Source: Minisyncoccota bacterium
GTDB lineage: Bacteria > Patescibacteriota > Microgenomatia > PFEM01 > JAFGMK01
Length of the DNA stretch: 64,000 nucleotides
NCBI GenBank assembly: GCA_016927565.1
Contig: JAFGMK010000015.1
Location: 1,149 to 65,148 of the forward strand
Reading direction: 5' to 3'
Below, in pieces: positions 1 to 64,000 of this stretch (positions are counted from its first letter, which is position 1; each line of letters starts with the position of its first letter). The notes beneath the pieces are model-generated. The model ran no database searches. It was given only the letters and a program-made list of their open reading frames with translations, and was not told the origin of the DNA. Both the position numbers and the translations under genes were made by a program.

Positions 1-891
1 CTGGGTTTTTTTGCCTGGCAGTTTGCTTTCGGCGATTTTCTCCGACGGGTTTTTATCACCCGGAGGATTTCGTTGGGAATCTTTAATCATTTCTCCTTTT
101 ATCATGCCTTTTTTTGGCGGGAATATGGCCTGATTTCCTTCTTGGCTCTTTTGGGTCTGATCAGGGGTTTTTTGACCAAAGAGAAGAAACACTTTTTCCT
201 GGCAACTGTTTTGGGGGTATATTTAGGAATAGTTTTCTTTTTTTTGCCTTGGCTGGACATTAAATATCTGTTGGGGGTTTTTCCGGTTTTTTTCTTTGCT
301 TATTTGGCGTATTTTTTGGATGATTTGGCAGAAGGTTGGTTTGGAAAAAAAGGCCTTATTAAAGCCGTTTTTTTGTTTTTATCAATTGTTTTCATTATTT
401 TTAATGGTCATAAGTTTACCTTTAGGCCCCGGGTTTATTATTCGCCTAATGCCGACATGCGGCGGATTCCTTTGGTAGATTATAATTTGGTTTATGCCAA
501 GATAAGGTCTCAAGTTGGTAAGGGCGATCAGACCGTTGCAGTGGTGGATACCTGGGGGGACAGGATTGCCTGGTATTTGGGACGGGATTATCCGGCTGCT
601 TTTTGGTTACGAAAACAGAAGAACTATCAATTGAAAGGCGGAAAAAAAATTGATACGATTTACCACTACGGGGTAATTTTAAATGAAGCTGATTTGAAGT
701 CGGTTATTCAAGATTATCCGCAGGGATTTATCTTTATTGACGGCCATGAATTGCCCTTTTTGCCAATTGATGCGCTTGATTACCTTCGGGATAATTTAAA
801 GCCGGAGCTGGAGTTTACCCGCTTTTCCTTAGACCCTGATCCCTATGACACTTGGCCGGCTTGGCTTTATTCTTGGGGCGTGAAAGGGTAA
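1..891 (+). CDS. C-terminal part of a GT-C (GT39/ArnT-like) membrane glycosyltransferase; gene continues upstream of window (open frame from nt 1)
   Basis: Frame open from position 1 with no stop. Hydrophobic N-part, then a soluble C-terminal domain resembling the C-termini of the other GT-C paralogs in this cluster (3090..4694, 11942..13408). Confidence 0.45.
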   Translation: MGFFAWQFAFGDFLRRVFITRRISLGIFNHFSFYHAFFWREYGLISFLALLGLIRGFLTKEKKHFFLATVLGVYLGIVFFFLPWLDIKYLLGVFPVFFFAYLAYFLDDLAEGWFGKKGLIKAVFLFLSIVFIIFNGHKFTFRPRVYYSPNADMRRIPLVDYNLVYAKIRSQVGKGDQTVAVVDTWGDRIAWYLGRDYPAAFWLRKQKNYQLKGGKKIDTIYHYGVILNEADLKSVIQDYPQGFIFIDGHELPFLPIDALDYLRDNLKPELEFTRFSLDPDPYDTWPAWLYSWGVKG

Positions 892-2120
892 AATCAAATC
901 CAGTGAAGCGAAAAATTGCTAAAGACACCCTGGTTTTACTGTTTTCCCGCTTTGGTTCCCGGCTTTTGATTTTCGGTTTTGGAATTTATGCGGCAAGGGT
1001 TTTGGGTTCAGTCAATTTTGGGAAAGTCGTTTTTGCTTCCGCTTTTATCTTAACTTTTACTCCTTTGGCTGATTTTGGGCTGGAAAACTTTCTTTTAAGA
1101 GAAGTTAGCCGCCGCCCGAATCAGAGAATGAAGATAATTAAAGATCTTTTTTACCCCCGAATTCTTTTGGCCGGCCTGGCGTATTTTTTAGCGCTGGCAT
1201 CAGCTGTTGTTTTGGGTTTCGAAAGTGAAGATTTAATTAATGTCAGTCTTTATGGCTTGATGTTGATCCCCTATTCTTTGAATTATTTTTTTCTGGCCTA
1301 TTTTAATGCCCAGGAAAAGTTTATTAAGTCGGCTTTGCTTAAGTTTTTTTACCCCCTGGCTCATGTTTTGCTGGGCCTGCTTTTTTTAATCTTGGGATTT
1401 TCCTATCGCTGGCTTTTTTTGGCCGTGGTTTTGGGAAACCTGTCTTCGGCTTTGGTTTTGCTTTTTTTCTATCCGCAAATAATTAAACAGTTTTCTTTTT
1501 CCGGCCGGCTGTTAAAAAAAGTCCTTTGTCAAACTTGGCCGTGGGCGGCTTTGATTTTTATTGCTGTTTTTTATCTGCGGCTGGATGTGATTATTTTAAA
1601 AAAAATTGCCGGTAGTCAGGCGACCGGACTTTACGGGCCGGTATCAAATCTGGTTCAGACCAGTCTTTTAATTCCTCAGTCATTCGCCTTGGCTCTTTTT
1701 CCCCTTAGTTCTCGATTGGTTAAGTTGAACAAATTCAAAATGAAAAGAGTTTATCTCCGCGGCTTGGGGATTTTATTTTTGGCTTCTTTACCCATTGTTG
1801 GTTTCGGGATTTGGCTTAGTCCTTTTTTAATCCCTTTGATTTTTGGCCAAGAATACCAGGTTTCAATCCCGGCTTTTCAAGTGGCTTTTTTAAGTCTGAT
1901 TTTGTTTTTTGTCAATGCTTTGCCCGGGAATGTAATTCTTAATTCCAAAAAAGTTAAAGGCTTTATTCCCTGGGCGATAGCAAATTTGATTGTTAATCTT
2001 GGTTTAAATTTAACTTTAATTCCTTGTTTGGGTTTTACCGGCGCAGCTTGGGCAAAGCTTTTTTCCGAATTTTTTGGTTTCTTAACTAATAATTTATATG
2101 TTTATCGGATTCTGGGTTAA
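852..2120 (+). CDS. Wzx-like polysaccharide/oligosaccharide flippase (MOP superfamily), multi-TM; alternative GTG start at 903
   Basis: About 12 predicted TM helices. N-terminus VKRKIAKDTLVLLFSRFGSRLL is typical of Wzx/polysaccharide biosynthesis proteins. An AAAGGG RBS-like motif lies 15 nt before the GTG at 903. Confidence 0.6.
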   Translation: MAGLALFLGRERVKSNPVKRKIAKDTLVLLFSRFGSRLLIFGFGIYAARVLGSVNFGKVVFASAFILTFTPLADFGLENFLLREVSRRPNQRMKIIKDLFYPRILLAGLAYFLALASAVVLGFESEDLINVSLYGLMLIPYSLNYFFLAYFNAQEKFIKSALLKFFYPLAHVLLGLLFLILGFSYRWLFLAVVLGNLSSALVLLFFYPQIIKQFSFSGRLLKKVLCQTWPWAALIFIAVFYLRLDVIILKKIAGSQATGLYGPVSNLVQTSLLIPQSFALALFPLSSRLVKLNKFKMKRVYLRGLGILFLASLPIVGFGIWLSPFLIPLIFGQEYQVSIPAFQVAFLSLILFFVNALPGNVILNSKKVKGFIPWAIANLIVNLGLNLTLIPCLGFTGAAWAKLFSEFFGFLTNNLYVYRILG

Positions 2121-3085
2121 TGAAAAAAAAGATTCTGAGTTTGATAATTCTTTCTTACAACACTAAGAAAATATTGCAGGATTGCTTAGGAAGTCTCCGG
2201 AAGGCTTCTGTTCCGGGAGGCTATCTGTTGGAAATAATTGTAGTCGATAATGGCTCTGTTGATGGCAGTGCGGCATGGTTGCAGAATTGGGCTTCCCGCT
2301 CTCTGACGAACCGGTTTGTCAGAGAAAAGAAAAACTTGGGATTTGCTCTGGGGAATAATCATGGATTAAAGATTGCTTCGGGAGATTTTGTTATGCTTTT
2401 GAACTCAGACACGATTGTTCGGAAGGATGTGTTTGAAAAGCTGGTTTTTTATCTTGAAAAAAACCCTCGGATAGGAGCGGTTTCTCCTCTTTTGCTCCTT
2501 CCGGATGGTCAGCCCCAAAATGATTATTATTTCCGTTTTCCCAATCTTTGGCAGCTGGCTTTTTATCATCAGCCTCTTTTGAGGCCGCTGGTGATGAAAA
2601 CACCGCTGAAATGGCTGGTAGTTAGTCGAGGAAAGACGATGACGGATCGCCTGAAACCTCCGGTTCAAGATCGAATTACTCAACTTGCTTTTGAAGTTGA
2701 TCAACTTCCCGGCGCCGCTCTTTTAGTTCGTCGGAAAGTTTGGAACAAGGTGGGGGGATTGGATTCAGACTATCACTTCTTATTTGAGGATGTTGACTGG
2801 TGTTGGCGAGCCAGAATTAGAGGTTTTAAGCTCGCGGTTGTTCCTGAAGCAAAAATTACTCACTTAGGAGGGGCAAGCTGGAAAAAAAAGCTTCAAAAAA
2901 ATAAAAACCAATTTTATTACCAATATTTTGCCTCAATGCTATTGTTTGTTAACAAGCATTATTCTTTTTTTGCTTCTTGGGTTTTTTTTCTTTCAATTCT
3001 GGTTAATTTTTTAACCACTTTTAAATGGATTTTGGCCTGGGATTTTTTAAAAAACCAAGGTAAACAAAAGAAACTTTGGGTTTAG
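2120..3085 (+). CDS. GT2 family glycosyltransferase (Dpm1/polyprenol-phosphate sugar synthase-like)
   Basis: N-terminal LSLIILSYNTKKIL...VVDNGSVDGS, then DxD region (NSDTIV), as in GT2 enzymes. Confidence 0.75.
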   Translation: MKKKILSLIILSYNTKKILQDCLGSLRKASVPGGYLLEIIVVDNGSVDGSAAWLQNWASRSLTNRFVREKKNLGFALGNNHGLKIASGDFVMLLNSDTIVRKDVFEKLVFYLEKNPRIGAVSPLLLLPDGQPQNDYYFRFPNLWQLAFYHQPLLRPLVMKTPLKWLVVSRGKTMTDRLKPPVQDRITQLAFEVDQLPGAALLVRRKVWNKVGGLDSDYHFLFEDVDWCWRARIRGFKLAVVPEAKITHLGGASWKKKLQKNKNQFYYQYFASMLLFVNKHYSFFASWVFFLSILVNFLTTFKWILAWDFLKNQGKQKKLWV

Positions 3086-3089
3086 AAAG

Positions 3090-4694
3090 ATGCTGTTTTT
3101 AATTTTGACACTAGCCTTAGGATTGCGTCTGATTAATTTGAATCAATCCTTATGGCTGGACGAAGCGGTTCAGGCGATTACCAGCCAGGAAAATTTTCCG
3201 GCTCTTTGGGCCGAGCTTCAGGGCGACTTTCATCCGCCCTGTTATCATCTTTTAATGTGGGTTTGGGTCAGGTTTTTCAAAGCCTCGGAAATTTCTTTAA
3301 GACTGCCCTCAGTTTTGTTTGGAGTGGGAACGGTGGGAGTGATTTGGAGAATAGGAAGGCAGTTCCTATTAACTGGTTCTACAGGCGCTTCAGAGAAAAC
3401 AATCCTGGATCGAACCGGCGCTTTAGAAAATAACGCTTTCGGGTTGTTGTTTCCAGGCTTAGCTGCGTTTTTTCTGGCAATTAATCCTTTTCATGTCTAC
3501 TATTCCCAAGAAACGCGGATGTATTCAATGGCTGCTTTTTTTACTGCTTTGTCAATGTTTTTTTTTCTTAAGGCAATTGGCAGTAGGGGAAAAATCAGAA
3601 AAACAAAATCGACTTCGTTTTTGAGTTGCTCTTGGGGGGGATATTTTTTAGCAACCTTGGTATTGGTTTATACCGACTATTACGGTTGGTTAATCCTGTT
3701 AGCTCAAAATCTGATCTTTGTCTTTTTCAAAAGGCGCCATCAGCAGTCTGATGAATCGGTTTGCCGGACCGGGTTAACCTTGAGGAAATGGGTCGGAGTT
3801 CAAGCCCTGATCGGTTTTTTTTATTTGCCGTGGTTGGGAATGTTCTTGACTCAACTAAAAACCGGTCAAATGGCTATGACCAGCCTGCCCGAGTGGGGGC
3901 AATTAGTCAATTTAATTTTTTTAAAGGCCCTGCCTCTAACTATGCTTAAGTTTATCATTGGCCGGATAACGATCTTTAACAAAAAAATTTATTTCCTGGT
4001 AGCTGGCAGTCTGTTGGTGTTTTATGGTAGTTTGATTGGTCCCGGCCTTTGGAAAGAGAAAAAAAATCGATTTATGATTAATTGTTTGCGATCAACTGTT
4101 CTTGTCTGGCTCTTTTTGCCGTTGCTGGCGGCTTGGTTGATCTCTTTGCGGGTACCTAATTACCAGCCTTTTCGATTGCTTTTAGTTCTGCCTGCTTTTT
4201 GTCTCCTTCTTGCCTGGAAAATCACTCAAACTAAGAGTTCAATGATTCGAATCATTGAACTCTTAATGGTAGTAGGAGTCAGTCTGGTTTCACTGCGAAC
4301 TTATTACTCTAATCCTTATTTTCACCGCGAGGATTGGCGGGGTTTGGTCCATTTTCTTGATCATGATTGGCAGACAAATGCCATCTTGCCCTCCGCTACC
4401 AGCAGCTGGCCAATCAAGTATTACACCAGGCGGTTCTGTCTCTGGGATCGATCCTTGGTTTGGTATCACGGAATTAGCCAGGGGATCAGACCGGTCCGGA
4501 ATGAAGACCGCTTTGTTCTTCAGACCCACCTTCAAGGAAAAGAAAAAATTTACTTTATCCGTTACCTTGTTCCTCTTTTTGATCCCGAGGAAAAAATTAA
4601 TGCCTGGTTGGAGGAAGAAGGATTTGTTAAAATTAAAGAAATCAGCTTCAACCAAATCCCTCTTTGGGTATTTGAGAAGCAGGAAAGCTCATGA
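3090..4694 (+). CDS. GT-C fold membrane glycosyltransferase (GT39/PMT/ArnT-like)
   Basis: Polytopic membrane protein whose first loop carries SLWLDEA, the DE motif of GT39/GT83 enzymes. Soluble C-terminal domain. Confidence 0.65.
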   Translation: MLFLILTLALGLRLINLNQSLWLDEAVQAITSQENFPALWAELQGDFHPPCYHLLMWVWVRFFKASEISLRLPSVLFGVGTVGVIWRIGRQFLLTGSTGASEKTILDRTGALENNAFGLLFPGLAAFFLAINPFHVYYSQETRMYSMAAFFTALSMFFFLKAIGSRGKIRKTKSTSFLSCSWGGYFLATLVLVYTDYYGWLILLAQNLIFVFFKRRHQQSDESVCRTGLTLRKWVGVQALIGFFYLPWLGMFLTQLKTGQMAMTSLPEWGQLVNLIFLKALPLTMLKFIIGRITIFNKKIYFLVAGSLLVFYGSLIGPGLWKEKKNRFMINCLRSTVLVWLFLPLLAAWLISLRVPNYQPFRLLLVLPAFCLLLAWKITQTKSSMIRIIELLMVVGVSLVSLRTYYSNPYFHREDWRGLVHFLDHDWQTNAILPSATSSWPIKYYTRRFCLWDRSLVWYHGISQGIRPVRNEDRFVLQTHLQGKEKIYFIRYLVPLFDPEEKINAWLEEEGFVKIKEISFNQIPLWVFEKQESS

Positions 4695-5818
4695 AGATTG
4701 GCATTGACATTTCTCAAATTGTTCATGGCACCGGCGTTTCTTTTTACACCCGGAACCTGGTGCGGGCTTTGGCTGAGATCGATAAGGAGAACGACTATCT
4801 CTTAATTGGCACTTCTCGGGGAAGATATCAATTCTTAGCTGATTTTGGGACCGAAATTAATAAAATTAACCCTCTTTTTTTAAACCGTTTTTTCCGCTGG
4901 CCGGTCAGCCTGGCTGAGATTTGGGCTAATCGGTGGCGGTTTGGCAGCTTGGAAAAGTTGGTTGGCCCGATGGATATCTTTCATTCTTCAGACTGGCTCC
5001 AGCCGCCGTGCCAAGCTGTTAAGGTGACCACAATTCACGACTTTGGCTTTTGGCGCTATCCCCAAACTGCCCATCGGAAGATCAGATCCGTGATGAAGCG
5101 GCGGTTGCTTTTGGTCAAAAAAGAGGTTGATAAAATAATCTGCGTTTCCCGGGCAACCGCTAAAGATGCGGTGCAATTGCTTAAGGTTCCTCCGGAAAAA
5201 ATTGAAGTCATTTTTGAAGCTCCGGGGTTGAAGTTTCGAAAAGTACCGATCTCGAAGGTGGCAAAGATTAAGGATAAATATGAGATTAAAGGTGACTACT
5301 TTTTGGCTGTTGCTACCATTGAGCCCCGGAAAAACTTTGGTGGAATTCTGGAAGCGGTGGCCCCGATTTTAAAAAAAAAGCCTAATTTGTCGCTGGTGGT
5401 AGTTGGCCGGCTGGGTTGGGACAAATTAATGGGGCGGATAATGAGTCAGACCGATCGGGTGAATTTGGTTGGCTATATCCCAACCAGTGATCTGGTTGCC
5501 TTGTATAATGGATCTTTAGGCTTAATTTATCCTTCTTTATACGAAGGTTTTGGCCTGCCTGTTCTTGAAGCCTTTGCCTGCGGTTGCCCGGTGGTGACCT
5601 CCAACATTTCCAGCCTGCCGGAAATTGCCGGCCGTTCAGCAGTTCTGGTCAATCCTTTGAAGGCTGAAGAAATTGGCGCAGGGATTAAGCAAGTCCTGGC
5701 TAAAAGAGAAGAGCTCATTCGCCGGGGTTTTGAAAGGGTTAAAAAATTCTCTTGGAAAAAAACAGCAGAACAAACACTTGCTCTTTATGAAAAAACTTAC
5801 CGAGCTTTTAAAAACTGA
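4691..5818 (+). CDS. GT4 family glycosyltransferase (GT-B, retaining)
   Basis: N-terminal MKIGIDISQ...; C-terminal EGFGLPVLEAFACGCPVVTS, the GT4 EX7E region. Confidence 0.8.
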   Translation: MKIGIDISQIVHGTGVSFYTRNLVRALAEIDKENDYLLIGTSRGRYQFLADFGTEINKINPLFLNRFFRWPVSLAEIWANRWRFGSLEKLVGPMDIFHSSDWLQPPCQAVKVTTIHDFGFWRYPQTAHRKIRSVMKRRLLLVKKEVDKIICVSRATAKDAVQLLKVPPEKIEVIFEAPGLKFRKVPISKVAKIKDKYEIKGDYFLAVATIEPRKNFGGILEAVAPILKKKPNLSLVVVGRLGWDKLMGRIMSQTDRVNLVGYIPTSDLVALYNGSLGLIYPSLYEGFGLPVLEAFACGCPVVTSNISSLPEIAGRSAVLVNPLKAEEIGAGIKQVLAKREELIRRGFERVKKFSWKKTAEQTLALYEKTYRAFKN

Positions 5819-7286
5819 AACAGTTTGGCTGATCTTGTTATTTGGCCTGGCGGCCACTGTCCGGTTCCGCGGTTTGAACCAATTGGCTTTCTTTACCTAT
5901 GACCAGGCGCGGGATGCTTTTTATATTAAAAGAATTCTTGACGGCGAGTTCAGATTAATCGGCACTCAAAGTTCTATTCCCGGACTTTACACCGGCCCTC
6001 TTTATTATTACCTGATGGCGCCCTTTTTGTTTCTTTTCCGCTTAAACCCTGTTGGTTTGGACTATGCCACTGCTTTCATTTCTCTGTTGACTTTGTTTTT
6101 ACTGTTCGGGCTTTTAAAAAAAACTACGAAGAGTTCCTTTCTGGCGATAATTTTTACCGCTCTCTATGCTTTTTCGCCCCAAATTGTCAATCAAAGCCGT
6201 TTTGCCTGGAATCCGAATCCCTTGCCTTTCTTAACCCTCTTGTTTTTATTTTCCCTTAAAAAGATTATCTTTCAGGGTGAAAAGATTTTTTTGCTAATTT
6301 TGGCCTTGACTATCGGCGCCGCCATTAATCTCCATTATTCGGGTTTGGCGCTAATTTTTATTCTCCTGCCGATTGGCTTTTTTTTTGCCAAATCTTTAAA
6401 AGAGACGTTTGATTTAAAAATGGTTGTTATTTTTCTAGTTTTCCTGGGATTATTTTTCCTGCCTCTTTTTCTTTTTGACTGCCGGCACGGTTTTATCAAT
6501 GCCCGAAGTTTAATTTCTTATCTCCGGCAAGGGCCGGCCCCCGAAATTTCCCCGCCGCCGTTTTGGACCGGACTATGGGATAAGTTTGTTTTTCTTTTTG
6601 GGCTGGCAGTGCCTCTGACTGGTTTTTGGCTAAAATTTTTAACCGGAGTCAGTCTGTTTTCGGGTTTGGGGTTTTTTGTAAAGAGCTTAAAGGAAAAAAC
6701 CTTTTTTTCTCTGGTTTTTTTAAGCCTTTTTTCCGGCGTTCTGTTTGCCTGCTTTTATCAGGGTAGTTTTTTTAATTTTTACCTGACATTTTTGTATCCG
6801 CTTCCCTTTTTGTGGCTTGCCTCTTTTTTTGGTCAAAAACCTGAGAGAAACAGGAGCTGGTTTTTTTTGGGTCTAGTGGTGGTTATAATTCTGGGAAGAA
6901 ATTTTAAAAGCCTTTCCCGCCCGTTTCGCCCGGCCCGAACTATTAAAGATCTGGAGAGAGTAGCTTTATTTTTAAGTCAGAAGATAAACCCTGGAGAAAA
7001 CTTTAACCTGGCTGCTCTTTATCGGGGGCAGAACCGTTTTGATCATAATGCGGTTGATTACCGCTATTTTTTGGAAGCAAGATATAAAATCAAAGTTCCG
7101 GGATGGGATGTTTTGGATTACCGGAATGCTCAAATTTGTTACTTAATCAGTGAAGTCGGTCAGGTTGAGATTGGGGCAGTTAAATTTTGGGAAACTCAAT
7201 TAATGGGAGCTCTCAAAGAGGAAAACCATTGGGATTTGGGGGAAGATTATTTGGTTTACCGGTTGGTTAAAGACAAAATGGAGTAA
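5787..7286 (+). CDS. Polytopic membrane protein, probable GT-C glycosyltransferase; start moved to in-frame ATG at 5787 (MKKLTELLK...)
   Basis: The longer ORF (5673) overlaps the previous gene by 146 nt, so the ATG at 5787 is more plausible. Many TM helices; YDQARDA loop motif near the N-terminus resembles the GT-C DE-type motif. Confidence 0.5.
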   Translation: MKKLTELLKTETVWLILLFGLAATVRFRGLNQLAFFTYDQARDAFYIKRILDGEFRLIGTQSSIPGLYTGPLYYYLMAPFLFLFRLNPVGLDYATAFISLLTLFLLFGLLKKTTKSSFLAIIFTALYAFSPQIVNQSRFAWNPNPLPFLTLLFLFSLKKIIFQGEKIFLLILALTIGAAINLHYSGLALIFILLPIGFFFAKSLKETFDLKMVVIFLVFLGLFFLPLFLFDCRHGFINARSLISYLRQGPAPEISPPPFWTGLWDKFVFLFGLAVPLTGFWLKFLTGVSLFSGLGFFVKSLKEKTFFSLVFLSLFSGVLFACFYQGSFFNFYLTFLYPLPFLWLASFFGQKPERNRSWFFLGLVVVIILGRNFKSLSRPFRPARTIKDLERVALFLSQKINPGENFNLAALYRGQNRFDHNAVDYRYFLEARYKIKVPGWDVLDYRNAQICYLISEVGQVEIGAVKFWETQLMGALKEENHWDLGEDYLVYRLVKDKME

Positions 7287-7295
7287 AATAAAACA

Positions 7296-8405
7296 ATGTT
7301 GATCGGGATTGACGGGAACGAAGCCAATGTCAGAAGCCGGGTAGGAAGTAATCAGTATTCTTTTGAAATTCTCTGGGGCTTGTATTTGTTAAGCCGAAAA
7401 CGAGATTTTGATTTTTTGATTTATTTAAAAGAAGCTCCGTTGGCTGATTTGCCGCCGGAAAAAAGCCGCTGGCAATACCGGAGAATTGGTCCCAGCAGGT
7501 TTTGGACTCGTTTCGCTTTGCCGCTGGAACTAACTTTCCGGCGGCCCCGGCCGGCGGTCTTTTTTTCTCCCGGCCATTACAGCCCCTGGTTTTTACCGAT
7601 GCCTCTGGTTGTTTCTATCATGGATTTGGGATATCTTCGTTTTCCAAAGCAATTCCGGCGGCGCGACCTTTATCAGCTGACCAGCTGGACTGAGTCTTCG
7701 ATCAGGAAGGCCAGGCGGGTGCTGGCTATCTCCCGGTTCACTCGGAATGATATAATTAAAACCTACCGGCTTGAGCCTGAAAAGGTAGTAGTGACACCTC
7801 TTGGGTATAAAAAAATACGGATAAAAAATTATAAACTGCAAATCGAAAGAATCAGGAGAAAATATCGGATTAGAGGTGATTATATTTTGTTTCTGGGAAC
7901 TTTAAAACCGAGTAAGAACATCGAGGGCTTAATTGAAGCTTTTGCCAGACTGGATTTGGCCGGAAACAATCTAAAACTGGTGATTGCCGGTAAAAAAGGC
8001 TGGTTTTTTAAAGATATTTATGAAAGGGTAAAAACTTTGAGTCTTGAAAAAAGGGTTATTTTTACTGATTTTGTTCCGGAAAAAGAAGCGCCGATTTTAT
8101 TAGCTGGGGCTTTGGTTTTCGTTTTGCCTTCTTTTTGGGAAGGATTTGGTTTGCCGGCCCTTCAATCAATGTCCTTGGGAACGCCGGTGGTGGTTTCCCG
8201 GGTAGCGAGTTTGCCTGAAGTAGTTGGACCGGCGGGGATTTTGGTAAACCCTCAAAAGCCTGATGATATTGCCCGGGGAATTAAGAAAGCTTTTAAGGAA
8301 AGAAAAAAAAGAAGCCGGCTGGGCTTGCTCCAGGCGAAAAATTTTTCTTGGGAAAAGTGCGCTCGGAGAACTTTAGCAGTCCTGGAGACTGTCGGTCAGG
8401 AATAA
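7296..8405 (+). CDS. GT4 family glycosyltransferase
   Basis: MLIGIDGNEA... N-terminus; EGFGLPALQSMSLGTPVVVS C-terminal GT4 motif. Confidence 0.8.
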   Translation: MLIGIDGNEANVRSRVGSNQYSFEILWGLYLLSRKRDFDFLIYLKEAPLADLPPEKSRWQYRRIGPSRFWTRFALPLELTFRRPRPAVFFSPGHYSPWFLPMPLVVSIMDLGYLRFPKQFRRRDLYQLTSWTESSIRKARRVLAISRFTRNDIIKTYRLEPEKVVVTPLGYKKIRIKNYKLQIERIRRKYRIRGDYILFLGTLKPSKNIEGLIEAFARLDLAGNNLKLVIAGKKGWFFKDIYERVKTLSLEKRVIFTDFVPEKEAPILLAGALVFVLPSFWEGFGLPALQSMSLGTPVVVSRVASLPEVVGPAGILVNPQKPDDIARGIKKAFKERKKRSRLGLLQAKNFSWEKCARRTLAVLETVGQE

Positions 8406-8409
8406 GAAA

Positions 8410-9048
8410 ATGTTTTTTTCTGAAAATGTCCATTTTACTCAAAAAGGTTTGGTTTTTACCGATAAGGACGGCTGTGAACTAAGCTCAAATCAGGCTTTTA
8501 AAAAAATGACTAACCGGTTTTACAACTGGTGGCTTGATTTTAAACTGTTGATAGTAGACTTGAGCGGGTATTGCCCTTTCTGGTTCTGGCGAAAACTGAT
8601 TTACCAATTGGCGGGATTGAAAATCGGCCGTCAAAGCAAGATCCATTTCGGGGCTCGTTTTTTTGAACCCGGAAAAATCAGTATTGGCCGGGATACACTG
8701 GTCGGCGAGTTTGCTTTTTTGGACGGCCGGGCTCCGTTAACGATTGGCCATCATGTTGATATTGCTTCTCAGGTTTTAATTTATAATTCCGAGCACGATA
8801 TTCACTCGGAGAAAATGTCAGCCATTGAAGCGCCGGTTGAGATTGGTGATTATGTTTTTATCGGTCCCAGAGCAATTATTTTGCCGGGAGTTAAAATCGG
8901 CAGGGGAGCGGTAGTAGCGGCCGGTGCAGTGGTGACCAAAGATGTTTCCCCGAGAAAGATTGTTGCCGGGATTCCGGCTAAAGAAATTGGCAATCGGAAA
9001 ATTAAAAAGTTCACTTATCGGCTTGGCCGATCTCGGCTCTTTTCATGA
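8410..9048 (+). CDS. Left-handed beta-helix (hexapeptide repeat) sugar O-acetyltransferase, WcaF/NeuD-like
   Basis: C-terminal hexapeptide repeats IGDYVFIGPRAIILPGVKIGRGAVVAAGAVV. Confidence 0.7.
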   Translation: MFFSENVHFTQKGLVFTDKDGCELSSNQAFKKMTNRFYNWWLDFKLLIVDLSGYCPFWFWRKLIYQLAGLKIGRQSKIHFGARFFEPGKISIGRDTLVGEFAFLDGRAPLTIGHHVDIASQVLIYNSEHDIHSEKMSAIEAPVEIGDYVFIGPRAIILPGVKIGRGAVVAAGAVVTKDVSPRKIVAGIPAKEIGNRKIKKFTYRLGRSRLFS

Positions 9049-9641
9049 AGAAAATTACCCGGTTTATTTCTGGTTTTTTTTACCTCATTGGCCTGGTTTA
9101 TCTTTGTCTGCCTTTGGGAGAGATGCCGGCGTTGCCGGATTCCTTAAAATCAAAAGAGCCCGGGGATACAGTCGAAATTCCCGGAGTTTCGGCCTACTAT
9201 ACCAATTTATCCCGTTACGAAGTCTTGGAATTTTATCGGCAGAATTTTTCTCGTTCCCGATTGGGAAATCTGCCCTTGCCCGTGGTGGTTTTAAATCATC
9301 CGCCGGAATACACCCGGGAAGCGATCAGGGACACTGTTGATTCTACTTTTCTTTACGAACTGGTTCACCCGGGCCGGGATTCTTTATTTATCAATGGTTG
9401 GGATCCGGCCGAGGACCCTAAATTTAAAAAAAATAAAAATCTTTCCCAAGTTTTAAAAGAAGATAATCGTTTTTGGGAGCGAAAAGTGACTTTGCGTTTG
9501 TTTTCTTCCGGAACGATTTTACGGCTGATAATCTTTTCCGTTGCTTATTGGCTTATAATTGGCCTGTCAAAAGAGGCATTAAAAATGATTTTTTTAATTT
9601 TTAAATACTTATGGCTGAAAAAAGAATCGATCTTTCGATAA
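9045..9641 (+). CDS. Hypothetical membrane protein (N- and C-terminal TM helices)
   Basis: ORF with typical host codon usage, embedded in the glycosylation cluster. No recognisable motif. Confidence 0.35.
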   Translation: MKKITRFISGFFYLIGLVYLCLPLGEMPALPDSLKSKEPGDTVEIPGVSAYYTNLSRYEVLEFYRQNFSRSRLGNLPLPVVVLNHPPEYTREAIRDTVDSTFLYELVHPGRDSLFINGWDPAEDPKFKKNKNLSQVLKEDNRFWERKVTLRLFSSGTILRLIIFSVAYWLIIGLSKEALKMIFLIFKYLWLKKESIFR

Positions 9642-10492
9642 TTATTATCAGTTTTAATACCCGGCAGCTTTTAAAGAGTTGTCTAATCAGTCTTTTCCAA
9701 ATTACTGACAAGCTCTTTTTTGAAGTAATTGTAGTTGATAATAATTCTCAGGATGGTTCGGTCGAACTGGTTAAAAAAGAATTTCCTCAAGTCAAATTGA
9801 TAGCTAACAAAGATAATTTAGGTTTCGGCCGGGCAAATAACCAGGGCCTGAAAGAAGCTCGGGGTAAAATGATCTTGTTTTTAAATTCGGATACGATTGT
9901 TCATTCTCGGGCGCTGGAAGAGCTGACGCATTTTTTAAAATTTAATCCCAAAGTGGGAGTGGTGGGCCCCAAGCTTTTAAACCGGGACGGAACCGATCAG
10001 GCTTCAGCGGGAAGTTTTCCCTATTTGGGGATTTGCGCTATTATGCTTTTCGCCGAACATTTCTGGCCTAACCGGCTGGTTCGGGGATCGGGCGCGCAGA
10101 TACGACTGGTTGATTGGGTGATGGGAGCGGCAATGGTTTTCAGAAAAGAAGTTTTAGATCAGGTCGGGGGCTTTGATGAAAATATTTTCATGTATCTCGA
10201 GGAGGTTGAATTATGTTACCGGGTGAAAAAAGCTGGTTGGCAAATCGCCTTTTTTCCCGAAGCGGTAATCACTCATTTCGGTCAAGGGAGTTCCCAAAGC
10301 GGCCGGAAAGGGCCAATTTTGGGTATTTATAAGGGGTTGGCTTATTTTTACCGGAAACACCGGCCCGGCTGGGAAGGGCGATTCCTTAAATTGATGCTGA
10401 AAATTAAAGCCGGCTCAGCTTATTTGCTTGGCAGTTTAACTAAGAATGATTATTTAAAGGAGACTTATGGTCAGGCATTCCGGCTGGTTTGA
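9611..10492 (+). CDS. GT2 family glycosyltransferase
   Basis: IDLSIIIISFNTRQLL...VVDNNSQDGS...LNSDTIV, a GT2 signature arrangement. Confidence 0.75.
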   Translation: MAEKRIDLSIIIISFNTRQLLKSCLISLFQITDKLFFEVIVVDNNSQDGSVELVKKEFPQVKLIANKDNLGFGRANNQGLKEARGKMILFLNSDTIVHSRALEELTHFLKFNPKVGVVGPKLLNRDGTDQASAGSFPYLGICAIMLFAEHFWPNRLVRGSGAQIRLVDWVMGAAMVFRKEVLDQVGGFDENIFMYLEEVELCYRVKKAGWQIAFFPEAVITHFGQGSSQSGRKGPILGIYKGLAYFYRKHRPGWEGRFLKLMLKIKAGSAYLLGSLTKNDYLKETYGQAFRLV

Positions 10493-11939
10493 TAAAAATA
10501 TACTTTCCTGGCTGGTGATCAGTCTTTTGTTGTTTGTTCCTCTTTATCCGAAGTTTCCTCTTTTTGAAGTGCCGGGAACATATGTTGCCGTCCGTTTGGA
10601 AGATTTTTTGATCGGAGGGGTTTTGTTGATTTGGTTCTTAAAAGAAATAAATCAGGGATGGCCGACTCTGAAACAGCGGGTTTCCCGGCTGGTTTTGCTT
10701 TATTTTTTGGCCGGATTGGTTTCGTTAGCCAATGCTCTGCTGATTAGCCGGGTGATTACTCCTCATTTGGCTTGGCTGCATTTCTTCCGGCGAATAGAAT
10801 ACATGTCTTTGTTTTTTGTTGCTTTGGCTTCAGTTCGGGAAAAAAGACACATCCTGAGCTATGCGCTAACTCTTTTTTTGGCCGCTGCCGGGGTTTTTCT
10901 TTTTGGTTTAGGTCAAAAATATCTCAATTGGCCGGTAATTTCGACGATGAACGAAGAGTTCAGCAAGGGAATGGCTTTGTATTTGAGCAAATGGACCAGG
11001 ATTAATTCTACTTTTGCCGGTCATTACGACTTAGCCGCCTTTGCGGTTTTAATTTTTTCTCCTTTCCTGGGTTTTATGATGGGGGTTAAAAGAAGGTGGC
11101 TGAAGCTGGCGGGGCTGACGGTAGCGGTAATGGCTTTTTATCTTTTAATTTTAACAGCTTCAAGAATTTCTTTCGGAGCGTATTTGATTAGCGCTGTTCT
11201 GGTCCTTTTTTGGCTAGGGAAAAAGAAATTGGCTTTGCCGTTGGTTGGTTTGAGTCTGGCAGTGATGCTTTTAACCGGAGACTTGGGGCAAAGATTTGCC
11301 GCTACTTTTAATCTTGATTTGAAACTGAACCTGCCGAAGATTAAATTAGGCCAGAAGAAAGTGGCTCAATTGCCGCAGGCAACAGTGACGCCATTACCGC
11401 CGCCGCCAGCGGAAAATCAGCCGGAGGTTGATGAACTAAAGCCAAAAAAGGCAACAGGTGAGGGCGAAATTCAGGAAAAAAAGAAAGCGACAGTCGAGGT
11501 TTATTTTCCCGAGCCCGAGTCGGTTGAATTGGCTGCTCAGCGATCGGGGGAGATCCGTTTTAAAGTTGAATGGCCGCGGGCAATAAGAGCTTTTCTGAAG
11601 AATCCTCTGGTAGGAACGGGATTTTCCTCAGTAACTCTGGCCACTGATAATGACTACTTACGGATTTTAGCCGAAACCGGCCTTTTGGGCGGAATTAGTT
11701 TTGCCTTGATTTTTTTGGAATTTTTCAAAAAGTTTTTTGTTTTTCACCGGAAAACCAAGTGGTGTCCTCAAAAGGCAGTAGTTACCGGCATCGCCGGAGC
11801 AATGGTCGGTTTTTTGGCAAACGCTGTTTTTATTGATGTTTTTGAGGCTTCCAAGGTGGCTTTTCTGTTTTGGATGCTTATGGGAATTATGGTGGGAACA
11901 ATTAATTTATATCAAACAAGGGATTTATTTCAAAATTAA
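10467..11939 (+). CDS. O-antigen ligase/polymerase-like (Wzy_C) membrane protein with an inserted Pro/Lys/Glu-rich low-complexity loop
   Basis: Multi-TM protein. C-terminal PLVGTGFSSV...DNDYLRILAETGLLGGISF matches O-antigen ligase family ends. About 90 aa of TPLPPPPAENQPEVDELKPKK... are inserted. Confidence 0.55.
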   Translation: MVRHSGWFDKNILSWLVISLLLFVPLYPKFPLFEVPGTYVAVRLEDFLIGGVLLIWFLKEINQGWPTLKQRVSRLVLLYFLAGLVSLANALLISRVITPHLAWLHFFRRIEYMSLFFVALASVREKRHILSYALTLFLAAAGVFLFGLGQKYLNWPVISTMNEEFSKGMALYLSKWTRINSTFAGHYDLAAFAVLIFSPFLGFMMGVKRRWLKLAGLTVAVMAFYLLILTASRISFGAYLISAVLVLFWLGKKKLALPLVGLSLAVMLLTGDLGQRFAATFNLDLKLNLPKIKLGQKKVAQLPQATVTPLPPPPAENQPEVDELKPKKATGEGEIQEKKKATVEVYFPEPESVELAAQRSGEIRFKVEWPRAIRAFLKNPLVGTGFSSVTLATDNDYLRILAETGLLGGISFALIFLEFFKKFFVFHRKTKWCPQKAVVTGIAGAMVGFLANAVFIDVFEASKVAFLFWMLMGIMVGTINLYQTRDLFQN

Positions 11940-11941
11940 AA

Positions 11942-13408
11942 ATGAAAAAAAAGACAGGGATAATTCTTATTTTGATTATTTTATTGGGATTCGGACTTCG
12001 TTTTTATAAGTTAAATATTCCCTTGGCCGATCATCATTCCTGGCGCCAGGCTGATACCGCGGCGGTTGCCCGGAATTTTGCCGAAGAAAATTTTGATTTT
12101 TTAAGGCCTCGGATTGATAACCTGGCTCCGCTTCATGCTCCTGACCTGCCGAATCCTCAGCGTCTTTTTTTGGCTGAGCCGCCAATTTACAATTCAATTG
12201 TAGCCGTTTTTTATCGCCTTTTTGGGGTGAAAGAAAGTCTTGCCCGCCTGGTTTCGGTCTTTTTTTATCTGGGATCGGGGTTTTTCCTTTTTTTCCTGTT
12301 AAAGGATGCCTTTTCTGAATCGATGGCGCTTTGGGCTGTATTTTATTTGGTTATTTTACCGTTCGGAGTTTTTTATTCCCGGGCTGTTTTACCGGAGTCG
12401 CTGATGATTTTTGTCAGTTCGGGAATGTTGTTTACTTTTTCCAGGTGGCTTGAGAAGAAAAGTCTTTTCAGTTTTTTGACGGCAACCGTTTTTGCCGCTT
12501 TGGCTTTGACCCAGAAAGCCTTTCCTTTTTTTCTGGGATTACCTATGGCTTATTTGCTTTTAAAAAAATGGGGGGTAAGTTTTTTAACTCAGAAAAAAAA
12601 AGCAATATCTCTTTTGGTCTATTTGGTTCTGATTTCAGCCCCGATTTTTTTCTGGCGGCAATGGATTCACAATTTTCCTCAGGGAATTCCTCCTTTTGAT
12701 TGGCTTTTTAATCAAGGAGGAATTCGCTTCCGGCCTGCTTTTTTCCGTTGGATTTTTTTTGAAAGGATCGGGAAACTAATTTTGGGAATCTGGGGATTAC
12801 CGCTTTTTTGCCTTGGTCTGGCGGTTAAAGTGAGAAGAAAATTTGGCTGGTTTTTTCATCTTTGGCTGATTGCCTTTTTAATCTATGTTTTTGTTTTGGC
12901 CTCCGGCAATGTCACTCATGATTATTATCAAATTCCCTTTTTGCCCCTGGCGGCCATTTTTTTGGCTCGGGGAACCGATTGGCTTCTCAAAGCTTCCGGA
13001 CAATCTTTTTCCCGGATAATTTCTTATCTGCTGTTTTTCATTTGTTCGGTTTTTATGCTGGCTTTTTCCTGGTATCAGGTAAGAGATTTTTATTTTATCC
13101 AGGGAGGAGTTGATCTGGCCGGCCGAGCAGTGGATTTATTGACCCCCAAAGAAGCTCTGGTTTTAACCGGTGATTCAAATGATGCCACTTTGCTTTATAA
13201 TTGCCATCGTCACGGCTTTACCGGCGGCTATGCCTCTTATTTCCCTAACGATCCGGAGTCTTTGGAAAGAGCCAGATCTCAAGGAGCCTCTGTTTATGTG
13301 ACGACTAAAATTAGCGAACTGGAATTTTCTGAGTTTGGCCGGTATCTGCGGGAAAACTATCAGTTGATTCAAGGGAGCAATCAGTATTTAATTTTTGACT
13401 TAAGATGA
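11942..13408 (+). CDS. GT-C fold membrane glycosyltransferase (GT39/ArnT-like)
   Basis: HHSWRQADTAAVARNF in the first periplasmic loop is typical of GT39/GT83-like enzymes. Polytopic. Confidence 0.65.
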   Translation: MKKKTGIILILIILLGFGLRFYKLNIPLADHHSWRQADTAAVARNFAEENFDFLRPRIDNLAPLHAPDLPNPQRLFLAEPPIYNSIVAVFYRLFGVKESLARLVSVFFYLGSGFFLFFLLKDAFSESMALWAVFYLVILPFGVFYSRAVLPESLMIFVSSGMLFTFSRWLEKKSLFSFLTATVFAALALTQKAFPFFLGLPMAYLLLKKWGVSFLTQKKKAISLLVYLVLISAPIFFWRQWIHNFPQGIPPFDWLFNQGGIRFRPAFFRWIFFERIGKLILGIWGLPLFCLGLAVKVRRKFGWFFHLWLIAFLIYVFVLASGNVTHDYYQIPFLPLAAIFLARGTDWLLKASGQSFSRIISYLLFFICSVFMLAFSWYQVRDFYFIQGGVDLAGRAVDLLTPKEALVLTGDSNDATLLYNCHRHGFTGGYASYFPNDPESLERARSQGASVYVTTKISELEFSEFGRYLRENYQLIQGSNQYLIFDLR

Positions 13409-14622
13409 AAATTTTGATGATTACGCCCTATTTGCCTTATCCGCCTTCCTCCGGGGGGCAGGTAAGGTCTTACAATCTTATCAAGCAATTGGCGACCCGT
13501 CATGAAATTACTCTTTTTTCTTTAATTAAAGACCCCGGTGAAAAAAAATATGTCAAAAAACTTTTACATTATTGTCGAAAGGTGGGCGTTTTTGCCAGAT
13601 CGAAAAAAGCCTGGAATCTTAAAAATATTTTACAGACCGGCTTTGGCCTTTTCCCCTTTTTAGTGGTCAGGAATTTTTCCTCTGAGGCTAAATGGGCTTT
13701 AGTCAAAGAGCTTAAGAATTATCATTACGATTTGATTCATGCGGAAACTTTTTATGTAATGCCCCATCTGCCGATGTCTGCGGTTCCGGTTTTGCTGGTT
13801 GAGCAGACAATCGAATATCAGGTTTACGCCCATTTTGCCAAAAACCTGACCGGTTGGGCCAGGCTTTTAAAACCACTGCTTTATCTTGACGTGGCTAAAC
13901 TCAGGTGGTGGGAAAAATACTATTGGCAAAAAGCCGAGGGGGTGATCGCTGTTTCGGAAGCGGATAAGAATAAAATGATGACTCTTTGCCCCCGGCTTAA
14001 AGTAGGGGTTGTGCCCAATGGAGCGGGAGAAGATTTGATGAAGCTTTGGGGGAAGACAAAGCCGGCTAAAAAGCCGACTTTCTTTTTCCAGGCCAATTTT
14101 AGCTGGTTGCAAAACATTGAAGCGGCTCGGATTTTGGCCAGAGAGGTTTTTCCCCGGATTAAAAAAGAAATTCCCGAGGCGGAGTGCTGGATTGTAGGCC
14201 AAAGCGCCAGAGATAAAATTGGCTCCTTGAGTTCGGCTGATGTTAAAATTGTTGATCTTAAGACAGCTGATATCAAAGGAGTGGTTGAGGCTTATAAGCA
14301 AGCTACTGTTTTCATTGCTCCTTTACAAGGTCCGGGAGGCACTCGGTTGAAAATCCTGGCGGCAATGGCAGCCGGAGTGCCGGTGATTACGACTCGCGTG
14401 GGGATTGAAGGAATTGATGCTCGTGATGGCCGGGAGATTATTATCAGGGATAATTGGTCTGAAATGGCCAGGGCGGCTGTTCTTTTGATTCGTCAGAAGA
14501 AAGCCCGTTTCGGGTTGGCCTACTCTGCCCGCAAATTGATCGAAAGGCGTTACAGTTATCAAAGCATTGCCCGGTCATTGGCCCGGGTTTATCGGGAGAT
14601 TGCCGATGAGAAAAAAAGTTGA
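13405..14622 (+). CDS. GT4 family glycosyltransferase
   Basis: MKILMITPYLPYPPSSGGQVRSYNL N-terminus typical of GT4. C-terminal GT-B domain. Confidence 0.75.
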   Translation: MKILMITPYLPYPPSSGGQVRSYNLIKQLATRHEITLFSLIKDPGEKKYVKKLLHYCRKVGVFARSKKAWNLKNILQTGFGLFPFLVVRNFSSEAKWALVKELKNYHYDLIHAETFYVMPHLPMSAVPVLLVEQTIEYQVYAHFAKNLTGWARLLKPLLYLDVAKLRWWEKYYWQKAEGVIAVSEADKNKMMTLCPRLKVGVVPNGAGEDLMKLWGKTKPAKKPTFFFQANFSWLQNIEAARILAREVFPRIKKEIPEAECWIVGQSARDKIGSLSSADVKIVDLKTADIKGVVEAYKQATVFIAPLQGPGGTRLKILAAMAAGVPVITTRVGIEGIDARDGREIIIRDNWSEMARAAVLLIRQKKARFGLAYSARKLIERRYSYQSIARSLARVYREIADEKKS

Positions 14623-15529
14623 TCTTTCAGTAATAATCCTCAGTTTTAATACCAGAAGCCTGCTTTATGATTGTCTTCGGTCAGTCTTGAAAGCGGCGAA
14701 AACGGCTTCTGCTTATCAAATTCAGATAATTGTGGTTGATAATGCTTCTAAAGATAAAAGCTCTCAGATGGTCAAAAAAGCCTTTCCTCAAGTTGGTTTA
14801 ATCCAAAACAGAAAGAATCTTGGTTTTTCTGCCGGGAACAATGTCGGGCTTAAAAAGGCCCGGGGAGGATATGTTCTGTTTTTAAATTCCGATACCATAG
14901 TTTCCCCCCGGGCTTTTCAGGAAATTATCACTTTTCTAAATCAGAATCCCGGGGCCGGAGCGGTTTCGGCTAAAACAATGCTGGCCAGCGGCAGGATGGA
15001 TCCCGACTGTCATCGGGGTTTTCCCACTCCCTGGGCCTCTTTGACCTATTTTTTGGGCTTAGAACGGCTTTTTCCCCGAAGCCGTATTTTTGGCCAGTAT
15101 CATCAGTTTTTTAAAAATCTGGATAAGGTTCACGAAATAGATGCCGGCGCAGGCGCTTTTATGGTTGTGAGGAGAAAGATGCTTCGGCAGGTTGGTAACT
15201 GGGATGAAGGTTATTTTTTTTACGGCGAAGATTTGGATTTTTTCTACCGGATTAAGAAAGGCGGCTGGCAGGTATTGTTTTATCCCCGTCCTTTATTAAC
15301 CCATTATAAGGGGGCCAGCTCAGGTTTGAGAAAAGAATCCCGGGGAAAGACCAGGCCGAGCCGGAAAACCCGTCTTCAGGTTGCCAGGGCTTCAGTTCAG
15401 GCGATGGAAATTTTTTACCGTAAGTTCTATCGGGATGTTTATCCCCGATGGCTAACCTGGCTCGTTCTTTTAGCCATCAGACTGAAAGGTTTTTTGAGAA
15501 TCACCGCTAATTATCTAAGAAAAGATTAA
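14606..15529 (+). CDS. GT2 family glycosyltransferase (start moved to ATG 14606, MRKKVDLSVIILSFN)
   Basis: VDLSVIILSFNTRSLL...VVDNASKDKS...LNSDTIV. The longer ORF would overlap the upstream gene by 56 nt. Confidence 0.7.
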   Translation: MRKKVDLSVIILSFNTRSLLYDCLRSVLKAAKTASAYQIQIIVVDNASKDKSSQMVKKAFPQVGLIQNRKNLGFSAGNNVGLKKARGGYVLFLNSDTIVSPRAFQEIITFLNQNPGAGAVSAKTMLASGRMDPDCHRGFPTPWASLTYFLGLERLFPRSRIFGQYHQFFKNLDKVHEIDAGAGAFMVVRRKMLRQVGNWDEGYFFYGEDLDFFYRIKKGGWQVLFYPRPLLTHYKGASSGLRKESRGKTRPSRKTRLQVARASVQAMEIFYRKFYRDVYPRWLTWLVLLAIRLKGFLRITANYLRKD

Positions 15530-15554
15530 TTCTGGCCGAATTAAAAGAGGTTTT

Positions 15555-16688
15555 ATGAGAATTGGGATTGATGCCCGCTTCTGGGGGCTGGAGCATACCG
15601 GTATTGGCCGCTATGTAATGGCCCTGGTTAGCCACCTTGAAAAAATTGACTCGGGAAATGATTACTTTATTTTTTTAAGAGAAAAATACTTTAACCGGCT
15701 GGAATTTTCCAATCCCCGGTTCAGAAAAGTTTTGGCTGATTTTCCTCATTATTCTTTAAAAGAGCAGATCGCTTTCCGGCGGGTTTTGCTCCGCCAGAAA
15801 CTTGATTTGGTTCATTTTCCCCATTTTAATTTGCCTGTTTTTTACCCCGGTCGTTTTGTGGTGACGATTCACGATTTGATTAAACATGAATCAAGGGGGC
15901 CTTTAACAACTACCCGCTTCAAAGCCTTTTATTACTTTAAATACCTGGGTTATTTACTGGTTCTGAATTTAGCCTTGAGGCGAGCGAAAAAAGTGATTGT
16001 TCCCAGTTTTTGGTGGAAACGAAAGTTAATCAAAAAATTCGGTCTGGAAGCGGATAAAATCGGAGTGACTTATGAATCGGTGAGTGAGGCTTTTTTTCGC
16101 AAAAATGATTTGAAGATCGGAAAGAAAATTTTGACCAAATATGGCATTCAGACTCCCTTTGTGATTTATACCGGCAATCTTTATCCTCATAAAAATGTTT
16201 TAACCTTAGTTAAGGCGATTAAAAAAATTAATCGGGAAAGGCGGCTTTTTTTAGTAATTGTTTGCGCCAAAAGTGTTTTTTGGCAGCGTTTCCAAAAAGA
16301 AATTAGTCAATTGGGGGCGGGAGATTTAGTTATTTTGGCCGGTTTTGTCTCTGATGCGGAGCTGACGAATCTTTATCGGTTGGCAGAGGCATTTGTTTTT
16401 CCGACTCTTTTGGAGGGTTTTGGCTTGCCGGGTCTGGAGTCAATGGCGGCTGGCTTGCCGGTTGTTTGTTCCCGCTCTTCTTGTTTGCCTGAGATTTATC
16501 AAAAAGCGGCTTTGTATTTTAACCCCAAAAAAGCGATTGATATTAAAGAAAAAATTGAACTGCTTTTGGAAAATAAATATCTACGAAAAGAACTTATTCG
16601 AAAAGGTAAAAGTCGGGTAAAGGGTTTTAGCTGGGAGAGGATGGCTCGGGAAACGATTGAGATTTATCAACAGGCAATTGAGGTTTAA
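15555..16688 (+). CDS. GT4 family glycosyltransferase
   Basis: MRIGIDARFWG... N-terminus; C-terminal EGFGLPGLESMAAGLPVVCS. Confidence 0.75.
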   Translation: MRIGIDARFWGLEHTGIGRYVMALVSHLEKIDSGNDYFIFLREKYFNRLEFSNPRFRKVLADFPHYSLKEQIAFRRVLLRQKLDLVHFPHFNLPVFYPGRFVVTIHDLIKHESRGPLTTTRFKAFYYFKYLGYLLVLNLALRRAKKVIVPSFWWKRKLIKKFGLEADKIGVTYESVSEAFFRKNDLKIGKKILTKYGIQTPFVIYTGNLYPHKNVLTLVKAIKKINRERRLFLVIVCAKSVFWQRFQKEISQLGAGDLVILAGFVSDAELTNLYRLAEAFVFPTLLEGFGLPGLESMAAGLPVVCSRSSCLPEIYQKAALYFNPKKAIDIKEKIELLLENKYLRKELIRKGKSRVKGFSWERMARETIEIYQQAIEV

Positions 16689-16703
16689 ATCAGCCTTCTT
16701 ACT

Positions 16704-17867
16704 TTGGAAATGAACGCCGGTGTGAAGACAGACTTAGATAAATTGCGCGTGGCCTTGGTTTATGATCGGGTCAATAAATGGGGTGGGGCGGAAAGAGTTT
16801 TATTGGCCCTTAAAAAAATTTTTCCTCAAGCTCCTCTTTTTACCAGCGTTTATTTACCAAAATCGGCTTCTTGGGCTAAAAATTGGCCGGTCAAACCCTC
16901 CTTCGGGCAAAGATTTCCTCTGGTTAAAAAACGGCATGAATTTTTTCCCTGGTTAATGCCGTTTATTTTTGAAAGCTTTGATTTTAGGGGTTATCAACTG
17001 GTAATTTCCGTTACCAGTGCCGAAGCCAAAGGAATTATCACACCGCCGGAAACATGTCATCTTTGTTATTGTCTGACGCCGACCCGATATCTTTGGAGCG
17101 GACGGCGGGTTTACTTTGATTCGCCGGGTTTTGGCTGGCTGGACGGAATTGCCAAAAAGGCTTATCGTTTTTTTCTGCCGTTTTTGTTAAGGTGGGATAA
17201 GGTAGCGGCGCAAAGGCCGGATAGTTATCTGGCCATTTCCGGAGAAGTTCGGCAAAGAATAAAAAAAAATTACCGGCGAGATGCGGAGATAATTTATCCG
17301 CCGGTAGACCTTGATAAATTTAAAATTAAAGATGATAAATTTAAGACCAGAAAAAAAAATTACTTCTTGGTGGTTTCCAGGCTGGTGCCTTATAAGCGGA
17401 TTGACTTGGTAATCGAAGCTTTTAATCAGCTTGACCGACCGCTTAAAATTGCTGGTATCGGCTCTCAGATGTCCTTTTTAAAGAAGATGGCGGGGCCGAA
17501 AATTGAATTTTTGGGCCAGTTGACAGAAAAGGCGCTTTTAAGCTACTATAATTCTTGCCGAGCGGTCATTTGCCCGCAGGAGGAAGATTTTGGCTTGGTT
17601 CCCCTTGAAGCTCAAGCTTGTGGTAAGCCGGTAATTTCTTACCAAGGAGGAGGGGCTTTAGAGACGGTCGTTAAAAACCGGACAGGGGAATTTTTTTATC
17701 CGCAAACAGCCGATGCCTTAGCCCGGACAGTACTCGGTTTTAATGTCGGCAGGTATTGTCCGGATGATTGTCGGAGAAACGCTCAAAGATTCAGCCAGAA
17801 ATTATTTATTAGGAAATTTACTAAGAAAACGGAGGAGATATGGAAAAAATTCTCTCAAGAAAATTAA
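16704..17867 (+). CDS. GT4 family glycosyltransferase
   Basis: GT-B fold with C-terminal EEDFGLVPLEAQACGKPVIS motif. Confidence 0.65.
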   Translation: MEMNAGVKTDLDKLRVALVYDRVNKWGGAERVLLALKKIFPQAPLFTSVYLPKSASWAKNWPVKPSFGQRFPLVKKRHEFFPWLMPFIFESFDFRGYQLVISVTSAEAKGIITPPETCHLCYCLTPTRYLWSGRRVYFDSPGFGWLDGIAKKAYRFFLPFLLRWDKVAAQRPDSYLAISGEVRQRIKKNYRRDAEIIYPPVDLDKFKIKDDKFKTRKKNYFLVVSRLVPYKRIDLVIEAFNQLDRPLKIAGIGSQMSFLKKMAGPKIEFLGQLTEKALLSYYNSCRAVICPQEEDFGLVPLEAQACGKPVISYQGGGALETVVKNRTGEFFYPQTADALARTVLGFNVGRYCPDDCRRNAQRFSQKLFIRKFTKKTEEIWKKFSQEN

Positions 17868-18970
17868 AAAAACACCTCTATGTCTCAATTCTTTGCGGGG
17901 GGGTGGGAACAAGACTCTGGCCGCGGTCGCGTAAAAAAACTCCTAAGCAGTTTATTGATCTTTTTGGGGAAAAAACGATTTTTCAAAGGACAATTGATCG
18001 GGCAAAAAAGATTACCACCCCGGATAAAATTTTTGTTGTTACCGGGTCGATTTACGTTGATCAGGTTTTAACTCAGGCGCCGGATTTACTTTTAAGAAAT
18101 ATCATTGCCGAACCGCAGGGTAAGGACACTGCTCTGGCAATGGCTGTCGGGACGGCTTTCATTTACCAAAAAGACCCCGAGGCAATAGTGATTAATCTGG
18201 CCTCTGATCATGCCATCCCGCTTAAAGAAACCGAAACGTTTGTTAAAGATCTTCACGCCGCGGCTCGAGCGGCTGAGGAATTAAAGGACAAAATAATTAC
18301 TGTCGGCATCAAGCCGTCTTATCCTCATACCGGCTATGGCTACATTGAAGCAGGTGATTATCAAACTAAAATTGCCGGCAAGAAAATTTATGAAGTGGCT
18401 CAATTTACGGAAAAGCCGGATCGTCAGACAGCTGAGAAATTTATTGCCACCAAAAAATATTTCTGGAATGCCAATCTTTATACCTGGAAAGCAAAAGTTT
18501 TCTTGGCGACAATTAAAAAAATTGCGCCTAAATTAAGCCAGTCAGTGGACAATATCAGGGAATCAATCGGCAAGTCGGCGGAGGCTAAAGTTCTACGACG
18601 GGTTTATAAAGAGGCAGAAAAGATCTCAATTGATTATGCCGTATCGGAGAAAGCTGAGAATCTGGCTTTAATTGCCGCTGATTTCGGCTGGGATGACATC
18701 GGCGATTGGAATGTGGTTTATGAACGGGCCAAAAAAGACAAAGACGGCAATGTGGTGATTAAATGGGGGGGCAATGGCGGTTATGTGGTGGTTGAAAGCA
18801 ATAATAACCTGATCCATTTTAATAATCAGTTGTTGGCTTTGGTTGGGGTAAAAGATCTGATTGTGGTTGATACTGACGATGCTCTTTTAATCTGTCACCG
18901 CCAGGAAGCTCAGAAGGCAAAAGAAATTGTTAATAAAATTAAAGAAGAAGGCAAGTTGAAATATTTATAA
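17840..18970 (+). CDS. manC: Mannose-1-phosphate guanylyltransferase (GDP-mannose pyrophosphorylase)
   Basis: ILCGGVGTRLWPRSRKKTPKQF N-terminal NTP-transferase motif and overall ManC/CpsB-like length. Confidence 0.7.
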   Translation: MEKILSRKLKKHLYVSILCGGVGTRLWPRSRKKTPKQFIDLFGEKTIFQRTIDRAKKITTPDKIFVVTGSIYVDQVLTQAPDLLLRNIIAEPQGKDTALAMAVGTAFIYQKDPEAIVINLASDHAIPLKETETFVKDLHAAARAAEELKDKIITVGIKPSYPHTGYGYIEAGDYQTKIAGKKIYEVAQFTEKPDRQTAEKFIATKKYFWNANLYTWKAKVFLATIKKIAPKLSQSVDNIRESIGKSAEAKVLRRVYKEAEKISIDYAVSEKAENLALIAADFGWDDIGDWNVVYERAKKDKDGNVVIKWGGNGGYVVVESNNNLIHFNNQLLALVGVKDLIVVDTDDALLICHRQEAQKAKEIVNKIKEEGKLKYL

Positions 18971-18984
18971 AAACAGAAGCTGAT

Positions 18985-19608
18985 ATGTTTTATGAGACAG
19001 TTAAAAGGGTTTTGGATCTTTTGGTGGCAGTCATTTTGGCGATTATATTTTCACCCTTTTTCCTGATTGTTCCGGTAATTATTAAATTGACTTCTCCGGG
19101 GCCGGTTTTCTACGGTCAAAAGAGAGTCGGCAAGAATGGCCGGGAATTTACCCTTTATAAATTCCGGTCAATGGTAGTCAATGCAGATGAAATTATTGCC
19201 AAAGACAAAGACCTGTTAAAAAAATTTCAGGATTCTGATTGGAAACTGGATATGAAGGATGATCCGAGGATTACTAAATTTGGGGCCTTTATTCGGACTT
19301 TTACCATTGATGAATTTCCTCAAATTTTAAATGTTTTTCGGGGGGAGATGAGCGTGGTTGGTCCCCGGGCTTACCGTCAGGAGGAAATAAAACAACAATT
19401 GGCTAAATATCCCAAGGCCAGATCCTTGATGAAAGATATTTTGAAGATAAAGCCGGGAATTACCGGACCCTGGCAAACCTCGGGTAGAAATGAAGTTCCT
19501 TTTCTTCAGCGAGCCAAACTGGATGCGGCTTACTATCGTTCCCGCTCGATTTGGCAGGATATCTTAATTTTATTGAAAACTCCCAAGGCGATGTTATCTA
19601 AATGGTAA
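18985..19608 (+). CDS. Polyprenyl-phosphate sugar-1-phosphate transferase (bacterial sugar transferase, WbaP/CpsE C-terminal type); initiating enzyme
   Basis: RVLDLLVAVILAIIFSPFFLIVPVIIKLTSPGPVFYGQKRVGKNGREFTLYKFRSM is the canonical Bac_transf domain. Confidence 0.8.
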   Translation: MFYETVKRVLDLLVAVILAIIFSPFFLIVPVIIKLTSPGPVFYGQKRVGKNGREFTLYKFRSMVVNADEIIAKDKDLLKKFQDSDWKLDMKDDPRITKFGAFIRTFTIDEFPQILNVFRGEMSVVGPRAYRQEEIKQQLAKYPKARSLMKDILKIKPGITGPWQTSGRNEVPFLQRAKLDAAYYRSRSIWQDILILLKTPKAMLSKW

Positions 19609-19617
19609 AATAGAAAA

Positions 19618-21588
19618 ATGGACTTGGAAAAAATAAAACTGATAGAAAATGATGATTCTTCTGCTTCCGCGGAGGAAGTGGACAAAAAGCGTCCGGAAAA
19701 TAAAAAAAGGTTTTTTTTATTCAGACCCGGTGTCCTTCTTATCTTGTCAGGTCTTCTGATTTTAGCAGGGGCTGCGTTGATTTTTTTTCTGGTTTCGCCC
19801 GCCCGCCGTCTCCAGAGTAGTTTTTCGCTTTTGAATCAGGAACTGGGGAAAACGGCTGTTCTTTTTGAAACCCAGGATTTCAAAGGCGCTCTGGCTCAAG
19901 CAGAGGTGATTGATCAGAGTTTGGGAGAAGTAGCCGATGACTATCAAAAACTGACCTGGATCCGGATTCTGCCGTATTTCGGCCGTTTTTATCAGGATGG
20001 AGAGCATTTCTTAAAAGGGGGCCGGCATTTAATCTCTGCTGCCAAAATTACTACAACAGCGCTTCTGCCTTATTATGACCTTCTGGGTTTTGAAAAAGCC
20101 GGAACTCCATCGGCTCCGATGACGATCGAGGAGCGTTTGGCTTTGGTTCTTGACACTCTGGACAAGATAATGCCTCAGGTTGATGAGATCAGCCGGGAAC
20201 TTTCTTTGGCCAAAACTGAAATTGACAAGGTTGATTCCGGCCGATATCCCGAGGAGCTTTTTGGCCAAAAAATCAGGAGCCGGCTGATTGGAGCCGGTAA
20301 TTTAATAAAGGGACTGGAGTTGACGGTTGCCGAAATTAAGCCGATTGCGGCCTATCTTAAACCTCTTTTGGGGATTCCGGAGAAGAAAACCTATTTCTTG
20401 CTTTTTCAGAATGATGCTGAGCTCAGGCCAAGCGGCGGTTTTATGACGGCCTATGCTTTTTTATCGGTTCATCAGGGTAAATTTACTCCGCTGGAGTCCC
20501 ATGATATTTACTGGCTTGATAATCAATTCGGCAATCGGCTTAAAGCGCCCGAACCGATTTTAAAATACTTACCGAATGTTGATTCATGGCATTTAAGAGA
20601 TATGAATTTATCACCTGATTTTGCTGCTTCGATGGCTGTTTTTTGGGAAAATTATCAAAAGCTTCCCGGGGCCCAAAAGGTTGATGGAATTATTGCTTTG
20701 GATACGAAAGTTTTGGTATCTATTTTGGAAGTTTTGGGTGAAATCGGTGTTTCCGGTTGGGGTAATTTTTCCGCCGAAACTGATCCGCGCTGCGATTGTC
20801 CTCAGGTTTTCTATGAGCTGGAGCGGTTTGCTGATCAGCCGGTGAGCACCTGGCGGAAGGAGCGGAAAGCCATTATCGGCCCTCTGATGCATTCAATTTT
20901 AGCCAACATTATGAATTCTCCCCGGAAAAAATGGCCGGAATTTCTGAATGTTTTCTTTACCAGTTTAAAAGAAAAACATTTACTGTTTTATTTTTTTGAC
21001 CCTGATCTCCAGAAAGCGATTGAGGCTTTAAATGCCGGCGGCCGGATCAAAAATTTTGAAGGAGATTATTTTCATCTAAATGACTGTAATTTTGCCGGAG
21101 CCAAGTCTAATATGTATATTCAGCAAACTGTGCTTCAGGATGTTGAGATCAGTTCGGATGGGTCGGTGGCCAAAAAAGTAACTGTGACTTATAAAAACCC
21201 GGCACCAGCGAGCAATTGCAATCTTGAAAAAGGCGAATTGTGTCTTAATGGTTTTTACCGGAACTGGTTCCGGATTTATGTTCCTTTGGGGAGCGAGCTT
21301 CTGGATTTTAAAGGATCCGAAGAGGAAGTCTTGACTTATGATGATTTAGGCAAGACTGTTTTTGAAGGATTCTTCGGCAAAACTCCGGGAACCTCACTTA
21401 AGCCCGAAGGGAAATTAACCTTAACCTTTAATTATCGTTTGCCTTTTAAAGTTAACAAAAGCCAGTTTTATCGTCTTTTAGTTCAGAAACAGCCGGGAGC
21501 CCTGAGTCATGATTATGAGCTCAAAGTTAACAGCCAATCAGAAAACTTTGAATTAAGCTCTGATCAGGAATTTGAGATCCGATGGTAA
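19618..21588 (+). CDS. Large membrane-anchored extracytoplasmic protein, DUF4012-like
   Basis: Single N-terminal TM helix, 650 aa. FLLFQNDAELRPSGGFMTAYAF resembles the conserved DUF4012 core, recalled from memory and not searched. Confidence 0.4.
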   Translation: MDLEKIKLIENDDSSASAEEVDKKRPENKKRFFLFRPGVLLILSGLLILAGAALIFFLVSPARRLQSSFSLLNQELGKTAVLFETQDFKGALAQAEVIDQSLGEVADDYQKLTWIRILPYFGRFYQDGEHFLKGGRHLISAAKITTTALLPYYDLLGFEKAGTPSAPMTIEERLALVLDTLDKIMPQVDEISRELSLAKTEIDKVDSGRYPEELFGQKIRSRLIGAGNLIKGLELTVAEIKPIAAYLKPLLGIPEKKTYFLLFQNDAELRPSGGFMTAYAFLSVHQGKFTPLESHDIYWLDNQFGNRLKAPEPILKYLPNVDSWHLRDMNLSPDFAASMAVFWENYQKLPGAQKVDGIIALDTKVLVSILEVLGEIGVSGWGNFSAETDPRCDCPQVFYELERFADQPVSTWRKERKAIIGPLMHSILANIMNSPRKKWPEFLNVFFTSLKEKHLLFYFFDPDLQKAIEALNAGGRIKNFEGDYFHLNDCNFAGAKSNMYIQQTVLQDVEISSDGSVAKKVTVTYKNPAPASNCNLEKGELCLNGFYRNWFRIYVPLGSELLDFKGSEEEVLTYDDLGKTVFEGFFGKTPGTSLKPEGKLTLTFNYRLPFKVNKSQFYRLLVQKQPGALSHDYELKVNSQSENFELSSDQEFEIRW

Positions 21589-21592
21589 TCAC

Positions 21593-21630
21593 TTAAGAGC
21601 TGGGGGCCGATACTCTCAGGTTTTTGTTGT
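21593..21630 (+). terminator. Possible rho-independent terminator after the glycosylation cluster
   Basis: Imperfect stem cttaagag/ctctcagg (one mismatch, one GU pair) with a 13-nt loop, followed by TTTTTGTTG. Confidence 0.3.
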
Positions 21631-21644
21631 ACGAATGAATTCCA

Positions 21645-22193
21645 ATGAACAATTTTAAAACCGAAGCGATTGTTTTAAAAGCAATCAAATTTGCTGAGGC
21701 TGACCGGCTTTTAACTGTCTTTTCCCGCCATTATGGCCGGGTTAAAGTTTTAGCCAAAGGGATCAGAAAGGTCACCAGCCGCAAAGGGGCCAGCCTGGAA
21801 CTTTTTAACCGGACAAAGCTTGTTTTGGCAAAGGGAAGAAATCTTGATATAATTACCGAAGTTGAAGTTCTTGATGCTTATCGGAATTGGCGGCAGGATT
21901 TAGTCAGAGTCGGTGTCGCCTATTATCTGGTTGAGCTGGTGGAAAGGTTAATTCCTGAAGGGGAAGAGAATCGCCGAGTTTATCGCCTTCTGGTTAACTC
22001 CCTTGAGAATCTCAGTCAGGCTCGGATAGGGGATTTGATAAGGCGATTTGAAGAGGAAATGCTGACGGATTCGGGCTTTGGCATTCCTGAGAACTATCGG
22101 GACAATGCCGCCAGTCTGTCGGCCTACATTGAAGAAATTATTGAAAGAAATTTAAAAAGCAAAGACATTTTAAAGCTGATTAAATATGCCTAA
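21645..22193 (+). CDS. recO: DNA repair protein RecO (short form)
   Basis: N-terminal EAIVLKAIKFAEADRLLTVFSRHYGRVKVLAKGIRK matches the RecO OB-fold consensus. Confidence 0.6.
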   Translation: MNNFKTEAIVLKAIKFAEADRLLTVFSRHYGRVKVLAKGIRKVTSRKGASLELFNRTKLVLAKGRNLDIITEVEVLDAYRNWRQDLVRVGVAYYLVELVERLIPEGEENRRVYRLLVNSLENLSQARIGDLIRRFEEEMLTDSGFGIPENYRDNAASLSAYIEEIIERNLKSKDILKLIKYA

Positions 22194-23556
22194 AAACAAT
22201 CTTTTGGAAAAGATAACAGCGCTTTGCAAAAGGCGGGGTTTTATTTTTCCCTCATCGGGGATTTATGGCGGGATTGCCGGAATTTATGATTATGGCCCGC
22301 TGGGAGTCGCCTTAGCCAAAAATATTAAAGATCTCTGGTGGCAGGATATGGTGGAAAAAAGGACTGATATGTACGGTCTGGACGGATCAATCCTGATGCA
22401 TCCTCGTTCCTGGGAAGCCAGCGGTCATGTTGCCGGTTTTACTGATCCTCTGGTTGATTGCGGCGACTGTCAAAAAAGATTCCGGCCCGACAAGCTTGAG
22501 GGATGGAAATTAAAAAAAGACAATCAAACCGGCCAATTCCGGGTTATTAAGACGGGTTCCCTGAAGTGTCCTGTTTGCGGAGGAAGGCTGATTGCCAAAG
22601 TCAGGCAGTTTAATGTTCTGATGGAAACTTCTCTGGGGGCGATTGAAGGAGAAAAGATGAAAGCCTATCTTAAGGGGGAATCTTGCCAGAACATTTATCT
22701 TGATTTTATTGATATCGTCAACAGCTTTTCACCTAAACTGCCTTTCGGAATTGCTCAGATCGGCAAAGCCTTTAGAAACGAGATCACTTTGGGAAAATTT
22801 ATTTTTAAGACACGGGAATTTGAACAGTTTGACATCGAATATTTTACCCGGCCGCAGGACTCGACAAGATTCTATCGGGAATGGAAAAAAATTCGCTGGG
22901 ACTGGTACCGGAAACGGTTGGGTTTGAAAGAAAAAAATCTCCGCTGGCGCCAACATGACGAGGATGAACGTATTTTTTATGCCAAGGATGCTTGGGACAT
23001 TGATTATTTTTATCCGTGGGGATGGGATGAGCTCGAAGGAGTTCACGATCGGAGTGATTATGACCTGACGCAACACGCCAAATTTTCCGGGAAAAAGCTT
23101 GATATCCCGGATCAGGAAACCAACCAGAGAATTGTTCCTTTCATTGTGGAGTGTTCGGGAGGTGTTGGCCGGACGATGTTAGCAGTGCTGCTCGATGCTT
23201 ATCGGGAGGAAGAGGGGACAAATGGTATTCGAGTATTTTTATCCCTCGATGTTAAAATTGCTCCTTACAAAGTGGCTGTTTTCCCGCTATTGGCCAATAA
23301 GGCTGAGTTGATTAAAAAAGCCAGGTCAGTTTACGAAAATTTAAAGGATCATTTCCGGGTGACCTGGGATGAGATCGGCAATATCGGCAAGCGCTATCGT
23401 CGTCAGGATGAGGCCGGTACTCCCTGGTGTGTGACAATTGATTATCAGTCTCTCAAGGATGAAATGGTGACGGTTAGGGATCGGGATACTATGGCGCAAA
23501 AACGGCTGGCAGTGGCCAGGCTGGCAGATTTTTTTAAAAAAAAGCTGAATAGTTGA
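22186..23556 (+). CDS. glyQS: Glycine--tRNA ligase, single-chain (class II, GlyQS type)
   Basis: IFPSSGIYGGIAGIYDYGPLGV...GFTDPLVDC... and full-length class II architecture. Confidence 0.9.
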   Translation: MPKNNLLEKITALCKRRGFIFPSSGIYGGIAGIYDYGPLGVALAKNIKDLWWQDMVEKRTDMYGLDGSILMHPRSWEASGHVAGFTDPLVDCGDCQKRFRPDKLEGWKLKKDNQTGQFRVIKTGSLKCPVCGGRLIAKVRQFNVLMETSLGAIEGEKMKAYLKGESCQNIYLDFIDIVNSFSPKLPFGIAQIGKAFRNEITLGKFIFKTREFEQFDIEYFTRPQDSTRFYREWKKIRWDWYRKRLGLKEKNLRWRQHDEDERIFYAKDAWDIDYFYPWGWDELEGVHDRSDYDLTQHAKFSGKKLDIPDQETNQRIVPFIVECSGGVGRTMLAVLLDAYREEEGTNGIRVFLSLDVKIAPYKVAVFPLLANKAELIKKARSVYENLKDHFRVTWDEIGNIGKRYRRQDEAGTPWCVTIDYQSLKDEMVTVRDRDTMAQKRLAVARLADFFKKKLNS

Positions 23557-23668
23557 TTAGGGCAATCCCGAGTCGTCGGATATTTTTGATCCCGGATCGG
23601 ATAAGCTGTCTGAGTAACAAAAAGCCAAAAATCTCTTCTGCGGGACGTCTGTATATTACGCCTCGGAG

Positions 23669-24448
23669 ATGAGATTTAGAAAAATGAAAAAAACAGCCAT
23701 TGTTTTAATTATTCTCCTGGTAATCGCGGGTTTAGCCGGGGGTGCTTTTTTTCTTTCCCGGGGCAAAAAGGAAGAAGGAAAGCCGGTATCGACACCGACG
23801 CCTCCGGTTTTTGTTGAAACGACTATTAATGAACGCCCTTTTGTCAGTCTTATCCCTTCAGAAGACGGTCATTGGTTGACGCTTAAAATCGGGCGGATTC
23901 AAAAGGCAGAGACTTTGGAATACGAGCTTTCTTATACCACCGGTGAGGGATTGGTCCAGGGAGCCTATAGCAGTCCTTTTGATCTGGGTGGGGAAACTGA
24001 TTATGAGAGAAAAATTCTTTTAGGGACTGAATCGAGCGGCAGATATCGTTATCACGAGGGAGTTAGGGAGGGGAATATCACTGTTCGTCTTGAGGGCGGT
24101 CCGGGGCCAAGAAAATATGTCAGCGAATTCAAGCTTCAACAGGGGGAAAATAGGCTGGTTTCCCCAGACAACGAGTTTGTCTTGGAGGCTGATTTTAATC
24201 CAGATCAGTTTTATTTGGTTATGCCGACAGCCGGTTTGCCGGGAGAGATAACGATTGAATCCGCCAGTTTGTATGGCGTTTTTACCTCGGGAAAGAACTC
24301 AATAAAAAACGGCCAGGCAGCCATTGGCGATTCAGAAGTTTATTTTTGGAATCTGGGATCCTGGGAATTGCTGGAAAATGGGTCAGCTGATCAGGTAGGA
24401 GTTTTTGCCGGCGCTGCCGGATCTGGTCTGCCTGAGCTGATTGAATAA
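23669..24448 (+). CDS. Hypothetical membrane-anchored extracellular protein
   Basis: N-terminal signal anchor (TAIVLIILLVIAGLAGGAFFL), then a Pro/Thr linker and a beta-rich domain. No motif recognised. Confidence 0.4.
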   Translation: MRFRKMKKTAIVLIILLVIAGLAGGAFFLSRGKKEEGKPVSTPTPPVFVETTINERPFVSLIPSEDGHWLTLKIGRIQKAETLEYELSYTTGEGLVQGAYSSPFDLGGETDYERKILLGTESSGRYRYHEGVREGNITVRLEGGPGPRKYVSEFKLQQGENRLVSPDNEFVLEADFNPDQFYLVMPTAGLPGEITIESASLYGVFTSGKNSIKNGQAAIGDSEVYFWNLGSWELLENGSADQVGVFAGAAGSGLPELIE

Positions 24449-24885
24449 AAAATGACTGAATCTGGTGAGAAAGCTGTTTTTTCCAGAAACAAAAAAACCT
24501 TACCCGCTTCAACCTGACACTTGCAGGAGAGATTGGCGCTGTTTAAAAAACAAAGTGCGAAACTTGCATCATTAGAGTTTTTTTTAACTACTCATTGTTC
24601 GGATAAGCGTTTCACAGTTCCACCCGGGGTAAATAATTTTGGTTTCGTGAACCGGCTCATAATGCCAAAATTAGACTATTTAGCCCAAATTACAAACCTG
24701 GTTAAAAATGGCTTTTTCCCGTCTTTGTCAAAAATTCTGATATACTTATTAAAGCAGGATTTTCCAATCCTTATTGGAGTTGTTGATATCTGGTTGGAAT
24801 TAAGGGTAATTGACCTGATTAATTGTGTTTAGGACATAAGTTTCCGCGCCTGTCATTGTCAGGATTCTAAAAAACCTTTTTAATT

Positions 24886-25731
24886 ATGTGGGAAACAGAC
24901 GATGCCTGGTTGTCTCCAGGTGAGATCGGAGAGGGTTTGTACTCAAGCCCTGAATTATATAGCCGAGCTATTTTACGACGACGGGTTATTCCGGAAACTC
25001 CGGAATCAATGCCCTCTGAAATCCGACTTGATCCTAAATATTATGGTGATTTGGAAACTGCCATTCTTGACACCGGGGGCCAATTTGTCCAGGGCGATGG
25101 TCGGGAAAGATATCAGGGAACATATTTAGGAAAGCCCGGGGCCAGAGATAGTCTGTCCCTGACCCGGACAGAATTGGGCATAGGAACCGAGCATAGCACC
25201 AGTGAATGGTCTGTGGTCCAGGATATTTTGGGAAGAGTCTGTCTTGGAAAAGCTATTGTTGACTATCATACTCATCCTAGGAGTCTTTTGTTTCCGAGCT
25301 TAACTGACGCGGCTCTTTTTCGAGCCGGCTACGGCGGGCATCTTAATTTAATTGGGACTGACGTGGGAGTTTTGGGATTTGCTTCTACGGAAAAGTCATT
25401 ACAGAGACGGATTCCTGCTTTTATTAACCGCCTTTTTTTTGATTCTCACAAAAGGAAACTTAAAAGAGGGGGGTTTAGTTATCCCCAGTTTAACGAGTTA
25501 ATTAGTTTTTGGAGAAGTCTCTTCAAAGATCCTCTGGGCAGGGGACTTAATCATGATCAGGATCAGTATCAGCTAGAAAAGACAGGCAGAGCTCTAGGAT
25601 CAATAGAGGCTGCTGGCCTAACCACCTATTTATGGCTTCCTCAATATGCCCCGCTTGATGGAAATAAATTAGAAGGTGGAATGGTAATGAAAAAAATTTC
25701 AGCTTCAGTTTTTTTTGGCGGGAACAATTAA
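24886..25731 (+). CDS. JAB/MPN+ (JAMM-motif) domain protein with about 100-aa C-terminal extension
   Basis: Exact JAMM signature H-x-H-x7-S-x2-D in DYHTHPRSLLFPSLTD, with an upstream candidate Glu (ELGIGTEHS). No partner E1/E2/Ubl gene adjacent. Confidence 0.55.
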   Translation: MWETDDAWLSPGEIGEGLYSSPELYSRAILRRRVIPETPESMPSEIRLDPKYYGDLETAILDTGGQFVQGDGRERYQGTYLGKPGARDSLSLTRTELGIGTEHSTSEWSVVQDILGRVCLGKAIVDYHTHPRSLLFPSLTDAALFRAGYGGHLNLIGTDVGVLGFASTEKSLQRRIPAFINRLFFDSHKRKLKRGGFSYPQFNELISFWRSLFKDPLGRGLNHDQDQYQLEKTGRALGSIEAAGLTTYLWLPQYAPLDGNKLEGGMVMKKISASVFFGGNN

Positions 25732-25811
25732 CTGGCAATTTCTCCAGCCCTAGTAAAACTAAAACACACCGGGAGCGACAAACAAAACAATAGCGGCGAT
25801 ATATTTTGCCT

Positions 25812-25841
25812 CTTGACAAAGATGTTCAAATTGGTAAAGAA
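25812..25841 (+). promoter_or_regulatory. Candidate sigma70-type promoter upstream of mraZ (TTGACA -35 with a weak -10)
   Basis: Perfect TTGACA at 25812-25817. Only weak -10 candidates (AAGAAT/TAAAGA) at 16-18 nt spacing. Confidence 0.25.
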
Positions 25842-25850
25842 TGGAACAAA

Positions 25851-25880
25851 GTGGTGAAAAGTAGTAATAAGTAGTCAGGG
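25851..25880 (+). promoter_or_regulatory. MraZ-box-like triple direct repeat (GTGGT/GTAGT/GTAGT on a 10-bp register) in the mraZ leader
   Basis: GTGGTGAAAA GTAGTAATAA GTAGTCAGGG immediately 5' of the mraZ GTG start. MraZ operators in other bacteria are three GTG(G/T)-type repeats at 10-bp phasing. Confidence 0.4.
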
Positions 25881-25886
25881 GGCAAG

Positions 25887-26294
25887 GTGTTTTTTGGTGA
25901 ATACCAAATCAAATTTTTAGGCAAGGGCCGGATTGCCCTGCCGAAAAAAATTCGCAGCCGGCTTTCGGGAGACAGGGTAGTTTTAAGCCGCGGTTTCGAA
26001 AGATGCATCTTTGGTTGGGAGAAAAAAACTTGGCAGGAAGCTTCGGCTAAACAAACCGAGGTTCCGGTGACTGAATCAAGGGGCCGGGCTGTCAGGCGTT
26101 ACTTATTTTCGGGGGCGATGATAGTTCAGTTTGACGTTCAGGGAAGAGCAGTTATTCCCAGTTTTTTGCTTGATTATGCCGGAGTGAAAAAAGAAGTGAC
26201 AGTAATAGGAGCAGGTGATCACTTTGAAATTTGGGATACTCAGGCTTGGCAAGAGGAGCTCGGTTCTATCGAAACTGATAAATTGTCAGGCTAG
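25887..26294 (+). CDS. mraZ: Division/cell wall cluster transcriptional regulator MraZ (GTG start)
   Basis: Duplicated MraZ half-domains (GRIALPKKIRSRL... / GRAVIPSFLLDYAG). First gene of the dcw cluster. Confidence 0.85.
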   Translation: MFFGEYQIKFLGKGRIALPKKIRSRLSGDRVVLSRGFERCIFGWEKKTWQEASAKQTEVPVTESRGRAVRRYLFSGAMIVQFDVQGRAVIPSFLLDYAGVKKEVTVIGAGDHFEIWDTQAWQEELGSIETDKLSG

Positions 26295-26413
26295 ATTTTT
26301 TTGAAAAGGGGGCAATTTGATTCACTTAAACGGTGGCCGGATGAGAGAAAAACTTGAACGGCTTTTAAGAGAAGCTGACCCGGAACAGGAAAAATTGAAG
26401 AAGAGGACGCCTC

Positions 26414-27310
26414 GTGTTCAAGATAAAGTTTCATGAGCCGGTCTTAAAAATTGAAGCCTTAGAACTTTTAAAAGTTAAAAAAGGAAAGAAATATCTGGAT
26501 GCCACTGTTGGCGGAGCCGGGCACGCCGAGGAGGTTCTTAAAAAAGGGGGAACTTTACTCGGACTGGACTGCGATCCCCAAGCTCTGGCTTTCAGCAGGA
26601 AGCGCTTGGTTTCTGCCTGCCCTCCAAGCGCTTGCTGCTGGAAGCTGGTTAAAGGTAATTTCGCACGTTTAAAAAAAATTGCCCGGGACGCCGGTTTTTT
26701 ACCGGTTTCAGGGATCATCTTTGATCTGGGAGCTTCCTGGTTTCAACTGAAAGAGCCGGGCCGGGGATTTTCTCTGAGAAGCCGGATTTCTCTGGATATG
26801 AGATTGGATCCGGAAATACCGGTCAGTGCTTTTGACCTGGTTAACCATTTAAGTCAAAAAGAATTGATCTTAATTCTGAGGCGGTTTGGTGAGGAAAGGC
26901 GGGCGAGTCGTATTGTCAGAGAGATAGTTTCAAGCCGCCGGAATAAACCGATCAGGACGGGTGAGGAATTAGCGGAGATCATTGCCTCGGCATTGCCGGG
27001 ACGGAAAGGCCGGATTCATCCGGCAACCCGTTCCTTTCAGGCTTTGAGGATTGCTGTCAATAATGAGTTGGAAAATTTAAGTCAAGCCTTGCCGCAGGCA
27101 GTAGAACTCTTGGAAACGGAAGGTCGTTTGGTGGTAATCAGTTTTCACTCTTTAGAGGATAGAATTGTAAAAAATTTTTTAAGAAATCGGCAAGCCGGAG
27201 GGGAACTTAAGATTTTGACTCCGAAGCCGATCTGCGCTTCGCCGGTGGAGGTCAAAAATAATCCCGGCAGCCGGAGCGCGAAATTAAGAGCAGCCGAAAA
27301 GACAAAATGA
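26414..27310 (+). CDS. rsmH: 16S rRNA (cytosine1402-N4)-methyltransferase RsmH/MraW (GTG start)
   Basis: HEPVL...LDATVGGAGHAEEVL and full-length RsmH architecture, positioned after mraZ. Confidence 0.9.
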   Translation: MFKIKFHEPVLKIEALELLKVKKGKKYLDATVGGAGHAEEVLKKGGTLLGLDCDPQALAFSRKRLVSACPPSACCWKLVKGNFARLKKIARDAGFLPVSGIIFDLGASWFQLKEPGRGFSLRSRISLDMRLDPEIPVSAFDLVNHLSQKELILILRRFGEERRASRIVREIVSSRRNKPIRTGEELAEIIASALPGRKGRIHPATRSFQALRIAVNNELENLSQALPQAVELLETEGRLVVISFHSLEDRIVKNFLRNRQAGGELKILTPKPICASPVEVKNNPGSRSAKLRAAEKTK

Positions 27311-27606
27311 CCAGGAAAAAACAATCGAAATTCTGGCCGGGTTTAAAATATATTTTTGGCGGAATTTTACTGCTTGCTCTGATTCAGCTATTTGCTTCGC
27401 ACCGTTTAGCAACTGCCGGTAAATTGGTAGCTGAAATTGAAGCAGAGGCGGCGGTGATAAAGACGCAAAATGATTATTTTATTGAAGATCTCGACCGCTT
27501 GAGTTCCTTGACGAACATTTCCGGTAAAGCCAGGGGGCTTGGTTTTATTCCCGCCGGCGAAGTCTTGTATCTTGCTCCTCAGATTCCGGTTGCCTTAGGC
27601 CGCTAA
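27307..27606 (+). CDS. ftsL: FtsL-like bitopic cell-division protein
   Basis: 99-aa protein with one TM helix plus a coiled-coil, in the canonical position between rsmH and ftsI. Confidence 0.45.
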   Translation: MTRKKQSKFWPGLKYIFGGILLLALIQLFASHRLATAGKLVAEIEAEAAVIKTQNDYFIEDLDRLSSLTNISGKARGLGFIPAGEVLYLAPQIPVALGR

Positions 27607-27614
27607 AAAAGATT

Positions 27615-29321
27615 ATGAATACTTCTTTTCGCTTAAAATTAGTTTTGTTTGGCTTTTGGCTTCTTTTCGGGTTGGTTATCGGGCGTCTCTTTTACTGGCA
27701 AGTTTTAGAAGCCGACCAGCTGGCAATTGCGGCTTTGAAACAGCATCAGGATTTAAAAACCATTCCGGCTTCAAGGGGCCGGATTTTAGCGGCTGACAAA
27801 TCTTCTCTGGCTGCCAATGAGGAAGTTTTTTTGCTTTTTGCTGATCCTTCTCGGCTTGAAATGAAAGCTGATTTGGCGGCGGAAAAATTGGCTTTTTTGC
27901 TGGCAGGTGAAGAAGAGGAAGCCGAACTTGAAGAAACAATAAAAAATAGACTTAATCAGCCGGATTCGCTTTGGGTGCCCCTGCGGCGCCAGGTTTCCCG
28001 CGAAGTGAAAAAAACCATCGAAGAACTGGAAATTGCCGGCTTGGGATTTGAGCGGGACCAAAAGAGGATTTACCCTGAAGGAACCGCTTCGGCTCATTTG
28101 TTAGGTTTTGTCGGCCATGACCATCAGGGAGAGCCGAAAGGTTATTTTGGCCTGGAAGGTTTTTATGATCTTCAGCTGGCTGGTCAGCCTGGCGTAGTCA
28201 GGCGGGAAAAGGATGCCTCCGGGAAACCGATCTTGCTGGGATTTTCTTATAAAGAGGAAAAAAAGGACGGGCGTGACCTTTTAACCACTCTTGATCGTAC
28301 CGTTCAGTTTTTAGTAGAAAGAAAACTAAAAGAGGCATTGATTAATTACGGAGCGGTTAGCGGCTCAGTGGTGGTGATGGATCCCGACAGCGGCGCAATT
28401 TTAGGGATGGTTTCTCTGCCGGCTTATGACCCGGTGACCTATTTTAATTTTGCGGAAGAAGACTTTCCAAATCCGGTAATTGCTTCTTCTTTTGAGCCGG
28501 GATCGGTTTTTAAAATTTTGGTTGCCGCCTCGGCCGTTAACGAGGGAGTAATTACTTCTGAAACCCGCTGCCTGACTTGTTCCGGACCGAGGAAAATTGG
28601 CGGCTTTGAAATTCATACCTGGAATGATCGTTACTATCCGAATTCAACCGTTGCTGAAATTTTAATTCATTCGGACAATGTCGGGATGATTTTTGTCGCA
28701 GAAAAGCTGGGCAGGGAGAGTTTTTTAAAATATCTTAAAGGGTTCGGTTTTGCTGAGCCGACGGGAATTGATCTTCAGGAGGAAGATGTTTCTCCCCTCA
28801 GGCCGGCCGAAGAGTGGAAAGAGATTGATTTGGCAACAGCTTCTTTTGGTCAGGGAATAGCTGTTACTCCGCTTCAGATGATACGGGCCGCAGCTGTTAT
28901 TGCCAATCGGGGTTGGTTGATAGATCCTCATGTAGTTTCCGGAATAATTGAAGCGGGGGAGGTTAAAGAAATCAAAAACCGGCTTCCCAAAAGGGTGTTA
29001 AAATCGAGCGCGGCCGAATCAGTTAGCGCGATGATGGTCGAAGCGGTTGAGAAGGGAGAGGCTAAGTGGGCCAAGCCCGAAGGATTCAGGATAGCAGGCA
29101 AAACCGGAACAGCCCAAATCCCGGTGGAGGGTCATTATGATAAGGAAAAAACGATTGCCTCTTTTGTCGGCTTTGCTCCTGCCGGCCGGCCCCGCTTTGT
29201 GATGTTGGTGACCTTGAAAGAACCGAGCAGCTCTCCCTGGGGATCAGAAACTGCAGCACCTTTATGGTTCGAGATTGCCAGAGAACTCTTTATATATTGG
29301 GGAGTGATGCCTGAAAGATGA
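27615..29321 (+). CDS. ftsI: Peptidoglycan D,D-transpeptidase FtsI (class B PBP)
   Basis: N-terminal TM helix. SxxK (SVFKI), SxN (HSDNVGM) and KTG(T) (AGKTGTAQ) transpeptidase motifs. Confidence 0.85.
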   Translation: MNTSFRLKLVLFGFWLLFGLVIGRLFYWQVLEADQLAIAALKQHQDLKTIPASRGRILAADKSSLAANEEVFLLFADPSRLEMKADLAAEKLAFLLAGEEEEAELEETIKNRLNQPDSLWVPLRRQVSREVKKTIEELEIAGLGFERDQKRIYPEGTASAHLLGFVGHDHQGEPKGYFGLEGFYDLQLAGQPGVVRREKDASGKPILLGFSYKEEKKDGRDLLTTLDRTVQFLVERKLKEALINYGAVSGSVVVMDPDSGAILGMVSLPAYDPVTYFNFAEEDFPNPVIASSFEPGSVFKILVAASAVNEGVITSETRCLTCSGPRKIGGFEIHTWNDRYYPNSTVAEILIHSDNVGMIFVAEKLGRESFLKYLKGFGFAEPTGIDLQEEDVSPLRPAEEWKEIDLATASFGQGIAVTPLQMIRAAAVIANRGWLIDPHVVSGIIEAGEVKEIKNRLPKRVLKSSAAESVSAMMVEAVEKGEAKWAKPEGFRIAGKTGTAQIPVEGHYDKEKTIASFVGFAPAGRPRFVMLVTLKEPSSSPWGSETAAPLWFEIARELFIYWGVMPER

Positions 29322-29364
29322 TATAATAAAGGGGAATAATTTAATTTTTAGGCGGTGATTTTTA

Positions 29365-30663
29365 GTGGCAGAATGGTCTGTTTTTAAGGATAAATTAAGT
29401 TCTTTTCTTCCCCGTCAATTAGTCAATTTTTTCTATCACTTTCCCCGGGCGGTTTTGGCAAACCTCTACTATCGTTTTCCGGCCAAAGGATTAACGGTTG
29501 TCGGGGTAACGGGAACGGACGGCAAGACAACTACCGCCAGTTTGATTTATCAGATTCTTTTGCTGGCTGGGAAAAAGGCGGCTTTAATTTCCACAGTTTC
29601 TGCCAAAATTGGCCCCGATGAGTTTTCAACGGGTTTGCATGTTACTTCACCTGACCCCTGGGTTCTGGGAAGATTTTTAGCCGAAATCAGAAAAGGGAGA
29701 ATGGATTATCTGATTCTGGAGACCACTTCTCACGGTTTGGATCAACATCGGTTCTGGGGAGTGGACTTTGAAGTAGCAGTTCTCACTAATGTCACCCGGG
29801 AACATCTTGATTATCATCGGACTTTTAAAAAATACCTTAAAGCCAAAGGGAGATTGTTTAAAAGAGTCAAAACTGCCGTTTTGAATAAGGACGATCCTTC
29901 TTTTGATTATTTTAATTCAGTTCGAGCCAATCGTTCCCGCTTGCTGACTTACGCACTTTTCCGGGAAGCGGATTTGACTCCTCGGAATTTCTCTTTTAAA
30001 ACGGGCCTGCCGGGGGATTTTAATCAACTTAATTGTCTGGCTGCAGCGGCTGCCGGCCAGGCTCTGGGAATTAACCGGGCGGTAATCAAAAAAGGCCTGG
30101 CCTCGTTCAAGGGAGTGACGGGACGGATGGAAAAGATTGAATTGGGCCAGCGATTTCAAGTTCTGATTGATTTTGCCCATACGCCTAATGCCTTAAAAAA
30201 TGTCCTGACCACCCTGAGGAGTCAGAAAGCCGGAGGGCGGTTAATCGTTGTTTTTGGTTGTGCCGGCCTAAGGGATCAAAGCAAAAGGGAAAAAATGGGT
30301 CGGATTGCCGGGCGGCTGGCTCAAATAACGCTTTTGACAGCCGAAGATCCGCGGACGGAAGATGTCAATCGGATTATTACCCAAATTGCCGATGGTTGTT
30401 TGGCGGTTGGGGCCGAAGAAGCGGTTTTTAAGAATGAATTGCTTTGTCAAACTGGGAAAAGATTATTTTTTCGCATTCCCGATCGAAGAAAAGCAATCAG
30501 GTTGGCAATTGAAAAGCTGGCTCAAAAAGGAGATCGGGTAATTATTTGCGGTAAGGGCCATGAGCAAAGCCTTTGTTTTGGCCGGGTTGAAAAACCCTGG
30601 AGCGACCATCGGGAGGCAGAAAAGGCTCTTGAAAAAAGACTTAAAATGGACAACGGAAGATGA
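29365..30663 (+). CDS. murE: UDP-N-acetylmuramoyl-L-alanyl-D-glutamate--2,6-diaminopimelate (or L-lysine) ligase MurE
   Basis: Mur ligase P-loop VVGVTGTDGKTTT. C-terminal LTAEDPRTED corresponds to the MurE DNPR motif; the Arg is retained, suggesting DAP specificity. Confidence 0.8.
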   Translation: MAEWSVFKDKLSSFLPRQLVNFFYHFPRAVLANLYYRFPAKGLTVVGVTGTDGKTTTASLIYQILLLAGKKAALISTVSAKIGPDEFSTGLHVTSPDPWVLGRFLAEIRKGRMDYLILETTSHGLDQHRFWGVDFEVAVLTNVTREHLDYHRTFKKYLKAKGRLFKRVKTAVLNKDDPSFDYFNSVRANRSRLLTYALFREADLTPRNFSFKTGLPGDFNQLNCLAAAAAGQALGINRAVIKKGLASFKGVTGRMEKIELGQRFQVLIDFAHTPNALKNVLTTLRSQKAGGRLIVVFGCAGLRDQSKREKMGRIAGRLAQITLLTAEDPRTEDVNRIITQIADGCLAVGAEEAVFKNELLCQTGKRLFFRIPDRRKAIRLAIEKLAQKGDRVIICGKGHEQSLCFGRVEKPWSDHREAEKALEKRLKMDNGR

Positions 30664-32090
30664 ACAAGTCAAAGGTGCTTGAAAAGGTTAACGAGATCCA
30701 TTTCACCGGTATTAAAGGAGTGGGAATGACAGCGTTGGCTTGTTGTGCTCAGGATTTAGGAATGAGGATCACCGGCTCTGATGTTAACGAAATTTTTGTG
30801 ACCAATGAGGTGCTTAAAAGGAGAAGAATCCGCTGGCAAAGCGGATTTTCGCCGGAAAATATCAAAAAACCGGACCTGCTGATTGCTACCGGGGCTCATG
30901 GAGGGTTGGCGAATCCTGAGGTGAAGACGGCTCTTAAAAAGGGCATCAGAGCAGTTACTCATGCTGAGGGTCTGGCAATGTTTGCCGGTGATCAGGAAAC
31001 AATTTCGGTTTGCGGTGTCGGCGGCAAAACCACTACTTCGGCAATGATTGCGACTGTTTTGAATAATCTTGGCTTAAATCCGAGTTATGCGATCGGGGTG
31101 GCAGGGATTAATCCTCTGGGTGATCCGGGTAAAAAAGGAAAAGGAAAATACTTTGTGGCCGAAGCTGATGAGTATGCCGTTGATCCGGGAAGAGATAATC
31201 GGCCCCGTTTTTGCTTTCAAAAGCCAAAAGTGGTTGTGGTAACTAACATTGAGCACGACCACCCCGATATTTACCAGAATTTGACCCAAACAAAAAAAAC
31301 ATTCCGCCGGTTTTTTAAAAAAATTCCCCCGGATGGTTTATTGGTTGCCTGTATTGATAATAAAAACATTGCCAATTTGCTGAGTTCGGCAAAAATCAAA
31401 GCCCCGATTCAAACCTATGGCTTTTCACCGCAGGCAGATTGGCGGATAACCCGATTGGCTTTTGCTCCGGGAAAAAGTTTTTTTAACCTGAGCTACCGCG
31501 GTATCGAGTTTCGGGAAATTGTTCTTTCTGTCCCGGGCAGGTTTAATGTTTTAAATGCGACTGCGGCTTTTGCCGTCGCTTGTTTCTGCGGCGGCAGTAG
31601 CCGCCTAATCATTAAAGGCCTGGCTGAATTCGGCGGAACCCGGCGCCGGTTTGAAATGATTGGCGAGTCGGGCGGTGTTAAGCTTTACGATGATTATGCC
31701 CATCATCCGATTGAGATCGAGGCGACTTTGGCGGCAGCGAGGGAATGGTTTCAAGATAAAAAACTAGTGGTTATTTTCCAGCCTCACACCTTTACTCGCA
31801 CTCAAGTCCTAATGGAAGGCTTTGCCCGCTCTTTTTCTCAGGCCGATGAAGTTATAGTCACTGATATCTATGCCTCGGCCCGGGAAAAATCAATTTCCGG
31901 AGTTACTTCCGGAAATTTGGCTCGAAATATTTCCCGGTATAAAAAAAGAACTTTTTACTGTTCCACCAAAGAAGCTGCCTGCAGTCATTTAAGAAAAAAT
32001 CTTTCTGGCGGAGAAATCGTTTTTACTCTTGGCGCCGGAGATATCTTCCTTTGGCATCAGGACCTCTTAAAACTTTTTAAAAAATTATAA
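30660..32090 (+). CDS. murC: UDP-N-acetylmuramate--L-alanine ligase MurC
   Basis: IHFTGIKGVGMTALA N-terminal MurC signature and GVGGKTTTSAMIA P-loop. Confidence 0.85.
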   Translation: MNKSKVLEKVNEIHFTGIKGVGMTALACCAQDLGMRITGSDVNEIFVTNEVLKRRRIRWQSGFSPENIKKPDLLIATGAHGGLANPEVKTALKKGIRAVTHAEGLAMFAGDQETISVCGVGGKTTTSAMIATVLNNLGLNPSYAIGVAGINPLGDPGKKGKGKYFVAEADEYAVDPGRDNRPRFCFQKPKVVVVTNIEHDHPDIYQNLTQTKKTFRRFFKKIPPDGLLVACIDNKNIANLLSSAKIKAPIQTYGFSPQADWRITRLAFAPGKSFFNLSYRGIEFREIVLSVPGRFNVLNATAAFAVACFCGGSSRLIIKGLAEFGGTRRRFEMIGESGGVKLYDDYAHHPIEIEATLAAAREWFQDKKLVVIFQPHTFTRTQVLMEGFARSFSQADEVIVTDIYASAREKSISGVTSGNLARNISRYKKRTFYCSTKEAACSHLRKNLSGGEIVFTLGAGDIFLWHQDLLKLFKKL

Positions 32091-32833
32091 GTGACAAACT
32101 TTATTTTTGCCAATTTTGTTTATTTCTTCGATCAAAAGATTAGAATTTTAGGGGCTGGCCTTTCCGGCTTAACGGCCGTGATCAAATTGGCCAAAGCTGA
32201 TTTTGAGGTCGAGGTATTTGAAAGAGGTTCCGGGGTTGGTTGCCGGTTCGGAGGCGATGTTCTGGGAATCGAAAGTTGGTCAGAAAAAGAAGGGGTTAAA
32301 CAGTTTTTTAAGAGGATGAATCTTGAGATTAATTTTGATCTTGAGTTCTGCAGTCAGATTTGGTTTACCAATGACTGCCTTAATCGGAAACTTTCCTGTT
32401 CCAAACCGCCTTTTAATCTGGACAAGCGGGAATCATTATCGGGGAGTTTGGATCGGGGTCTTAAAAAGCAGGCTTTGGGTTTGGGAGTTGGTATCCGCCT
32501 TGGCCAAACGATGCCTGGCGGCCGGGCGGCAATTATTGCGACCGCGGGCCGCGCTTGGAGTTGGCCGTGGGAATTTTTTCCGGGATTGTTTTTAAAACCG
32601 ACCACTCAAAACAGCAAACTCAGCTGAATAATTTTTTGGAAGGAACCAGAAGTTTATTAGTTAAAAAGTCCGATCTTGAAATCCGCTCTTCACGGAGAGT
32701 GGGGGGAAGAGGCCAATCTCTTTTAGTCGGCGAAGCAGCCGGCTTACAAGATTTTTTTGCCGGCTTCGGGATAAAATATGCGATTGGCTTGGGGATGGGC
32801 CAAAGTGAATTACCCCCAGATTTTTTATTCTGA
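32091..32833 (+). pseudogene. Frameshifted, internally shortened FAD-dependent oxidoreductase (geranylgeranyl-reductase-like) remnant
   Basis: N-terminal Rossmann GxGxxG (RILGAGLSGLTAV...EVFERGSGVGCRFGGD) in frame 0. C-terminal GEAAGLQDFFAGFGIKYAIGLGM motif in a different frame (ORF 32555..32833). Total span about 250 aa versus about 380 expected. Confidence 0.5.
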
Positions 32834-32862
32834 GGTATAATTAGCTTGAAGAAGGAGAAAAA

Positions 32863-34185
32863 ATGGCTAAGTTTATCGTTCAAGGGGGGAGGCCCTTAAA
32901 AGGATCGGTCCGGATCGGGGGGGCAAAGAACGCCGGTTTTAAATTAATGATTGCCTCCTTATTGCTTTCCGGCGAAACCCGTCTTTTAAATCTTTCCCGG
33001 ATTGGCGATGTCGAGATAACCGCCAAGATTCTGACAAGTTTGGGTGCCAGATTGGAAAGCCGGGGCGAGAGGACTATTTTTATTAAGGCTAAGGGATTGT
33101 CAGCTTGTGAAATCCCGCTTTGTTTCGGTAAAGTTTCCCGGACGGCGCCGCTTTTTGTCGGGCCGCTTTTAGCCCGTTTCGGCCGGGCGGTTTTTCCTCT
33201 GCCGGGGGGGGATCCTCTGGGGTCCAGGCCAATTGAAAGATTTTTAGCCGGTTGGGAAATTTTCGGCTGCCGGATAAAAATAAAAAAAGAAACGGTTAGG
33301 ATTGATTGCCCCTATTTAAAAGGCGGATATTATCGGTTTGCTAAGCCAACCCATACCGGAACTGAGGCGATGATAATGACTGCCGTGCTGGCTAAAGGAA
33401 AAACAATTCTGGAGAATGCGGCTTTGGAGCCGGAAGTTGATGATTTAATTAAATTTTTAAATAATGCGGGAGCCAAAATCAAGCGGGAGCCTTTCCGTCG
33501 GATAAAGATTGAAGGAGTTAAACAACTTGGGGGCGTGATTCATTCGGTGATGCCTGATCGTAATGAAGCGGTTTCTTATGCCTGTGCCGCTTTGGCGACC
33601 AGAGGGGATGTCATCATTGAAAATGCCCGGGTGGAAGACATGAAGGCATTTCTCGATAAGGTGAAGGAAGCCGGCGGTAAATTTGCAGTTGACAGTTTCG
33701 GCATCCGTTTTTGGTATGACAAGCGGCTTCGGGCGAGCGATATCATTACCCGGCCTCATCCCGGTTTTATGAGCGATTGGCAGCCTCTCTGGACCGTGCT
33801 GATGACTCAGGCTAAAGGGACCAGCCGGATCGTGGAAACAGTTCATAATTTCCGTTTTCATTTTGCCAATGATATTAATCGGATGGGAGGAAAAATTGAG
33901 TTTTTCAATCCTGAACCCGCAGATCCCGAGACTTTTTATAATTTTACTTTAGATCCGGACCAGTCAGAAAACTTTCACGGAGCCAAAATAATCGGGCCGA
34001 CTCCACTTGAGGCCGTTAAAACCGAGTTTGCCGATATCAGGGCCGGGGCAACTTTGACGATTGCCGCTTTGATTGCCAAAGGTAAATCAATTTTAAAAAA
34101 GGCCGAAGAAGTTGACCGGGGTTATGAGGACTTGGATGGCCGCTTAAGAGAGCTGGGAGCAAAGATAAAACGAGTGGCAAGCTGA
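32863..34185 (+). CDS. murA: UDP-N-acetylglucosamine 1-carboxyvinyltransferase MurA
   Basis: EPT-fold with RIGGAKNAGFKLMIASLL N-terminal motif and MurA-like length, inside the cell-wall cluster. Confidence 0.75.
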   Translation: MAKFIVQGGRPLKGSVRIGGAKNAGFKLMIASLLLSGETRLLNLSRIGDVEITAKILTSLGARLESRGERTIFIKAKGLSACEIPLCFGKVSRTAPLFVGPLLARFGRAVFPLPGGDPLGSRPIERFLAGWEIFGCRIKIKKETVRIDCPYLKGGYYRFAKPTHTGTEAMIMTAVLAKGKTILENAALEPEVDDLIKFLNNAGAKIKREPFRRIKIEGVKQLGGVIHSVMPDRNEAVSYACAALATRGDVIIENARVEDMKAFLDKVKEAGGKFAVDSFGIRFWYDKRLRASDIITRPHPGFMSDWQPLWTVLMTQAKGTSRIVETVHNFRFHFANDINRMGGKIEFFNPEPADPETFYNFTLDPDQSENFHGAKIIGPTPLEAVKTEFADIRAGATLTIAALIAKGKSILKKAEEVDRGYEDLDGRLRELGAKIKRVAS

Positions 34186-34949
34186 TGGAGAAAAAGATTA
34201 AGCTGGATAAACTGGAAATACGGTATTTTCAAGAGGGAAAGAAAGCTCCTTTAATACTGCTTCACGGATGGGGAAAGTCGGGTCGGGTTTATAGTTTTCT
34301 GCAAAGATATTGCCGGCAGGAGTTTTGCTCAGCGGCTTTGGATCTGCCCGGCTTTGGCCAAAGCCCTCTTCCTCCGGAAACATGGGGAGTAAGAGAATAT
34401 GCTGATTCAGTCTTTAATTTTGCCGAAAAAAAGAAATGGGGATCTTTTTATCTTTTGGGTCATTCTTTTGGCGGCCGGATCGCTCTGGAAATGGCAATTT
34501 CTCACCCTGAAAGGATTAAAAAGTTAATCTTAACCGGAGTGCCTGTCCTGCGGAAATCTTCTTTTAAGCGTTGTTTATTTTGGCTGATCGCTAAGTCAGC
34601 CGGTCTTTTTTTTAAAATTCCGCCCTTTTCTTTCTCAAAAAAGTTTTTTTCTAAAGTTTTATATCATTTTACCGGCGAGCGGGATTATTCTCAAACCTCA
34701 GGCCGCTTAAGACAAATTTTTAAAAAAGTTATCAATTATGATCCCCGTTCCGGCCTACACGAAATTAAGGTTCCCACCTTAATTGTTTGGGGTGAGGATG
34801 ACAAGGTTACCCCGTTAAAAAATGCCTTTTTTCTTAACGAAAAAATTAAAAACATCCAGCTAAAGATAGTCAAAAAGGCTAATCATAAACTGCCCTATCA
34901 AAAACCAAAAGAGTTTGCCAGAATTGTTCTGGGTTTTTTAAAAGGTTAA
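34185..34949 (+). CDS. Alpha/beta-hydrolase fold protein
   Basis: LILLHGWGKSG and nucleophile elbow GHSFGG (LLGHSFGGRIAL). Confidence 0.65.
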   Translation: MEKKIKLDKLEIRYFQEGKKAPLILLHGWGKSGRVYSFLQRYCRQEFCSAALDLPGFGQSPLPPETWGVREYADSVFNFAEKKKWGSFYLLGHSFGGRIALEMAISHPERIKKLILTGVPVLRKSSFKRCLFWLIAKSAGLFFKIPPFSFSKKFFSKVLYHFTGERDYSQTSGRLRQIFKKVINYDPRSGLHEIKVPTLIVWGEDDKVTPLKNAFFLNEKIKNIQLKIVKKANHKLPYQKPKEFARIVLGFLKG

Positions 34950-34952
34950 AAG

Positions 34953-36542
34953 ATGAATCAGATTTTCTTAAAATGTTTATTTTGCTTCTTTTTTATGCTG
35001 GTCAACTTGGAGAACTTAAGCCGCTGGCTTTTTTGGTGGCAGACCAAAGAATACCGTTTCGACCGGATGCGGGTCCACCTTAAGACACCCAAGGGAAGAA
35101 AGGGACTTTTTGGTTTTTTTTATATTTTAAAGCTTTTTTTTGTAATCGGGCCAGGCCGCCTGAGCGGTTTTTACTTCTTCCTTTTTGCCCTGGAAAGCTT
35201 TTCTTTATTTTTAAGGTTCTTAAAAAGATCTCTTAAAAAACCCAAATTTACCTTTAAAATCTGGCTGCTTCTGGGGGAGAGTTTATTTTTTCAGGGAAGT
35301 CTGATCTTTTTCCTTTGCCCCTGTCCAACTCTTTCCTTGACTGTCCGGCCCTTTTTTACTGCCAATCTCCTTCTTCCGGCAATAGTTGCTCTGGGAGTCG
35401 CCGTTTTGGCAATTCCCACCTTACTTATTAAAAAAAGGATTATCAAAAAAGCGAGGCGAAAAATTAAAAAACAGCCAAATTTAACGGTGATCGGAATTAC
35501 CGGCAGTTTTGGCAAGACCAGCACCAAGGAATTTTTAAAAGTTATTCTTGAAAGTCAATTCCGGGTCTTAGCAACTACTGATCATGAAAATACTTTAATC
35601 GGAGTGGCAAGACAGATCAACCGGTATTTAACTGATAAACATCAGTTCTATATCGTGGAAATGGGAGCTTATAAAAAAGGTGAAATCAAGGCGATTTGTG
35701 ATTTGGTCACGCCCAAAATGGCCATTATTACCGGTATCGGCTTCCAACATCTGTCCCTTTTTGGCTCCCCAGAAAATTTGATTGAAGCCAAAAATGAACT
35801 GATAGAAAGCTTGCCGGCCGACGGACTGGCCTTCTTTAACGGCGATACATCGGGTTCTCTTTTAATGAGCCGTCGCTGCCGGGTGAAGAAAAAAATTTTT
35901 GCCCTGGATTATCCTCCGGCTGATTTTCGGGCGAAAGAAATTAAGATCTCCCGGAAAAGCTTGCGTTTTAAGATTTCTGCCGCTGGTTTTGACCGGTTTC
36001 AAATATTCTCTGCCGGGCTTTTGGGAAAACAGAATATTTCGAATCTCCTTTCAGCAATTGCCTTAGGTTTTAGTCTGAAAATGAATCCGCTCCAAATTGC
36101 ATTGGCAATTAAAAAACAAAAGCCGTTGACAGGAACGATGAAATTGGTTTCGGGTCCGGGGCAAATTAATCTGATTGATGATAGCTATAACAGCAATCCG
36201 GAAGGGGTTTTAGCAGCGCTTGATTATCTCGGGGTTTTTCCTAAAAATAAATACCTGGTTTTTCAGCCAATGATTGAGCTGGGAGAAAAGACTGAAGAGG
36301 AGCATCGGCGGGTATCCAAAAAAGCCCTGAAAATTTGCCGTCTGATCTTTTTAACTAATCAAAATTTCTATCGGCGGTTTGTCAATTCTCGTGATCGTGA
36401 TCGGGTTTTTATAGTTCGTTCACCCCGGGATTTTTTAAAAAAAATCCTGCCTTATCTCCGGCGGGACGAGGCGATTCTTTTTGAAGGAAGAGAGGCGGAC
36501 CCTTATTTAAAAGCTTTCTTAAGGGAGGTCAGAAAAAAATAA
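34953..36542 (+). CDS. murF: UDP-N-acetylmuramoyl-tripeptide--D-alanyl-D-alanine ligase MurF with an unusual about 170-aa polytopic membrane N-terminus
   Basis: Mur ligase P-loop VIGITGSFGKTSTKEF starts near residue 181 (normally about 105) and is preceded by 4-5 hydrophobic helices. The C-terminal Mur ligase domains are intact. Confidence 0.7.
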   Translation: MNQIFLKCLFCFFFMLVNLENLSRWLFWWQTKEYRFDRMRVHLKTPKGRKGLFGFFYILKLFFVIGPGRLSGFYFFLFALESFSLFLRFLKRSLKKPKFTFKIWLLLGESLFFQGSLIFFLCPCPTLSLTVRPFFTANLLLPAIVALGVAVLAIPTLLIKKRIIKKARRKIKKQPNLTVIGITGSFGKTSTKEFLKVILESQFRVLATTDHENTLIGVARQINRYLTDKHQFYIVEMGAYKKGEIKAICDLVTPKMAIITGIGFQHLSLFGSPENLIEAKNELIESLPADGLAFFNGDTSGSLLMSRRCRVKKKIFALDYPPADFRAKEIKISRKSLRFKISAAGFDRFQIFSAGLLGKQNISNLLSAIALGFSLKMNPLQIALAIKKQKPLTGTMKLVSGPGQINLIDDSYNSNPEGVLAALDYLGVFPKNKYLVFQPMIELGEKTEEEHRRVSKKALKICRLIFLTNQNFYRRFVNSRDRDRVFIVRSPRDFLKKILPYLRRDEAILFEGREADPYLKAFLREVRKK

Positions 36543-36543
36543 G

Positions 36544-37803
36544 ATGTTTGAACCGGTTAGTGTTTCGCTTTCACCGAATGCTTTTAAAGCGGATGTTTGG
36601 CGGTCAATGAGGGTTTTGGCCCGGCCATCCGATTGGTGCCGGGGCGAAGAACCGGCCAGGCTGGAAACGGAGTTTGAAAATTTTTTTCCCGGGGTTAAAG
36701 CCGCCAGCTTTGCCAGCGGCCGGACAGCCTTTTGGGCAATCCTGAAGGCATTAAAAATCGGCAAAGGCGACGAGGTGATTTGTCAGTCTTTCAGTTGTGT
36801 CGTGGTTGCCAATGCGATTCTCAAAGTTGGCGCCCGGCCTGTTTTTGGAGATATTAAAAAAGAAAGCTTCAATCTTGACCCTGAGGATTTATTAAAAAAA
36901 ATAACTCCCCGGACCAAAGCGATTGTAGTTCAGCATACCTTCGGCTTGCCGGCCGAAACGGAAAAAATTTTACAGATTGCCAGAGAGTATTCCTTATCGG
37001 TGATCGAAGACTGTGCTCATGGAATCGGTTTTGAGTATAAAGGTCAAAAAACAGGGGTTTTGGCTGATGCCGCTTTTTTAAGTTTTGGCCGGGACAAAGC
37101 AATTTCCTCTGTTTTTGGCGGAATGAGTTTGACGCGCCGTTTTGGACTTGCCCAGCAAATTAAAGGAATTCAGGAATCGCTTAATTATCCCTCTCCGGCT
37201 TGGGTAAGACAACAGCTTTTTCATCCGCCGCTGATGGCGGCTTTGTTGCCCGTTTACAATTTATTTTCTTTGGGAAAGATTATCTTATTGGGGTCCCAAT
37301 TGGGCCGGCTTTTATCCTTTCCTCTCAGTCAGGGTGAAAAAAAGGGTGTTTTTAATGAGAAGCTGATGGCCCGGATGCCTAATGGTTTAGCCGGGTTGGC
37401 CCGTTTTCAATTTTCCCGGCTTTCAAGATTCAATCAGATTCGTTCCCGAATGGTAGCTTATTATGCCGAAAATCTAAAAGAATTACCGGTTGAGTTGCCC
37501 GAATTCCAATCTCCAGACAAACAGCCGTTCCCTCTTTTGCGCTTTACGATCCGGATTGATAACCCCCAGGATCTTTATAAATTTGCCAAAAAACGGGGGG
37601 TGCTTTTAAACAACTGGTATTATCCGGCTGTCTCCCCCCAGGGAGTAGATTATAAAAAAATTGGCTATCAGCCGGCTGATTGCCCGGTAGCTGAAGCGGT
37701 TTCTGCCCGAGTAGTTAATTTGCCCACCCATCCGAAAATGACTTTAAATCAGGCTCAAAAGGTAGTTAAGATAATTAAAGATTTTTACAAAGAGAAAAGA
37801 TGA
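36544..37803 (+). CDS. DegT/DnrJ/EryC1/StrS family PLP-dependent sugar aminotransferase/dehydratase
   Basis: Fold-type I aminotransferase. SFSCVVVANAILKVGARPVFGDI and FGRDKAIS (PLP-lysine region) are typical of DegT-family enzymes. Confidence 0.75.
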   Translation: MFEPVSVSLSPNAFKADVWRSMRVLARPSDWCRGEEPARLETEFENFFPGVKAASFASGRTAFWAILKALKIGKGDEVICQSFSCVVVANAILKVGARPVFGDIKKESFNLDPEDLLKKITPRTKAIVVQHTFGLPAETEKILQIAREYSLSVIEDCAHGIGFEYKGQKTGVLADAAFLSFGRDKAISSVFGGMSLTRRFGLAQQIKGIQESLNYPSPAWVRQQLFHPPLMAALLPVYNLFSLGKIILLGSQLGRLLSFPLSQGEKKGVFNEKLMARMPNGLAGLARFQFSRLSRFNQIRSRMVAYYAENLKELPVELPEFQSPDKQPFPLLRFTIRIDNPQDLYKFAKKRGVLLNNWYYPAVSPQGVDYKKIGYQPADCPVAEAVSARVVNLPTHPKMTLNQAQKVVKIIKDFYKEKR

Positions 37804-38816
37804 TTAAAATAGAACCGGTTGCCGACAAGAAAATCTGGGAAAAGTTTGTTTTATCCCAATCGCCCACCACCTTTCTTCAATCGTGGAATTGGGGCGATTT
37901 TCATCAAAGTTTGGGAAAAAAGATTTTCCGGATTGGTTTTTGGGAGAAGAAAAAAATAACCGGAGCAGTTCTTCTGATTAAAGAAGAAGCTAAAAGAGGT
38001 GTTTTTCTGACTTGTCCCGGCGGGCCGCTGATTGATTGGGAGAACGGGCTTTATTTTCGGTTATTTGTAAAAAAAGTCAAAGAGCTTGCCAAAGAGGAAG
38101 GATGTGTTTTTGCTCGGGTTAGGCCGTCAATTAAGGCGATTGAAAAAAATAAAACGCTTTTTAAAAAAGCCGGCTTTGTCAAGGCGCCGATGCATCTTCA
38201 TGCCGAAACAACCCTCCAGATTGATCTCAACCGCCCGGAAACTGAGATAATAGCTAACATGGAAAAAAAGACCCGCTATTGTCTGCGCCGGGCTCTGAAG
38301 AACAAATTGACTGTTGAGATAAGCCGGAAAATTGAGGACATCGAATTGCTTTACCGGTTGCAAATGGCGGTGGTCGGGCGGCGGGGATTTGTTCCCTTCT
38401 CTAAAAACTTTTTTAAAAAACACTTTTTAGCTTTTGCAGAGGATAATCAAATCGCTCTGATCAAGGTTAGCTTAGACAAAGAGCTGTTGGCGATTGGAAT
38501 GTTTGTTTTCTACGGCGATACCGCCGTTTATCATTATTCCGGATCTGTTACCACTCAGCCTCAGGCTTTTGCTTCCTATGCCATGATTTGGGCTGCTGTT
38601 AAAGAAGCGAAAAGAAGAGGTCTTAAGGTTCTGGATCTGTGGGGAATTGCTCCCAGCGATGATCCTCGGCATCGTTTTGCCGGGGTGACCCGATTTAAAA
38701 AAGGGTTTGGCGGTAATCGCGTCGATTGGCTTCCTGCCCGCGACTTGCCTTTTTCTAAAAAATACTGGGGCATTTTTGCTTTTGAGAGCTTGCGCCGCAT
38801 TTTACGTCACTTGTGA
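37800..38816 (+). CDS. FemAB-family peptidyltransferase (peptidoglycan interpeptide bridge formation / lipid II aminoacyl transferase)
   Basis: N-terminal FLQSWNWGDFHQSLGKK...; C-terminal YHYSGS...DLWGI, typical FemABX signatures. Confidence 0.7.
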   Translation: MIKIEPVADKKIWEKFVLSQSPTTFLQSWNWGDFHQSLGKKIFRIGFWEKKKITGAVLLIKEEAKRGVFLTCPGGPLIDWENGLYFRLFVKKVKELAKEEGCVFARVRPSIKAIEKNKTLFKKAGFVKAPMHLHAETTLQIDLNRPETEIIANMEKKTRYCLRRALKNKLTVEISRKIEDIELLYRLQMAVVGRRGFVPFSKNFFKKHFLAFAEDNQIALIKVSLDKELLAIGMFVFYGDTAVYHYSGSVTTQPQAFASYAMIWAAVKEAKRRGLKVLDLWGIAPSDDPRHRFAGVTRFKKGFGGNRVDWLPARDLPFSKKYWGIFAFESLRRILRHL

Positions 38817-38916
38817 AAGCCAATCGGAAGGCAGGTCAAATGATTTTCTAATCGCTTGACTTGGGTAATTAGGTTATAATAGACTAATAAATTAGCCGGG
38901 CAGGATAGAGGGATAA

Positions 38917-39297
38917 ATGGCCAAAAACGGCAACCATAAACAAGCTTTTAAAAATGCCCTTGCCGGTTTATGGCTTTCGTTCAAAACAGAAAGAAATCTA
39001 AGATTAATGGGGATCATTTCTGTTTTGGTTCTGCTGCTCTCTTTTTTTTTGAAGGTTTCCCTGATTGAATTTACGATTATTGTCTGGGCAATCTTCGCCG
39101 TTTTGGCAGTGGAGATGATTAACACTTCGCTGGAGGCGATTACTGATTTGGTCAGGGAGGAGTGGCATCATCAGGCTAAGTTAGCTAAGGATGTTGCCGC
39201 CGGAATGGTTCTGTTGGCGGTTTTGGGATCGGTTGTCGTCGGCAGTCTGATCTTTATCCCCAAGATTTTAAACTTAGTATTTAGTATTTCTGCCTAA
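38917..39297 (+). CDS. dgkA: Diacylglycerol kinase / undecaprenol kinase family (DgkA)
   Basis: 126-aa three-TM protein; N-terminus FKNALAGLWLSFKTERNLRLM...VLAVEMINTSLEAI matches the DgkA family. Confidence 0.7.
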   Translation: MAKNGNHKQAFKNALAGLWLSFKTERNLRLMGIISVLVLLLSFFLKVSLIEFTIIVWAIFAVLAVEMINTSLEAITDLVREEWHHQAKLAKDVAAGMVLLAVLGSVVVGSLIFIPKILNLVFSISA

Positions 39298-39314
39298 TAA
39301 CCGGCTTTTATGAC

Positions 39315-40346
39315 ATGGTGCTTTATCTTGGGCTCTTAATTTTTTCCTTTATTATTACTTCGGTTTTAATTATTCCTTTTATCAATCTTCTTTATCGGCT
39401 TAAGTTTTTGAGAAGGAAACAGAAAACTAGGGATTTTCTGGGCCAAAGAACAAGAATTTTTGACCATTTCCACAGTAAGAAAGCGGGCACTCCGGTGGGA
39501 GGAGGATTGCTCATCATTATTGTTGTAAGCCTTCTCTATGCGATTCTCTTTCCGACAATCAGTTATTTGGGAGTTTATATCAGTGCTTCTCATCCTTTGG
39601 GAGATGAGCTTAATGTGATCTTTTTTACCTTTCTCTTTTTTGGTCTTTTGGGCCTTTATGATGATTTTAAGAAGTTTTTCGGATTTGAAAAAAAAGGTTT
39701 TTTTGGCCTTCGTTTGCGGGAAAAATTCCTGATCCAATGGATTCTGGCTTTGGTGATTGCTTTTTTGTTGCGTTTTAATCTGGGAATCGATTTTGTTCAT
39801 ATTCCTTTTTTAGGTCAAGTTCAGCTTGGTTTTTGGTATATTCCTTTTAGCGCTTTTATTATCGTTGCCTTTGCCAATGCCTATAACATCACTGACGGTC
39901 TGGACGGTCTTTCAACCGGCCTTTTAATGATTTGTCTTTTTGCCTTCTGGCTTTTGTCATCTGCTGTCCTGGATACGGCTCTTTCGGCTTTTATTGCTCT
40001 TTGGTTGGGCGGGATAATTGCTTTTTTGTATTTTAATGTTTATCCGGCCCGGATTTGGCTGGGCGATGTTGGCGCCCTTTCTTTCGGAGCCACTTTGGCG
40101 GTGGTCGGTTTATTAATTGGCAAGATTGCCGCTCTGGGTGTTATCGGCGGATTTTACTTACTTGAAGGAATGACCAGTTTACTTCAAATTCTGGCTAAGA
40201 AAATTTTTAAAAAGAGAATTTTTACCGTTGCTCCCTTCCATTTATGGCTTCAGAATCGAGGCTGGGAAGAGTCTAAAATTGTGGCCCGGGCATGGTTAGC
40301 GGGATTAATGCTGGCGATTTTTGGCCTTTGGCTGGCAATGATTTAA
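39315..40346 (+). CDS. mraY: Phospho-N-acetylmuramoyl-pentapeptide transferase MraY
   Basis: NAYNITDGLDGLSTG and polytopic membrane architecture. Confidence 0.9.
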   Translation: MVLYLGLLIFSFIITSVLIIPFINLLYRLKFLRRKQKTRDFLGQRTRIFDHFHSKKAGTPVGGGLLIIIVVSLLYAILFPTISYLGVYISASHPLGDELNVIFFTFLFFGLLGLYDDFKKFFGFEKKGFFGLRLREKFLIQWILALVIAFLLRFNLGIDFVHIPFLGQVQLGFWYIPFSAFIIVAFANAYNITDGLDGLSTGLLMICLFAFWLLSSAVLDTALSAFIALWLGGIIAFLYFNVYPARIWLGDVGALSFGATLAVVGLLIGKIAALGVIGGFYLLEGMTSLLQILAKKIFKKRIFTVAPFHLWLQNRGWEESKIVARAWLAGLMLAIFGLWLAMI

Positions 40347-40373
40347 ATCAGAAAACCCGCAATTGTTCCCGGA

Positions 40374-41816
40374 ATGCCCGTTACTTCCGGTCCGGAATTG
40401 AAAGTTAATGATAAAAAAAATACGATGGACTTTAAAGATAAAAAAATCGCTATTTTGGGGTTGGGAATTGAAGGTCTGAGTCTGATCCGCTTTTTTACCC
40501 CGAAAAAGGCTTTGTTAACTGTTTTTGATATTAAAACCCCGGCTGAATTAGGGTCAATTTATGCTGATCTTAAAAAACAGAATCTCAAAATCTCCTGGGG
40601 TAAAAACTATCTTAAAAATGGTCTTTTAGACTTTGATTTTATTTTCCGCTCGCCGGGCGTTAAGCTTTCTCTGCCGGCTGTAGTACAGGCCCGCAGGGCA
40701 GGAATTCCTGTCTCCAGCGCGACCAGGATTTTTTTTAAAGAATGCCCGGGAAAAATCATTGGCGTTACCGGAACTAAGGGCAAAGGAACCACGGCCACCC
40801 TTATTTATGAAATTTTAAAAAAATCAGGGAAGCAGGTTTTTCTTGTCGGCAATATCGGCCGGCCGGCTTTAGATGTTTTGCCTCGGCTCAATTCTTCTTC
40901 CTGGATTGTTTATGAGCTTTCCAGTTTTCAGCTTCAGGATTTAAACCGGAGTCCCCAGATTGCTGTAGTTTTATTTGTGACTGCCGATCATCTTGATTAT
41001 CATCAAACAGTAGGAGAATATGTTGAAGCGAAGAAGAAAGTTGTTTTTTTCCAGTCTGCAAAGGACTGGGCAGTTTTAAATGCTGATAATTCGACTTCGG
41101 CTGGTTTCTCTTCCCTGACCAAGGCCCGGATTTGTTATTTCAGTCGCCGAAAGAAAGTAAAGAACGGGGCTTATGTCCGGCGGAACCGGCAATTGATCCT
41201 TTCTCGGGACGGCAGAGAGTCAGTTCTTGGCCAGGTTAGCAATCTCAAACTTTTGGGCCGGCACAATTGGGAAAATGTGGCCGCGGCGGCCGCGGCGGCC
41301 CGTCTCGCCGGGGCGAGTCTGCCGGCGATAAAGCGGATTATTTTTTCTTTTACCGGCCTGGAGCATCGTCTCGAATTAGTAGCGAAAATTAGGGGAGTTA
41401 AATTTTATAATGATTCTTTTTCGACCACTCCGGAAACAGCCGCGGCTGCTATCCGGGCATTTTCTCAACCGGTGATTTTAATTGCCGGCGGTTCGGAAAA
41501 AGGAGCTGATTTTACTGATTTGGGGCGGACAATTGCCGGTTCTTCAGTAAAAACCCTGGTTTTAATTGGCCGGATGAGTCATCGGATTGAAAAAGCGGCT
41601 TTGAAGGCCGGTTTTGCGGGTCATGTAGTGGCAGGTTTAAGTTCAATGAAGGCTGTTCTTGAAAAGGTTTGGGAAATTGTCCTTCGGGGAGAGGTGGTTT
41701 TACTTTCGCCGGCCTGCGCCTCTTTTGATATGTTTTTAAACTATAAAGATCGCGGCTGCCAGTTTAAAGCTGAAGTTTCGAATTTGAGGCGTTTCAAAAA
41801 AAAGGGGAAAGACTAA
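40374..41816 (+). CDS. murD: UDP-N-acetylmuramoylalanine--D-glutamate ligase MurD (true start possibly the internal ATG at about 40425, MDFKDKKIAILGLG)
   Basis: KIAILGLGIEG Rossmann N-terminus and IIGVTGTKGKGTTATL P-loop. Confidence 0.85.
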   Translation: MPVTSGPELKVNDKKNTMDFKDKKIAILGLGIEGLSLIRFFTPKKALLTVFDIKTPAELGSIYADLKKQNLKISWGKNYLKNGLLDFDFIFRSPGVKLSLPAVVQARRAGIPVSSATRIFFKECPGKIIGVTGTKGKGTTATLIYEILKKSGKQVFLVGNIGRPALDVLPRLNSSSWIVYELSSFQLQDLNRSPQIAVVLFVTADHLDYHQTVGEYVEAKKKVVFFQSAKDWAVLNADNSTSAGFSSLTKARICYFSRRKKVKNGAYVRRNRQLILSRDGRESVLGQVSNLKLLGRHNWENVAAAAAAARLAGASLPAIKRIIFSFTGLEHRLELVAKIRGVKFYNDSFSTTPETAAAAIRAFSQPVILIAGGSEKGADFTDLGRTIAGSSVKTLVLIGRMSHRIEKAALKAGFAGHVVAGLSSMKAVLEKVWEIVLRGEVVLLSPACASFDMFLNYKDRGCQFKAEVSNLRRFKKKGKD

Positions 41817-42929
41817 ATGAAGCGAGGCAGAAAAAAGACACGGAAGTATAATTTGAAACCGGCTTGTCATGCTCCTGATTGGTGGCTGGTGGGATTAGTT
41901 TTGCTATTGAGCGTCTTTGGCCTGATAATTGTGGCTAATGCCTCAGCGGTGGCGGCCTTTCGTGATTTTGGCAATAAACTTCATTATTTCCGGCTTCAGT
42001 TCCAATGGCTGATTTTAGGTTTGACGGCTTTTGCCGCTGCTTGTTTTTTTCCCTACCAAAAATGGCGGAAACTAGTGCCTCTTTTACTTTTTTTAACTTT
42101 TCTGAGTTTGGTTCTGGTTGTTTTGCCGAAATTCGGCTTTCGGCGTTTTGGAGCCCGACGCTGGCTTAATTTAGGCGGTTTCAGTTTTCAGCCGGCCGAG
42201 TTAACTAAGCTGAGTTTCATTACCTATCTGGCGGCTTATCTGACCAAAAAGGAACAAGTTTGGCCCTTATTGCTGGTTTCCGGGTTGATCCTTTTTTTAG
42301 TCATGCTTCAGCCGGACTTGGGAACGACTTTAATTATTTTGGCGATTGGTTTTGTTGTTTATTTTGTGGGCGGGATGCCCTGGTGGCAAATGCTTGTTCT
42401 GGGATTGGGAGCCTCTCTGGGCAGTTTTTTGCTGATAGTCTTTTCTCCCTACCGGAGGGAGCGGTGGCTGACTTTTTTAGATCCCCAACGAGATCCTCTT
42501 GGAGCTTCTTATCATATCAGGCAGGTTTTGATTGCGCTGGGATCGGGTGGTCTTTTTGGAGTGGGGCTGGGTCAGTCAAGACAAAAATATGAATATCTGC
42601 CGGCGGTAAGTACTGATTCTATTTTCGCAGTAGTGGCTGAAGAATTGGGTTTTGCCGGAGCGGCTGCTCTTGTCCTTGTTTTTGCTTTTTTGATCTGGCG
42701 GGGAATTCGGGTAGCTCAGCTGGCTCCGGATCATTTTGCTCAATTGCTGGCGGTAGGAGTGACAGCCTGGGTTGCTCTCCAAACTTTTATTAATTTGGCG
42801 GCAATGGTAGCTTTGGCACCTTTGACCGGAACGCCGCTGCCTTTTATTTCTTACGGCGGCTCGTCATTGCTTTTAATTCTGCTGGGAATGGGCATCCTGG
42901 TTAATATCTCCCGGCAAACCCTTTCTTAA
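41817..42929 (+). CDS. ftsW: SEDS-family peptidoglycan glycosyltransferase FtsW
   Basis: 10-TM SEDS protein with STDSIFAVVAEELGFAGA motif, between murD and murG. Confidence 0.85.
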   Translation: MKRGRKKTRKYNLKPACHAPDWWLVGLVLLLSVFGLIIVANASAVAAFRDFGNKLHYFRLQFQWLILGLTAFAAACFFPYQKWRKLVPLLLFLTFLSLVLVVLPKFGFRRFGARRWLNLGGFSFQPAELTKLSFITYLAAYLTKKEQVWPLLLVSGLILFLVMLQPDLGTTLIILAIGFVVYFVGGMPWWQMLVLGLGASLGSFLLIVFSPYRRERWLTFLDPQRDPLGASYHIRQVLIALGSGGLFGVGLGQSRQKYEYLPAVSTDSIFAVVAEELGFAGAAALVLVFAFLIWRGIRVAQLAPDHFAQLLAVGVTAWVALQTFINLAAMVALAPLTGTPLPFISYGGSSLLLILLGMGILVNISRQTLS

Positions 42930-42932
42930 AAA

Positions 42933-44030
42933 ATGAGCGGAAAAAAAGTTGTTATTACCGGCGGCCATCATAATTGTGCTTTAGTAGTGGCGGAGAAACT
43001 GCGCCGGCGGGGCTGGCAGGTTTTCTGGTTTGGTCACAAATTCACGATGCTGAAAGATCAGCGCTTGAGCGCTGAATATCAGGAGGTTAAGAAGGCGGGC
43101 TTTGATTTTTATGAGATCAAGGCCGGCAAGATCAGCCGGAATGACCGGTTAAGCTATCTTTTTCGTTTGCCTCAGGGGTTTGTTCAGTCTGCCGACCGGC
43201 TTCTCAAAATAAAACCTGATTTGATTATTTCCTTTGGCGGTTATCTGGCAGTGCCGGTGGTGGTGACAGGCTGGTTCTTGAGGATTCCTTCAATTACCCA
43301 TGAACAAACGGCAGTTTATGGTTGGGCTAATTGCCTGATTGGCCGATTGGCTCAAAAAATCCTTGTTTCCTGGTCCAGTTCTCTGAAACATTTTCCGGCC
43401 AAAAAGGTAGTTTTCACCGGCCTTCCTCTCCGTAAAGAAATTTTTTTAAAAGGAAGAAAAATATCGTTTAACAATAAAAAACCGACTATTTACATTACCG
43501 GCGGTAAGCAGGGATCTCATTTGCTAAATCAGGCTGTCGGTTCTTCTCTTAAAGCACTTTTATTGAGTTATAATCTGATTCATCAATGTGGCAGCAATAG
43601 CATTTTCAATGATCGGCTTTGGCTTGAAAGATTAGCTCGGCATTTGCCTTCCGGGCTTAGGAAAAATTATCTGGTCAGGGACTATTTTTACCGAGACCAA
43701 ATCGGTCCGGTTTTTGCTTCAGCTGATTTAATAGTCAGCCGGGCCGGAGCCCATACTGTTTATGAGATCGCTGCTTTGGGGAAGCCGGCACTTTTGATTC
43801 CCATTCCCTGGAGCCATGCCCGGGAACAACAAAAAAACGCTCAAAGACTAGAAAAAATTGGACTGGCCGAAATTTTGCCTCAGGACCGGCTCAGTCCTAA
43901 GAGTTTGATTGAAGCTCTTGCCGGAATGGCGGCTGATCTTGATTTTTACCGGCAGAATGCCCCCAAAGCCCTAAATCTGATTTCGCTTGATGCGGCGGAA
44001 AAAATTGTTGATCTGGTCGAGAAATTATGA
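42933..44030 (+). CDS. murG: Undecaprenyldiphospho-muramoylpentapeptide beta-N-acetylglucosaminyltransferase MurG
   Basis: GT28 architecture. N-terminal VVITGGHHNCALVVAEKL; C-terminal YITGGKQGSH motif. Confidence 0.8.
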   Translation: MSGKKVVITGGHHNCALVVAEKLRRRGWQVFWFGHKFTMLKDQRLSAEYQEVKKAGFDFYEIKAGKISRNDRLSYLFRLPQGFVQSADRLLKIKPDLIISFGGYLAVPVVVTGWFLRIPSITHEQTAVYGWANCLIGRLAQKILVSWSSSLKHFPAKKVVFTGLPLRKEIFLKGRKISFNNKKPTIYITGGKQGSHLLNQAVGSSLKALLLSYNLIHQCGSNSIFNDRLWLERLARHLPSGLRKNYLVRDYFYRDQIGPVFASADLIVSRAGAHTVYEIAALGKPALLIPIPWSHAREQQKNAQRLEKIGLAEILPQDRLSPKSLIEALAGMAADLDFYRQNAPKALNLISLDAAEKIVDLVEKL

Positions 44031-44824
44031 GAGGGCCGGTTTTGTTTTTAAAAACATTACTAATTTTGGGGGCGCTTCTTTTGTTTCTGGTTCTTTTGCT
44101 CAAATGGGGCCGGACTGATCTTTTCCGGGTGAAAGAAGTAGTTTGTTTTAATGGCGGCGGTCGGTGTTCTCCGGTTGTTTGGGCGGGTATTTTTAACTTA
44201 GCATCCCAAAAGCCACTTTTTTTGCTTTCTCCAAGTCGTTTGGAACAGGAGATTGTTCAGGCTTTTCCTCAGTTTGAAAAAGCAAAAATTGCGGTTTTTT
44301 CTTTGCGGAGAATTGAAGTAAAGCTGGATGAGCGTTCGTCTCTGGCGGAAATTTTTTTTGTTCCGGAAGATGGTTCTTTTCTTGAAACTGATCCTGAATC
44401 AATCAATCAGAAATTTCAGCAGCTCAGATCTACAGTAATGAGTTCCTGGTTGGTAGCCAGGGGAGGGATTATTCTAAGAGAAGGGTCTGAGGAAAAAGAT
44501 TTGCCCCGATTATTTTTGGCAACTAAAGAAACTTTGGCTGTTTCAAGAGGAATGAAATTGGCTGATTATTCCTTTGGGGCCGTTTTTGAAGCTCTTGAGG
44601 AATTGGAAAAAAGGGGGATTGTTGTCTGCGAAGGGTTGATTGAGGAAAAAGACAATCTGGCCTTGTTTCTTTTGGCCGACAATCAGGTGTTTCTTTCTCT
44701 TGGGAAAGATCCTGTTTTGCAGGTTGACTCTTTACAAGCAATTTTTAAGCAGGCTAAAATAGAAGGCAAACGGCTCCGGATAGTGGATTTGAGATTTAAT
44801 AAGCCGGTGGTCAGTTTTTTTTAA
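44027..44824 (+). CDS. ftsQ: FtsQ/DivIB-like cell-division protein (TM helix plus POTRA-like domain)
   Basis: Single N-terminal TM helix; positioned between murG and ftsA. Sequence is divergent. Confidence 0.5.
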   Translation: MRGPVLFLKTLLILGALLLFLVLLLKWGRTDLFRVKEVVCFNGGGRCSPVVWAGIFNLASQKPLFLLSPSRLEQEIVQAFPQFEKAKIAVFSLRRIEVKLDERSSLAEIFFVPEDGSFLETDPESINQKFQQLRSTVMSSWLVARGGIILREGSEEKDLPRLFLATKETLAVSRGMKLADYSFGAVFEALEELEKRGIVVCEGLIEEKDNLALFLLADNQVFLSLGKDPVLQVDSLQAIFKQAKIEGKRLRIVDLRFNKPVVSFF

Positions 44825-44826
44825 AA

Positions 44827-46161
44827 ATGTCCAAAGCTAAGATTATTGCCGGAGTTGATGTCGGTTCTTCAAAGGTGGCGACTACTATTGCTTCTGAAGG
44901 TGAGGGAGAAAAGACGATTCGGGTTCTTGGTTCAGCCTCAATTCCTTCCCGGGGAATCAGAAAGGGTCAAATTGTTAACATTGAAGAGGCTTCGGATGTT
45001 ATTATCGAATCGGTCGAGGCGGCGGAAAGAATGGCCGGGTATAGCTTGGGCCATGTTTTCGTTTCAGTTGGTGGCCAGCAAGTGGCTTCTCAGAATTCTA
45101 AAGGAGTAGTTGCTGTAGCTGAGCCGGAAAATGAGATCAATCAGGAGGATGTCCGTCGGGTGACTGAGGCGGCTAAGGCGGTTTCATTACCTTCTTCAAG
45201 GGAAATTGTTAATGTTTTGACCCGAAGTTATTCGGTTGACGGCCAGGGAGGAATTGCTGACCCGGTAGGAATGTCAGGGGTTCGTTTGGAGGTTGAGGCT
45301 CACATTGTCACCGGAGCGACAACGGCGATTAGAAATTTGACAAAGTGCGTTTCTGAAATCGGAGCGGATATTGCCGGTTTGGTAATAACCGGAGTTGCTT
45401 CGGCTGAGGCAGTCTTAACGGAGACTGAGAAGGAGTTGGGGGTAATCTTGATCGATTTGGGTGGGGGAACTACCAGCATGGTGGTTTTCCTTGAGGGGTC
45501 GCCGGCCTACACTTCAATTTTACCGGTTGGAGCGCGAAATGTTACCAATGATTTGGCTATTGGGCTTCGCTTGCCGCTTGATGCGGCGGAAAAGGTTAAA
45601 GTGTATTTGAGTAAAAATCAAAACAGGCCGAAAACAGAAGAACTGGAAAAGAAAAAAAAATCCAAAAGAAGTAAAGATAAACTTCCGATTGTTCCGAAAA
45701 AAGAATGGGAAGATGAGTTCGACTTGGCAATGATTGGCGCGGCGGAAGATTCAAAAAAAGTTTCCCGGCGGACTCTGGTTGAGGGAATTATCCGGCCGAG
45801 GTTGAATGAAATTTTTAATTTGGTAGGGATGGAGCTTAAGAAAAGCGGCTTGGGGGGGATGACTCCTTCCGGAGTGGTTCTTTGCGGCGGAGGAGCTAAG
45901 ACAGTCGGAGTTGTTGATTCAGCCAGAAGAACTCTTTCTTTGCCGGTTAGAGTCGGCTTGCCTCAGGATGTTACCGGCTTGGTTGATGATGTTTTGACGC
46001 CGGAATTTGCCGCTTCGGTTGGTTTGGTTAAATACGCTTTTAAAAAAGGATTTAAAACTAATAAGAGATTTTCTAATCTGGTTGGTCAGACTTTGGCCAA
46101 ATTTAAAGTTCGGGGTCTTGCTGAAAGGGCTTTTGATCTGGTAAAATCGGTTTTACCGTAA
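44827..46161 (+). CDS. ftsA: Cell-division protein FtsA (actin-like ATPase) with a Lys/Glu-rich insertion
   Basis: AKIIAGVDVGSSKVATTIA N-terminal phosphate-1 motif, actin-fold length, upstream of ftsZ. Confidence 0.85.
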   Translation: MSKAKIIAGVDVGSSKVATTIASEGEGEKTIRVLGSASIPSRGIRKGQIVNIEEASDVIIESVEAAERMAGYSLGHVFVSVGGQQVASQNSKGVVAVAEPENEINQEDVRRVTEAAKAVSLPSSREIVNVLTRSYSVDGQGGIADPVGMSGVRLEVEAHIVTGATTAIRNLTKCVSEIGADIAGLVITGVASAEAVLTETEKELGVILIDLGGGTTSMVVFLEGSPAYTSILPVGARNVTNDLAIGLRLPLDAAEKVKVYLSKNQNRPKTEELEKKKKSKRSKDKLPIVPKKEWEDEFDLAMIGAAEDSKKVSRRTLVEGIIRPRLNEIFNLVGMELKKSGLGGMTPSGVVLCGGGAKTVGVVDSARRTLSLPVRVGLPQDVTGLVDDVLTPEFAASVGLVKYAFKKGFKTNKRFSNLVGQTLAKFKVRGLAERAFDLVKSVLP

Positions 46162-46242
46162 AATAGATGATTTTTCTCCTGCCCTGGATAAGCCGAGCGG
46201 TCGGCTTTGGAAGTTTCGCAGTCTTTATTTTAAACTCAAATT

Positions 46243-47457
46243 ATGGCTCTGGTTAAACCTGACACTGCTCGTTTTGCGAAGATCAAGGTTTTGGGGATTG
46301 GCGGCGGGGGCGGGAATGCAATTGATTCCATGATTGCCGATAATCAAATACAGGGGGTTGATTTTGTGGCAATCAATACTGATGCTCAGGCTCTTTTGGC
46401 CAGCAAGGCGCCGATTAAAGTTCAAATCGGGGAAGATCTGACCCACGGGTTGGGTTCGGGAGCTGATCCTGAAACCGGCCGTCAGGCGGCGGAAGAATCC
46501 CGGGAAAAGATCAAGGAGATTGTATTTGATGCCGATATGGTTTTTCTGACTGCGGGAATGGGAGGGGGAACCGGAACCGGAGGAGCTTCAGTAATTGCCG
46601 ATGTAGCTCGCGAGAACGGGGCTTTAACAGTAGCGGTGGTAACGAAACCTTTTGCTTTCGAAGGAACGAGGCGGATGGTAGTGGCTGAGGACGGCATCGA
46701 AAAACTTAAAGAAAAGGTTGATACTTTAATTGTTATTCCTAATCAGCGATTGTTGGATGTGGTTGATCGAAAAATGACTTTGATTGAGGCTTTTAAGCTG
46801 GCAGACGGCGTTTTAGGCCAGGGGGTGCAGGGAATTTCCGATCTGATTACTGTTCCGGGGCTGATTAATCTCGACTTTGCCGATGTCAAAACAGTAATGA
46901 GCAGTGCTGGTTCGGCGCTTTTGGGAATTGGAACAGGGGTCGGGGACAATCGGGCTCAAACTGCCGCCCGGGCGGCCATTTCTTCACCTTTGCTTGACGT
47001 TTCGATTGAGGGGGCAAAAGGAATTCTTTTTAATGTTGTCGGTGGCCGTGATTTAACCATGAATGAGGTTGATGAGGCGGCTAAAATTATTGCCGGCGCG
47101 GCTGATGCTGATGCGAATATCATTTTCGGAGCAACAATTAATGAAGAGTTGGTTGATCAGCTAAAAATTACGGTTATTGCTACCGGTTTTGACGAAGCCC
47201 AGCTGAAGCTGGCTTCCTTTGTGTCTCAGCCTAATCGGCTCAGCGCTACCGGGATTGTTTCCGAGAAACCGAAAGACAAGGACAAAATAAGAGAACCGGA
47301 AGTGATTAAAACCGCTGATGAAGAAGATGAAGAAGGCCTTAAAGCTTCTTCAGACAAAACTGAAGAAAAAAGCAAATTTGAACCTCCGGAGGGCTTACCG
47401 GCCGAGGAATTTGAAGAGGAGATTGACATCCCTGCCTTTCTGCGGCGCGGTCACTAG
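46243..47457 (+). CDS. ftsZ: Cell-division GTPase FtsZ with acidic C-terminal tail
   Basis: Tubulin signature GGGTGTG ([17 protein letters not shown]), NTDAQAL, and a conserved C-terminal peptide (IDIPAFLRR). Confidence 0.95.
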
Positions 47458-47520
47458 GATTGGCTTTGGTTAAAGACCTGATATTATACTCCCTTATTTT
47501 TCTGAACAGGGTGTGCTAAA

Positions 47521-48105
47521 ATGAAACCAGGAATGGGGAAAGCAAATAAAACACTGCTTCTTGTATCTGCTGTTTTTATTTCTTTTTTACTTATTTTTTT
47601 AATTAAATTTTTTTTTCTTGATAATCCGGCATTTAAGAATTATGAACCGGGAGAAATTATTGTCGGATTCGGAGACAATGCTTCATATTCGGAAATTGTC
47701 GAAGCGATAGAGTCTGAGGATCTGGATTATCGCTTGGGATATCGGAATCTTGAACCCAGTGCCTTTGTTTTAATTTCTCCTGATAATTTGGAAACAATGT
47801 CCGAAAGACTGAAACAAAATAATCTGGTGGCGGCGGTGGCTCTTGCCAATAAAGACATCAAGGATAAAATGGAAGTAAAATTTATCCTCGGCACTACCAA
47901 GGCGGAAGCGGAAGAAGTGATTAATCGGGCGGGCCTGCAAGTAAACAGTTTTTACCGCTTTGCCTTTCTTACGATAAAAGTTCCTCCGGGTAAAGAGCGA
48001 TTTTATATAGATAGATTTAAAAAACTTCCTATTGTTGAGTCTGCCCAATTAAACTACCGGGTGGAAGCAGGCGGCGGCAAAGTCGAGTCTTTGCCCGTGA
48101 TGTAA
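47521..48105 (+). CDS. Hypothetical membrane-anchored protein with two tandem small alpha/beta domains (possibly peptidase-propeptide/I9-like fold)
   Basis: N-terminal TM helix. Two repeats of a pattern (GEIIVGFGDN...; MEVKFILGTTKAEAEEV...LTIKVPPGK...PIVESAQLNY) reminiscent of subtilisin propeptide/inhibitor I9 domains. Pattern match only. Confidence 0.35.
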   Translation: MKPGMGKANKTLLLVSAVFISFLLIFLIKFFFLDNPAFKNYEPGEIIVGFGDNASYSEIVEAIESEDLDYRLGYRNLEPSAFVLISPDNLETMSERLKQNNLVAAVALANKDIKDKMEVKFILGTTKAEAEEVINRAGLQVNSFYRFAFLTIKVPPGKERFYIDRFKKLPIVESAQLNYRVEAGGGKVESLPVM

Positions 48106-48174
48106 ACAGCAAAAATTCCCTTTTCCTGCTTGAACTCTACAAATCAATCTTTTTTTCTGCTAAAATGGCGCTAT

Positions 48175-51036
48175 ATGTCCAGAAAAAAAGGTTATTTTAA
48201 ACCCGTTCCCCCGAAAATTGACTTTCCCGAATTGGAAGAGAAAATCCTTAAGTTTTGGCAGAAAAACAAAATTTTTGAAAAATCGATTAAACAACGCTCG
48301 GCAGAGAGGCCTTATTCTTTTTATGACGGTCCGCCCTTTATTACCGGCTTGCCTCATTACGGCCATCTGACCGGCTCGATCGCCAAAGATCTGATTCCCC
48401 GTTACCAGACGATGAAAGGTAAAAGAATCCGCCGGGTTTGGGGATGGGACTGTCATGGTTTACCGGTAGAGGAAAAAACTGAAAGGAAGCTCGGTTTGGC
48501 CAATCGGCGGGCGATTGAAAAGATCGGTATAAAAAGGTTCGTTAAGGAATGCCGAATTTATGTTTCGGAAACTTCAGCCGAATGGAATTGGTATATCAAT
48601 CGGATTGCCCGCTGGGTTGATATGGAAAATGCTTATAAAACGATGGATCTCCATTATATGGAGTCGGTTATTTGGGCTTTTAAGAAGCTTTACGATCAGG
48701 GTTTAGTCTATAAAGGTCTGAAAACCTTGCTTTATTGCTCTCGCTGCGGGACGCCGGTTTCCAAGTTTGAAATTGCGATGGATGACAGCTATGCCGATAT
48801 GGAAGATCCGGCGGTGACAGTTGAATTTCCGATTGTTTCCCCGGGCAAATTTCAGGGAGTCCGGGTGCTGGCCTGGACGACTACTCCCTGGACTCTTCCT
48901 TCAAATCGGGCTTTGGTGATAGATCCTGGGAAAGACTATATCCTGTTTAAATCAAAAGACCCCGAGGCGGTTTATTTGGCGGCTCGGGAACGTCTTAAAG
49001 CGGTTTTAAAGGAAGATCGGCTTCGGATGATTAAAAAGGTAAAAGGAGCAAAATTAATTGGCCTTTCTTATTTACCGCCGTTTGATTATTTTCCTTCCAA
49101 TTCAAAGGATTTTAAAATTTACGCTTTTCCGGGAATGGTTAATATGGAGGAGGGAACCGGAATTGTCCATTCAGCGCCGGGTTTTGGTGAAATCGATACC
49201 CGGATGGGTCTGAAATATGGTTTGACAATGATGTTCAGCGTTGATGATGAGGGTAAATTTGTCAAGGAGGTAAAAGATTTTAAGGGTTTATATGTCAAAA
49301 AAGCTGATCCTTTAATCATTGATAATCTTAAAAAAAGAAATCTTCTTTTCAGAAGCGAAAAGATCGTTCATCGTTATCCTTATTGTTACCGCTGCCGGAC
49401 GCCGCTTCTGCAAAAAGCGGTTAAAGCCTGGTTTGTAAGGGTTAAAAAAATTAAAAAAAGAATGCTGATTTTAAATAAAAATGTTAATTGGGTACCGGCT
49501 CATTTTAAGGAGGGCCGGTTTAAAAATATTATTGCTGAAGCCCCTGACTGGTGTCTTTCCCGAACCCGTTATTGGGCGACAGTGATGCCGATATGGGAGT
49601 GCGAAAAGTGCCGGACCTTAAAAGTGGTGGGTTCAGTTAAAGAAATCGAAGAAAATTCAACACAGCCGGTCAAAATAACTGATCTGCATCGGCCGGCAGT
49701 CGACCCGATTGTTTTTAAGTGCCCGAAGTGTCAGGGTTTGATGAGGCGGATTCCGGAGGTGCTTGATGTCTGGTTTGAGTCGGCTTCAATGCCTTACGGA
49801 GAACGCCATTATCCCTTTGAAAACAAAGCTGCTTTTGAAAAATCTTTTCCGGCTGACTATATTGTCGAATATACCGGCCAGCTTCGAGCCTGGTTTTATT
49901 ATCTTCATGTTCTCTCGACTGCTCTTTTTGACTCCAACTGTTTTAAAAATGTAGTGGTTACCGGTGTTATGGCCGGAACTGACGGCCGAAAAATGAGTAA
50001 AAGTTTTGGTAACTACCCCGATCCGAGGGAAGTTTTGGAAAAATATGGCGGAGATGCTCTCCGGCTTTATCTAATGGGAACCAGATTGATGGTTGGGGAA
50101 GATATTAATATCACTAAAGGGGAAGAGCTTTACGAACAAGTAAAGAATACTCTTTTGCCTTTTTGGCATTCTTATAAATTTTTGGTGACTCAGGCTCTCC
50201 TTTTCAGGTTTAAACCGGAGAAAAAGAAACTGATTCTGTCACAAACTTTAAATCGCTGGCTAAAGGCGAGGACCCAGCAATTTATTAATCAAACTGATCA
50301 GTTTTTGTCATCATATCAGATTCCTCAAGCTGTTCGCTTGATAAGACCGCTTATTGAGGACCTTTCAACTTGGTATATCAGGCGGAGCCGGGACAATCTC
50401 AGTCGGGGAGACGGCGAGTCATTGCAGCTTCTCTATCAGGTTCTGGAGAAATTATCCCGGGCTTCCGCGCCAATAATGCCTTTTATTACCGAGGCAATCT
50501 ACCAGAATCTTTTTGAGCCTTTTTGCCCGAAAGGCAACTCTTCAGTTCATCTTTGCGATTTTCCCAAATTAAGGCCTTTGACTAAGTTTGAAAAAGATTT
50601 ACTGGTTCAAATGGATCTTGTTCGAGAAATTTGTTCCCGGGCTCATGCCATTAGAAAAAAGAAAAATCTCAAGGTGAGACAGCCTCTTTCCCGACTGAGC
50701 TATTATTGGCCGGAAAAATTGGGAAAAAGTCTTGAGAAATTAATTGCCGAGGAAGTGAACGTTAAGGAAGTAGTCTGGAAAGAAAAGATGGCAAAAATTC
50801 CCGGGGTTCGTTTAGTCACTCGATTAAACGGGCGGCTGATAGCTGAAGGGAAGGCCAGAGATTTAATCCGGGCGATTCAAAAGCTGAGAAAAGAGGCCGG
50901 TTGTCGTCTGGATGAGCCGGTTGAGGTGGTTGTTCCCCAGATTCCCCGGGACAGGCAATTGGTGAAAATGATTCAGAAAAAGACCTTGGTCCGGAAATTA
51001 GTTTCCGGCAAAGAGTTGGCAGTTAAAAGATTTTGA
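48175..51036 (+). CDS. ileS: Isoleucine--tRNA ligase (start set to ATG 48175, MSRKKGYFKP...)
   Basis: HIGH-class motif PHYGHLTGS and KMSKS (GRKMSKSFGN). CP1 editing domain, about 950 aa. Confidence 0.9.
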   Translation: MSRKKGYFKPVPPKIDFPELEEKILKFWQKNKIFEKSIKQRSAERPYSFYDGPPFITGLPHYGHLTGSIAKDLIPRYQTMKGKRIRRVWGWDCHGLPVEEKTERKLGLANRRAIEKIGIKRFVKECRIYVSETSAEWNWYINRIARWVDMENAYKTMDLHYMESVIWAFKKLYDQGLVYKGLKTLLYCSRCGTPVSKFEIAMDDSYADMEDPAVTVEFPIVSPGKFQGVRVLAWTTTPWTLPSNRALVIDPGKDYILFKSKDPEAVYLAARERLKAVLKEDRLRMIKKVKGAKLIGLSYLPPFDYFPSNSKDFKIYAFPGMVNMEEGTGIVHSAPGFGEIDTRMGLKYGLTMMFSVDDEGKFVKEVKDFKGLYVKKADPLIIDNLKKRNLLFRSEKIVHRYPYCYRCRTPLLQKAVKAWFVRVKKIKKRMLILNKNVNWVPAHFKEGRFKNIIAEAPDWCLSRTRYWATVMPIWECEKCRTLKVVGSVKEIEENSTQPVKITDLHRPAVDPIVFKCPKCQGLMRRIPEVLDVWFESASMPYGERHYPFENKAAFEKSFPADYIVEYTGQLRAWFYYLHVLSTALFDSNCFKNVVVTGVMAGTDGRKMSKSFGNYPDPREVLEKYGGDALRLYLMGTRLMVGEDINITKGEELYEQVKNTLLPFWHSYKFLVTQALLFRFKPEKKKLILSQTLNRWLKARTQQFINQTDQFLSSYQIPQAVRLIRPLIEDLSTWYIRRSRDNLSRGDGESLQLLYQVLEKLSRASAPIMPFITEAIYQNLFEPFCPKGNSSVHLCDFPKLRPLTKFEKDLLVQMDLVREICSRAHAIRKKKNLKVRQPLSRLSYYWPEKLGKSLEKLIAEEVNVKEVVWKEKMAKIPGVRLVTRLNGRLIAEGKARDLIRAIQKLRKEAGCRLDEPVEVVVPQIPRDRQLVKMIQKKTLVRKLVSGKELAVKRF

Positions 51037-51042
51037 AAAAAA

Positions 51043-52107
51043 ATGTCTTCCGGGTTTAATTGGCTGATTCTCGTCTTAGTAATAATTCTGTTTATTTTTA
51101 GTCTGGCGCTTATTTTTAGTCTGGCGCCGGCGGATTTAGCCTTTCATGCTCTCTCGGTTTTGATCGGGCTGATCGGTTTCGGGGTGGCCAGTCGGATTGA
51201 CTATCGGCTACTGGATCGCTTTTCGGGCTGGCTGTTTTTTTTAACCAGCTCTTTTTTGCTGATAACTTTGTTTTTAGGGAGCCGGACTCGCCAGACGTTG
51301 CGCTGGATTAAACTTGGGTCTTTAACTTTTCAGCCTTCAGAGATAGTTAAGCCTTTTTTAATTTTGATTTTTGCTTCGTTGGCGGCTCGATCCAACTGGT
51401 CGTTCAAAGATTTTCTCATATCCTTGGCTGCTCTTATTTTGCCGGCTTTTCTTATTTTCCGGCAGCCTGATTTGAGCAGTGCTTTGATGATTGCTTTGGT
51501 TTGGCTGGTTATTTTTGTTTTCAGATTGAATAAAAAACAGCTGATTTTGTTGGGTTTTATTTCGCTGGTCGGAATTTTAGGAGGAAAATTTATCCTGAAA
51601 GATTATCAGGCAGATCGGATTTTCGGCTTTTTAAACCCTCAAGAAGACCCCTTGGGAATCAATTATCACTTAATCCAATCAAGAATTGCGGCCGGCTCCG
51701 GTAAGTTTTTCGGCCGGGGTTTGTTTCGGGGAACTCAGTCTCACCTTAGGTTTTTACCGGAAAGACAAAGCGATTTTATCTTTGCTTCTTTGGCCGAAGA
51801 GTTGGGTTTTGTAGGTTCGATTTCTCTTTTGACAATTTATTTTTTCTTGTTGGCCCAGATTCTAAAAACGGCTCGCCGGGCGAGCGATGAGTTTGGTTTT
51901 TTTATCTGTCTTGGCGTTTTCGGTCTTTTTTTCGGTCAGATATTTATCAACGTCGGCATGAATTTAGGCCTTTTGCCGGTAACCGGGATAACTTTGCCTC
52001 TAATTTCTTCGGGAGGTAGTTCTATTTTGGGCTTGATGATGGGTTTGGGGTTAGTGGAGAGTGTGGCCGGACGGGTAAAACCGGAAAGATGGATTGAAAT
52101 CAAATAA
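51043..52107 (+). CDS. rodA: SEDS-family protein RodA/FtsW paralog
   Basis: Second SEDS protein (QSDFIFASLAEELGFVGS motif), not in the dcw cluster. Confidence 0.7.
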   Translation: MSSGFNWLILVLVIILFIFSLALIFSLAPADLAFHALSVLIGLIGFGVASRIDYRLLDRFSGWLFFLTSSFLLITLFLGSRTRQTLRWIKLGSLTFQPSEIVKPFLILIFASLAARSNWSFKDFLISLAALILPAFLIFRQPDLSSALMIALVWLVIFVFRLNKKQLILLGFISLVGILGGKFILKDYQADRIFGFLNPQEDPLGINYHLIQSRIAAGSGKFFGRGLFRGTQSHLRFLPERQSDFIFASLAEELGFVGSISLLTIYFFLLAQILKTARRASDEFGFFICLGVFGLFFGQIFINVGMNLGLLPVTGITLPLISSGGSSILGLMMGLGLVESVAGRVKPERWIEIK

Positions 52108-52129
52108 AACGAATGCTATAATCTCTTTT

Positions 52130-52453
52130 ATGTCAAACGCAAAGTGGGCTATTTTGAAGTTTCAGGGCAAACAGTACAAAGTGAAAGAGGGCGATGAGCT
52201 TGATTTGGCTAACATTGACCTTGAGGAAGGAAAAGAAATCAAGTTCGAGCAGATCTTGGTTTTGGTTCAAGATGATAAAATTGCCATTGGCCAGCCGATG
52301 TTGTCGAAGGTTGTGGTTCAGGGTAAGGTGATTGGCCATCAGAAAGGGAAAAAAATCAGAGTTGCCACCTACAGGGCCAAATCACGCTATCGGCGGGTAA
52401 AAGGCTTTCGTTCCCGTCTTACTCGAGTCAGGATTGAAAAAATTATCAATTGA
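52130..52453 (+). CDS. rplU: 50S ribosomal protein L21 (start moved to ATG 52130)
   Basis: WAILKFQGKQYKVKEGDEL matches the L21 N-terminus (AVIKTGGKQYKV...). The longer ORF would overlap rodA. Confidence 0.85.
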   Translation: MSNAKWAILKFQGKQYKVKEGDELDLANIDLEEGKEIKFEQILVLVQDDKIAIGQPMLSKVVVQGKVIGHQKGKKIRVATYRAKSRYRRVKGFRSRLTRVRIEKIIN

Positions 52454-52480
52454 CACCCGTGAAAATTTCTGTTTTAATGA
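52451..52480 (+). promoter_or_regulatory. Candidate sigma70 promoter upstream of rpmA
   Basis: TTGACA (52451-52456), 17-nt spacer, TTTAAT, then an AGAGGGAG RBS before the rpmA ATG at 52496. Confidence 0.3.
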
Positions 52481-52495
52481 AAAAGAGGGAGAGTT

Positions 52496-52741
52496 ATGTC
52501 TAAGACAAAAGCGGGCGGTAAAACCAGACAAAAACCAACCCGGCCGGGCCAGCGCTTAGGGGTAAAAATTTATGGCGGCCAGAAAGTGATTGCCGGGAAC
52601 ATCATTGTCAGGCAGAGAGGAACTAAGTTTCACGCCGGCAAAGATGTCGGTTTAGGTCGGGATCATACTCTTTTTGCCCTTAAAGAAGGCAAGGTGAGTT
52701 TTGGAATTAGCAAGGGAAAGAAGATGGTTTCGGTAATTTAA
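52496..52741 (+). CDS. rpmA: 50S ribosomal protein L27
   Basis: [29 protein letters not shown] is a near-consensus L27 N-terminus. Confidence 0.9.
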
Positions 52742-52750
52742 AAGACAAAA

Positions 52751-53584
52751 GTGGCAGGCGCAGACCAAAAAATTGTTCAAATAGCAGTTGAGGAGCTTCA
52801 GGCTAATCCGCTTCAGCCTCGTGGTCAGATAACTCCCGAGTCTCTGGTTGATCTGGTTGATTCAATTAAGCAGCACGGAGTTTTGGAACCTCTAGTAGTA
52901 GCCAAAACACCGGCCGGATATCAAATTATTGCCGGTGAACGCCGCTGGCGGGCTTCCCGGATTGCGGGTTTGGAAACAGTGCCGGTAGTGATTAAGGAAA
53001 CCACTCCTCAGGGAATGCTGGAGATGGCTTTAGTAGAGAATGTTCAGCGGACTGATCTTAATCCTCTGGAAAGGGCTCAGGCTTTTGAAAGGCTGATGAA
53101 TGAATTCCACCTAACTAATAAAGAGATTGCGAAGCGGATCGGCAAGAGTGCGGCTTATATTTCAAACTCGCTTAGACTGCTTACCCTGCCGGATGCCTTG
53201 AAAGACGGCTTGCTGCAGAGCTTAATAACTGAGGGCCATGCTCGGGCGCTGGCGGCAGTAAATGATCCGCGGCTGATGGTGGAAGCATATAAAATTGTTT
53301 TAAAAAACTCGAGTTCGGTGAGAAAAACCGAGGATTTGGCCCGGCGGATGAGGAAAGTAGAAGGAAATTCACCCACCGGTCAGAGAGGAAAAAAACCTTT
53401 TGTGGTTGACGATTCAATTGATCAATTAATGGAGCAAATGCACCAGGCCCTTGGGGGAGGAGAAAAAATAAAAGTAAAACTTACCCGCTCCCGGGCTGAA
53501 ACTAAAATTTTGATTCATCTGAAGGGTGATCTGGAAGCAACCGAAAAAACACTTCAGCGGATTGTCAAAGGCATTTGCATCTAA
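52751..53584 (+). CDS. parB: ParB/Spo0J-family partition or nucleoid-associated protein (GTG start); no parA nearby
   Basis: ParB N-terminal box LQPRGQITPESLVDLVDSIKQHGVLEPLVV...IIAGERRWRA (GERRxRA motif) and an HTH region. Confidence 0.8.
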   Translation: MAGADQKIVQIAVEELQANPLQPRGQITPESLVDLVDSIKQHGVLEPLVVAKTPAGYQIIAGERRWRASRIAGLETVPVVIKETTPQGMLEMALVENVQRTDLNPLERAQAFERLMNEFHLTNKEIAKRIGKSAAYISNSLRLLTLPDALKDGLLQSLITEGHARALAAVNDPRLMVEAYKIVLKNSSSVRKTEDLARRMRKVEGNSPTGQRGKKPFVVDDSIDQLMEQMHQALGGGEKIKVKLTRSRAETKILIHLKGDLEATEKTLQRIVKGICI

Positions 53585-54168
53585 GACGAATTAGTAAATT
53601 CGTATTCTTCCTTTTTGATTTTTCCGATTTTATTAAGCGGCCAATAACGAAGCCAGACGCGCCCGACTAAATTTTCTTTGGGAACCGGACCCCACTCGCG
53701 TGAATCAGAGCTGTGTTCCCGGTTATCTCCCATTACCAGATATTGATCCGGCTCGAGAGTAAAGGATTGATTGTTTTTAAAAAGCTGGCCGGCTCGGGTG
53801 ACAAAGCTTTCCGGCAGATAAATTTCTTCTAATTTTTGCCCGTTGATAAAAATCTGATTGTTTTGGATTTTAATTTCCTCGCCGGGAAGGCCGATGATTC
53901 TCTTGATATAATCAAAGCGGGTATCGACCGGAGCCTTAAAAACGACGACATCGCCGCGCGAGGGTTCTTTGAGGCGATAGGTTATTTTGTCGGTGATCAA
54001 GAACTGTCCGTGTTCAAAATTAGGCAGCATCGAGTTGCCTTTGACTTCATGAGGTTGAAGAATAAAAAGATAAACAACTACAAAGATCGAAAGGGCAATA
54101 ACGCCGGTTTCAACGATATCTAAAAAGAACAGGCTGATCCTTCTGATGATTTTCAAAAGCAATTTCAT
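53581..54168 (-). CDS. lepB: Signal peptidase I (LepB)
   Basis: N-terminal TM helix. Catalytic Ser region GNSMLPNF (SMxP), RGDVVVF, and Lys/GDNR box (VMGDNREHSSDSR). Confidence 0.85.
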   Translation of the reverse strand: MKLLLKIIRRISLFFLDIVETGVIALSIFVVVYLFILQPHEVKGNSMLPNFEHGQFLITDKITYRLKEPSRGDVVVFKAPVDTRFDYIKRIIGLPGEEIKIQNNQIFINGQKLEEIYLPESFVTRAGQLFKNNQSFTLEPDQYLVMGDNREHSSDSREWGPVPKENLVGRVWLRYWPLNKIGKIKKEEYEFTNSS

Positions 54169-54209
54169 TTCAATTTAATTATATTTTTTCAGAGTTTGTT
54201 TGGCAAGAT

Positions 54210-54221
54210 GAGAAGTGATAA
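54210..54221 (+). promoter_or_regulatory. Extended -10 promoter element (TGaTAAAAT) 14 nt upstream of tRNA-Val
   Basis: GTGATAAAAT at 54211-54220, directly before the tRNA 5' end at 54236. Confidence 0.3.
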
Positions 54222-54235
54222 AATCAGTTTGAATT

Positions 54236-54307
54236 GGGCTCGTGGCTCAGGGGTAGAGCGTTCCGTTCACATCGGAAAGGTCGATGGTTCGAATCCATCC
54301 GGGCCCA
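54236..54307 (+). tRNA. tRNA-Val (anticodon CAC)
   Basis: Hand-folded cloverleaf. Acceptor GGGCTCG/CGGGCCC (one GU pair), D-stem GCTC/GAGC, anticodon stem TTCCG/CGGAA with loop TTCACAT (anticodon CAC). T-arm GATGG-TTCGAAT-CCATC, discriminator A. No encoded CCA. Confidence 0.8.
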
Positions 54308-54430
54308 CAATAAAATTGCGGTGTCCGGATGAGACGAGAACCATTCACAGGCGGAGGAGAGATTGAGATTTTTGACTTGCTTGAATAACAAATGTTTCTC
54401 AACAAGTTAAAAAGGCCTTTTCGAGGCGTC

Positions 54431-54452
54431 TTCGAATCCATCCGGGCCCACA
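54431..54452 (+). repeat. Direct repeat copy 2 of tRNA-Val 3' end (att-like core)
   Basis: Exact 22-nt identity to tRNA positions 54288-54309. Confidence 0.8.
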
Positions 54453-54679
54453 ATTTTGAAGAATTTGAGCCGCCGCAAAAATAAAGAAAAAAAATAGCAA
54501 AATTTTAAAGAACTAAAACTTAAAGTCGAAGAATCCCCGCCGAAGGGAATTCTTCGACTTTGCTCAGGATGACAGTGAGAAAATTATCACTCAACAGCCT
54601 CAGTAAAGTTTTGCGGAACTCTTGAAACTAAAATTTATATATATCTTTAAAAAAGTGCGAAAATAGAAAGGCGGAAATT

Positions 54680-55516
54680 ATGGATCAATTAGAACAACCT
54701 CGACCCGCAAGAACCGAGAAGAGTAGTTCTGCTTTTGCTGTAATGTTAGAGGCTTTACGAGCACAGGAGAGCAGACTAGCTTTATTAGGACAAAGAGATG
54801 CAAGAGCTACTCGTGTATTTCAAGATTATCATCTCCCTGGGCAGGAATTTACAAGACAACAAGATGGAAAACAAGTGGAAGTGGTTAGGGGTTTAGTCGA
54901 CCCCGAAGAATATGCCATTCTCGTAAATAAATATAATGGTGGAGCTCAATTGCTAAAAATAGTAGATGAAGATCAAAAAGCATTAGCTGAGGGTTGGAAA
55001 ACAATTGGGCTGAAAGGTGAACCGCCCTTACATTCTTCTTTGGAAATTATTGTTGGCAATATAAACGATCCAAAAACTTGTTATAGGTATAAGGTTTTAG
55101 ATGCGCGCTCGACGGATGATTCTACCGGAGTAGTTATTACGGTTCAACAAAACATTGAACACGAAAGAGAAGGAGGGGCATTTATGCCATTTAGAGTTTC
55201 GGCTGGGAAAGAAAAGCCAGAACTAAGAGGAGAAACTTCCGTTCGCGACACTCCCCCATTATCAATGGCGGTGGTAAGCGACAGCGGGTTTACTGATTCT
55301 CAAAGAAGGTTAATGAGAAAAGATAATTTCCCACCTAAACTAGCGCTTGGAAGACGAACTGGAAGTCTAATAGCCCATCAACGAGTCCCTGAGGGAATGA
55401 CAAGATTTGCAGACGATGTCGCTAATTTAGAGATAGATTTACAAAGAGATAATCTCTGGGTAGTGGCGATAAGCGGAGACGCTGTAGAAGCCCAATGTAA
55501 AGCATTAAAATTGTGA
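54680..55516 (+). CDS. Hypothetical protein of foreign origin (no recognisable domain)
   Basis: Codon usage differs from neighbours: AGA Arg, TTA/CTA Leu and A-ending Ala/Gln codons, versus CGG/CGC Arg and CTT/TTG Leu in flanking genes. It is flanked by the att-like repeats. Confidence 0.5.
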   Translation: MDQLEQPRPARTEKSSSAFAVMLEALRAQESRLALLGQRDARATRVFQDYHLPGQEFTRQQDGKQVEVVRGLVDPEEYAILVNKYNGGAQLLKIVDEDQKALAEGWKTIGLKGEPPLHSSLEIIVGNINDPKTCYRYKVLDARSTDDSTGVVITVQQNIEHEREGGAFMPFRVSAGKEKPELRGETSVRDTPPLSMAVVSDSGFTDSQRRLMRKDNFPPKLALGRRTGSLIAHQRVPEGMTRFADDVANLEIDLQRDNLWVVAISGDAVEAQCKALKL

Positions 55517-55565
55517 TGAGTACCACTGAAGAATAGGTAGATTTTCTACTGAAAATCAGGAAAAT

Positions 55566-55603
55566 TAAAAGACAAAAAACTGATTCGAAGCGTCTTCGAA
55601 TCC
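55566..55603 (-). terminator. Rho-independent terminator for the minus-strand methyltransferase gene, overlapping att-like repeat copy 3
   Basis: On the minus strand: hairpin GATTCGAAG-ACG-CTTCGAATC (9-bp perfect stem, 55583-55603) followed by AGTTTTTTGTCTTTT. Confidence 0.45.
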
Positions 55604-55616
55604 ATCCGGGCCCACA
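55595..55616 (+). repeat. Direct repeat copy 3 of tRNA-Val 3' end (att-like core)
   Basis: Exact 22-nt identity to tRNA positions 54288-54309; 27-nt identity to copy 2 including the upstream GCGTC. Confidence 0.8.
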
Positions 55617-55620
55617 GGAT

Positions 55621-57156
55621 TCATTCTTTATTCAAAATTGCCAAAAAATCATTTCCCCAAAGGATATTGAGAGGGAAATAATTGCTGATTGGATAAAGAT
55701 AAATCAGGCGGTTGTATAACTTATCTTTCCAACTAAGTTCTGGTTTGATTACCGTCAGGTTAGTAGTTTTAATCTTGCCCTTAAAGCCATTTTTTTTAAA
55801 CAGCTTTCTCAAGTAGAAGTAGGTCGGCTCGTTGACATGAACTTTTTTCTGGTGCTCGGTTCTCAAGTCATGCCATCGAGGCAAGTTAGGATATTTTTTG
55901 CCTGTTAACCAATTAGAAAATGAGATTAGGAAAGTGCTGATTGGATAGCACCAAAATCGATAAATTAAGTCGTTAAACCACCGATTAGGAGCGGTATGGA
56001 CAATCAGAACGCCGTTAGATTTAAGAATTCTTTTAATTTTTTTCAAAATTATTTCCTGTTCCCAAAGATAGAGATGTTCCAGAATCTCAACTAAAACCAC
56101 CACATCGAAACTGTTTTTTCTAAAACTTAGTTTTTTTGCATCCATCAATTTAAAGCCGGCTCTTTTTCTTACCCCGGGAGGCTGTTTTTCGAAGGCTTCT
56201 TGGGCTAAGTTAATTGCCTCTTTTGAGTAGTCAATTCCGATGGCATTTAAGCCTTTTTTGGCTGCCCAAAAAACTAACTCGCCTCGGCCACAACCAATAT
56301 CAAGGAGCCTGAATCCTCTTTCCAGAGGAATTTCACCTGCAATCCGTTTTAAGCGGGGTTCAAGTATTTGCCCCTGGCTTTTTTTAAATTCTTTATAGCC
56401 GGAACAGGATTTTAAGAAATACTGTCGAGTATAGAGTGCCGGGTCAACTCTTTCAGAAGGTAAGTTTTTTTTCTTCTGAATGTAAAAGATTGTTCGAATG
56501 GTGGATCCCAGGTCGAAAATCGGCAGAATCGGGTTAAGACAGAAAAGCCAAAACCGCCGATAGCGGAGAAGGTGATAAAGCCGGGGAATTTTAAAATAAA
56601 TTTTTTGAAAAAGAAGCCAAAAAGTTAAATTGGCATTTTTCCCGGTGGTTATTTTGGCTCGAGGATCAGCCTGCCGGATTAAATTTAAAATAGTTTCTTT
56701 TTCCGGATGACCCAATTTGAGGTGTTCTTCGAGATAGCCGTGTTTTTGACAGGACTGACGGTGACAAAGAAACTGATGAAATTTTCTATGAGCCTCGAGA
56801 GATTGGTGGCCGGTGGGAACAGCCAAAATTACCGTTTTCCTGGCAACGCGGAGCATTTCTTTAATTGCTTCAGCTTGCTTTTTTTGACTGGTCAGATGTT
56901 CGAGAGTGTCAACAGAGACAACTAATTCAGCGCTTTTGTCCGGTAGTGGCAGTTTTTCGGCGCTGGTTTTGATTAGTTCGGTGTTGGGCAGGGGTTTTTT
57001 GACAAAATTCAGGTCGCAGTCAATAATCCGGTAGTCAGGCAAATACCATCCCAAGCCTTCGCCAGTACCGCCAATCTCGACAATTTTTTTGCTTTCAAGC
57101 TTATTTTTTTTGATTGCCCGAACAATCGGCGCGTATCTTTGAATGATATCCAGCAT
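55621..57156 (-). CDS. Tandem two-domain class I SAM-dependent methyltransferase
   Basis: Two Rossmann methyltransferase motif-I regions (IVEIGGTGEGLG... and LLDIGCGRGELV...), each followed by a motif-III/post-I acidic region (SVDTLEHL / VLVEILEHL). Confidence 0.7.
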   Translation of the reverse strand: MLDIIQRYAPIVRAIKKNKLESKKIVEIGGTGEGLGWYLPDYRIIDCDLNFVKKPLPNTELIKTSAEKLPLPDKSAELVVSVDTLEHLTSQKKQAEAIKEMLRVARKTVILAVPTGHQSLEAHRKFHQFLCHRQSCQKHGYLEEHLKLGHPEKETILNLIRQADPRAKITTGKNANLTFWLLFQKIYFKIPRLYHLLRYRRFWLFCLNPILPIFDLGSTIRTIFYIQKKKNLPSERVDPALYTRQYFLKSCSGYKEFKKSQGQILEPRLKRIAGEIPLERGFRLLDIGCGRGELVFWAAKKGLNAIGIDYSKEAINLAQEAFEKQPPGVRKRAGFKLMDAKKLSFRKNSFDVVVLVEILEHLYLWEQEIILKKIKRILKSNGVLIVHTAPNRWFNDLIYRFWCYPISTFLISFSNWLTGKKYPNLPRWHDLRTEHQKKVHVNEPTYFYLRKLFKKNGFKGKIKTTNLTVIKPELSWKDKLYNRLIYLYPISNYFPLNILWGNDFLAILNKE

Positions 57157-57219
57157 TAAGAGAATTTTAACATTTCTTGCCTATTGAATTTTTTCTGTTA
57201 TTCGTTTTATTATTAAAGT

Positions 57220-57636
57220 ATGGATCTGGCTGATTTTAAAAGCAAAGCGAGATTGGCTGACTCTTTTTTTGAAGAGCTTTCTGCCCGGCTTGATTTTAGA
57301 TCTTTGGTAGTGCTTTTGCTGGTGGCGCTGGTGGTTCCGATTTCGCTGATGGTGGCTTTGTGCCGGAATAATCTTTCCGTAGATGAAGCGATAATTAAGG
57401 CAAAACTTTTAACGACTTCGGGCAAACCCGCTCAGGCAACTAGGTTGTTGATGTCTTTAAGAAAGAAGAATTTGACCGAACAGTCTGAAAAAAAATTGAT
57501 TTTAGCGCTGATGGAGAATAACCGCCTTGATCAGGGACAGGTAGCAGGCGCTTCAGCTAAGCCGACGGTTACCCCCAAAGTCTCTGAAAGAGGAAGTGAT
57601 TTTACTTCTGATCTTGAAGCCTGGTTGACTGAATAA
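57220..57636 (+). CDS. Hypothetical protein with one TM helix
   Basis: ORF only. No motif recognised. Confidence 0.3.
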   Translation: MDLADFKSKARLADSFFEELSARLDFRSLVVLLLVALVVPISLMVALCRNNLSVDEAIIKAKLLTTSGKPAQATRLLMSLRKKNLTEQSEKKLILALMENNRLDQGQVAGASAKPTVTPKVSERGSDFTSDLEAWLTE

Positions 57637-57910
57637 GCATTGGCGGAATCATTTATCCGGCATAAGTTTCCTCTTCTTTTCCAAGCGGCAGTATTTTAAA
57701 ACCCAAATCCGGTTATTGAGGGGTTTGCCTCGGGATTGCGCCTCGCTCCGCCATTTTAAGCCTTGAAATATCTTGCCGATAAGGTTAAAATCCCGAATTA
57801 TACTAAGAGTCTGCTCCTCGGGTTCTGCTCTTGAAAAAGGATTGGTCTGTTTTGTGTGGGTCAAAAAAATCAGCCAGCCCTGCCAGCCCTAAAACAAAAA
57901 ATCCAAAAAC

Positions 57911-58708
57911 ATGGATATTAAAGTAAGAAAAGTTGTTATTTTTGCCGCCGGGAAGGGTACTCGTCTTTCACCGATTACTTCTTATATTCCCAAAGAAATG
58001 CTCCCGATTATTAACTTTCCGGTAATTCATTATGTTTTGGAAGAAAGTCTCGTGGATGGAATAGAGCAAGTCATCCTGGTTATTAAAAAGAATAAATCAT
58101 TAATTGCTGAATACGTCCGAGATTATCTGAACCGGAGAGAGGGAAAAAAGAAAGTTGGCTTGGAAATTGTTTATCAAAAAGATACCCATTACGGTACGGC
58201 GGCAGCCTTGATTGATGCCCGAAATCACTTAAAAAAAGAGCCTTTTTTAACAATGTTTGCCGACAGTTTTGCTCTCAAAAGAGATAATCGTCTCAAATTT
58301 TTGCTTCGAGTCTATCGGCAATATCGGGCTCCGGTTATAAGCCTGATCCCGGCAGGACCAAAAGAAGCCTGCACTTATGGAATGGTTGAGGCCGAAGAAG
58401 TAGAAAAGGACGTGGTATCAATTAAAAGACTCGTCGAGAAGCCGGGAAGGAATCTAAAACCGCCGGCGTATGCAGCGCCAAACGGCTATCTTTTAACTCC
58501 CGGCATTATTCCTTATCTTGACCGGTTAACGCCGGAAAAAAATGGCGAATTATCGCTTGTTGCGGCGATTACCGAGTATCTTGAAAAGAATAAAGTATAC
58601 GGGTCGGTTTTCAAAGGTCTTTTTTTTGAAGCGGGGAATCAGGTTGATTTTGTTGATTCCCAGACAAAAATGATTTTAGAGAGAAAAGATTTAAAAAGAG
58701 GGTATTAA
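57911..58708 (+). CDS. Sugar-1-phosphate nucleotidyltransferase, UTP--glucose-1-phosphate uridylyltransferase (GalU)-like
   Basis: KVVIFAAGKGTRLSPITSYIPKEMLPI N-terminal signature; the G-x-G-T-R-x-x-P and KEMLP motifs are typical of GalU. Confidence 0.7.
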   Translation: MDIKVRKVVIFAAGKGTRLSPITSYIPKEMLPIINFPVIHYVLEESLVDGIEQVILVIKKNKSLIAEYVRDYLNRREGKKKVGLEIVYQKDTHYGTAAALIDARNHLKKEPFLTMFADSFALKRDNRLKFLLRVYRQYRAPVISLIPAGPKEACTYGMVEAEEVEKDVVSIKRLVEKPGRNLKPPAYAAPNGYLLTPGIIPYLDRLTPEKNGELSLVAAITEYLEKNKVYGSVFKGLFFEAGNQVDFVDSQTKMILERKDLKRGY

Positions 58709-58850
58709 GTACGATTTCCGGCTATTCCGGGTAAGCTTCTGGTGGATTTTGAAACTTTACGACTGGATTTCTTCGGCAGAAAATCTTGGAGAAAGTAAAC
58801 TCTAAGTCCTATAGTATAGACTTTTATCTGTAGATATAATCTCATAAAGT

Positions 58851-59321
58851 ATGACCATTGAAGTACTGCTACCTAGAAAAAATTTAGATCCGTTTCGGAG
58901 AGAAAGTTTAAATGATCGTGAAGCTGGATTATTGAAAGCCCTACTTGCGGAATATGGAGTGACTTCAGAAACTCACTCCCGGGTTGTTGAGTTGTTTGCC
59001 GGAGATGCTCCTCATGCATTAATGATGGCAAATTTAGGCCGGGATGTGAGAAATATAGTTTGTGTGGATCGTTATTTGCCGGTTGAACCTCTTGTTGAGG
59101 GGGTGAAGTGGCGGCATCTTGATTTGTTTCAATTATCCGAAGCTTTGATTTTTGGCGAACCTTTACCCCAATCGGTGATAAATCTTCAATATAAAGGAGA
59201 CGTCGTTATTGCGATCAACGAATGGTGGAGAAATAGGGAAACGTTTGATAATGTCGTTGATTATTTTTGCAGGCCTGGTGGATTAGCTTATACACTTCGA
59301 GGTGTGAGAATCCGGGAATAG
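58851..59321 (+). CDS. Hypothetical protein
   Basis: ORF with somewhat atypical codon usage. No confident motif. Confidence 0.3.
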   Translation: MTIEVLLPRKNLDPFRRESLNDREAGLLKALLAEYGVTSETHSRVVELFAGDAPHALMMANLGRDVRNIVCVDRYLPVEPLVEGVKWRHLDLFQLSEALIFGEPLPQSVINLQYKGDVVIAINEWWRNRETFDNVVDYFCRPGGLAYTLRGVRIRE

Positions 59322-59642
59322 AACGAAAACTCTCAGTATTATCCTTGACTCTCCTTAGAATTCTAAGCCAGATACAAATTGGGGCTATCTTGGTGAGGTT
59401 TAGATGCCCGTCTTAGTGGTGGCCGATTAAATTTTTTTAGGATCCGATTGCCAATTAAAAGCCCGATTGATCTAAAAATAAGAGCCAGGGTAGCGGCAGT
59501 GGCAACCAAAAAAGTCTCTATCATGCAGGCGGCAATCATGAGGTTGCTTTTGCAATTCAAGCTGGCCCAGGAAATTCAAATAACATCAATTACCGGAGTC
59601 AAAAGCTAATAAAAGCGAGCAAGTGAGAGTCCCAAAAATTGG

Positions 59643-62276
59643 CTAATTCAGCAACTTTGGCAGAAAAAACATTAATTGGAAGTTATACATCCAAGCCATA
59701 TCTGACTGATTTTGCTCTAAAGCTTCTCTAGCTTTTTCAAGTAATTCATTTGAATACTCGAAATAAATTACTTTAATCAGAGGAATGGTTTGGCCTTTAT
59801 CTGTTTTGCGTTGTAAGTCTTTAGCCAGTTTTTGTAAAATTTTCTCTTGTGCCCAAATTTTTTTGTCGGTAATTTTAGGCTGTAATTTAACTTTAGCTTT
59901 GCTTACAATAACTTTCCAGGTATCAAATAGATCATTAATTATTCCTTCATACCCGGGAAAACTTTTCACTATTTCTTCCTGCTCTTGCTTTAGAAAACAA
60001 TGATTTAAAGCTATTAAAGAAGTTTGGACTAGGCTTTTGGCCTGGTTAAATTTTTGCTGTTTAAGGCTTTTTTCAAGCAGGTTTAAAAAAGGAATTATTT
60101 TGCAATTCTCTAGGTTTAATTCAAAAATTCGAGCTTTGGCGCTTTGGAAAGAGTTTAAGCCTTCAGGATCTTCTAGGGAAAAGTTAGGTTTAGCCGGGTC
60201 AAGCAAAAAAGAATCTACTTTAAGTTGATGGGTGGGAAACTGGTACTCGCGGATCTCAACATTTTCATCGGTATCAAGCCGGCCGAGCAGCAGGCGATAG
60301 TAACCCTGACCAGTACCGGTGATCCTAATTTGATATGTCTCATCTAGGGGATTAGGAATTAAAACAAAGTTTGCCTCACTATCATAAAAAGCATTAGAAA
60401 TTTCCGGTCCGGTGGTCTGATGGCCGATTTGATTCCCATGAATATCGGTGATAAGAATTTTGGCCGGCGATCGGATTAGAAAAATCAAAGCATTCTTAAG
60501 TTTCTCGAGTGGTGACAGGGTCGGGTTGGGAGAAAGATCAAGTAATCCGAAGAGTTGTTGGATTGCCTCTGGTTCTTTAACTAAGTCGTTGTGTTCCAGG
60601 GCAAAGTCATAAGCCTGAACTCCATTAAAAGTGGCGCTTTTAACCAGAACTGTTTCATCTCCCTGATTGGAATAAATCTTTGCGGATGAATAATCTTTGG
60701 CCCTATCATTATATTCACAGGTTGTTCCCGGGCAGAAATGGATAGGCTCGCCATCTTCCCAGAGGCCGAGGGCATAGTGAGCCCAGTTGGCATGGGGAGT
60801 TGTAATCGAGCTGACTTTAATTGATTCAAGGGTAGGAAAGCCGTAGCCGTAAAAAAGGCTGGTTTTGTTTTTGAGGTCTTGAGAAAAAGTTTGATTTAGT
60901 TGGCTTAAAGTTTGATTCTGATGAATATGATCAGCAACGTCTTTGAAGAGGCCGCTTTTACTATCAATCAGGAAATCGTGAGTAGGGAGAAGGTCGGCAA
61001 CTGAAGGAAAAGCCCGCCGGATGGTGTCTTTGGGATGTTCTCCTGGCTTCTTATTGGTAAACAAAAGTGTTTCTAAAAATAATTTGTATAGATTTTTAAC
61101 TTCCCAGATTTGACCGCCCTCCCAAGCGGCATAGGCGTGTACTGCTCCTTGATGGGGACTACCCAAAGTAATTAGTTTTTCGGTTTTATCTGGGTTAGCC
61201 TGAGCAAAAACTCGGCTAATCATTCCTCCCATGGAGTGGCCTACGAGATCCACTTTTTCTGTTGGATCTGTTTTGGCTTCGACAAACTCTTTAAGTTTGG
61301 CGGCGTTATCGGAGAATGGTTTGCGCCAATCATAACAAAAGAGATGCCAATCCTGATCTTTTTCAAGTCCGGCTTGATAGAAAGCATTAATTAGATTGTG
61401 GTAAAAAAAGAATCTGGCAGGTGAAAATAAATGCCAATTTTCTCCATTTTCCCCGCTAATCAATCCTTTATTCCAGCACGCTGTCATTCCAGGAAGAAAG
61501 ATGAGGGGAGTATATTCCATGTCATATATGAGAATAGAATCGACAGTTAGGCTGGTCCAGAGATCCCCAATTCCTTGGGTTGAGTTATTGCCAAACCATA
61601 TTGTATCGGGCCGCATGAGTGTTTCGGGTGAAACATATTTGAGCTCGTCATCAATAAAGATACTATATTTGTTATCTTTGTATTTAAGTTCTACAAAATG
61701 AAAGTCTAAATCAATTCCATTTGATTGGAATTTTATAATTTCACTTAAGGAGCAGTTTGGGGTATTATAGCAAGTTCCTGTATAAGATAAAATTAATCCA
61801 TAAACATTGTCTTGCCAAATTTGGAAAAACTTATATTGCGAATAAAGTGGATTGTTAATTGGCGTGTCGGTGGTTGTGTGGTATGGTGGTAGCTTTGTTC
61901 CGATTGCAAAGCCGACTCCTTTAGATTCCACTCGATTATATTTGAAGCCTACTTTAAGAGTAAAATCGCCCTGATTTGGAAATGGTCTAGGAATGTCATC
62001 TCTATAGGCAACGAAGGGGAAGGTTGAAGTTTTCTCTGCAGCGAGGAGGATTTTTCCAGCTTCTAAGGTTATTTGTCCTTCTTTTTCATAAGCCTGCCAA
62101 GTATCAGAATTCAGAGTGTTGAAATCCTCTTTAAAAAATATATTTTTAGCAAAAGCAGAGCCTCTAATATTAAGAAGTAAGGAAAACCAGAAAAGTAAAA
62201 ACAAAATACCTTTTGCATGTTTAGATCTCTTTGTTTTAAAATTAGCAAGAAAAGACACCTTGTAGAAATTAGACAT
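59643..62276 (-). CDS. Large secreted multi-domain protein: signal peptide, ConA-like lectin/glucanase-like N-domain and LCAT/PGAP1-like alpha/beta-hydrolase (lipase/acyltransferase) domain
   Basis: Signal peptide (LFLLFWFSLLLNIRGSAFA). YDWR motif followed by nucleophile elbow GHSMGG (CYDWRKPF...VDLVGHSMGGMISR), as in LCAT/PDAT/PGAP1-type lipases. AT-rich codon usage unlike the core genes. Confidence 0.6.
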   Translation of the reverse strand: MSNFYKVSFLANFKTKRSKHAKGILFLLFWFSLLLNIRGSAFAKNIFFKEDFNTLNSDTWQAYEKEGQITLEAGKILLAAEKTSTFPFVAYRDDIPRPFPNQGDFTLKVGFKYNRVESKGVGFAIGTKLPPYHTTTDTPINNPLYSQYKFFQIWQDNVYGLILSYTGTCYNTPNCSLSEIIKFQSNGIDLDFHFVELKYKDNKYSIFIDDELKYVSPETLMRPDTIWFGNNSTQGIGDLWTSLTVDSILIYDMEYTPLIFLPGMTACWNKGLISGENGENWHLFSPARFFFYHNLINAFYQAGLEKDQDWHLFCYDWRKPFSDNAAKLKEFVEAKTDPTEKVDLVGHSMGGMISRVFAQANPDKTEKLITLGSPHQGAVHAYAAWEGGQIWEVKNLYKLFLETLLFTNKKPGEHPKDTIRRAFPSVADLLPTHDFLIDSKSGLFKDVADHIHQNQTLSQLNQTFSQDLKNKTSLFYGYGFPTLESIKVSSITTPHANWAHYALGLWEDGEPIHFCPGTTCEYNDRAKDYSSAKIYSNQGDETVLVKSATFNGVQAYDFALEHNDLVKEPEAIQQLFGLLDLSPNPTLSPLEKLKNALIFLIRSPAKILITDIHGNQIGHQTTGPEISNAFYDSEANFVLIPNPLDETYQIRITGTGQGYYRLLLGRLDTDENVEIREYQFPTHQLKVDSFLLDPAKPNFSLEDPEGLNSFQSAKARIFELNLENCKIIPFLNLLEKSLKQQKFNQAKSLVQTSLIALNHCFLKQEQEEIVKSFPGYEGIINDLFDTWKVIVSKAKVKLQPKITDKKIWAQEKILQKLAKDLQRKTDKGQTIPLIKVIYFEYSNELLEKAREALEQNQSDMAWMYNFQLMFFLPKLLN

Positions 62277-62348
62277 TATAATTTTTTCTTTGTCAAGGTC
62301 TTTGAATGCTTTTAAGAAAGCAACTAAAAAAAGAGACCTAGTTTAAAT

Positions 62349-63158
62349 TTGAAAAAATCAAGCAATAAGGAATTAGATAACATAGTGCGGCTTTTTTCGG
62401 ATAAATTGTGGTATAGTCCATCAGATATTTTTATAAGGGCAGCAGAAGCCTTAATTTGGAATCATCAGAAATTTACTCCTCCGGTTTTGGAAATTGGCTG
62501 TGGAAATGGCAGAATCAGTAGCCTTCTTTTTATGAATAAAACAAAGGTTGATGTTGGCGTTGATATTGATGCGCATGAAATAGAGAATGCTAAAAAAATA
62601 AAACTATATAGCAGATTGGCCGTTGCAGATGCGGCCGAGCTTCCCTTTCAAGATAGGAAATTTAATACCGTTGTAGCCAATAGTACTTTTGAACATATAA
62701 GAAAAGACATTTCTTCGGTGTGCGAGGTCTTTCGTATTTTAAAGGAGGGTGGTTCTTTTATGTTTACTGTTCCCACCAGAAGGTTTGAGAGCGCTCTTTT
62801 GTCTACAATAATAAATAAAAATAATTTACAAAAAATTAATGATAGACTTAAGCATTTTCATTATAGAGAAGTTGATGAATGGATCGCAATACTGAAGAAT
62901 AATGGTTTTAGCATGACTAGTTATCAAGAATATATGTCGGATAACGCTGTTAAAGATTGGTATAAGCTTTTTAGGCTTAGCACTTTCAAAGTGAGAGGTC
63001 GCGAATTGTGGTCTTATTTAGAAAATTTTTCTCATAAAAAAATAATTCCGAAGAAAATTTTTTCCATTTTGGTTTCAAGTTTTTTGCTAAAACTTTACCA
63101 TGAAATGTTTGTGCCGGGCGGCACTTGGTTATTTATTGCTGCTCGAAAATTAAAATGA
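62349..63158 (+). CDS. Class I SAM-dependent methyltransferase
   Basis: Motif I VLEIGCGNGRIS and motif post-II/III ...TVVANSTFEHI. Confidence 0.7.
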   Translation: MKKSSNKELDNIVRLFSDKLWYSPSDIFIRAAEALIWNHQKFTPPVLEIGCGNGRISSLLFMNKTKVDVGVDIDAHEIENAKKIKLYSRLAVADAAELPFQDRKFNTVVANSTFEHIRKDISSVCEVFRILKEGGSFMFTVPTRRFESALLSTIINKNNLQKINDRLKHFHYREVDEWIAILKNNGFSMTSYQEYMSDNAVKDWYKLFRLSTFKVRGRELWSYLENFSHKKIIPKKIFSILVSSFLLKLYHEMFVPGGTWLFIAARKLK

Positions 63159-63240
63159 TGCGACGAAAAACATGTAGCACGTTTCTGGGATAATCAGAGT
63201 CAATTAAAAGTTGTCCCGGATAGGGGGGGTGCCATGAATT

Positions 63241-64000
63241 ACGTCGGCATCGATTTGCATAAAAGGTTTTCGCAGCTTACGGTTTTTAATGAAGCAGGAG
63301 AAATTTTGGATAGAGAAAAAGTTGATAACTAAAAAGCAGCGATAGTTTCGCGCCTTAACAATTTTGATCAACCCGGTAAAGCAGTTATTGAAGATACTTT
63401 TGCCTGGGACTGGTTGGCAGACTTGCTGGCTGATAATAGAATAGAGGTAATGTTAGCTCATCCCCAAAAAGTCAAGATAATTGCCCCGGCCCAAATTAAG
63501 ACAAACAAGAATGGCTCTGAAATCTTGACTAAGCTTTCAAAAGCCGATCTGATTCCTGAGGCTTGCTATTCGCCTAAGGAAGAAAGAGAGGCTAAAGAGG
63601 TAAGATGTCGGGCTTCTCTGGTTGGGCTTAAAGACTCAGATCAGGAATCGAATCCATTCCCTTTTCTGCAAGACTAACAGTCAGGAAGCGGAGGGGGTAT
63701 GGCGATCTGTTCGGCAAAAAAGGCCGGCTCTTTTTAAAAGGACTTGATTTAGGAGAGAAGTTTAACTTTGCTCTTAAGCGGTATTTGGCAATACTGGAGT
63801 TTCCAGAAGTCCAAGTCAAGGAAGCTGATCAAGAGCTAAAGGGGATCTCTAAAGAGGATAAGCAAACCAAACTGCCCGAGCAGTTGCATTGCGGCGCTCT
63901 AATCCTTATCCTGGCAGGCTTTTTATCAGAAGATAAACAGCAAGAAGGGTCATGGCAAAGCCAGGGTGGCTGCGGCCGGAAAGATGCTTAGTCAGATTTG
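63241..64000 (+). mobile_element. IS110-family transposase gene, frameshifted/degenerate (pseudogene), continues past window end
   Basis: MNYVGIDLHKRFSQLTVFNEAGEIL matches the IS110 (DEDD) N-terminal VGIDVxK motif and then hits a stop. VMLAHPQKVKIIAPAQIKTNKNGSEILTKL...LIPEACYSPKEEREAKEV and following segments continue the IS110 consensus in two other frames. Confidence 0.6.

Follow-up and report, generated by a model that had tools for sequence, protein, structure and literature searches.

Gene content of the locus

The window, a 64-kb stretch of DNA from an uncultured ultra-small CPR bacterium of the Microgenomates group, opens with a gene block of ~22 kb in which 19 co-directional genes on the (+) strand abut or overlap their neighbours. 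The contig ends ~1.3 kb upstream of the window. GC content is uniform along the window, and that of the locus equals that of the rest of the 64 kb. Pfam and NCBIfam profile searches of the window proteins identified four GT-C enzymes, one Wzy_C protein, three GT2 and five GT4 enzymes, a Wzx flippase, a small phosphoglycosyl transferase (PGT), ManC, a WcaF-like acetyltransferase, a DUF4012 protein and one membrane protein without assignment.

1..891 (+): GTC1, a GT-C (PMT_2) of 524 aa, of which the last 296 residues are encoded here; frame open from base 1, start 684 nt upstream of the window
903..2120 (+): Wzx-type (MOP) flippase; Polysacc_synt 73.8 bits, Polysacc_synt_3 65.4 bits
2120..3085 (+): GT2a, WbbL-type, one C-terminal hydrophobic helix; Glycos_transf_2 88.5 bits
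3090..4694 (+): GTC2, GT-C membrane transferase; PMT_2 23.4 bits (below the cut-off of 26.1), HHalign
4691..5818 (+): GT4a (GT-B); Glycos_transf_1 95.6 bits, Glyco_transf_4 47.6 bits
5787..7286 (+): GTC3, GT-C membrane transferase; PMT 26.4 bits (above the cut-off of 22.7)
7296..8405 (+): GT4b, first gene of the conserved core; Glycos_transf_1 124.9 bits
8410..9048 (+): AcT, WcaF/WbbJ-like hexapeptide O-acetyltransferase; Hexapep 59.6 bits
9045..9641 (+): 198-aa protein with hydrophobic helices at its N and C termini; no Pfam or NCBIfam match
9611..10492 (+): GT2b, WbbL-type; Glycos_transf_2 94.5 bits
10467..11939 (+): WzyC, polytopic Wzy_C-domain protein, ~11 TM segments; Wzy_C 45.5 bits
11942..13408 (+): GTC4, core ArnT-fold GT-C; PMT_2 55.3 bits
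13405..14622 (+): GT4c; Glyco_trans_1_4 67.7 bits
14603..15529 (+): GT2c, WbbL-type, likely start ATG at 14603; Glycos_transf_2 85.9 bits
15555..16688 (+): GT4d; Glycos_transf_1 104 bits
16704..17867 (+): GT4e; Glycos_transf_1 103.7 bits
17840..18970 (+): ManC, mannose-1-phosphate guanylyltransferase without a PMI/cupin domain; NTP_transferase 114.8 bits, ManC_GMP_beta-helix 64.9 bits
18985..19608 (+): PGT, small and monotopic, PglC / WbaP C-terminal type; Bac_transf 207.3 bits
19618..21588 (+): DUF4012 protein, N-terminal TM anchor and large extracytoplasmic domain; DUF4012 76.7 bits

The gene inventory of an earlier, preliminary description is thereby confirmed in its essentials. So is its reading of the block as an operon for glycan assembly that includes a Wzx/Wzy-type branch, for which PGT, Wzx, Wzy_C protein, GT4 and GT2 enzymes and acetyltransferase are all present. 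With adjoining or overlapping genes on a single strand and an order kept in ~80 other genomes, the array is far beyond chance.

Conservation of the core and variation of the 5′ module

Synteny was assessed in 82 non-redundant loci, and presence was counted among the loci informative for each gene. A 13-gene core order, GT4b-AcT-GT2b-WzyC-GTC4-GT4c-GT2c-GT4d-GT4e-ManC-PGT-DUF4012 followed by recO, is kept in ~80 Microgenomates-group species, down to 35–40% identity, with recO and an aaRS gene as linked neighbours. Each core gene is present in 84–99% of loci: GT4b in 46/48, AcT in 53/54, GT2b in 57/59, GT4c in 72/73, GT2c in 68/70, GT4d in 66/68, GT4e in 55/62, PGT in 54/60 and the DUF4012 gene, directly 3′ of PGT, in 47/56. 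WzyC was found in 59/65, with a further five loci in which it is fused to GTC4. Core-gene identities of 32–57% are comparable to those of the adjacent RecO (39%) and aaRS (48%). The same gene order in so many species at such low identity indicates that the core is, as judged from synteny, a vertically inherited envelope-glycan locus rather than a variable O-antigen island. Recognisable orthologs of the 198-aa protein occur in 14/57 informative loci, mostly in the closest lineages.

The 5′ module (GTC1, Wzx, GT2a, GTC2, GT4a and GTC3) varies among lineages. GT4a is present in 27/39 informative loci, GTC2 has orthologs in 22 loci, and those of GTC3 are confined to the closest lineages (6/45). 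The Wzx-GT2a-GTC2 triad is kept in loci L005 and L093, and GT2a-GTC2 in L009. The flippase has ~8–9 TM segments (its start being taken from the L001 gene call) and its best E. coli match is RfbX. As Wzx belongs to the variable module and was seen no further than 10 kb from GTC4 at just three other loci, its place in the core-glycan pathway is inferred.

GT-C transferases

The complete GTC1 gene (L001:406-1980), 100% identical to the window over their overlap, has a PMT_2 match. For GTC3, the mechanical ORF starts at TTG 5673, and the likely start is the ATG at 5787. The four GT-Cs are mutually homologous, with HHalign probabilities of 93–98.9% against alignment A1 and <1% for the Wzx and WzyC controls. 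GTC1 gave 93% against the GTC4 family and 98% against GTC2, GTC2 gave 98.9% against the GTC4 family over ~430 columns, and GTC3 gave 98%. GTC1 carries an acidic WIDEF motif after TM1; GTC2, with at least ~8 TM segments, carries WLDEA, GTC3 carries YDQARD, and HSWRQADT and THDYYQ are invariant in GTC4.

GTC4 has >2000 homologs, and its relatives are encoded by at least 571 species representatives. The top Foldseek match of its AF2 model (pLDDT 86) was ArnT (5f15; E 7.7e-11, TM 0.63/0.58), and ArnT, STT3 and ALG ranked above Pmt4. Related loci carry two to four GT-Cs, four being found in three close relatives as well. Of the four to five GT-Cs proposed in the preliminary description, four are genuine, and the candidate for a fifth is the Wzy_C protein; their number, there called unusual, is normal for the lineage.

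The GT2 enzymes

Four tests assign GT2a, GT2b and GT2c to the WbbL type: NCBIfam ranking, PDB ranking, ortholog HMMs against E. coli references and motif alignment. The GT2a HMM scored 51 bits against WbbL, 42 against WcaE, 27 against ArnC and 13 against GtrB. GT2b and GT2c each scored 109 bits against WbbL, compared with 42 and 29 bits against ArnC and 20 and 13 bits against GtrB, respectively. In PDB searches, DPMS ranked low and GtrB was not among the matches. Aligned with positive controls, the GT2s show the WbbL-type ED.D.C.R motif (FEDVDWCWR in GT2a) and have neither the G.SKY motif nor the pair of C-terminal TM helices typical of ArnC/GtrB. The three enzymes, previously taken as Dpm1-like, appear to extend lipid-linked sugars, rather than to act as polyprenol-phosphate-sugar synthases of the Dpm1/ArnC/GtrB type, which tells against the preliminary reading of the GT2s on its own terms.

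No ArnC/GtrB-like ORF was found at E<=1e-3 among the ORFs of the 64-kb window, nor in the GTC1-centred relatives L091–L093. A genuine ArnC-like GT2 does adjoin GT-Cs at related loci of Levybacteria-type genomes; its recovery from the same locus of more distant relatives indicates that the test can detect such enzymes. The link from cytoplasmic GDP-Man to polyprenol-P-Man thus lacks a synthase within 64 kb, and the window does not contain the complete lipid-linked mannose pathway once ascribed to it.

Precursor supply, priming and extracytoplasmic proteins

ManC was correctly recognised as a GDP-mannose pyrophosphorylase, on the strength of two Pfam domains and an ortholog HMM score of 317 bits against E. 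coli CpsB. All 55 ORFs (55/55) in the ManC position match CpsB best (128–233 bits); RfbA and GalF reach no more than 10 bits. The PGT, which has one N-terminal hydrophobic helix, is the predicted priming enzyme. With the AcT HMM, E. coli WcaF scored 83 bits and WbbJ 50.

WzyC is presumably a polymerase or ligase of undecaprenyl-diphosphate (Und-PP)-linked glycans. HHalign gave 24% against E. coli WaaL and <1% against WbbH and WcaD. WaaL/PglL enzymes usually have a histidine in an 'HN' motif; WzyC shows TDNDYL where this residue appears to be replaced. In five loci (L045, L061, L064, L065 and L076), WzyC and GTC4 form a single ORF, and in 29 loci WzyC bears an extra GT-C domain. These fusions and additional domains argue for a coupled extracytoplasmic step of the two proteins.

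The DUF4012 call held up in hmmsearch, the 76.7 bits comparing with a Pfam cut-off of 28. This protein has 2424 homologs, and the central α/β domain of its AF2 model (pLDDT 74) is a weak fold match to LCP ligases, for which profile comparisons gave no confirmation. Profile searches found no chain-length regulator (PCP/Wzz) in the window, and no LCP ligase was recognisable there.

Proposed pathway and alternatives

It is proposed, as the probable reading, that the locus is a Microgenomates-group version of Wzx/Wzy-type, Und-PP-linked assembly of a mannose-containing envelope glycan, with GT-C accessory steps and a vertically inherited, conserved core. The scheme builds on what was observed, namely the protein families, the WbbL subtype of the GT2s, the GT-C fold, the synteny and the fusions; what it says of step order, of substrates and acceptor, and of what WzyC, GTC4 and DUF4012 do is conditional. 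ManC would supply GDP-mannose, and the small PglC-type PGT would prime undecaprenyl phosphate. On the cytoplasmic face, the five GT4 enzymes, three WbbL-type GT2s and WcaF-like O-acetyltransferase would build a large mannose-containing unit, to be flipped by Wzx. Outside the membrane, the Wzy_C protein may polymerise or ligate this unit together with the neighbouring ArnT-fold GTC4, and DUF4012 may act at a late extracytoplasmic step, possibly wall attachment. The 5′ module could add further GT-C-catalysed decorations, using polyprenol-phosphate-sugar donors from an enzyme encoded outside the window.

General protein O-glycosylation would use the same early steps differently: the Und-PP-oligosaccharide would stay unpolymerised and be transferred en bloc by the Wzy_C protein, as a PglL/WsaB-like O-oligosaccharyltransferase, to pilins, S-layer proteins or others at the cell surface, with the GT-Cs then trimming or extending it. 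A gene set that stays the same throughout a bacterial group resembles phylum-wide O-glycosylation loci such as the Bacteroidetes lfg locus; the locus lacks a chain-length regulator and LCP, and WzyC is nearer WaaL than the two E. coli Wzy polymerases. That WaaL signal is weak, however, and the histidine replacement tells against it, as do the lack of a PglL_A domain or of specific similarity detected to known O-OTases and the absence of a candidate acceptor protein nearby; this alternative is judged unlikely. It is very unlikely that the GT-Cs assemble, chiefly on the outer side of the cell, a lipoglycan of LM/LAM- or lipoteichoic-like type that starts from a lipid primer and stays anchored in the membrane. 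Several GT-Cs per locus and a conserved ManC fit this reading, and mycobacterial LM/LAM is made with GT-C mannosyltransferases (PMC3485146); but there is no PPM synthase, PimA/PimB-type lipid-primer genes were not recognised, and with its PGT, Wzx and eight cytoplasmic GTs the locus looks more like one for a preassembled Und-PP-linked unit.

The model of the preliminary description, in which Dpm1-like GT2s convert GDP-Man into polyprenol-P-Man for GT-C transfer (protein O-mannosylation or a lipomannan-like product) in parallel with a Wzx/Wzy route, is highly improbable, and its S-layer or pilin O-mannosylation is pure conjecture. It draws on a real, conserved ManC, four GT-C enzymes, a PMT-like 'DE' motif after TM1 in GTC1 and GTC2, a GTC3 score above the Pfam PMT cut-off and the ArnC-like GT2s of Levybacteria-type loci. 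It conflicts with the WbbL-type assignment of all three GT2s, the missing synthase in the window and in L091–L093, the position of Pmt4 in the GTC4 fold ranking and the absence of PMT_4TMC from the Pfam matches; the five GT4 enzymes are simpler users of GDP-Man. That the locus is an island of capsule or O-antigen-like type, acquired horizontally and varying between strains, is scarcely tenable: gene content is superficially like that of such loci and the 5′ module varies, but core order kept down to 35% identity beside recO and an aaRS gene, and unchanged GC, contradict it for the core, so that it holds for the 5′ module only.

Comparison with known systems

In the E. coli wca (colanic acid) and rfb (O16) clusters, too, genes for a PGT, Wzx, Wzy-family protein, GT4, WbbL/WcaE-type GT2, WcaF-type acetyltransferase and ManC (CpsB) stand together in one orientation. 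The window locus differs in having no Wzz/Wzc, Wza or WaaL context and in its four GT-Cs and DUF4012; its host is presumably a monoderm CPR bacterium. Unlike hypervariable Wzx/Wzy-dependent loci, the Microgenomates locus is conserved group-wide.

In the multi-component transmembrane glycosylation systems known from Gram-positive and other bacteria (GtrABC, CsbB/GtcA/YfhO, GacIJKL and three-component pentofuranose systems), GT-C-fold enzymes modify glycopolymers outside the membrane, and a Wzx-type flippase can serve (PMC8035078, PMC11127046). The GT2-flippase-GT-C adjacency of these systems resembles window positions 903–4694, but their defining Und-P-sugar synthase (a GtrB/CsbB/GacI-type GT2) is missing from the window, where GT2a is WbbL-type, and is confined to distant relatives, L041 among them. 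GT-C enzymes that work with Wzx-type flippases and transfer whole glycans have precedent (PMC10821137, PMC8035078, PMC11127046). For lactococcal PSP (WpsA-J), a lipid-linked oligosaccharide is preassembled and translocated by a Wzx-like flippase; GT-C-fold proteins then carry out its polymerisation and its transfer onto a wall acceptor (PMC10821137). This is a precedent, in arrangement, for a polymerase/ligase and GT-C pairing like WzyC-GTC4. PSP synthesis starts on Und-P with the GacI-type GT2 WpsA/B, whereas in the window a Bac_transf PGT takes the part of initiator, which implies Und-PP as the carrier, and rhamnan genes are absent from the window locus.

Mycobacterial and actinobacterial PPM systems (Ppm1 with Pmt, MptA-D and PimE; PMC3485146) share GDP-mannose supply and several GT-Cs, the analogy drawn in the preliminary description. 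They differ in their Ppm1/Dpm1-type synthase, absent from the window, and in fold GTC4 resembles ArnT, STT3 and ALG more closely than it does Pmt4 or PimE. The Bifidobacterium longum EPS cluster, for which the portion of PMC5412050 available gives a separate Wzz and reports no GT-C array, is unlike the window locus in these respects; in the same portion, its priming glycosyltransferase is followed directly by a DUF4012 gene, like the PGT-DUF4012 adjacency in the window.

The glycan locus and its conservation in the Microgenomates group

Positions 1–21588 of the window hold 19 genes on one strand, with abutting or overlapping boundaries and a GC content equal to that of the rest of the window. 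Pfam and NCBIfam searches bear out most of the inventory given in the preliminary description: a Wzx flippase (Polysacc_synt, 73.8 bits), three GT2 (GT2a–c) and five GT4 (GT4a–e) glycosyltransferases, a WcaF-like hexapeptide acetyltransferase (AcT), a Wzy_C protein (WzyC), the pyrophosphorylase ManC, a 207-residue priming phosphoglycosyl transferase (PGT; Bac_transf, 207 bits) and a DUF4012 protein. A priming PGT, a Wzx flippase and a Wzy-family membrane protein, which characterise Wzx/Wzy pathways, are all present, and the locus is a Wzx/Wzy-type cluster with GT-C accessory enzymes. Pfam scans of ORFs of at least 120 residues across the window (at least 100 residues up to position 26000) recognised no chain-length regulator (PCP/Wzz) and no dedicated ligase (WaaL/LCP).

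At the left edge, an open frame runs from base 1 and encodes the last 296 residues of a 524-residue PMT_2 protein, GTC1, as seen from L001, a Logan contig that is 100% identical to the window over their overlap. The left border of the cluster lies beyond the available sequence. A GtrA/ArnEF-like small flippase was sought with phmmer, using YfdG, and with Pfam on the 101- and 120-residue membrane ORFs upstream of GTC1, and no family match was obtained. As the promoter/terminator scan was indistinguishable from shuffled sequence, no operon boundaries are drawn. The remaining window is ordinary bacterial chromosome, encoding RecO, a class II aaRS, a dcw cluster (MraW, PBP, Mur ligases, MraY, FtsW, MurG, FtsA and FtsZ), IleRS and ParB, and the glycan locus sits close upstream of the dcw cluster. 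The DUF4012 protein of the window is 100% identical to an NCBI protein of a 'Candidatus Pacebacteria bacterium' MAG.

Mapping of the window proteins onto 82 non-redundant loci revealed that the order GT4b-AcT-GT2b-WzyC-GTC4-GT4c-GT2c-GT4d-GT4e-ManC-PGT-DUF4012-RecO, in which GTC4 is a GT-C transferase, is kept almost everywhere.

Table. Core genes: loci in which the gene is present/informative loci
GT4b: 46/48
AcT: 53/54
GT2b: 57/59
WzyC: 59/65 (a further 5 fused to GTC4)
GT4c: 72/73
GT2c: 68/70
GT4d: 66/68
GT4e: 55/62
ManC: 54/62
PGT: 54/60
DUF4012: 47/56

Median identities of the core proteins are 32–57%, a range that also takes in the neighbouring RecO (39%) and aaRS (48%). The core thus behaves as a vertically inherited core function, not as a diversifying O-antigen or capsule island. 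Since the order is maintained across this CPR group and the dcw cluster lies close downstream, the 13-gene locus likely makes a core envelope component. In the 5′ part, gene content varies: 22 loci have a GTC2 ortholog, GTC3 is confined to the closest lineages and GTC1 appears in none of the GTC4-centred flanks. Wzx belongs to this variable module and is seldom found within 10 kb of GTC4 in other loci.

Between the acetyltransferase and GT2b, positions 9045–9641 encode a 198-residue protein with N- and C-terminal hydrophobic helices; it has no Pfam or NCBIfam match, and recognisable orthologs are present in only 14/57 informative loci, mostly of the closest lineages. L091, a GTC1-centred metagenome locus, has an inserted gene for a 23S rRNA-intervening-sequence protein (8553–8981; bAvd-like, 121.7 bits) that separates Wzx from GT2a, and a second Wzx-like gene follows GT2a. 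Many public MAG contigs with the Microgenomates-type locus, among them L006, L008–L010, L031 and L073, bear titles such as 'uncultured Gammaproteobacteria', 'Candidatus Bathyarchaeia archaeon', 'Nevskiaceae', 'Pacearchaeota' or 'Eisenbacteria'; the conserved synteny makes it probable that these titles are taxonomic mislabels or placeholders.

GDP-mannose supply and the GT2 subtype

The assignment of ManC as a GDP-mannose pyrophosphorylase is upheld by NTP_transferase (114.8 bits) and ManC beta-helix (64.9 bits) matches. Against E. coli CpsB, the ManC HMM reaches 317 bits. CpsB is also the best match of 55/55 ORFs at the ManC position, with RfbA and GalF scoring at most 10 bits. At 376 residues, the window protein is without the C-terminal PMI/cupin part of the bifunctional enzymes (478 residues). 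Its GDP-mannose would most simply be consumed by the GT4 enzymes.

The three GT2s had been described as Dpm1-like, that is, as candidate polyprenol-phosphate-sugar synthases. Four independent tests (NCBIfam, PDB, ortholog HMMs and motifs) instead place them in the WbbL type. All three have a GT-A catalytic domain (Glycos_transf_2, 86–95 bits), a feature generic to GT2 enzymes and thus non-discriminating. The NCBIfam ArnC model gave E values of 2e-3, no hit and 2e-4, as against 1e-9 to 1e-25 for the MftF, EpsD and rhamnosyltransferase models. Their best solved relatives in the PDB are chondroitin synthase, 6p61, TarP/TarS-type enzymes and GalNAc-transferases. The DPMS structure 5mlz ranked low for two of the GT2s (~1e-4 over the N-terminal 110 residues) and was absent for GT2c, and GtrB was absent from the PDB results of all three.

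Ortholog HMMs were built from ~70 related loci. Scored on reference proteins of E. coli, they gave the following rank order for GT2a: WbbL (51 bits) > WcaE (42) > ArnC (27) > GtrB (13). The corresponding scores for WbbL (a rhamnosyltransferase), ArnC and GtrB were 109, 42 and 20 bits for GT2b, and 109, 29 and 13 bits for GT2c. The upstream GT2s of L062, L065 and L068 represent a third GT2 subtype; pooling them with GT2a produced a misleading ArnC-first ranking, which was discarded. In the motif alignment, E. coli ArnC and GtrB served for comparison, and ArnC-like proteins of L041, L081 and L085 as positive controls. GT2a–c share the LN(S/P)D and ED.D..C.R motifs of WbbL, including the variant form (E/C)(E/D)xD..C.R, and lack the DADLQ context, the G.SKY motif, the interface helices and the C-terminal pair of TM helices found in ArnC/GtrB. 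A hydropathy scan found no TM hairpin in GT2a–c.

ArnC-like GT2s do occur in 11 more distant loci (L041, L081, L085, L083, L073, L070, L022, L072, L079, L039 and L078) and also in L090. Five of these genes lie at the following positions, with seven more loci carrying one:

L041, 2574–3527: ArnC-like GT2
L081, 1378–2421: ArnC-like GT2
L085, 2669–3781: ArnC-like GT2
L083, 2362–3342: ArnC-like GT2
L090, 1197–2132: ArnC-like GT2

In the homologous locus of Levybacteria-type genomes, they sit just upstream of GT4a/GT4b. The ArnC-like GT2s of the distant loci score 130–160 bits to E. coli ArnC and possess two C-terminal TM helices; the test can therefore detect true members. Identity among the best 120 database homologs is 68–85%. 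A small ORF of 72–91 residues follows the ArnC-like GT2 in L083 and L090, with two predicted TM segments in L083. A 9274-bp contig listed for one ArnC-like protein (P0320) as well as for the window GTC4 (P0001) gave the appearance of linkage; this was rejected, as two contigs from different samples are involved.

Across the 64 kb of the window, no ORF of at least 80 residues matches ArnC/GtrB at E ≤ 1e-3, and in the three metagenome loci centred on GTC1 (L091–L093), the region upstream of this gene contains no ArnC-like gene. Because the GT2s are WbbL-type and no ArnC/GtrB ORF is present, the polyprenol-phosphate-mannose step is not encoded in the window. This step was the hinge of the complete lipid-linked mannose pathway proposed earlier, which is not supported. 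For annotation, the combination of GT2, GT-C and ManC alone does not imply a polyprenol-phosphate-mannose pathway.

The GT-C transferases

Of the 'four to five' GT-C transferases counted previously, four are present and a fifth is not. In addition to GTC1 at the left edge, they are:

3090–4694: GTC2
5787–7286: GTC3
11942–13408: GTC4

Each has seven to eight or more TM segments in a hydropathy scan. Acidic motifs, which would lie in the first extracytoplasmic loop of the predicted topology, are WIDEF in GTC1, WLDEA in GTC2, YDQARD in GTC3 and, in GTC4, D30/D38 of ADHHSWRQAD, both invariant in 26 orthologs. GTC4 matches PMT_2 at 55.3 bits (cut-off 26.1) and GTC3 matches PMT at 26.4 bits (cut-off 22.7); GTC1 has a precomputed PMT_2 match. 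GTC2 reaches 23.4 bits for PMT_2, under the 26.1 cut-off, and is joined to the GTC4 family by HHalign at 98.9%. BLASTP shows almost no relationship among the four. Profile–profile comparison (HHalign) against a GTC4 alignment gave probabilities of 93–98.9% for the GT-Cs and <1% for the Wzx and WzyC controls; this alignment (A1) was made without the WzyC-GTC4 fusion proteins, whose inclusion leads to spurious GTC4 matches in the N-terminal part of long WzyC proteins.

Searches of PDB sequences (phmmer and profile) returned no match to any of the four GT-Cs at E ≤ 1, so only the fold search was informative. The best Foldseek match of the GTC4 AlphaFold (AF2) model (pLDDT 86, pTM 0.87) is ArnT (E 7.7e-11, TM 0.63/0.58, 13% identity), followed by STT3/AglB/PglB, ALG12/9, AftA and Pmt4. 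A GT-C fold is thus predicted for GTC4 from its modelled structure and for GTC1–3 through homology. Identity of GTC4 with ArnT (GT83, the lipid A Ara4N transferase), its nearest structural neighbour, was rejected, as sequence identity is only 13% and the window contains no arn genes. A protein O-mannosyltransferase (GT39, PMT) was likewise rejected: Pmt4 ranks 26th for GTC4, behind ArnT, OST, ALG and AftA, and Pfam scans reported no PMT_4TMC match for any GT-C. When the GT-C alignments were compared with the E. coli ArnT sequence, HHalign gave at most 0.6%; comparisons of this kind with single E. coli sequences (ArnT, WaaL, WbbH, WcaD and YfdI) are too insensitive to classify the GT-Cs or WzyC. 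By analogy with other GT-C enzymes, the donor would be a putative polyprenol-phosphate- or diphosphate-linked sugar on the outer face.

GTC4 has >2000 homologs, which carry GT39 or ArnT-like annotations in Patescibacteria, and relatives are encoded in at least 571 species-representative genomes; the named ones among these are Shapiro-, Curtiss-, Levy-, Gottesman-, Davies-, Chisholm- and Beckwithbacteria and the 'Microgenomates group'. The number of GT-Cs in the window had appeared unusual. As related loci carry 2–4 GT-C genes or domains, with four likewise present in L002, L011 and L016, which are close relatives, the array is typical of the lineage, not exceptional.

Coupling of WzyC and GTC4

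WzyC contains a Wzy_C domain (45.5 bits) with invariant residues R233, R364 and H186. HHalign, which is insensitive on single sequences, matched it weakly to WaaL (24%) and to neither of two E. coli Wzy proteins. Its sequence is compatible with either a polymerase or a ligase/oligosaccharyltransferase type and does not decide between them. In five loci, with Gottesmanbacteria among the lineages, WzyC and the GTC4 ortholog form a single ORF of ~1050 residues, with the WzyC part at residues ~5–525 and the GTC4 part at ~555–1040:

L045, 8318–11446: WzyC-GTC4 fusion
L061, 8300–11443: WzyC-GTC4 fusion
L064, 2237–5425: WzyC-GTC4 fusion
L065, 8285–11455: WzyC-GTC4 fusion
L076, 8327–11449: WzyC-GTC4 fusion

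In the window, WzyC (10467–11939) and GTC4 are separate genes, 2 nt apart. In 29 other loci, WzyC has 1000–1100 residues and ~20 TM segments, its C-terminal half being an extra GT-C-like domain, and a separate GTC4 gene follows. This domain carries an ADDF loop motif, gives HHalign probabilities of 93–95% to GT-C alignments and was also recovered by jackhmmer seeded with the window GT-Cs. Examples are:

L041, 6800–9979: long WzyC
L022, 6846–9986: long WzyC
L079, 6746–9958: long WzyC

The natural fusions and the 2-nt spacing are the strongest evidence that WzyC and GTC4 may share a substrate outside the membrane.

The DUF4012 protein

The DUF4012 call is confirmed at 76.7 bits (cut-off 28), and the protein follows the PGT in 47/56 informative loci. 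A priming GT-DUF4012-wzz arrangement is reported for a Bifidobacterium longum EPS locus (PMC5412050), and Meheust et al. counted DUF4012 among the families enriched in CPR and Gram-positive bacteria (PMC6744442). The predicted structure (19618–21588, pLDDT 74) has a TM helix at the N-terminus, a long bundle of helices, an alpha/beta domain and a beta-sandwich. Seven LCP (LytR-CpsA-Psr) structures are among its top 20 Foldseek matches, with modest scores (E ~1e-3, ~250 columns), and these weak matches fall on the central alpha/beta domain. Sequence-profile tests against LCP were all negative, HHalign to four real LCP cores giving 0.8%, and a motif search of all loci found no LCP proteins. An LCP-like ligase role is a lead only, suggested by the model.

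Proposed mechanism and significance

The analysis shows the families of the proteins, the subtype of the GT2s, the GT-C fold, the synteny and the fusions; the order of steps that follows is putative. ManC would supply GDP-mannose, and the PglC-type PGT would prime Und-P. The five GT4s, three WbbL-type GT2s and WcaF-like acetyltransferase would then build a large unit on Und-PP, to be flipped by Wzx. Outside the membrane, WzyC with GTC4 would polymerise, transfer or modify this unit; DUF4012 would act late, possibly in wall attachment. GTC1–3 may add lineage-specific decorations from donors made elsewhere. A precedent for cooperation between GT-Cs and a Wzx-type flippase is provided by the streptococcal Gac and lactococcal Wps systems, in which GT-Cs transfer whole glycans (PMC10821137, PMC8035078, PMC11127046).

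No description of this locus was found in the literature; it stands out for being conserved throughout the Microgenomates group, for the coupling of WzyC to GT-Cs and for its PGT-DUF4012 pair. CPR bacteria (Patescibacteria) comprise a large share of bacterial diversity and are mostly uncultivated, and to our knowledge their cell envelope is biochemically almost unknown. It is possible, if rather unlikely, that the core is an undescribed Microgenomates envelope-glycoconjugate machine in which WzyC and an ArnT-fold GT-C form one extracytoplasmic unit and DUF4012 is a diverged LCP-like wall ligase. If so, CPR bacteria would have their first defined pathway for a wall glycopolymer or for general glycosylation. 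With this locus, heterologous reconstitution and lectin or antibody probing gain concrete targets. Two poorly understood families acquire testable functional links through the WzyC-GT-C fusions and the recurring PGT-DUF4012 pair: the large set of 'GT39/ArnT-like' annotations in monoderm bacteria, and DUF4012, which also occurs in Bifidobacterium EPS loci.

Other genes in the window

Within the dcw cluster, four genes (34185–38816) lie between MurA (32863–34185) and MraY (39315–40346):

34185–34949: alpha/beta hydrolase
34953–36542: extra Mur-ligase-family protein, 529 residues
36544–37803: DegT/DnrJ/EryC1 aminotransferase
37800–38816: FemAB-family protein

The extra Mur ligase, aminotransferase and FemAB protein suggest a modified or branched peptidoglycan stem peptide. 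At 59643–62276 on the minus strand, opposite to most of the window, is a gene for an 877-residue protein with an LCAT/PGAP1-like alpha/beta-hydrolase (lipase) domain.

What the first reader, a model, noticed from the sequence alone, without database searches (positions are those of the whole stretch)
24886..25731. Stand-alone JAMM/MPN+ motif protein immediately upstream of mraZ
DYHTHPRSLLFPSLTD fits the metalloprotease JAMM signature HxHx7Sx2D exactly. A candidate upstream catalytic Glu is present, and the PxxxxxPSxxD spacing also resembles RadC-type JAB domains. There is no E1/E2/ubiquitin-like partner, HhH domain or phage tail context; instead it carries an uncharacterised about 100-aa C-terminal region. 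Together with the neighbouring membrane-anchored hypothetical (23669-24448) and a 437-nt non-coding gap, this is an accessory insertion between glyQS and the dcw operon. Possible roles are a peptidoglycan or peptide-tag isopeptidase, or an orphan component of a defence system.
Basis: seen in the sequence. Interest (0 to 1): 0.55.

Follow-up and report, generated by a model that had tools for sequence, protein, structure and literature searches.

The report
Solo JAMM metalloenzyme gene in CPR bacterium
This gene encodes a real zinc-hydrolase of the JAMM/MPN+ (deubiquitinase-like) type from a small, unnamed family seen so far only in candidate-phyla-radiation bacteria; it is a lone accessory gene with no partner, so its target is unknown and the finding is only moderately interesting.

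Summary
ORF 24886-25731 (+, 281 aa) carries H128-x-H130-x7-S138-x2-D141. This is the only such motif in all six frames of the window.

An exhaustive HMMER search found 20 distant homologues (27-43% identity). E74, H128, H130 and D141 are invariant in them, and S138 is nearly invariant. AlphaFold models of two members (pLDDT 82 and 86) have MPN topology. Their best solved-structure matches are almost all JAMM/MPN proteins (AMSH, Sst2, CSN5, Rpn11, Cap3), with weak E-values. The family falls below the Pfam Prok-JAB cut-off and does not match RadC.

No neighbouring gene is shared across eight distinct loci. There is no Ubl, E1/E2, CD-NTase or tail gene nearby.

The closest relative's contig has glyQS, the membrane-anchored hypothetical and mraZ in the same order but lacks the JAMM gene. 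The indel is therefore the 437-nt gap plus the JAMM gene. The membrane protein is conserved synteny, not part of the insertion.

The most likely function is a cytoplasmic Zn-dependent peptide or isopeptide hydrolase with family-specific substrate-binding additions, carried as an autonomous accessory gene. The substrate is unknown. It is a new variant of a known kind, of moderate interest.

The parts
24886..25731 (+). JAMM/MPN+ gene, 281 aa plus stop; the true start is the ATG at 24886
   Evidence: ORF list. Homologues align from residue ~20, and invariant P36 lies upstream of the database start M42.
24943..25017 (+). Family-specific N-terminal segment (res 20-44; consensus YLxILGxxxxPxxPExMP). 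It forms a helix plus an extended linker ahead of the MPN core.
   Evidence: Y25, L30, P36 and P43 are conserved in 18-21 of 21 members. pLDDT is 94-96 over residues 21-60.
25018..25389 (+). MPN/JAB core (res 45-168): b1-a1-b2-b3-a2-b4-a3-b5-b6
   Evidence: Secondary-structure order of the AlphaFold model. Foldseek PDB top hits are almost all JAMM/MPN proteins. Pfam Prok-JAB matches res 122-158 at E 1.6e-4.
25105..25116 (+). E74-R75-x-Q77: putative catalytic general-base Glu at the start of strand b2, within the family motif 'ERSQ'
   Evidence: E74 and Q77 are invariant; R75 is present in 19 of 21. E74 aligns with the Glu of the RadC JAB structure 2qlc in a profile search.
25267..25308 (+). 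H128-T-H130-x7-S138-x2-D141: zinc ligands (His, His, Asp) and the conserved Ser
   Evidence: Unique in the six-frame translation. H128, H130 and D141 are invariant; S138 is present in 20 of 21. The His pair ends strand b4, and S138 and D141 sit at the N-terminal end of helix a3.
25390..25611 (+). Helical insertion (res 169-242). Its length varies across the family and it is longest in this copy. Confidence is lower here.
   Evidence: Alignment gaps in columns 300-370. Helices at 178-194, 202-214 and 223-242, with pLDDT 55-72 for res 171-230.
25615..25698 (+). Conserved C-terminal beta-hairpin (res 244-271; consensus EGFAYYxWxPP...GDLxxGI)
   Evidence: G244 in 20/21, Y248 in 20/21, G265 in 19/21. 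Strands at 245-250 and 266-271, with pLDDT 83-94.
24449..24885 (.). 437-nt AT-rich non-coding stretch upstream of the gene. It is part of the segment absent from the nearest relative.
   Evidence: GC about 0.39. No Rfam match near threshold. Folding no better than shuffles, z -0.94 and +0.62. The 103-aa TTG ORF has no family or locus match. The segment is absent in L015.
25732..25812 (.). Right edge of the indel: spacer between the JAMM stop codon and the conserved mraZ promoter-like TTGACA
   Evidence: The TTGACAAAG...GTTCAAATT motif and AAGTGGT repeats are shared by the window (from 25813) and L015 (from ~2335). Sequence to the left of them is unrelated.

Best explanation
The ORF encodes an active-looking, cytoplasmic, zinc-dependent hydrolase of the JAMM/MPN+ (JAB) superfamily. 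It belongs to a small, unnamed, highly divergent family. The only two members with organism names come from Candidate Phyla Radiation bacteria (Pacebacteria and Daviesbacteria).

Inferred mechanism, by analogy with solved JAMM enzymes: H128, H130 and D141 hold one Zn2+; E74 activates the zinc-bound water; S138 stabilises the tetrahedral intermediate. I think the most likely reaction is cleavage of a peptide or isopeptide bond at the end of a protein tag or precursor, which is deubiquitinase-like chemistry. Substrate choice would be set by the family-specific parts: the N-terminal YLxILG...PxxPExMP segment, the helical insertion (res 169-242) and the C-terminal hairpin.

Biologically it is an autonomous accessory gene. 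It is absent from the nearest relative, sits in a different neighbourhood in every genome, and has no conserved partner. It does not belong to the dcw operon or to a Ubl/E1/E2, CBASS or phage-tail module.

Shown: motif, conservation, fold prediction, lack of partner, and the indel. Inferred: zinc binding, catalysis, bond type and substrate.
For: - Motif: unique in the window and far above chance.
- Homologues: 20 distant homologues among 1.84 billion representative proteins.
- Conservation: E74, Q77, H128, H130 and D141 are invariant and S138 is present in 20 of 21, at about 27% overall identity. This indicates purifying selection on a catalytic site.
- Known-family match: Pfam Prok-JAB is the only family hit, at E 1.6e-4 for this protein, and 6 of 21 members match it at E<=0.1. 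PADLOC JAB models give weak hits for some members.
- Fold: AlphaFold models of this protein (pLDDT 81.6, pTM 0.82) and of the Daviesbacteria member (pLDDT 85.6, pTM 0.84) both show MPN strand and helix order, with the catalytic residues in canonical positions.
- Structural neighbours: Foldseek PDB lists for both models are dominated by JAMM/MPN proteins. For the second model the AMSH, Sst2 and AMSH-LP hits have probability 0.90-0.97. These DUB-type hits rank above RadC (E 0.14).
- Location: no hydrophobic N-terminus is visible in the sequence.
- Solo status: all-against-all blastp and phmmer over eight distinct loci find only the JAMM gene shared.
- Indel: L015 has glyQS, the TM hypothetical, then mraZ, with no JAMM gene.
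- Another interrupted operon: in Daviesbacteria the gene and three others sit between atpD and atpC.
Against: - No individual match to a solved JAMM structure is statistically strong. The best E-values are 0.009-0.02, with TM 0.2-0.45.
- The Pfam score of 21.9 bits is below the 25-bit cut-off and covers only residues 122-158.
- I could not inspect model coordinates, so the geometry of the zinc site was not checked.
- No substrate candidate (Ubl or tag) was found nearby.
- The profile search of PDB sequences puts a RadC JAB domain marginally first (E 0.11-0.25). A non-peptidase activity is therefore not excluded.
- Only two homologues carry organism names, so the restriction to CPR is provisional.
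Confidence: 0.6

Rival explanations
1. It is a RadC-like JAB domain acting on nucleic acids or nucleotides (a nuclease or processing enzyme) rather than on proteins, as comparative genomics has proposed for RadC-type JAB domains.
For: - The family profile's best PDB sequence match is the RadC JAB domain 2qlc. About 71 residues align, including the Glu, a shared 'GT' motif before helix a2, and HxH...S..D (E 0.25 and 0.11).
- RadC 2qlc also appears in both the Foldseek viral and PDB lists.
- RadC-type JABs are typically solo or found on mobile elements, and are proposed to process nucleic acids (PMC3239186, PMC5512222).
- One homologue lies next to a VirD4/TraG-like gene and another near recA/recX.
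Against: - No Pfam RadC (PF04002) hit for any of the 21 members, even at E<=0.1; only Prok-JAB matches.
- The motif is HTHP rather than the HNHPSG seen in the aligned RadC structure.
- There is no HhH domain.
- DUB-type JAMMs outrank RadC in both Foldseek PDB lists.
- The E-values to 2qlc are not significant.
Confidence: 0.15
2. It is a conflict gene of phage or mobile-element origin. It could be an orphan deconjugase of a Ubl/CD-NTase-type defence system encoded elsewhere, or a counter-defence protease. It would be carried as a single-gene insert with its own promoter.
For: - The presence/absence difference from the nearest relative, and insertion at operon junctions (glyQS|mraZ here, atpD|atpC in Daviesbacteria).
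- Three of eight contexts hold mobile, TA or defence-island-type genes: VirD4-like plus a zeta-toxin-like kinase; a PIN toxin-antitoxin pair; AAA_14/DUF4143.
- The only statistically significant structural matches are viral proteins. These are the F317L/FV3-3R/IIV 229L/EsV-1-200 family of large DNA viruses and uncharacterised phage proteins, E 4.5e-6 to 4e-4 over 200-300 aligned columns.
- Four of eight loci have a TATAAT-like box 7 nt before the ATG, consistent with an autonomous promoter.
Against: - No sequence match in 50,697 phage genomes, 72,556 plasmids or IMG/VR.
- PHROGs and PADLOC give nothing convincing.
- The gene's GC (0.45) matches its surroundings (0.43).
- No integrase, tRNA or terminal repeats at the indel edges.
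- Five of eight contexts are plain housekeeping.
- The viral structural matches have high rmsd (6-16 A) and were obtained with one model only.
Confidence: 0.2
3. It is functionally tied to cell-wall synthesis or division, for example as a peptidoglycan-stem or lipid II-peptide isopeptidase, because it sits directly upstream of mraZ and the dcw cluster.
For: It lies immediately 5' of mraZ-rsmH-ftsL-ftsI-mur genes, and no terminator-like site was found between it and mraZ. One homologue follows a VanW/PG_binding_4 gene and another sits beside an SH3_3 protein.
Against: - The nearest relative has the same dcw cluster without this gene.
- mraZ keeps its own conserved promoter-like site and repeat boxes downstream of the gene.
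- Six of eight homologues have no cell-wall neighbours.
- The protein has no visible export signal.
Confidence: 0.04
4. It is a chance motif in a protein that is not a JAMM enzyme, or an inactive MPN- scaffold.
For: The Pfam hit is below threshold and short. Foldseek PDB E-values are weak.
Against: The Glu, both His and the Asp are invariant and the Ser nearly so, across 21 sequences at about 27% identity. Two independent models have MPN topology, and nearly all top structural hits are MPN proteins. Chance expectation for the motif is 1.2e-4 per protein.
Confidence: 0.01

Closest known systems
AMSH / AMSH-LP / Sst2 and other eukaryotic JAMM deubiquitinases (CSN5, Rpn11, BRCC36)
   Same: Same E...HxH...S..D catalytic set in the same secondary-structure positions. 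They are the best solved-structure matches for both models, and the catalytic core carries insertions in both.
   Different: Sequence identity is only 12-18% and TM 0.2-0.43. There is no MIT, PCI or partner-MPN context and no ubiquitin system nearby. The N-terminal segment, the helical insertion and the C-terminal hairpin differ. The Glu motif is 'ERSQ'.
Pfam PF14464 Prok-JAB, including CBASS Cap3 (PDB 9ild) and the bacterial Ubl-deubiquitinase 8tyx_B
   Same: It is the only Pfam family hit. The HTHP...S..D block aligns with Cap3. These are small prokaryotic JAMM enzymes.
   Different: The score is below the curated cut-off (21.9 vs 25 bits) and covers the motif block only. The protein is about twice the size. 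No CD-NTase, E1/E2 (Cap2) or Ubl gene lies nearby in any of eight loci.
RadC-type JAB domain (PDB 2qlc; Pfam PF04002)
   Same: Marginally the best PDB sequence-profile match, covering the Glu, the 'GT' motif, HxH and SxxD. RadC-type proteins are also often solo bacterial genes of unknown substrate.
   Different: No PF04002 hit, no HhH domain, and HTHP rather than HNHPSG. It ranks below DUB-type JAMMs structurally.
Archaeal stand-alone JAMMs (AF2198, Pyrococcus furiosus JAMM1)
   Same: Stand-alone prokaryotic MPN+ proteins not necessarily linked to their Ubl genes. Both appear in the Foldseek lists.
   Different: Those are minimal domains of about 110-130 aa. This family is 220-280 aa with three added elements. 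Matches are weak (E 0.2-0.3).
F317L / FV3 3R / IIV 229L / EsV-1-200 proteins of large DNA viruses, and uncharacterised phage proteins (BFVD models)
   Same: The only structural matches with E<=1e-3 (down to 4.5e-6). They align over 200-300 columns, longer than the MPN core, which suggests a shared extended architecture.
   Different: No sequence-level link was found in Pfam, PHROGs or tblastn. The rmsd is high. Their function is unknown beyond a reported NF-kB effect of ASFV F317L (PMC8527992). I could not check whether they keep the JAMM residues. The match was tested with one model only.

Membership tests
JAMM/MPN+ (JAB) metalloenzyme superfamily | Catalytic motif E ... HxH ... S..D, conserved among homologues | tested here: met
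   E74, H128, H130 and D141 are invariant and S138 is present in 20 of 21. The HxH-to-S spacing varies from 6 to 10 in the family.
JAMM/MPN+ (JAB) metalloenzyme superfamily | MPN fold with the Glu at the start of b2, HxH at the end of b4, and SxxD at the N-terminus of a3 | tested here: met
   Two AlphaFold models (pLDDT 81.6 and 85.6) have this order. Foldseek PDB lists are dominated by MPN proteins, with probability up to 0.97, but E only 0.009-0.02. Coordinates were not inspected.
JAMM/MPN+ (JAB) metalloenzyme superfamily | Binds Zn2+ and hydrolyses a substrate | not testable with these tools
   Needs a purified protein.
Pfam PF14464 Prok-JAB | Score at or above the curated gathering cut-off (25 bits) | tested here: not met
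   21.9 bits, E 1.6e-4, residues 122-158 only. 6 of 21 members match at E<=0.1.
RadC (PF04002 / RadC-type JAB) | Match to the RadC profile; HNHPSG-type motif; often an N-terminal HhH domain | tested here: not met
   No RadC Pfam hit for any member. The motif is HTHP. No HhH domain. The profile-to-2qlc match has E 0.11-0.25 only.
CBASS Cap3 / Bil-type defence deconjugase | Encoded beside a CD-NTase or Ubl plus an E1/E2 (Cap2-like) gene | tested here: not met
   No such Pfam families were found in neighbours at eight loci, and no neighbour is shared. PADLOC JAB models give E>=0.002 for single members only, and none for the window protein. Genes elsewhere in the genome could not be checked.
Ubl-processing JAMM of sulfur-carrier pathways (Mec+/CysO, QbsD/QbsE type) | Adjacent ThiS/MoaD-like beta-grasp protein and biosynthetic genes | tested here: not met
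   No ThiS/MoaD/ThiF families in the neighbourhoods.
Phage tail-tip JAB (lambda K type) | Fusion to NlpC/P60 and tail-gene context | tested here: not met
   No NlpC/P60 domain. No PHROG match for the window protein. No phage genes nearby. tblastn against phages found nothing.
dcw (division and cell wall) operon component | Conserved position in the mraZ-led cluster among relatives | tested here: not met
   The nearest relative L015 has glyQS, the TM hypothetical, then mraZ-rsmH-ftsL-ftsI without this gene. No homologue is present on that contig.

The most novel reading that the evidence does not exclude
This small CPR family may be a catalytically intact cellular relative of the F317L/FV3-3R/IIV-229L/EsV-1-200 proteins of large DNA viruses and of unnamed phage proteins. 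These are conserved virus genes whose fold and chemistry appear undescribed. If so, those virion-associated proteins would derive from an extended JAMM/MPN hydrolase. The CPR gene would then be a virus-derived single-gene insert acting as a partner-less protease in host-virus conflict.
Probability: 0.12. Interest if true: 0.65.

Novelty: new variant of a known kind. Interest (0 to 1): 0.36.

Why it matters
If the reading is right, this adds a distinct, partner-less branch to the JAMM/MPN+ enzymes. It has its own add-on elements and is found in reduced-genome CPR bacteria, where most accessory genes are unexplained. A JAMM enzyme with intact chemistry but no Ubl, E1/E2 or cyclase partner raises the question of what it cuts. 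The answer could reveal either a hidden tagging system in CPR bacteria or a new use of the JAB fold.

The practical value is modest. The family is tiny (about 21 clusters at 50% identity among 1.84 billion representative proteins) and comes from uncultured organisms. The finding also corrects a database start codon. It shows that the gene is not part of the dcw cluster.

Tried and rejected
- Word-indexed homology searches were too insensitive. The single protein found only itself. The family profile found 2 proteins. A core-only profile found none (after a rejected E-value setting).
- The search for related loci with the family alignment failed because no stretch was conserved enough.
- The single protein against IMG/VR gave no relative. 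tblastn against phage genomes gave none, and against plasmids only a chance hit in a diguanylate cyclase.
- PHROGs, PADLOC and NCBIfam gave nothing usable.
- phmmer of the single protein against PDB sequences returned only chance MarR matches.
- The 437-nt gap has no Rfam match near threshold and folds no better than shuffles on either strand. Its 103-aa TTG ORF has no relatives. I treat it as non-coding.
- No target-site duplication or terminal inverted repeat marks the indel edges. No upstream DNA is shared among loci.
- Literature searches found nothing linking F317L to JAB, or JAMM to CPR.
- I considered filing the protein as RadC, Cap3 or a lambda K-like protein and rejected each (see the membership tests).
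- I rejected the idea that the membrane-anchored neighbour is a partner, because it is conserved without the JAMM gene in L015.
Full report
**1. The observation**

It contains DYHTHPRSLLFPSLTD, which gives H128, H130, S138 and D141 at nt 25267-25308. The pattern H.H.{7}S..D occurs only once in the 128,000 residues of the six-frame translation. From the window's own amino-acid composition, 0.0075 occurrences are expected in its long ORFs and 1.2e-4 in a protein of this size.

Downstream lies mraZ at 25887-26294 (Pfam E 1.5e-29). It is followed by rsmH, an FtsL-sized ORF, an FtsI-type PBP, Mur ligases and murA. Upstream are a DUF4012 protein, recO, glyQS, a 259-aa protein with an N-terminal hydrophobic anchor, and a 437-nt gap.

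**2. It belongs to a real but very small family**

- The word-indexed search of 5.8 billion proteins found only the protein itself. It is annotated 'hypothetical protein, Candidatus Pacebacteria bacterium', 240 aa, starting at M42.
- An exhaustive phmmer scan of 1.84 billion cluster representatives found 20 more proteins of 219-306 aa at 27-43% identity, with E from 1e-9 to 8.5e-4.
- In their alignment, P36, P43, G54, E74, Q77, G100, H128, H130 and D141 are invariant. R75, T129, S138, G157, T168, G244, Y248 and G265 are nearly so.
- The full JAMM catalytic set (Glu, His, His, Ser, Asp) is therefore conserved at about 27% overall identity. A chance motif or an inactive scaffold would not show this.
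- The matches begin near residue 20 and invariant P36 precedes M42, so the database start is too short and 24886 is the true start.
- Only two members have organism names: Pacebacteria (this one) and Daviesbacteria (P0020, seen on 17 contigs). Both are CPR/Microgenomates. The rest are unnamed metagenome contigs.

**3. Relation to known families by sequence**

- Pfam gives one hit, Prok-JAB (PF14464). It scores E 1.6e-4 and 21.9 bits against a 25-bit cut-off, and covers only residues 122-158.
- Six of 21 members reach Prok-JAB at E<=0.1. None reaches RadC or any other family.
- NCBIfam, PHROGs and PADLOC give nothing convincing.
- A profile of the family searched against PDB sequences puts a RadC JAB domain (2qlc) first, at E 0.25 for the full profile and 0.11 for the core. 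About 71 residues align, spanning the Glu, a 'GT' motif, HxH and SxxD. CBASS Cap3 (9ild) comes second at E 0.55 and 0.18.
- By sequence, the family is a JAB-superfamily outlier roughly equidistant from the prokaryotic DUB-like and RadC-like branches. It is a member of neither by their own thresholds.

**4. Fold**

AlphaFold2 on the 21-sequence alignment gave pLDDT 81.6 and pTM 0.82. The order of elements is:

- b1: 45-48
- a1: 50-63
- b2: 75-81
- b3: 92-94
- a2: 106-120
- b4: 125-129
- a3: 139-146
- b5: 153-157
- b6: 162-167

This is the MPN core. E74 sits at the start of b2, H128 and H130 at the end of b4, and S138 and D141 at the N-terminus of a3, which are the canonical positions.

The 'uncharacterised C-terminal 100 aa' resolves into three helices (178-242) and a conserved beta-hairpin (245-250 and 266-271). 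The helices vary in length across the family and have lower confidence.

Foldseek against the PDB returned a list in which the first 40 matches are JAMM/MPN proteins: CSN5, AMSH-LP, Cap3, Rpn11, Sst2, BRCC36, Prp8-Jab1 and PfJAMM1, with AF2198 following at rank 42. E-values were only 0.018 and worse, with TM 0.2-0.44.

As a check, a second member (Daviesbacteria P0020, 27% identical) was modelled independently (pLDDT 85.6, pTM 0.84). Its top PDB hits were Sst2, AMSH, AMSH-LP and STAMBPL1, with probability 0.90-0.97, E 0.009-0.03 and TM 0.35-0.43. The Npl4 MPN domain and a bacterial Ubl-deubiquitinase (8tyx_B) also appeared. RadC 2qlc came further down at E 0.14, and cytidine deaminases of the same fold class lower still.

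**5. An unexpected structural neighbour**

Against predicted viral structures, 11 matches reach E<=1e-3 over 200-300 aligned columns:

- an abalone asfa-like virus F317L homologue (4.5e-6)
- a 182-aa siphovirus protein (7e-6, TM 0.51 on the target)
- frog virus 3 ORF 3R
- further iridovirus, pithovirus, prasinovirus and Heterosigma akashiwo virus proteins

Just past that cut-off come IIV-3 229L (1.0e-3), EsV-1-200 (1.3e-3) and ASFV F317L itself (2.7e-3). Annotated JAB and RadC phage proteins score only about 1e-2.

The aligned length exceeds the MPN core, which hints at a shared extended architecture. I found no sequence-level support and no paper linking F317L to JAB. The rmsd values are high and only one model was tested. 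I record this as a lead, not a result.

**6. Genomic context**

I read eight distinct loci that carry a family member. All-against-all blastp and phmmer of every ORF within 4 kb show that the JAMM gene is the only thing they share. The neighbourhoods are:

| Locus | Neighbourhood |
|---|---|
| Window | dcw cluster |
| Daviesbacteria | Inside the ATP synthase operon, between atpD and atpC, with three other genes |
| L008 / L011 | Island of small hypotheticals with a VirD4/TraG-like ATPase, a zeta-toxin-like kinase and an SH3_3 protein |
| L009 | recA/recX/RNase Y region |
| L010 | After a VanW/PG_binding_4 gene |
| L013 | A HAD hydrolase and a PIN toxin-antitoxin pair |
| L014 | A serine hydrolase and an AAA_14/DUF4143 ATPase |
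| L001 | Small hypothetical ORFs, a MtN3/PQ-loop protein and a DUF5674 protein |

No Ubl, E1, E2, CD-NTase, HhH or tail gene appears anywhere. Four of eight loci have a TATAAT or TACAAT box ending 7 nt before the ATG. This is consistent with an own-promoter, possibly leaderless, single-gene unit. The window copy lacks a clear one.

**7. The 'accessory insertion' claim**

A scan of species-representative genomes with the window's GlyRS found a contig (L015) whose GlyRS is 74% identical. Its gene order is glyQS, a homologue of the 259-aa membrane-anchored protein (45% identity), then mraZ, rsmH, ftsL, ftsI and a Mur ligase. It has no JAMM gene and only about 45 nt between the membrane protein's stop codon and the mraZ promoter-like TTGACA.

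The mraZ promoter-like site and the AAGTGGT repeat boxes are conserved between the two. The segment that differs is therefore 24449 to about 25812: the 437-nt gap, the JAMM gene and a short spacer.

The membrane protein is conserved synteny and is not part of the insertion. I cannot tell insertion here from deletion there, because the next relatives have a different order.

The edges carry no direct or inverted repeats. There is no tRNA or integrase nearby. The gene's GC (0.45) matches the locus (0.43). The gap has no RNA-family match and no unusual folding.

**8. What it most likely does**

- Shown: conserved catalytic residues, predicted MPN fold, no visible export signal, solo status, and presence/absence variation.
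- Inferred: a cytoplasmic Zn2+ hydrolase in which H128, H130 and D141 bind the metal, E74 activates water, and S138 stabilises the intermediate.
- I favour a peptide or isopeptide substrate (about 0.5-0.6), because DUB-type JAMMs and Prok-JAB are the nearest structures and profiles.
- A RadC-like nucleic-acid role is next (about 0.15).
- A conflict-related origin or role overlaps with either chemistry (about 0.2).
- A dcw or peptidoglycan role is unlikely (about 0.04).
- The family-specific N-terminal segment, helical insertion and C-terminal hairpin are the obvious candidates for substrate recognition.

**9. Novelty and verdict**

This is a real feature, correctly spotted. It is a new, unnamed, divergent branch of a well-known enzyme superfamily, with its own additions and no partner. 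That makes it a new variant of a known kind.

A specialist would find it mildly interesting but not surprising. Orphan JAB domains are common in prokaryotes, and the family is tiny and comes from uncultured organisms. The structural link to the virus F317L/3R family is the one thread that could raise its value.

Interest: 0.36.

Noticed in passing
L015 1-8486 (DATLAM010000062.1): This contig is titled 'Candidatus Bathyarchaeia archaeon' but encodes a bacterial dcw cluster (mraZ, rsmH, ftsL, ftsI, Mur ligase) and a GlyRS 74% identical to the window's. It is probably a CPR contig mis-binned into an archaeal MAG.
   Followed up: partly
window 25813-25880; L015 2335-2390: Upstream of mraZ there is a conserved TTGACAAAG...GTTCAAATT promoter-like site, followed by two or three direct AAGTGGT/AAGTAGT repeats. 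These are probably MraZ operator boxes. They are retained in both genomes whether or not the JAMM gene is present.
   Followed up: partly
L003 4147-10061 (Daviesbacteria MFDB01000023.1): The ATP synthase operon is interrupted between atpD (beta) and atpC (epsilon) by about 4 kb. The insert holds a 525-aa hypothetical, a glyoxalase-family gene, a 321-aa hypothetical and the JAMM homologue. An IS200-type Y1 transposase lies beyond atpB.
   Followed up: no
L003 ~7985-8000, L008 ~7985-8000, L009 ~7985-8000, L014 ~368-383: In four of eight JAMM loci, a TATAAT or TACAAT box ends 7 nt before the start codon and no Shine-Dalgarno sequence is visible. This suggests leaderless transcripts. The window copy has only a weak TTTAAT next to its ATG.
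   Followed up: no
window 24886-25008: The public annotation of this protein (P0001, 240 aa) starts at M42. This cuts off 41 residues that include conserved family positions (Y25, L30, invariant P36).
   Followed up: yes
model m48ff7cba69a8 vs BFVD: The best structural matches overall are virus proteins of unknown fold: the F317L/FV3-3R/IIV-229L/EsV-1-200 family of large DNA viruses, and phage 'minor capsid' or uncharacterised proteins. E-values go down to 4.5e-6, much better than to annotated JAB proteins.
   Followed up: partly
L008 1-16496 and L011/L012: The JAMM homologue sits in a run of more than 15 small hypothetical genes. The run also holds a VirD4/TraG-like ATPase, a zeta-toxin/AAA_33-like kinase whose 3' end overlaps the JAMM stop codon convergently, and a PT-rich SH3_3 protein. 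This may be a mobile or conjugative island in a CPR-like genome.
   Followed up: no
window 32091-32862: A 178-aa ORF matches only the first 34 positions of an NAD_binding_8 Rossmann motif. It is followed by a 236-nt gap inside the otherwise tightly packed mur gene run. It may be a truncated or remnant gene.
   Followed up: no
A1 columns around the HxH...S..D block: The spacing between HxH and the Ser is not fixed at 7 in this family. It ranges from about 6 (P0011) to 10 (P0020, P0019, P0012). A strict HxHx7Sx2D pattern search would therefore miss about half of the members.
   Followed up: yes

Follow-up and report, generated by a model that had tools for sequence, protein, structure and literature searches.

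A resident surface-glycan and lipid neighbourhood and a small repeat-flanked insert as the probable make-up of the tRNA-Val region in a Minisyncoccota genome

The DNA downstream of tRNA-Val in this Minisyncoccota contig, which belongs to a CPR/Patescibacteria genome of the Microgenomates type, is in our reading a composite. Positions 55617 to ~63158 would form a resident, vertically inherited neighbourhood with a fast turnover of surface-glycan and lipid genes, accompanied by a decayed CIME-like tandem insertion at the tRNA gene and a lineage-specific IS110 pseudogene; we give this a probability of roughly 0.7, based on the anatomy of the region, its repeats, gene order in relatives, base composition and protein domains. 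The original prediction had treated everything from the tRNA to the insertion sequence as one horizontally acquired island. It was right that the tail (54236-64000) of the window, the 64-kb stretch of DNA analysed here, carries traces of mobile DNA: att sites flank an insert beside the tRNA, and a pseudogene of the IS110 family is present. However, a 1.3-kb repeat-flanked insert and a dead insertion-sequence fragment are the only clearly foreign DNA in it.

The repeat-flanked insert at tRNA-Val

The tRNA-Val gene (anticodon CAC; 54236..54308, plus strand) is intact according to ARAGORN and scores 67.7 bits against the Rfam tRNA model. Its last 21 nt together with one further base (54288-54309) constitute the first copy of the 22-mer TTCGAATCCATCCGGGCCCACA, of which an exact search finds exactly three copies in 64 kb, starting at 54288, 54431 and 55595, while shuffled sequences are expected to contain none. 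Copies 2 (54431-54452) and 3 (55595-55616) are part of a 33-nt extended repeat (54420-54452 and 55584-55616; 97% identity) that includes 11 extra, element-derived nucleotides, conserved at 10 of 11 positions. The palindrome GATTCGAAG-CGT-CTTCGAATC is found in the repeat at 55584-55616. According to the repeat search, the three copies delimit two units, neither of which is assigned a strand: a 143-bp non-coding remnant (unit 1; 54310..54452) ending with copy 2, and a 1164-bp att-bounded segment with one gene (unit 2; 54453..55616) ending with copy 3. The final 33 nt are all that the two units have in common. Unit 2 also contains a 17-bp near-perfect hairpin (54522..54561, no strand) and orf278 (54680..55516, plus strand), the only ORF of at least 60 aa located entirely between the repeats. 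Four nucleotides separate the end of copy 3 from the stop codon of the methyltransferase gene MT511, and no further copy of the core occurs in 55617-64000, even with up to three mismatches allowed. The att repeats that had been predicted thus exist as three exact copies of the tRNA 3′ end, but they bound the 1.3 kb of 54310-55616 alone and not 9.8 kb.

An empty site is present in the closest relative, locus L003, where unit 2 is missing and 70 nt separate tRNA-Val from the gene orthologous to the N-terminal half of MT511. Judged by this arrangement, 54310-55616 was added to an ancestral site that lacked it. The insert has retained an attL and an attR derived from the tRNA 3′ end but carries neither integration nor transfer genes, its only gene, orf278, being unmatched in every library. 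This is the configuration of CIMEs, cis-mobilizable elements in which attL and attR persist although the genes for integration and transfer are gone, and which accrete in tandem at tRNA 3′ ends (PMC5704250). A scan of all ORFs of at least 60 aa revealed no integrase, the IS110 pseudogene being the sole mobility gene. There was no duplicated tRNA end in 80 related loci, an attP-like 27-mer and the 22-mer core had 0 matches in IMG/VR and JGI contigs, and the non-coding parts of the element matched other loci only through tRNA-derived sequence or by chance. Neither a parent element (ICE, IME or prophage) nor an intact relative of the att-flanked element was found in the contig collections or among phage and plasmid records. 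With the searches for a nearby integrase and for an intact relative of the element both negative, it is the anatomy that points to an integrase-mediated origin. The best reading is that of a decayed, integrase-less, CIME-like tandem insertion: an element of the tyrosine-integrase type would have entered the segment from the T-loop to the 3′ end of tRNA-Val at least twice in tandem, and subsequent deletions would have left two remnants between att copies, one of 143 bp and a larger one of 1164 bp that keeps orf278.

The 1164-bp unit might also be a non-autonomous mini-element of the CIME or satellite type that is still mobile, its excision and integration being carried out in trans by an integrase from another part of the genome or from a co-resident element. 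CIMEs can indeed be mobilised in cis or in trans (PMC5704250), the att copies on either side of the unit match perfectly across 22 nt, with their element-side nucleotides and the palindrome preserved, and orf278 is intact and under purifying selection (dN/dS 0.13-0.39). In addition, an independent assembly breaks exactly at the tRNA/att junction, which is what coexisting alleles, some carrying the insert and others lacking it, would produce. Another strain sharing the tRNA could equally explain this break, however, and the window encodes no integrase, public contigs contain neither a circular junction nor a second copy of the unit, and members of the orf278 family elsewhere are without att repeats. 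We consider continued mobility unlikely. Still more doubtful is a broader proposal in which the unit would be a minimal integrative element still alive in CPR bacteria, be it a satellite with one gene that an unseen integrase moves in trans or an element whose orf278-family protein is itself a new tRNA-targeting recombinase or mobility factor, and in which, separately, the ConA-like/LCAT-like hydrolase encoded further downstream would be a lipid-harvesting enzyme of Patescibacteria. If true, few known site-specific integrative elements would be as small as this unit.

Gene order, composition and gene content of the neighbourhood

The compositional contrast on which the island proposal was built is genuine. 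In 2-kb windows the GC content of the tail is 0.378-0.414 compared with a core mean of 0.437 (sd 0.019), corresponding to z values of −1.2 to −3.1, the coding density is 0.78 instead of 0.98, and the gaps between genes are longer. The window-wide ORF list confirms that, except for lepB, large minus-strand genes occur in the tail only. The original prediction had also noted atypical codon usage in several tail ORFs and called for a per-gene comparison with the core, in which GC3 or CAI is off for orf278, MT269, orf156 and the hydrolase gene lip877; orf278 is the strongest codon-usage outlier of the window (GC3 0.272, z −4.9; CAI z −4.7). The sign of the GC skew does not change across the tRNA boundary.

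Comparison with 80 related Microgenomates loci, the closest of which (L003) has a ParB only 82% identical, places these features in a different light. The block rodA-rplU-rpmA-parB-lepB(-)-tRNA-Val is conserved upstream, with minus-strand lepB followed by tRNA-Val in 61/76 related loci. A homolog of lip877 is found 3′ of tRNA-Val in 30 of these loci, on the minus strand in every case, among them 23 of the 33 loci for which at least 6 kb of downstream sequence is available. Homologs of both halves of MT511 and of MT269 also occupy the same position in relatives. The GC content drops across the tRNA in 23/24 relatives, by 0.039 on average and by 0.038 in the window, and is therefore a property of the neighbourhood rather than the mark of a recent acquisition here. 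Conservation of gene order is nevertheless partial: while it holds for the hydrolase, the MT511 halves and MT269, no counterparts of orf278, orf138, NT265, orf156 or the IS110 remnant exist in the 80 loci. Given these missing counterparts (orf138, NT265, orf156, IS110) and the deviant composition of MT269 and the hydrolase gene, gene exchange, probably among Patescibacteria, may have brought in part of the 55.6-63.2 kb interval as well.

That the whole of 54236-64000, or more, is a single acquired island integrated at tRNA-Val with the IS110 near its far end is, in our estimation, very unlikely and already largely refuted by synteny. Such an island would fit the position beside a tRNA, the reduced GC content, the genes on both strands, the low coding density, the IS remnant and several genes without counterparts in relatives, and genomic islands have been reported to be common in Patescibacteria (PMC12455944). 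Yet the att copies stop at 55616, the hydrolase and the methyltransferases are syntenic with tRNA-Val across many Microgenomates, even the minus-strand orientation of the hydrolase is conserved, the GC step is family-wide and no integrase is present. We also considered the interval between tRNA-Val and the hydrolase as a general landing pad for mobile elements and rejected this, the relatives holding RuvABC, EF-P with an EpmA-like gene, a restriction-modification system and hypothetical genes, without any integrase.

The conserved anchor gene of the neighbourhood is lip877 (59643..62276, minus strand), identified by its Pfam LCAT match and its syntenic homologs. It encodes an 877-aa secreted or anchored protein that begins with a signal-like stretch and further comprises a putative beta-sandwich of the ConA type (DUF1080/CBM66-like), an alpha/beta hydrolase similar to LCAT and PGAP1, and a tail of ~430 aa. 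The hydrolase part scores 46.3 bits against PF02450 (LCAT; gathering score 21) over profile positions 66-215 of 392 only, a PGAP1 Pfam match is also above cut-off, and the nucleophile elbow GxSxG reads GHSMGG and is matched by nucleophile elbows of lipases in the PDB. The N- and C-terminal parts have no Pfam match. Of the predicted lectin-lipase fusion, the lipase half stands as an LCAT-like hydrolase, while the lectin half is putative, its support being limited to the PDB comparison of an N-terminal profile built from six lip877 orthologs (4jqt, E 9.5e-7; levanase CBM66, E 0.012). The L003 ortholog scores 23.4 bits for this domain, under the cut-off of 26.8.

Three SAM-methyltransferase genes had been announced; profile searches support two genes with three domains. 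MT511 (511 aa; 55621..57156, minus strand, convergent on the tRNA) consists of two fused SAM-methyltransferase modules, matched by Pfam in two stretches, and MT269 (62349..63158, plus strand) is a stand-alone 269-aa enzyme encoded by a very AT-rich gene (GC 0.337); both exceed the gathering scores of Methyltransf_11/25/31. No HMM match supports a third gene, orf156, orf278 and orf138 all being negative. MT511 is a native gene: its N-terminal half is 51% identical to a stand-alone gene directly after tRNA-Val in L003 and its C-terminal half 48% identical to a stand-alone gene in L026. L013, L014 and L026 carry MT269 homologs (38-42%) in the corresponding neighbourhood.

The GalU-like nucleotidyltransferase is present as NT265 (265 aa; 57911..58708, plus strand), predicted to act on sugar-1-phosphates. 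With 98 bits against PF00483 (cut-off 21.2) it belongs to the broader NTP_transferase family, but its 155.8 bits against the NCBIfam GalU equivalog TIGR01099 remain below the cut-off of 326.8. Its nearest homologs are 42-48% identical, one of them within a glycosylation cluster. The original prediction had further asked for domain searches of two hypothetical proteins, orf138 (138 aa; 57220..57636, plus strand), whose gene is core-like in composition, and orf156 (156 aa; 58851..59321, plus strand), which has a single homolog (52%, Patescibacteria); neither matched Pfam, NCBIfam, PHROGs or PADLOC. A Rossmann/MTase-like 'ELFAGD' motif in orf156 was seen by eye only, and its search against the PDB gave nothing significant.

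At the far end, the degenerate IS110 transposase was correctly recognised. The pseudogene (63235..64000, plus strand, running past the window end) was followed by three-frame translation; its reading frame is interrupted by an in-frame stop and shifted at least twice, and the C-terminal domain has decayed. A conceptual translation reading through one stop scores 31.2 bits against DEDD_Tnp_IS110 (cut-off 29; profile positions 1-94 of 155), and neither Transposase_20 nor any other Pfam family matches the C-terminal part. Neither the rest of the window nor any of the 80 related loci contains a further copy.

Assembly support and the orf278 family

As the source is a metagenome-assembled genome and the independent Logan assembly breaks inside tRNA-Val, the tandem repeats could in principle be an artefact in which alternative strain alleles past a shared tRNA were joined via a short repeat. 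This is highly improbable: the Logan contig L001 (k=31) contains copies 1 (with 9 tRNA-specific nt), 2 and 3 in one unbroken piece with 100% identity to the window; at 27 nt the longest exact repeat does not reach k-1, which makes the assembly path unambiguous; and a perfect tRNA-Val results when the half-tRNAs of L001 and L002 are put together.

The 278-aa product of orf278, the cargo of unit 2, is an orphan of a small uncharacterised family with 5 matches among 5.8e9 proteins and 29 clusters among 1.84e9. Searches of Pfam, PHROGs, NCBIfam and PADLOC gave no match, its profile finds nothing significant in the PDB, IMG/VR and JGI contigs yielded no member of the family, and tblastn against phage and plasmid records was negative. 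With its closest homolog (dS 0.45) the region shares the ORF plus 34 nt, the flanks being entirely different. An AF2 model based on a 5-sequence alignment reached a pLDDT of 39 and was discarded, whereas 24 sequences gave a pLDDT of 82; this model has no Foldseek neighbours. Family members lie just 3′ of a tRNA gene in three of seven contexts (Val here, Ile in L087, Gln in L088), which we judged insufficient to claim an association with tRNA genes. That orf278 is a new kind of site-specific recombinase, and the 1164-bp unit a minimal autonomous tRNA-targeting element, is hardly credible: the position as sole ORF between perfect att sites, the tRNA-adjacent contexts, the fold without known neighbour and conserved polar motifs such as HQR and EHEK are outweighed by the lack of an invariant Tyr or Ser nucleophile in the family and of similarity to any recombinase family, by four contexts without a tRNA, by tandem paralogs among housekeeping genes in L094, and by the absence of tRNA-end repeats beside any of the other members.

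Proposed function and comparison with known systems

The original guess of a module decorating surface glycans or lipids fits the census of this neighbourhood in 19 relatives, where 114 ORFs include 22 methyltransferases, 20 GT2, 18 LCAT-like proteins, 13 GT4 and 10 polysaccharide flippases. We propose a model in which the minus-strand ConA-like/LCAT-like hydrolase would be the anchor, surrounded by SAM-methyltransferases and the GalU-like nucleotidyltransferase, and by GT2, GT4 and flippases in relatives. NT265 would make an activated sugar that is transferred to a surface glycoconjugate and O-methylated there, and lip877 might bind a glycan via its beta-sandwich and cleave or transfer acyl chains of envelope or host lipids. 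The IS110 copy would have inserted after MT269 and later become a pseudogene. As its position is conserved across Microgenomates, the secreted lectin-like/LCAT-like hydrolase is a concrete candidate for lipid acquisition or remodelling in lipid-auxotrophic CPR bacteria.

For genome scanning the region is cautionary: taken together, the tRNA, the short repeats, a reduced GC content, genes on both strands and the IS mimicked a 10-kb island, while comparison with relatives identifies the GC step and gene order as ancestral traits of a surface-glycan neighbourhood. The insert itself would be a clean example of an integrase-type insertion with tandem att sites in a Microgenomates tRNA gene, with a cargo from a rare orphan family of confidently predicted fold.

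With CIMEs and tandem accretion at tRNA 3′ ends (ICESt1-type; PMC5704250) the insert shares direct repeats of the tRNA 3′ end, three att copies delimiting two tandem units, the lack of integration and transfer genes and a tRNA restored intact. It differs in its CPR host, in that no parent ICE, IME, prophage or cognate integrase was found, and in size, described CIMEs measuring kilobases to tens of kilobases while the units here are far smaller (143 and 1164 bp). Like other members of its family, the IS110 remnant has a DEDD transposase domain at the N-terminus and a C-terminal tail that can still be recognised, but the gene is broken by a stop and frameshifts, Transposase_20 is undetectable and the ends are undefined. 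Like LCAT/PGAP1-like lipases, lip877 exceeds the cut-offs of both Pfam families, and it has the GxSxG elbow in common with these and with secreted bacterial lipases (e.g. Burkholderia lipase 1ys1); in contrast, the match covers ~150 residues, and lip877 also carries the 430-aa tail and, where Amesbacteria orthologs have Kelch, a putative ConA-like module at its N-terminus. Tested against pathogenicity-island criteria, the region shares tRNA adjacency, lower GC, an IS remnant and accessory surface functions with classical tRNA-linked genomic islands, but here the repeats do not bound the region, an integrase is absent, key genes are syntenic and the compositional step is family-wide. The variable clusters of the surface-polysaccharide or O-antigen type likewise have a fixed location, anchor genes, a GC content below that of the genome core and a rapid turnover of nucleotidyltransferase, methyltransferase, GT and flippase genes; while the visible part of the present neighbourhood holds no GT or flippase, it is distinguished by an LCAT/PGAP1-like hydrolase as its anchor.

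Genes and base composition downstream of tRNA-Val

The sole tRNA that ARAGORN detects in the window, tRNA-Val(CAC) at 54236-54308 (Rfam score 67.7 bits), is followed by seven sizeable ORFs: orf278 (54680-55516, plus strand), MT511 (55621-57156, minus), orf138 (57220-57636, plus), NT265 (57911-58708, plus), orf156 (58851-59321, plus), lip877 (59643-62276, minus) and MT269 (62349-63158, plus). According to domain searches, MT511 contains two SAM-methyltransferase stretches and MT269 is a further SAM-methyltransferase, while lip877 is an LCAT/PGAP1-type alpha/beta hydrolase. NT265 is an NTP_transferase protein whose nearest NCBIfam family is GalU, at 155.8 bits well below the equivalog cut-off of 326.8. 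The gene inventory of the original prediction is thus largely as described, but the demonstrable methyltransferases amount to only two genes with three domains. The domain searches proposed at the time for the 156-aa and 138-aa hypothetical proteins were run, and neither these nor orf278 matched anything in Pfam, PHROGs, NCBIfam or PADLOC. On the minus strand, the 321 nt that separate orf156 from the 3′ end of lip877 contain an ORF of 65 aa (59363-59560) in which one segment is strongly hydrophobic; it could encode a small membrane protein or have arisen by chance.

No long ORF is present beyond MT269. From 63160 onwards, three-frame translation yields an IS110-type transposase starting with MNYVGIDLHK and interrupted by an in-frame stop and frameshifts. 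Its N-terminal part still reaches the Pfam threshold for DEDD_Tnp_IS110, the C-terminal part no longer has a Pfam match, and we consider it a pseudogene of at least 0.8 kb belonging to a known kind of element.

The DNA downstream of the tRNA is indeed AT-richer than the upstream core (GC 0.378-0.414 in 2-kb windows, against a core mean of 0.437 with a standard deviation of 0.019) and somewhat further from it in dinucleotide signature. A comparison with relatives decides how this step should be read. Enough flank was available in 24 of them, and in 23 the 8 kb 3′ of tRNA-Val are likewise AT-richer than the 8 kb 5′ of it, with a mean GC difference of −0.039 (Wilcoxon p = 2e-5) compared to −0.038 in the window. 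The whole family thus has this GC step in the neighbourhood. Surface-glycan clusters that evolve fast typically show one, and it does not indicate that the DNA was acquired recently in this genome. The sign of the GC skew does not change across the boundary, and the cumulative skew rises monotonically over the entire window. At the level of single genes, orf278 is the most extreme outlier among 57, with a GC3 of 0.272 (z −4.9) and a CAI z of −4.7 relative to 50 core genes. Positions 1-54000 hold a dcw-type block (MurG, FtsA, FtsZ, IleRS, RodA); every gene of at least 100 aa there is encoded on the plus strand, and neighbouring genes are a median of 4 nt apart.

A conserved but flexible neighbourhood in related genomes

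Its ParB marks the organism as a CPR bacterium of Microgenomates type. We compared the gene order with that of 80 related Microgenomates loci, 76 of which carry lepB. In 61 of these 76, tRNA-Val comes no more than 1.5 kb after the series rodA-rplU-rpmA-parB-lepB, in which lepB is on the minus strand, and 30 loci among the 61 have a lip877 homolog downstream of the tRNA. At least 6 kb of sequence after the tRNA are available for 33 loci, and 23 of these have the homolog. Since it lies on the minus strand in all 30, the hydrolase orientation that had looked unusual is conserved.

In the nearest available genome (L003, ParB 82% identical), a stand-alone 233-aa gene begins 70 nt after tRNA-Val; it shares 51% identity with the N-terminal half of MT511, and a hypothetical gene and the hydrolase ortholog (44% identity over 694 aa) come after it. 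This arrangement is the empty site of the 1.3-kb insert that the window carries at the tRNA. Another relative (L026) has a separate gene with 48% identity to the C-terminal half of MT511, located beside a 42% homolog of MT269. As the two halves are separate genes in these relatives, MT511 is a fusion, specific to its lineage, that combines two modules of one neighbourhood. The L003 record (DATKWK010000035.1) was deposited as 'Candidatus Bathyarchaeia archaeon', and dozens of the other loci (L004-L082) as 'uncultured Gammaproteobacteria/Pseudomonadales'; these names are evidently wrong because all have the CPR/Microgenomates rodA-rplU-rpmA-parB-lepB-tRNA-Val block.

A Pfam census took in 114 ORFs from the first 8 kb after tRNA-Val in 19 relatives; among them were 22 SAM-methyltransferases, 20 GT2 and 13 GT4 proteins, 18 LCAT/PGAP1-like proteins, and 10 each of polysaccharide flippases and Kelch-domain proteins. 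The interval separating the tRNA from the hydrolase is variable: empty in several loci, it holds RuvABC in two (L022, L024) and EF-P with an EpmA-like gene in a third (L035), and no integrase was seen there in the relatives. Between ruvC and the hydrolase gene, L022 also carries a Type II restriction-modification pair at 13591-15613, made up of an EcoO109I-like endonuclease and of a C5-cytosine methylase that has a MerR HTH.

The original prediction had a single horizontally acquired island extending from the tRNA to the IS element. Gene order and hydrolase strand are shared with relatives, and the hydrolase, both MT511 halves and MT269 have counterparts in the same neighbourhood. The region as a whole is an ordinary neighbourhood of envelope genes, conserved yet flexible; the initial observation is partly confirmed, its interpretation as an island only partly supported. 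The native neighbours would build a surface glycoconjugate and decorate it: NT265 would activate a sugar-1-phosphate, the methyltransferases would methylate sugars or lipids, and the secreted hydrolase would bind a glycan and act on acyl esters.

The hydrolase part of the proposed lectin-lipase fusion stands, but the lectin part has no Pfam match of its own and depends on a profile of the orthologous N-terminal domains, which matches the DUF1080-type structure 4jqt (E 9.5e-7) and the CBM66 module of a levanase (E 0.012). These matches make a ConA-like sugar-binding β-sandwich plausible. The Kelch domains counted in the census are the alternative N-terminal module of the Amesbacteria hydrolases. 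The module swaps by lineage, with Kelch in the Amesbacteria-type orthologs (L007-L053), the putative ConA-like domain in the window and in L003, L031, L054 and L037, and yet another domain in L035. Patescibacteria lack lipid synthesis, their mechanisms of lipid uptake and breakdown have not been identified (PMC11665869), and it has been suggested that phospholipases serve to attack host envelopes (PMC11665869; PMC12455944). Given its positional conservation and the lack of lipid synthesis, the hydrolase is a reasonable candidate, as a hypothesis, for lipid acquisition or remodelling.

A tandem insert at the 3′ end of the tRNA gene

The 22 nt at the end of the tRNA region, TTCGAATCCATCCGGGCCCACA, are present in three exact copies in the 64-kb window (54288, 54431 and 55595), where a shuffled sequence would be expected to have none; there is no fourth copy in the window even at three mismatches. 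The att repeats invoked as bounds of a ~10-kb island thus enclose just 1.3 kb. Copies 2 and 3 have 11 additional upstream nucleotides in common, unlike the tRNA, giving a 33-nt repeat of 97% identity. The layout is tRNA-core, a 143-bp unit (unit 1), core, a 1164-bp unit (unit 2), core; beyond the terminal 33 nt the two units have no common sequence. The only gene of unit 2 is orf278, and the insert contains no integrase. A hypothetical empty-site junction would read ...GGGCCCACA joined to GGATTCATTC, and the ends of unit 2 that would meet via the core in a circular junction are …GATTCGAAGCGTC (end) and ATTTTGAAGAAT… (start).

The 11 element-side nucleotides form, with the start of the core, a palindrome (GATTCGAAG-CGT-CTTCGAATC), located at copies 3 and 2 (55582-55602 and 54418-54438). 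Four nucleotides separate the last core from the MT511 stop codon; on the minus strand a T-run follows the palindrome directly downstream of this stop, and the insert may now supply the MT511 terminator. A 17-bp near-perfect hairpin at 54522-54561, inside the att-bounded unit and 119 nt 5′ of orf278, is terminator-like on the minus strand only, where there is no gene to terminate.

Might the repeats be a concatenation artefact? Two Logan contigs, assembled independently at k=31 from run SRR13394437, match the window at 100% identity, and one of them (L001) spans 54279-64074 unbroken across all three repeats. As the longest exact repeat (27 nt) is shorter than k−1, the path is unambiguous, which argues against such an artefact. 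The two contigs break inside tRNA-Val (L002 ends at 54282, L001 starts at 54279) but together the halves make up a perfect tRNA. Such a break implies another sequence in the sample with the same 3′ part of the tRNA, and hints at a second flank context, from another strain or an insert-free allele.

The orf278 family and the origin of the insert

Relatives of orf278 are rare: only five among 5.8 billion clustered proteins, and 29 clusters among 1.84 billion representatives with a profile, all those looked up being singletons from one contig each. The family has common motifs (LG..D..AT, R.LLDPEEY, P.TCYR, N.EHEK, G.RTG..I.HQR, LWVV) and is under purifying selection (dN/dS 0.13-0.39). The closest homolog (L083, dS 0.45) has only the ORF and 34 nt in common with the window. 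Positions 1-97 of its contig hold the 3′ end of an ORF ending ...RPKSLNYKTPAQYL..., which presumably resembles the C-terminus of IS30-type DDE transposases, and the 3′ 430 nt are much more GC-rich. Other members lie 158 nt downstream of tRNA-Ile (L087), after tRNA-Glu, tRNA-Lys and tRNA-Gln (L088), beside PIN-toxin genes (L091, L094) or among chromosomal genes (L093). The PIN pair of L091 is just upstream of the family member; in L094, tandem paralogs of 193 and 197 aa (10001-11572) have guanylate kinase on one side and a PIN-toxin pair on the other. As these contexts differ and none, L083 included, shows tRNA-end repeats, orf278 behaves as a rare, mobile accessory gene. That unit 2 is a living minimal integrative element, or its protein a new mobility protein, seems improbable to us.

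The mobile DNA truly present consists of the 1.3 kb at the tRNA and the IS110 pseudogene, both of known kinds. What had been predicted as mobile is in this respect real, but small in extent and lacking an integrase; what remains novel is that orf278 belongs to an orphan family and that the att-flanked unit is so small. Going beyond the observed anatomy, synteny, composition and domain content, we propose that a tyrosine-recombinase-type element, with an attP mimicking the tRNA-Val 3′ end, would have integrated and restored the tRNA, that a related element or the same one would have integrated a second time, and that deletions would then have left just the att sites and one cargo gene. Classical integrase-type insertions likewise have their footprint in the segment from the T-loop to the 3′ end of a tRNA gene, here occupied twice in tandem. 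Such a tandem arrangement has been described for the accretion of integrative elements and for CIMEs, the decayed forms of these elements that lack an integrase (PMC5704250).
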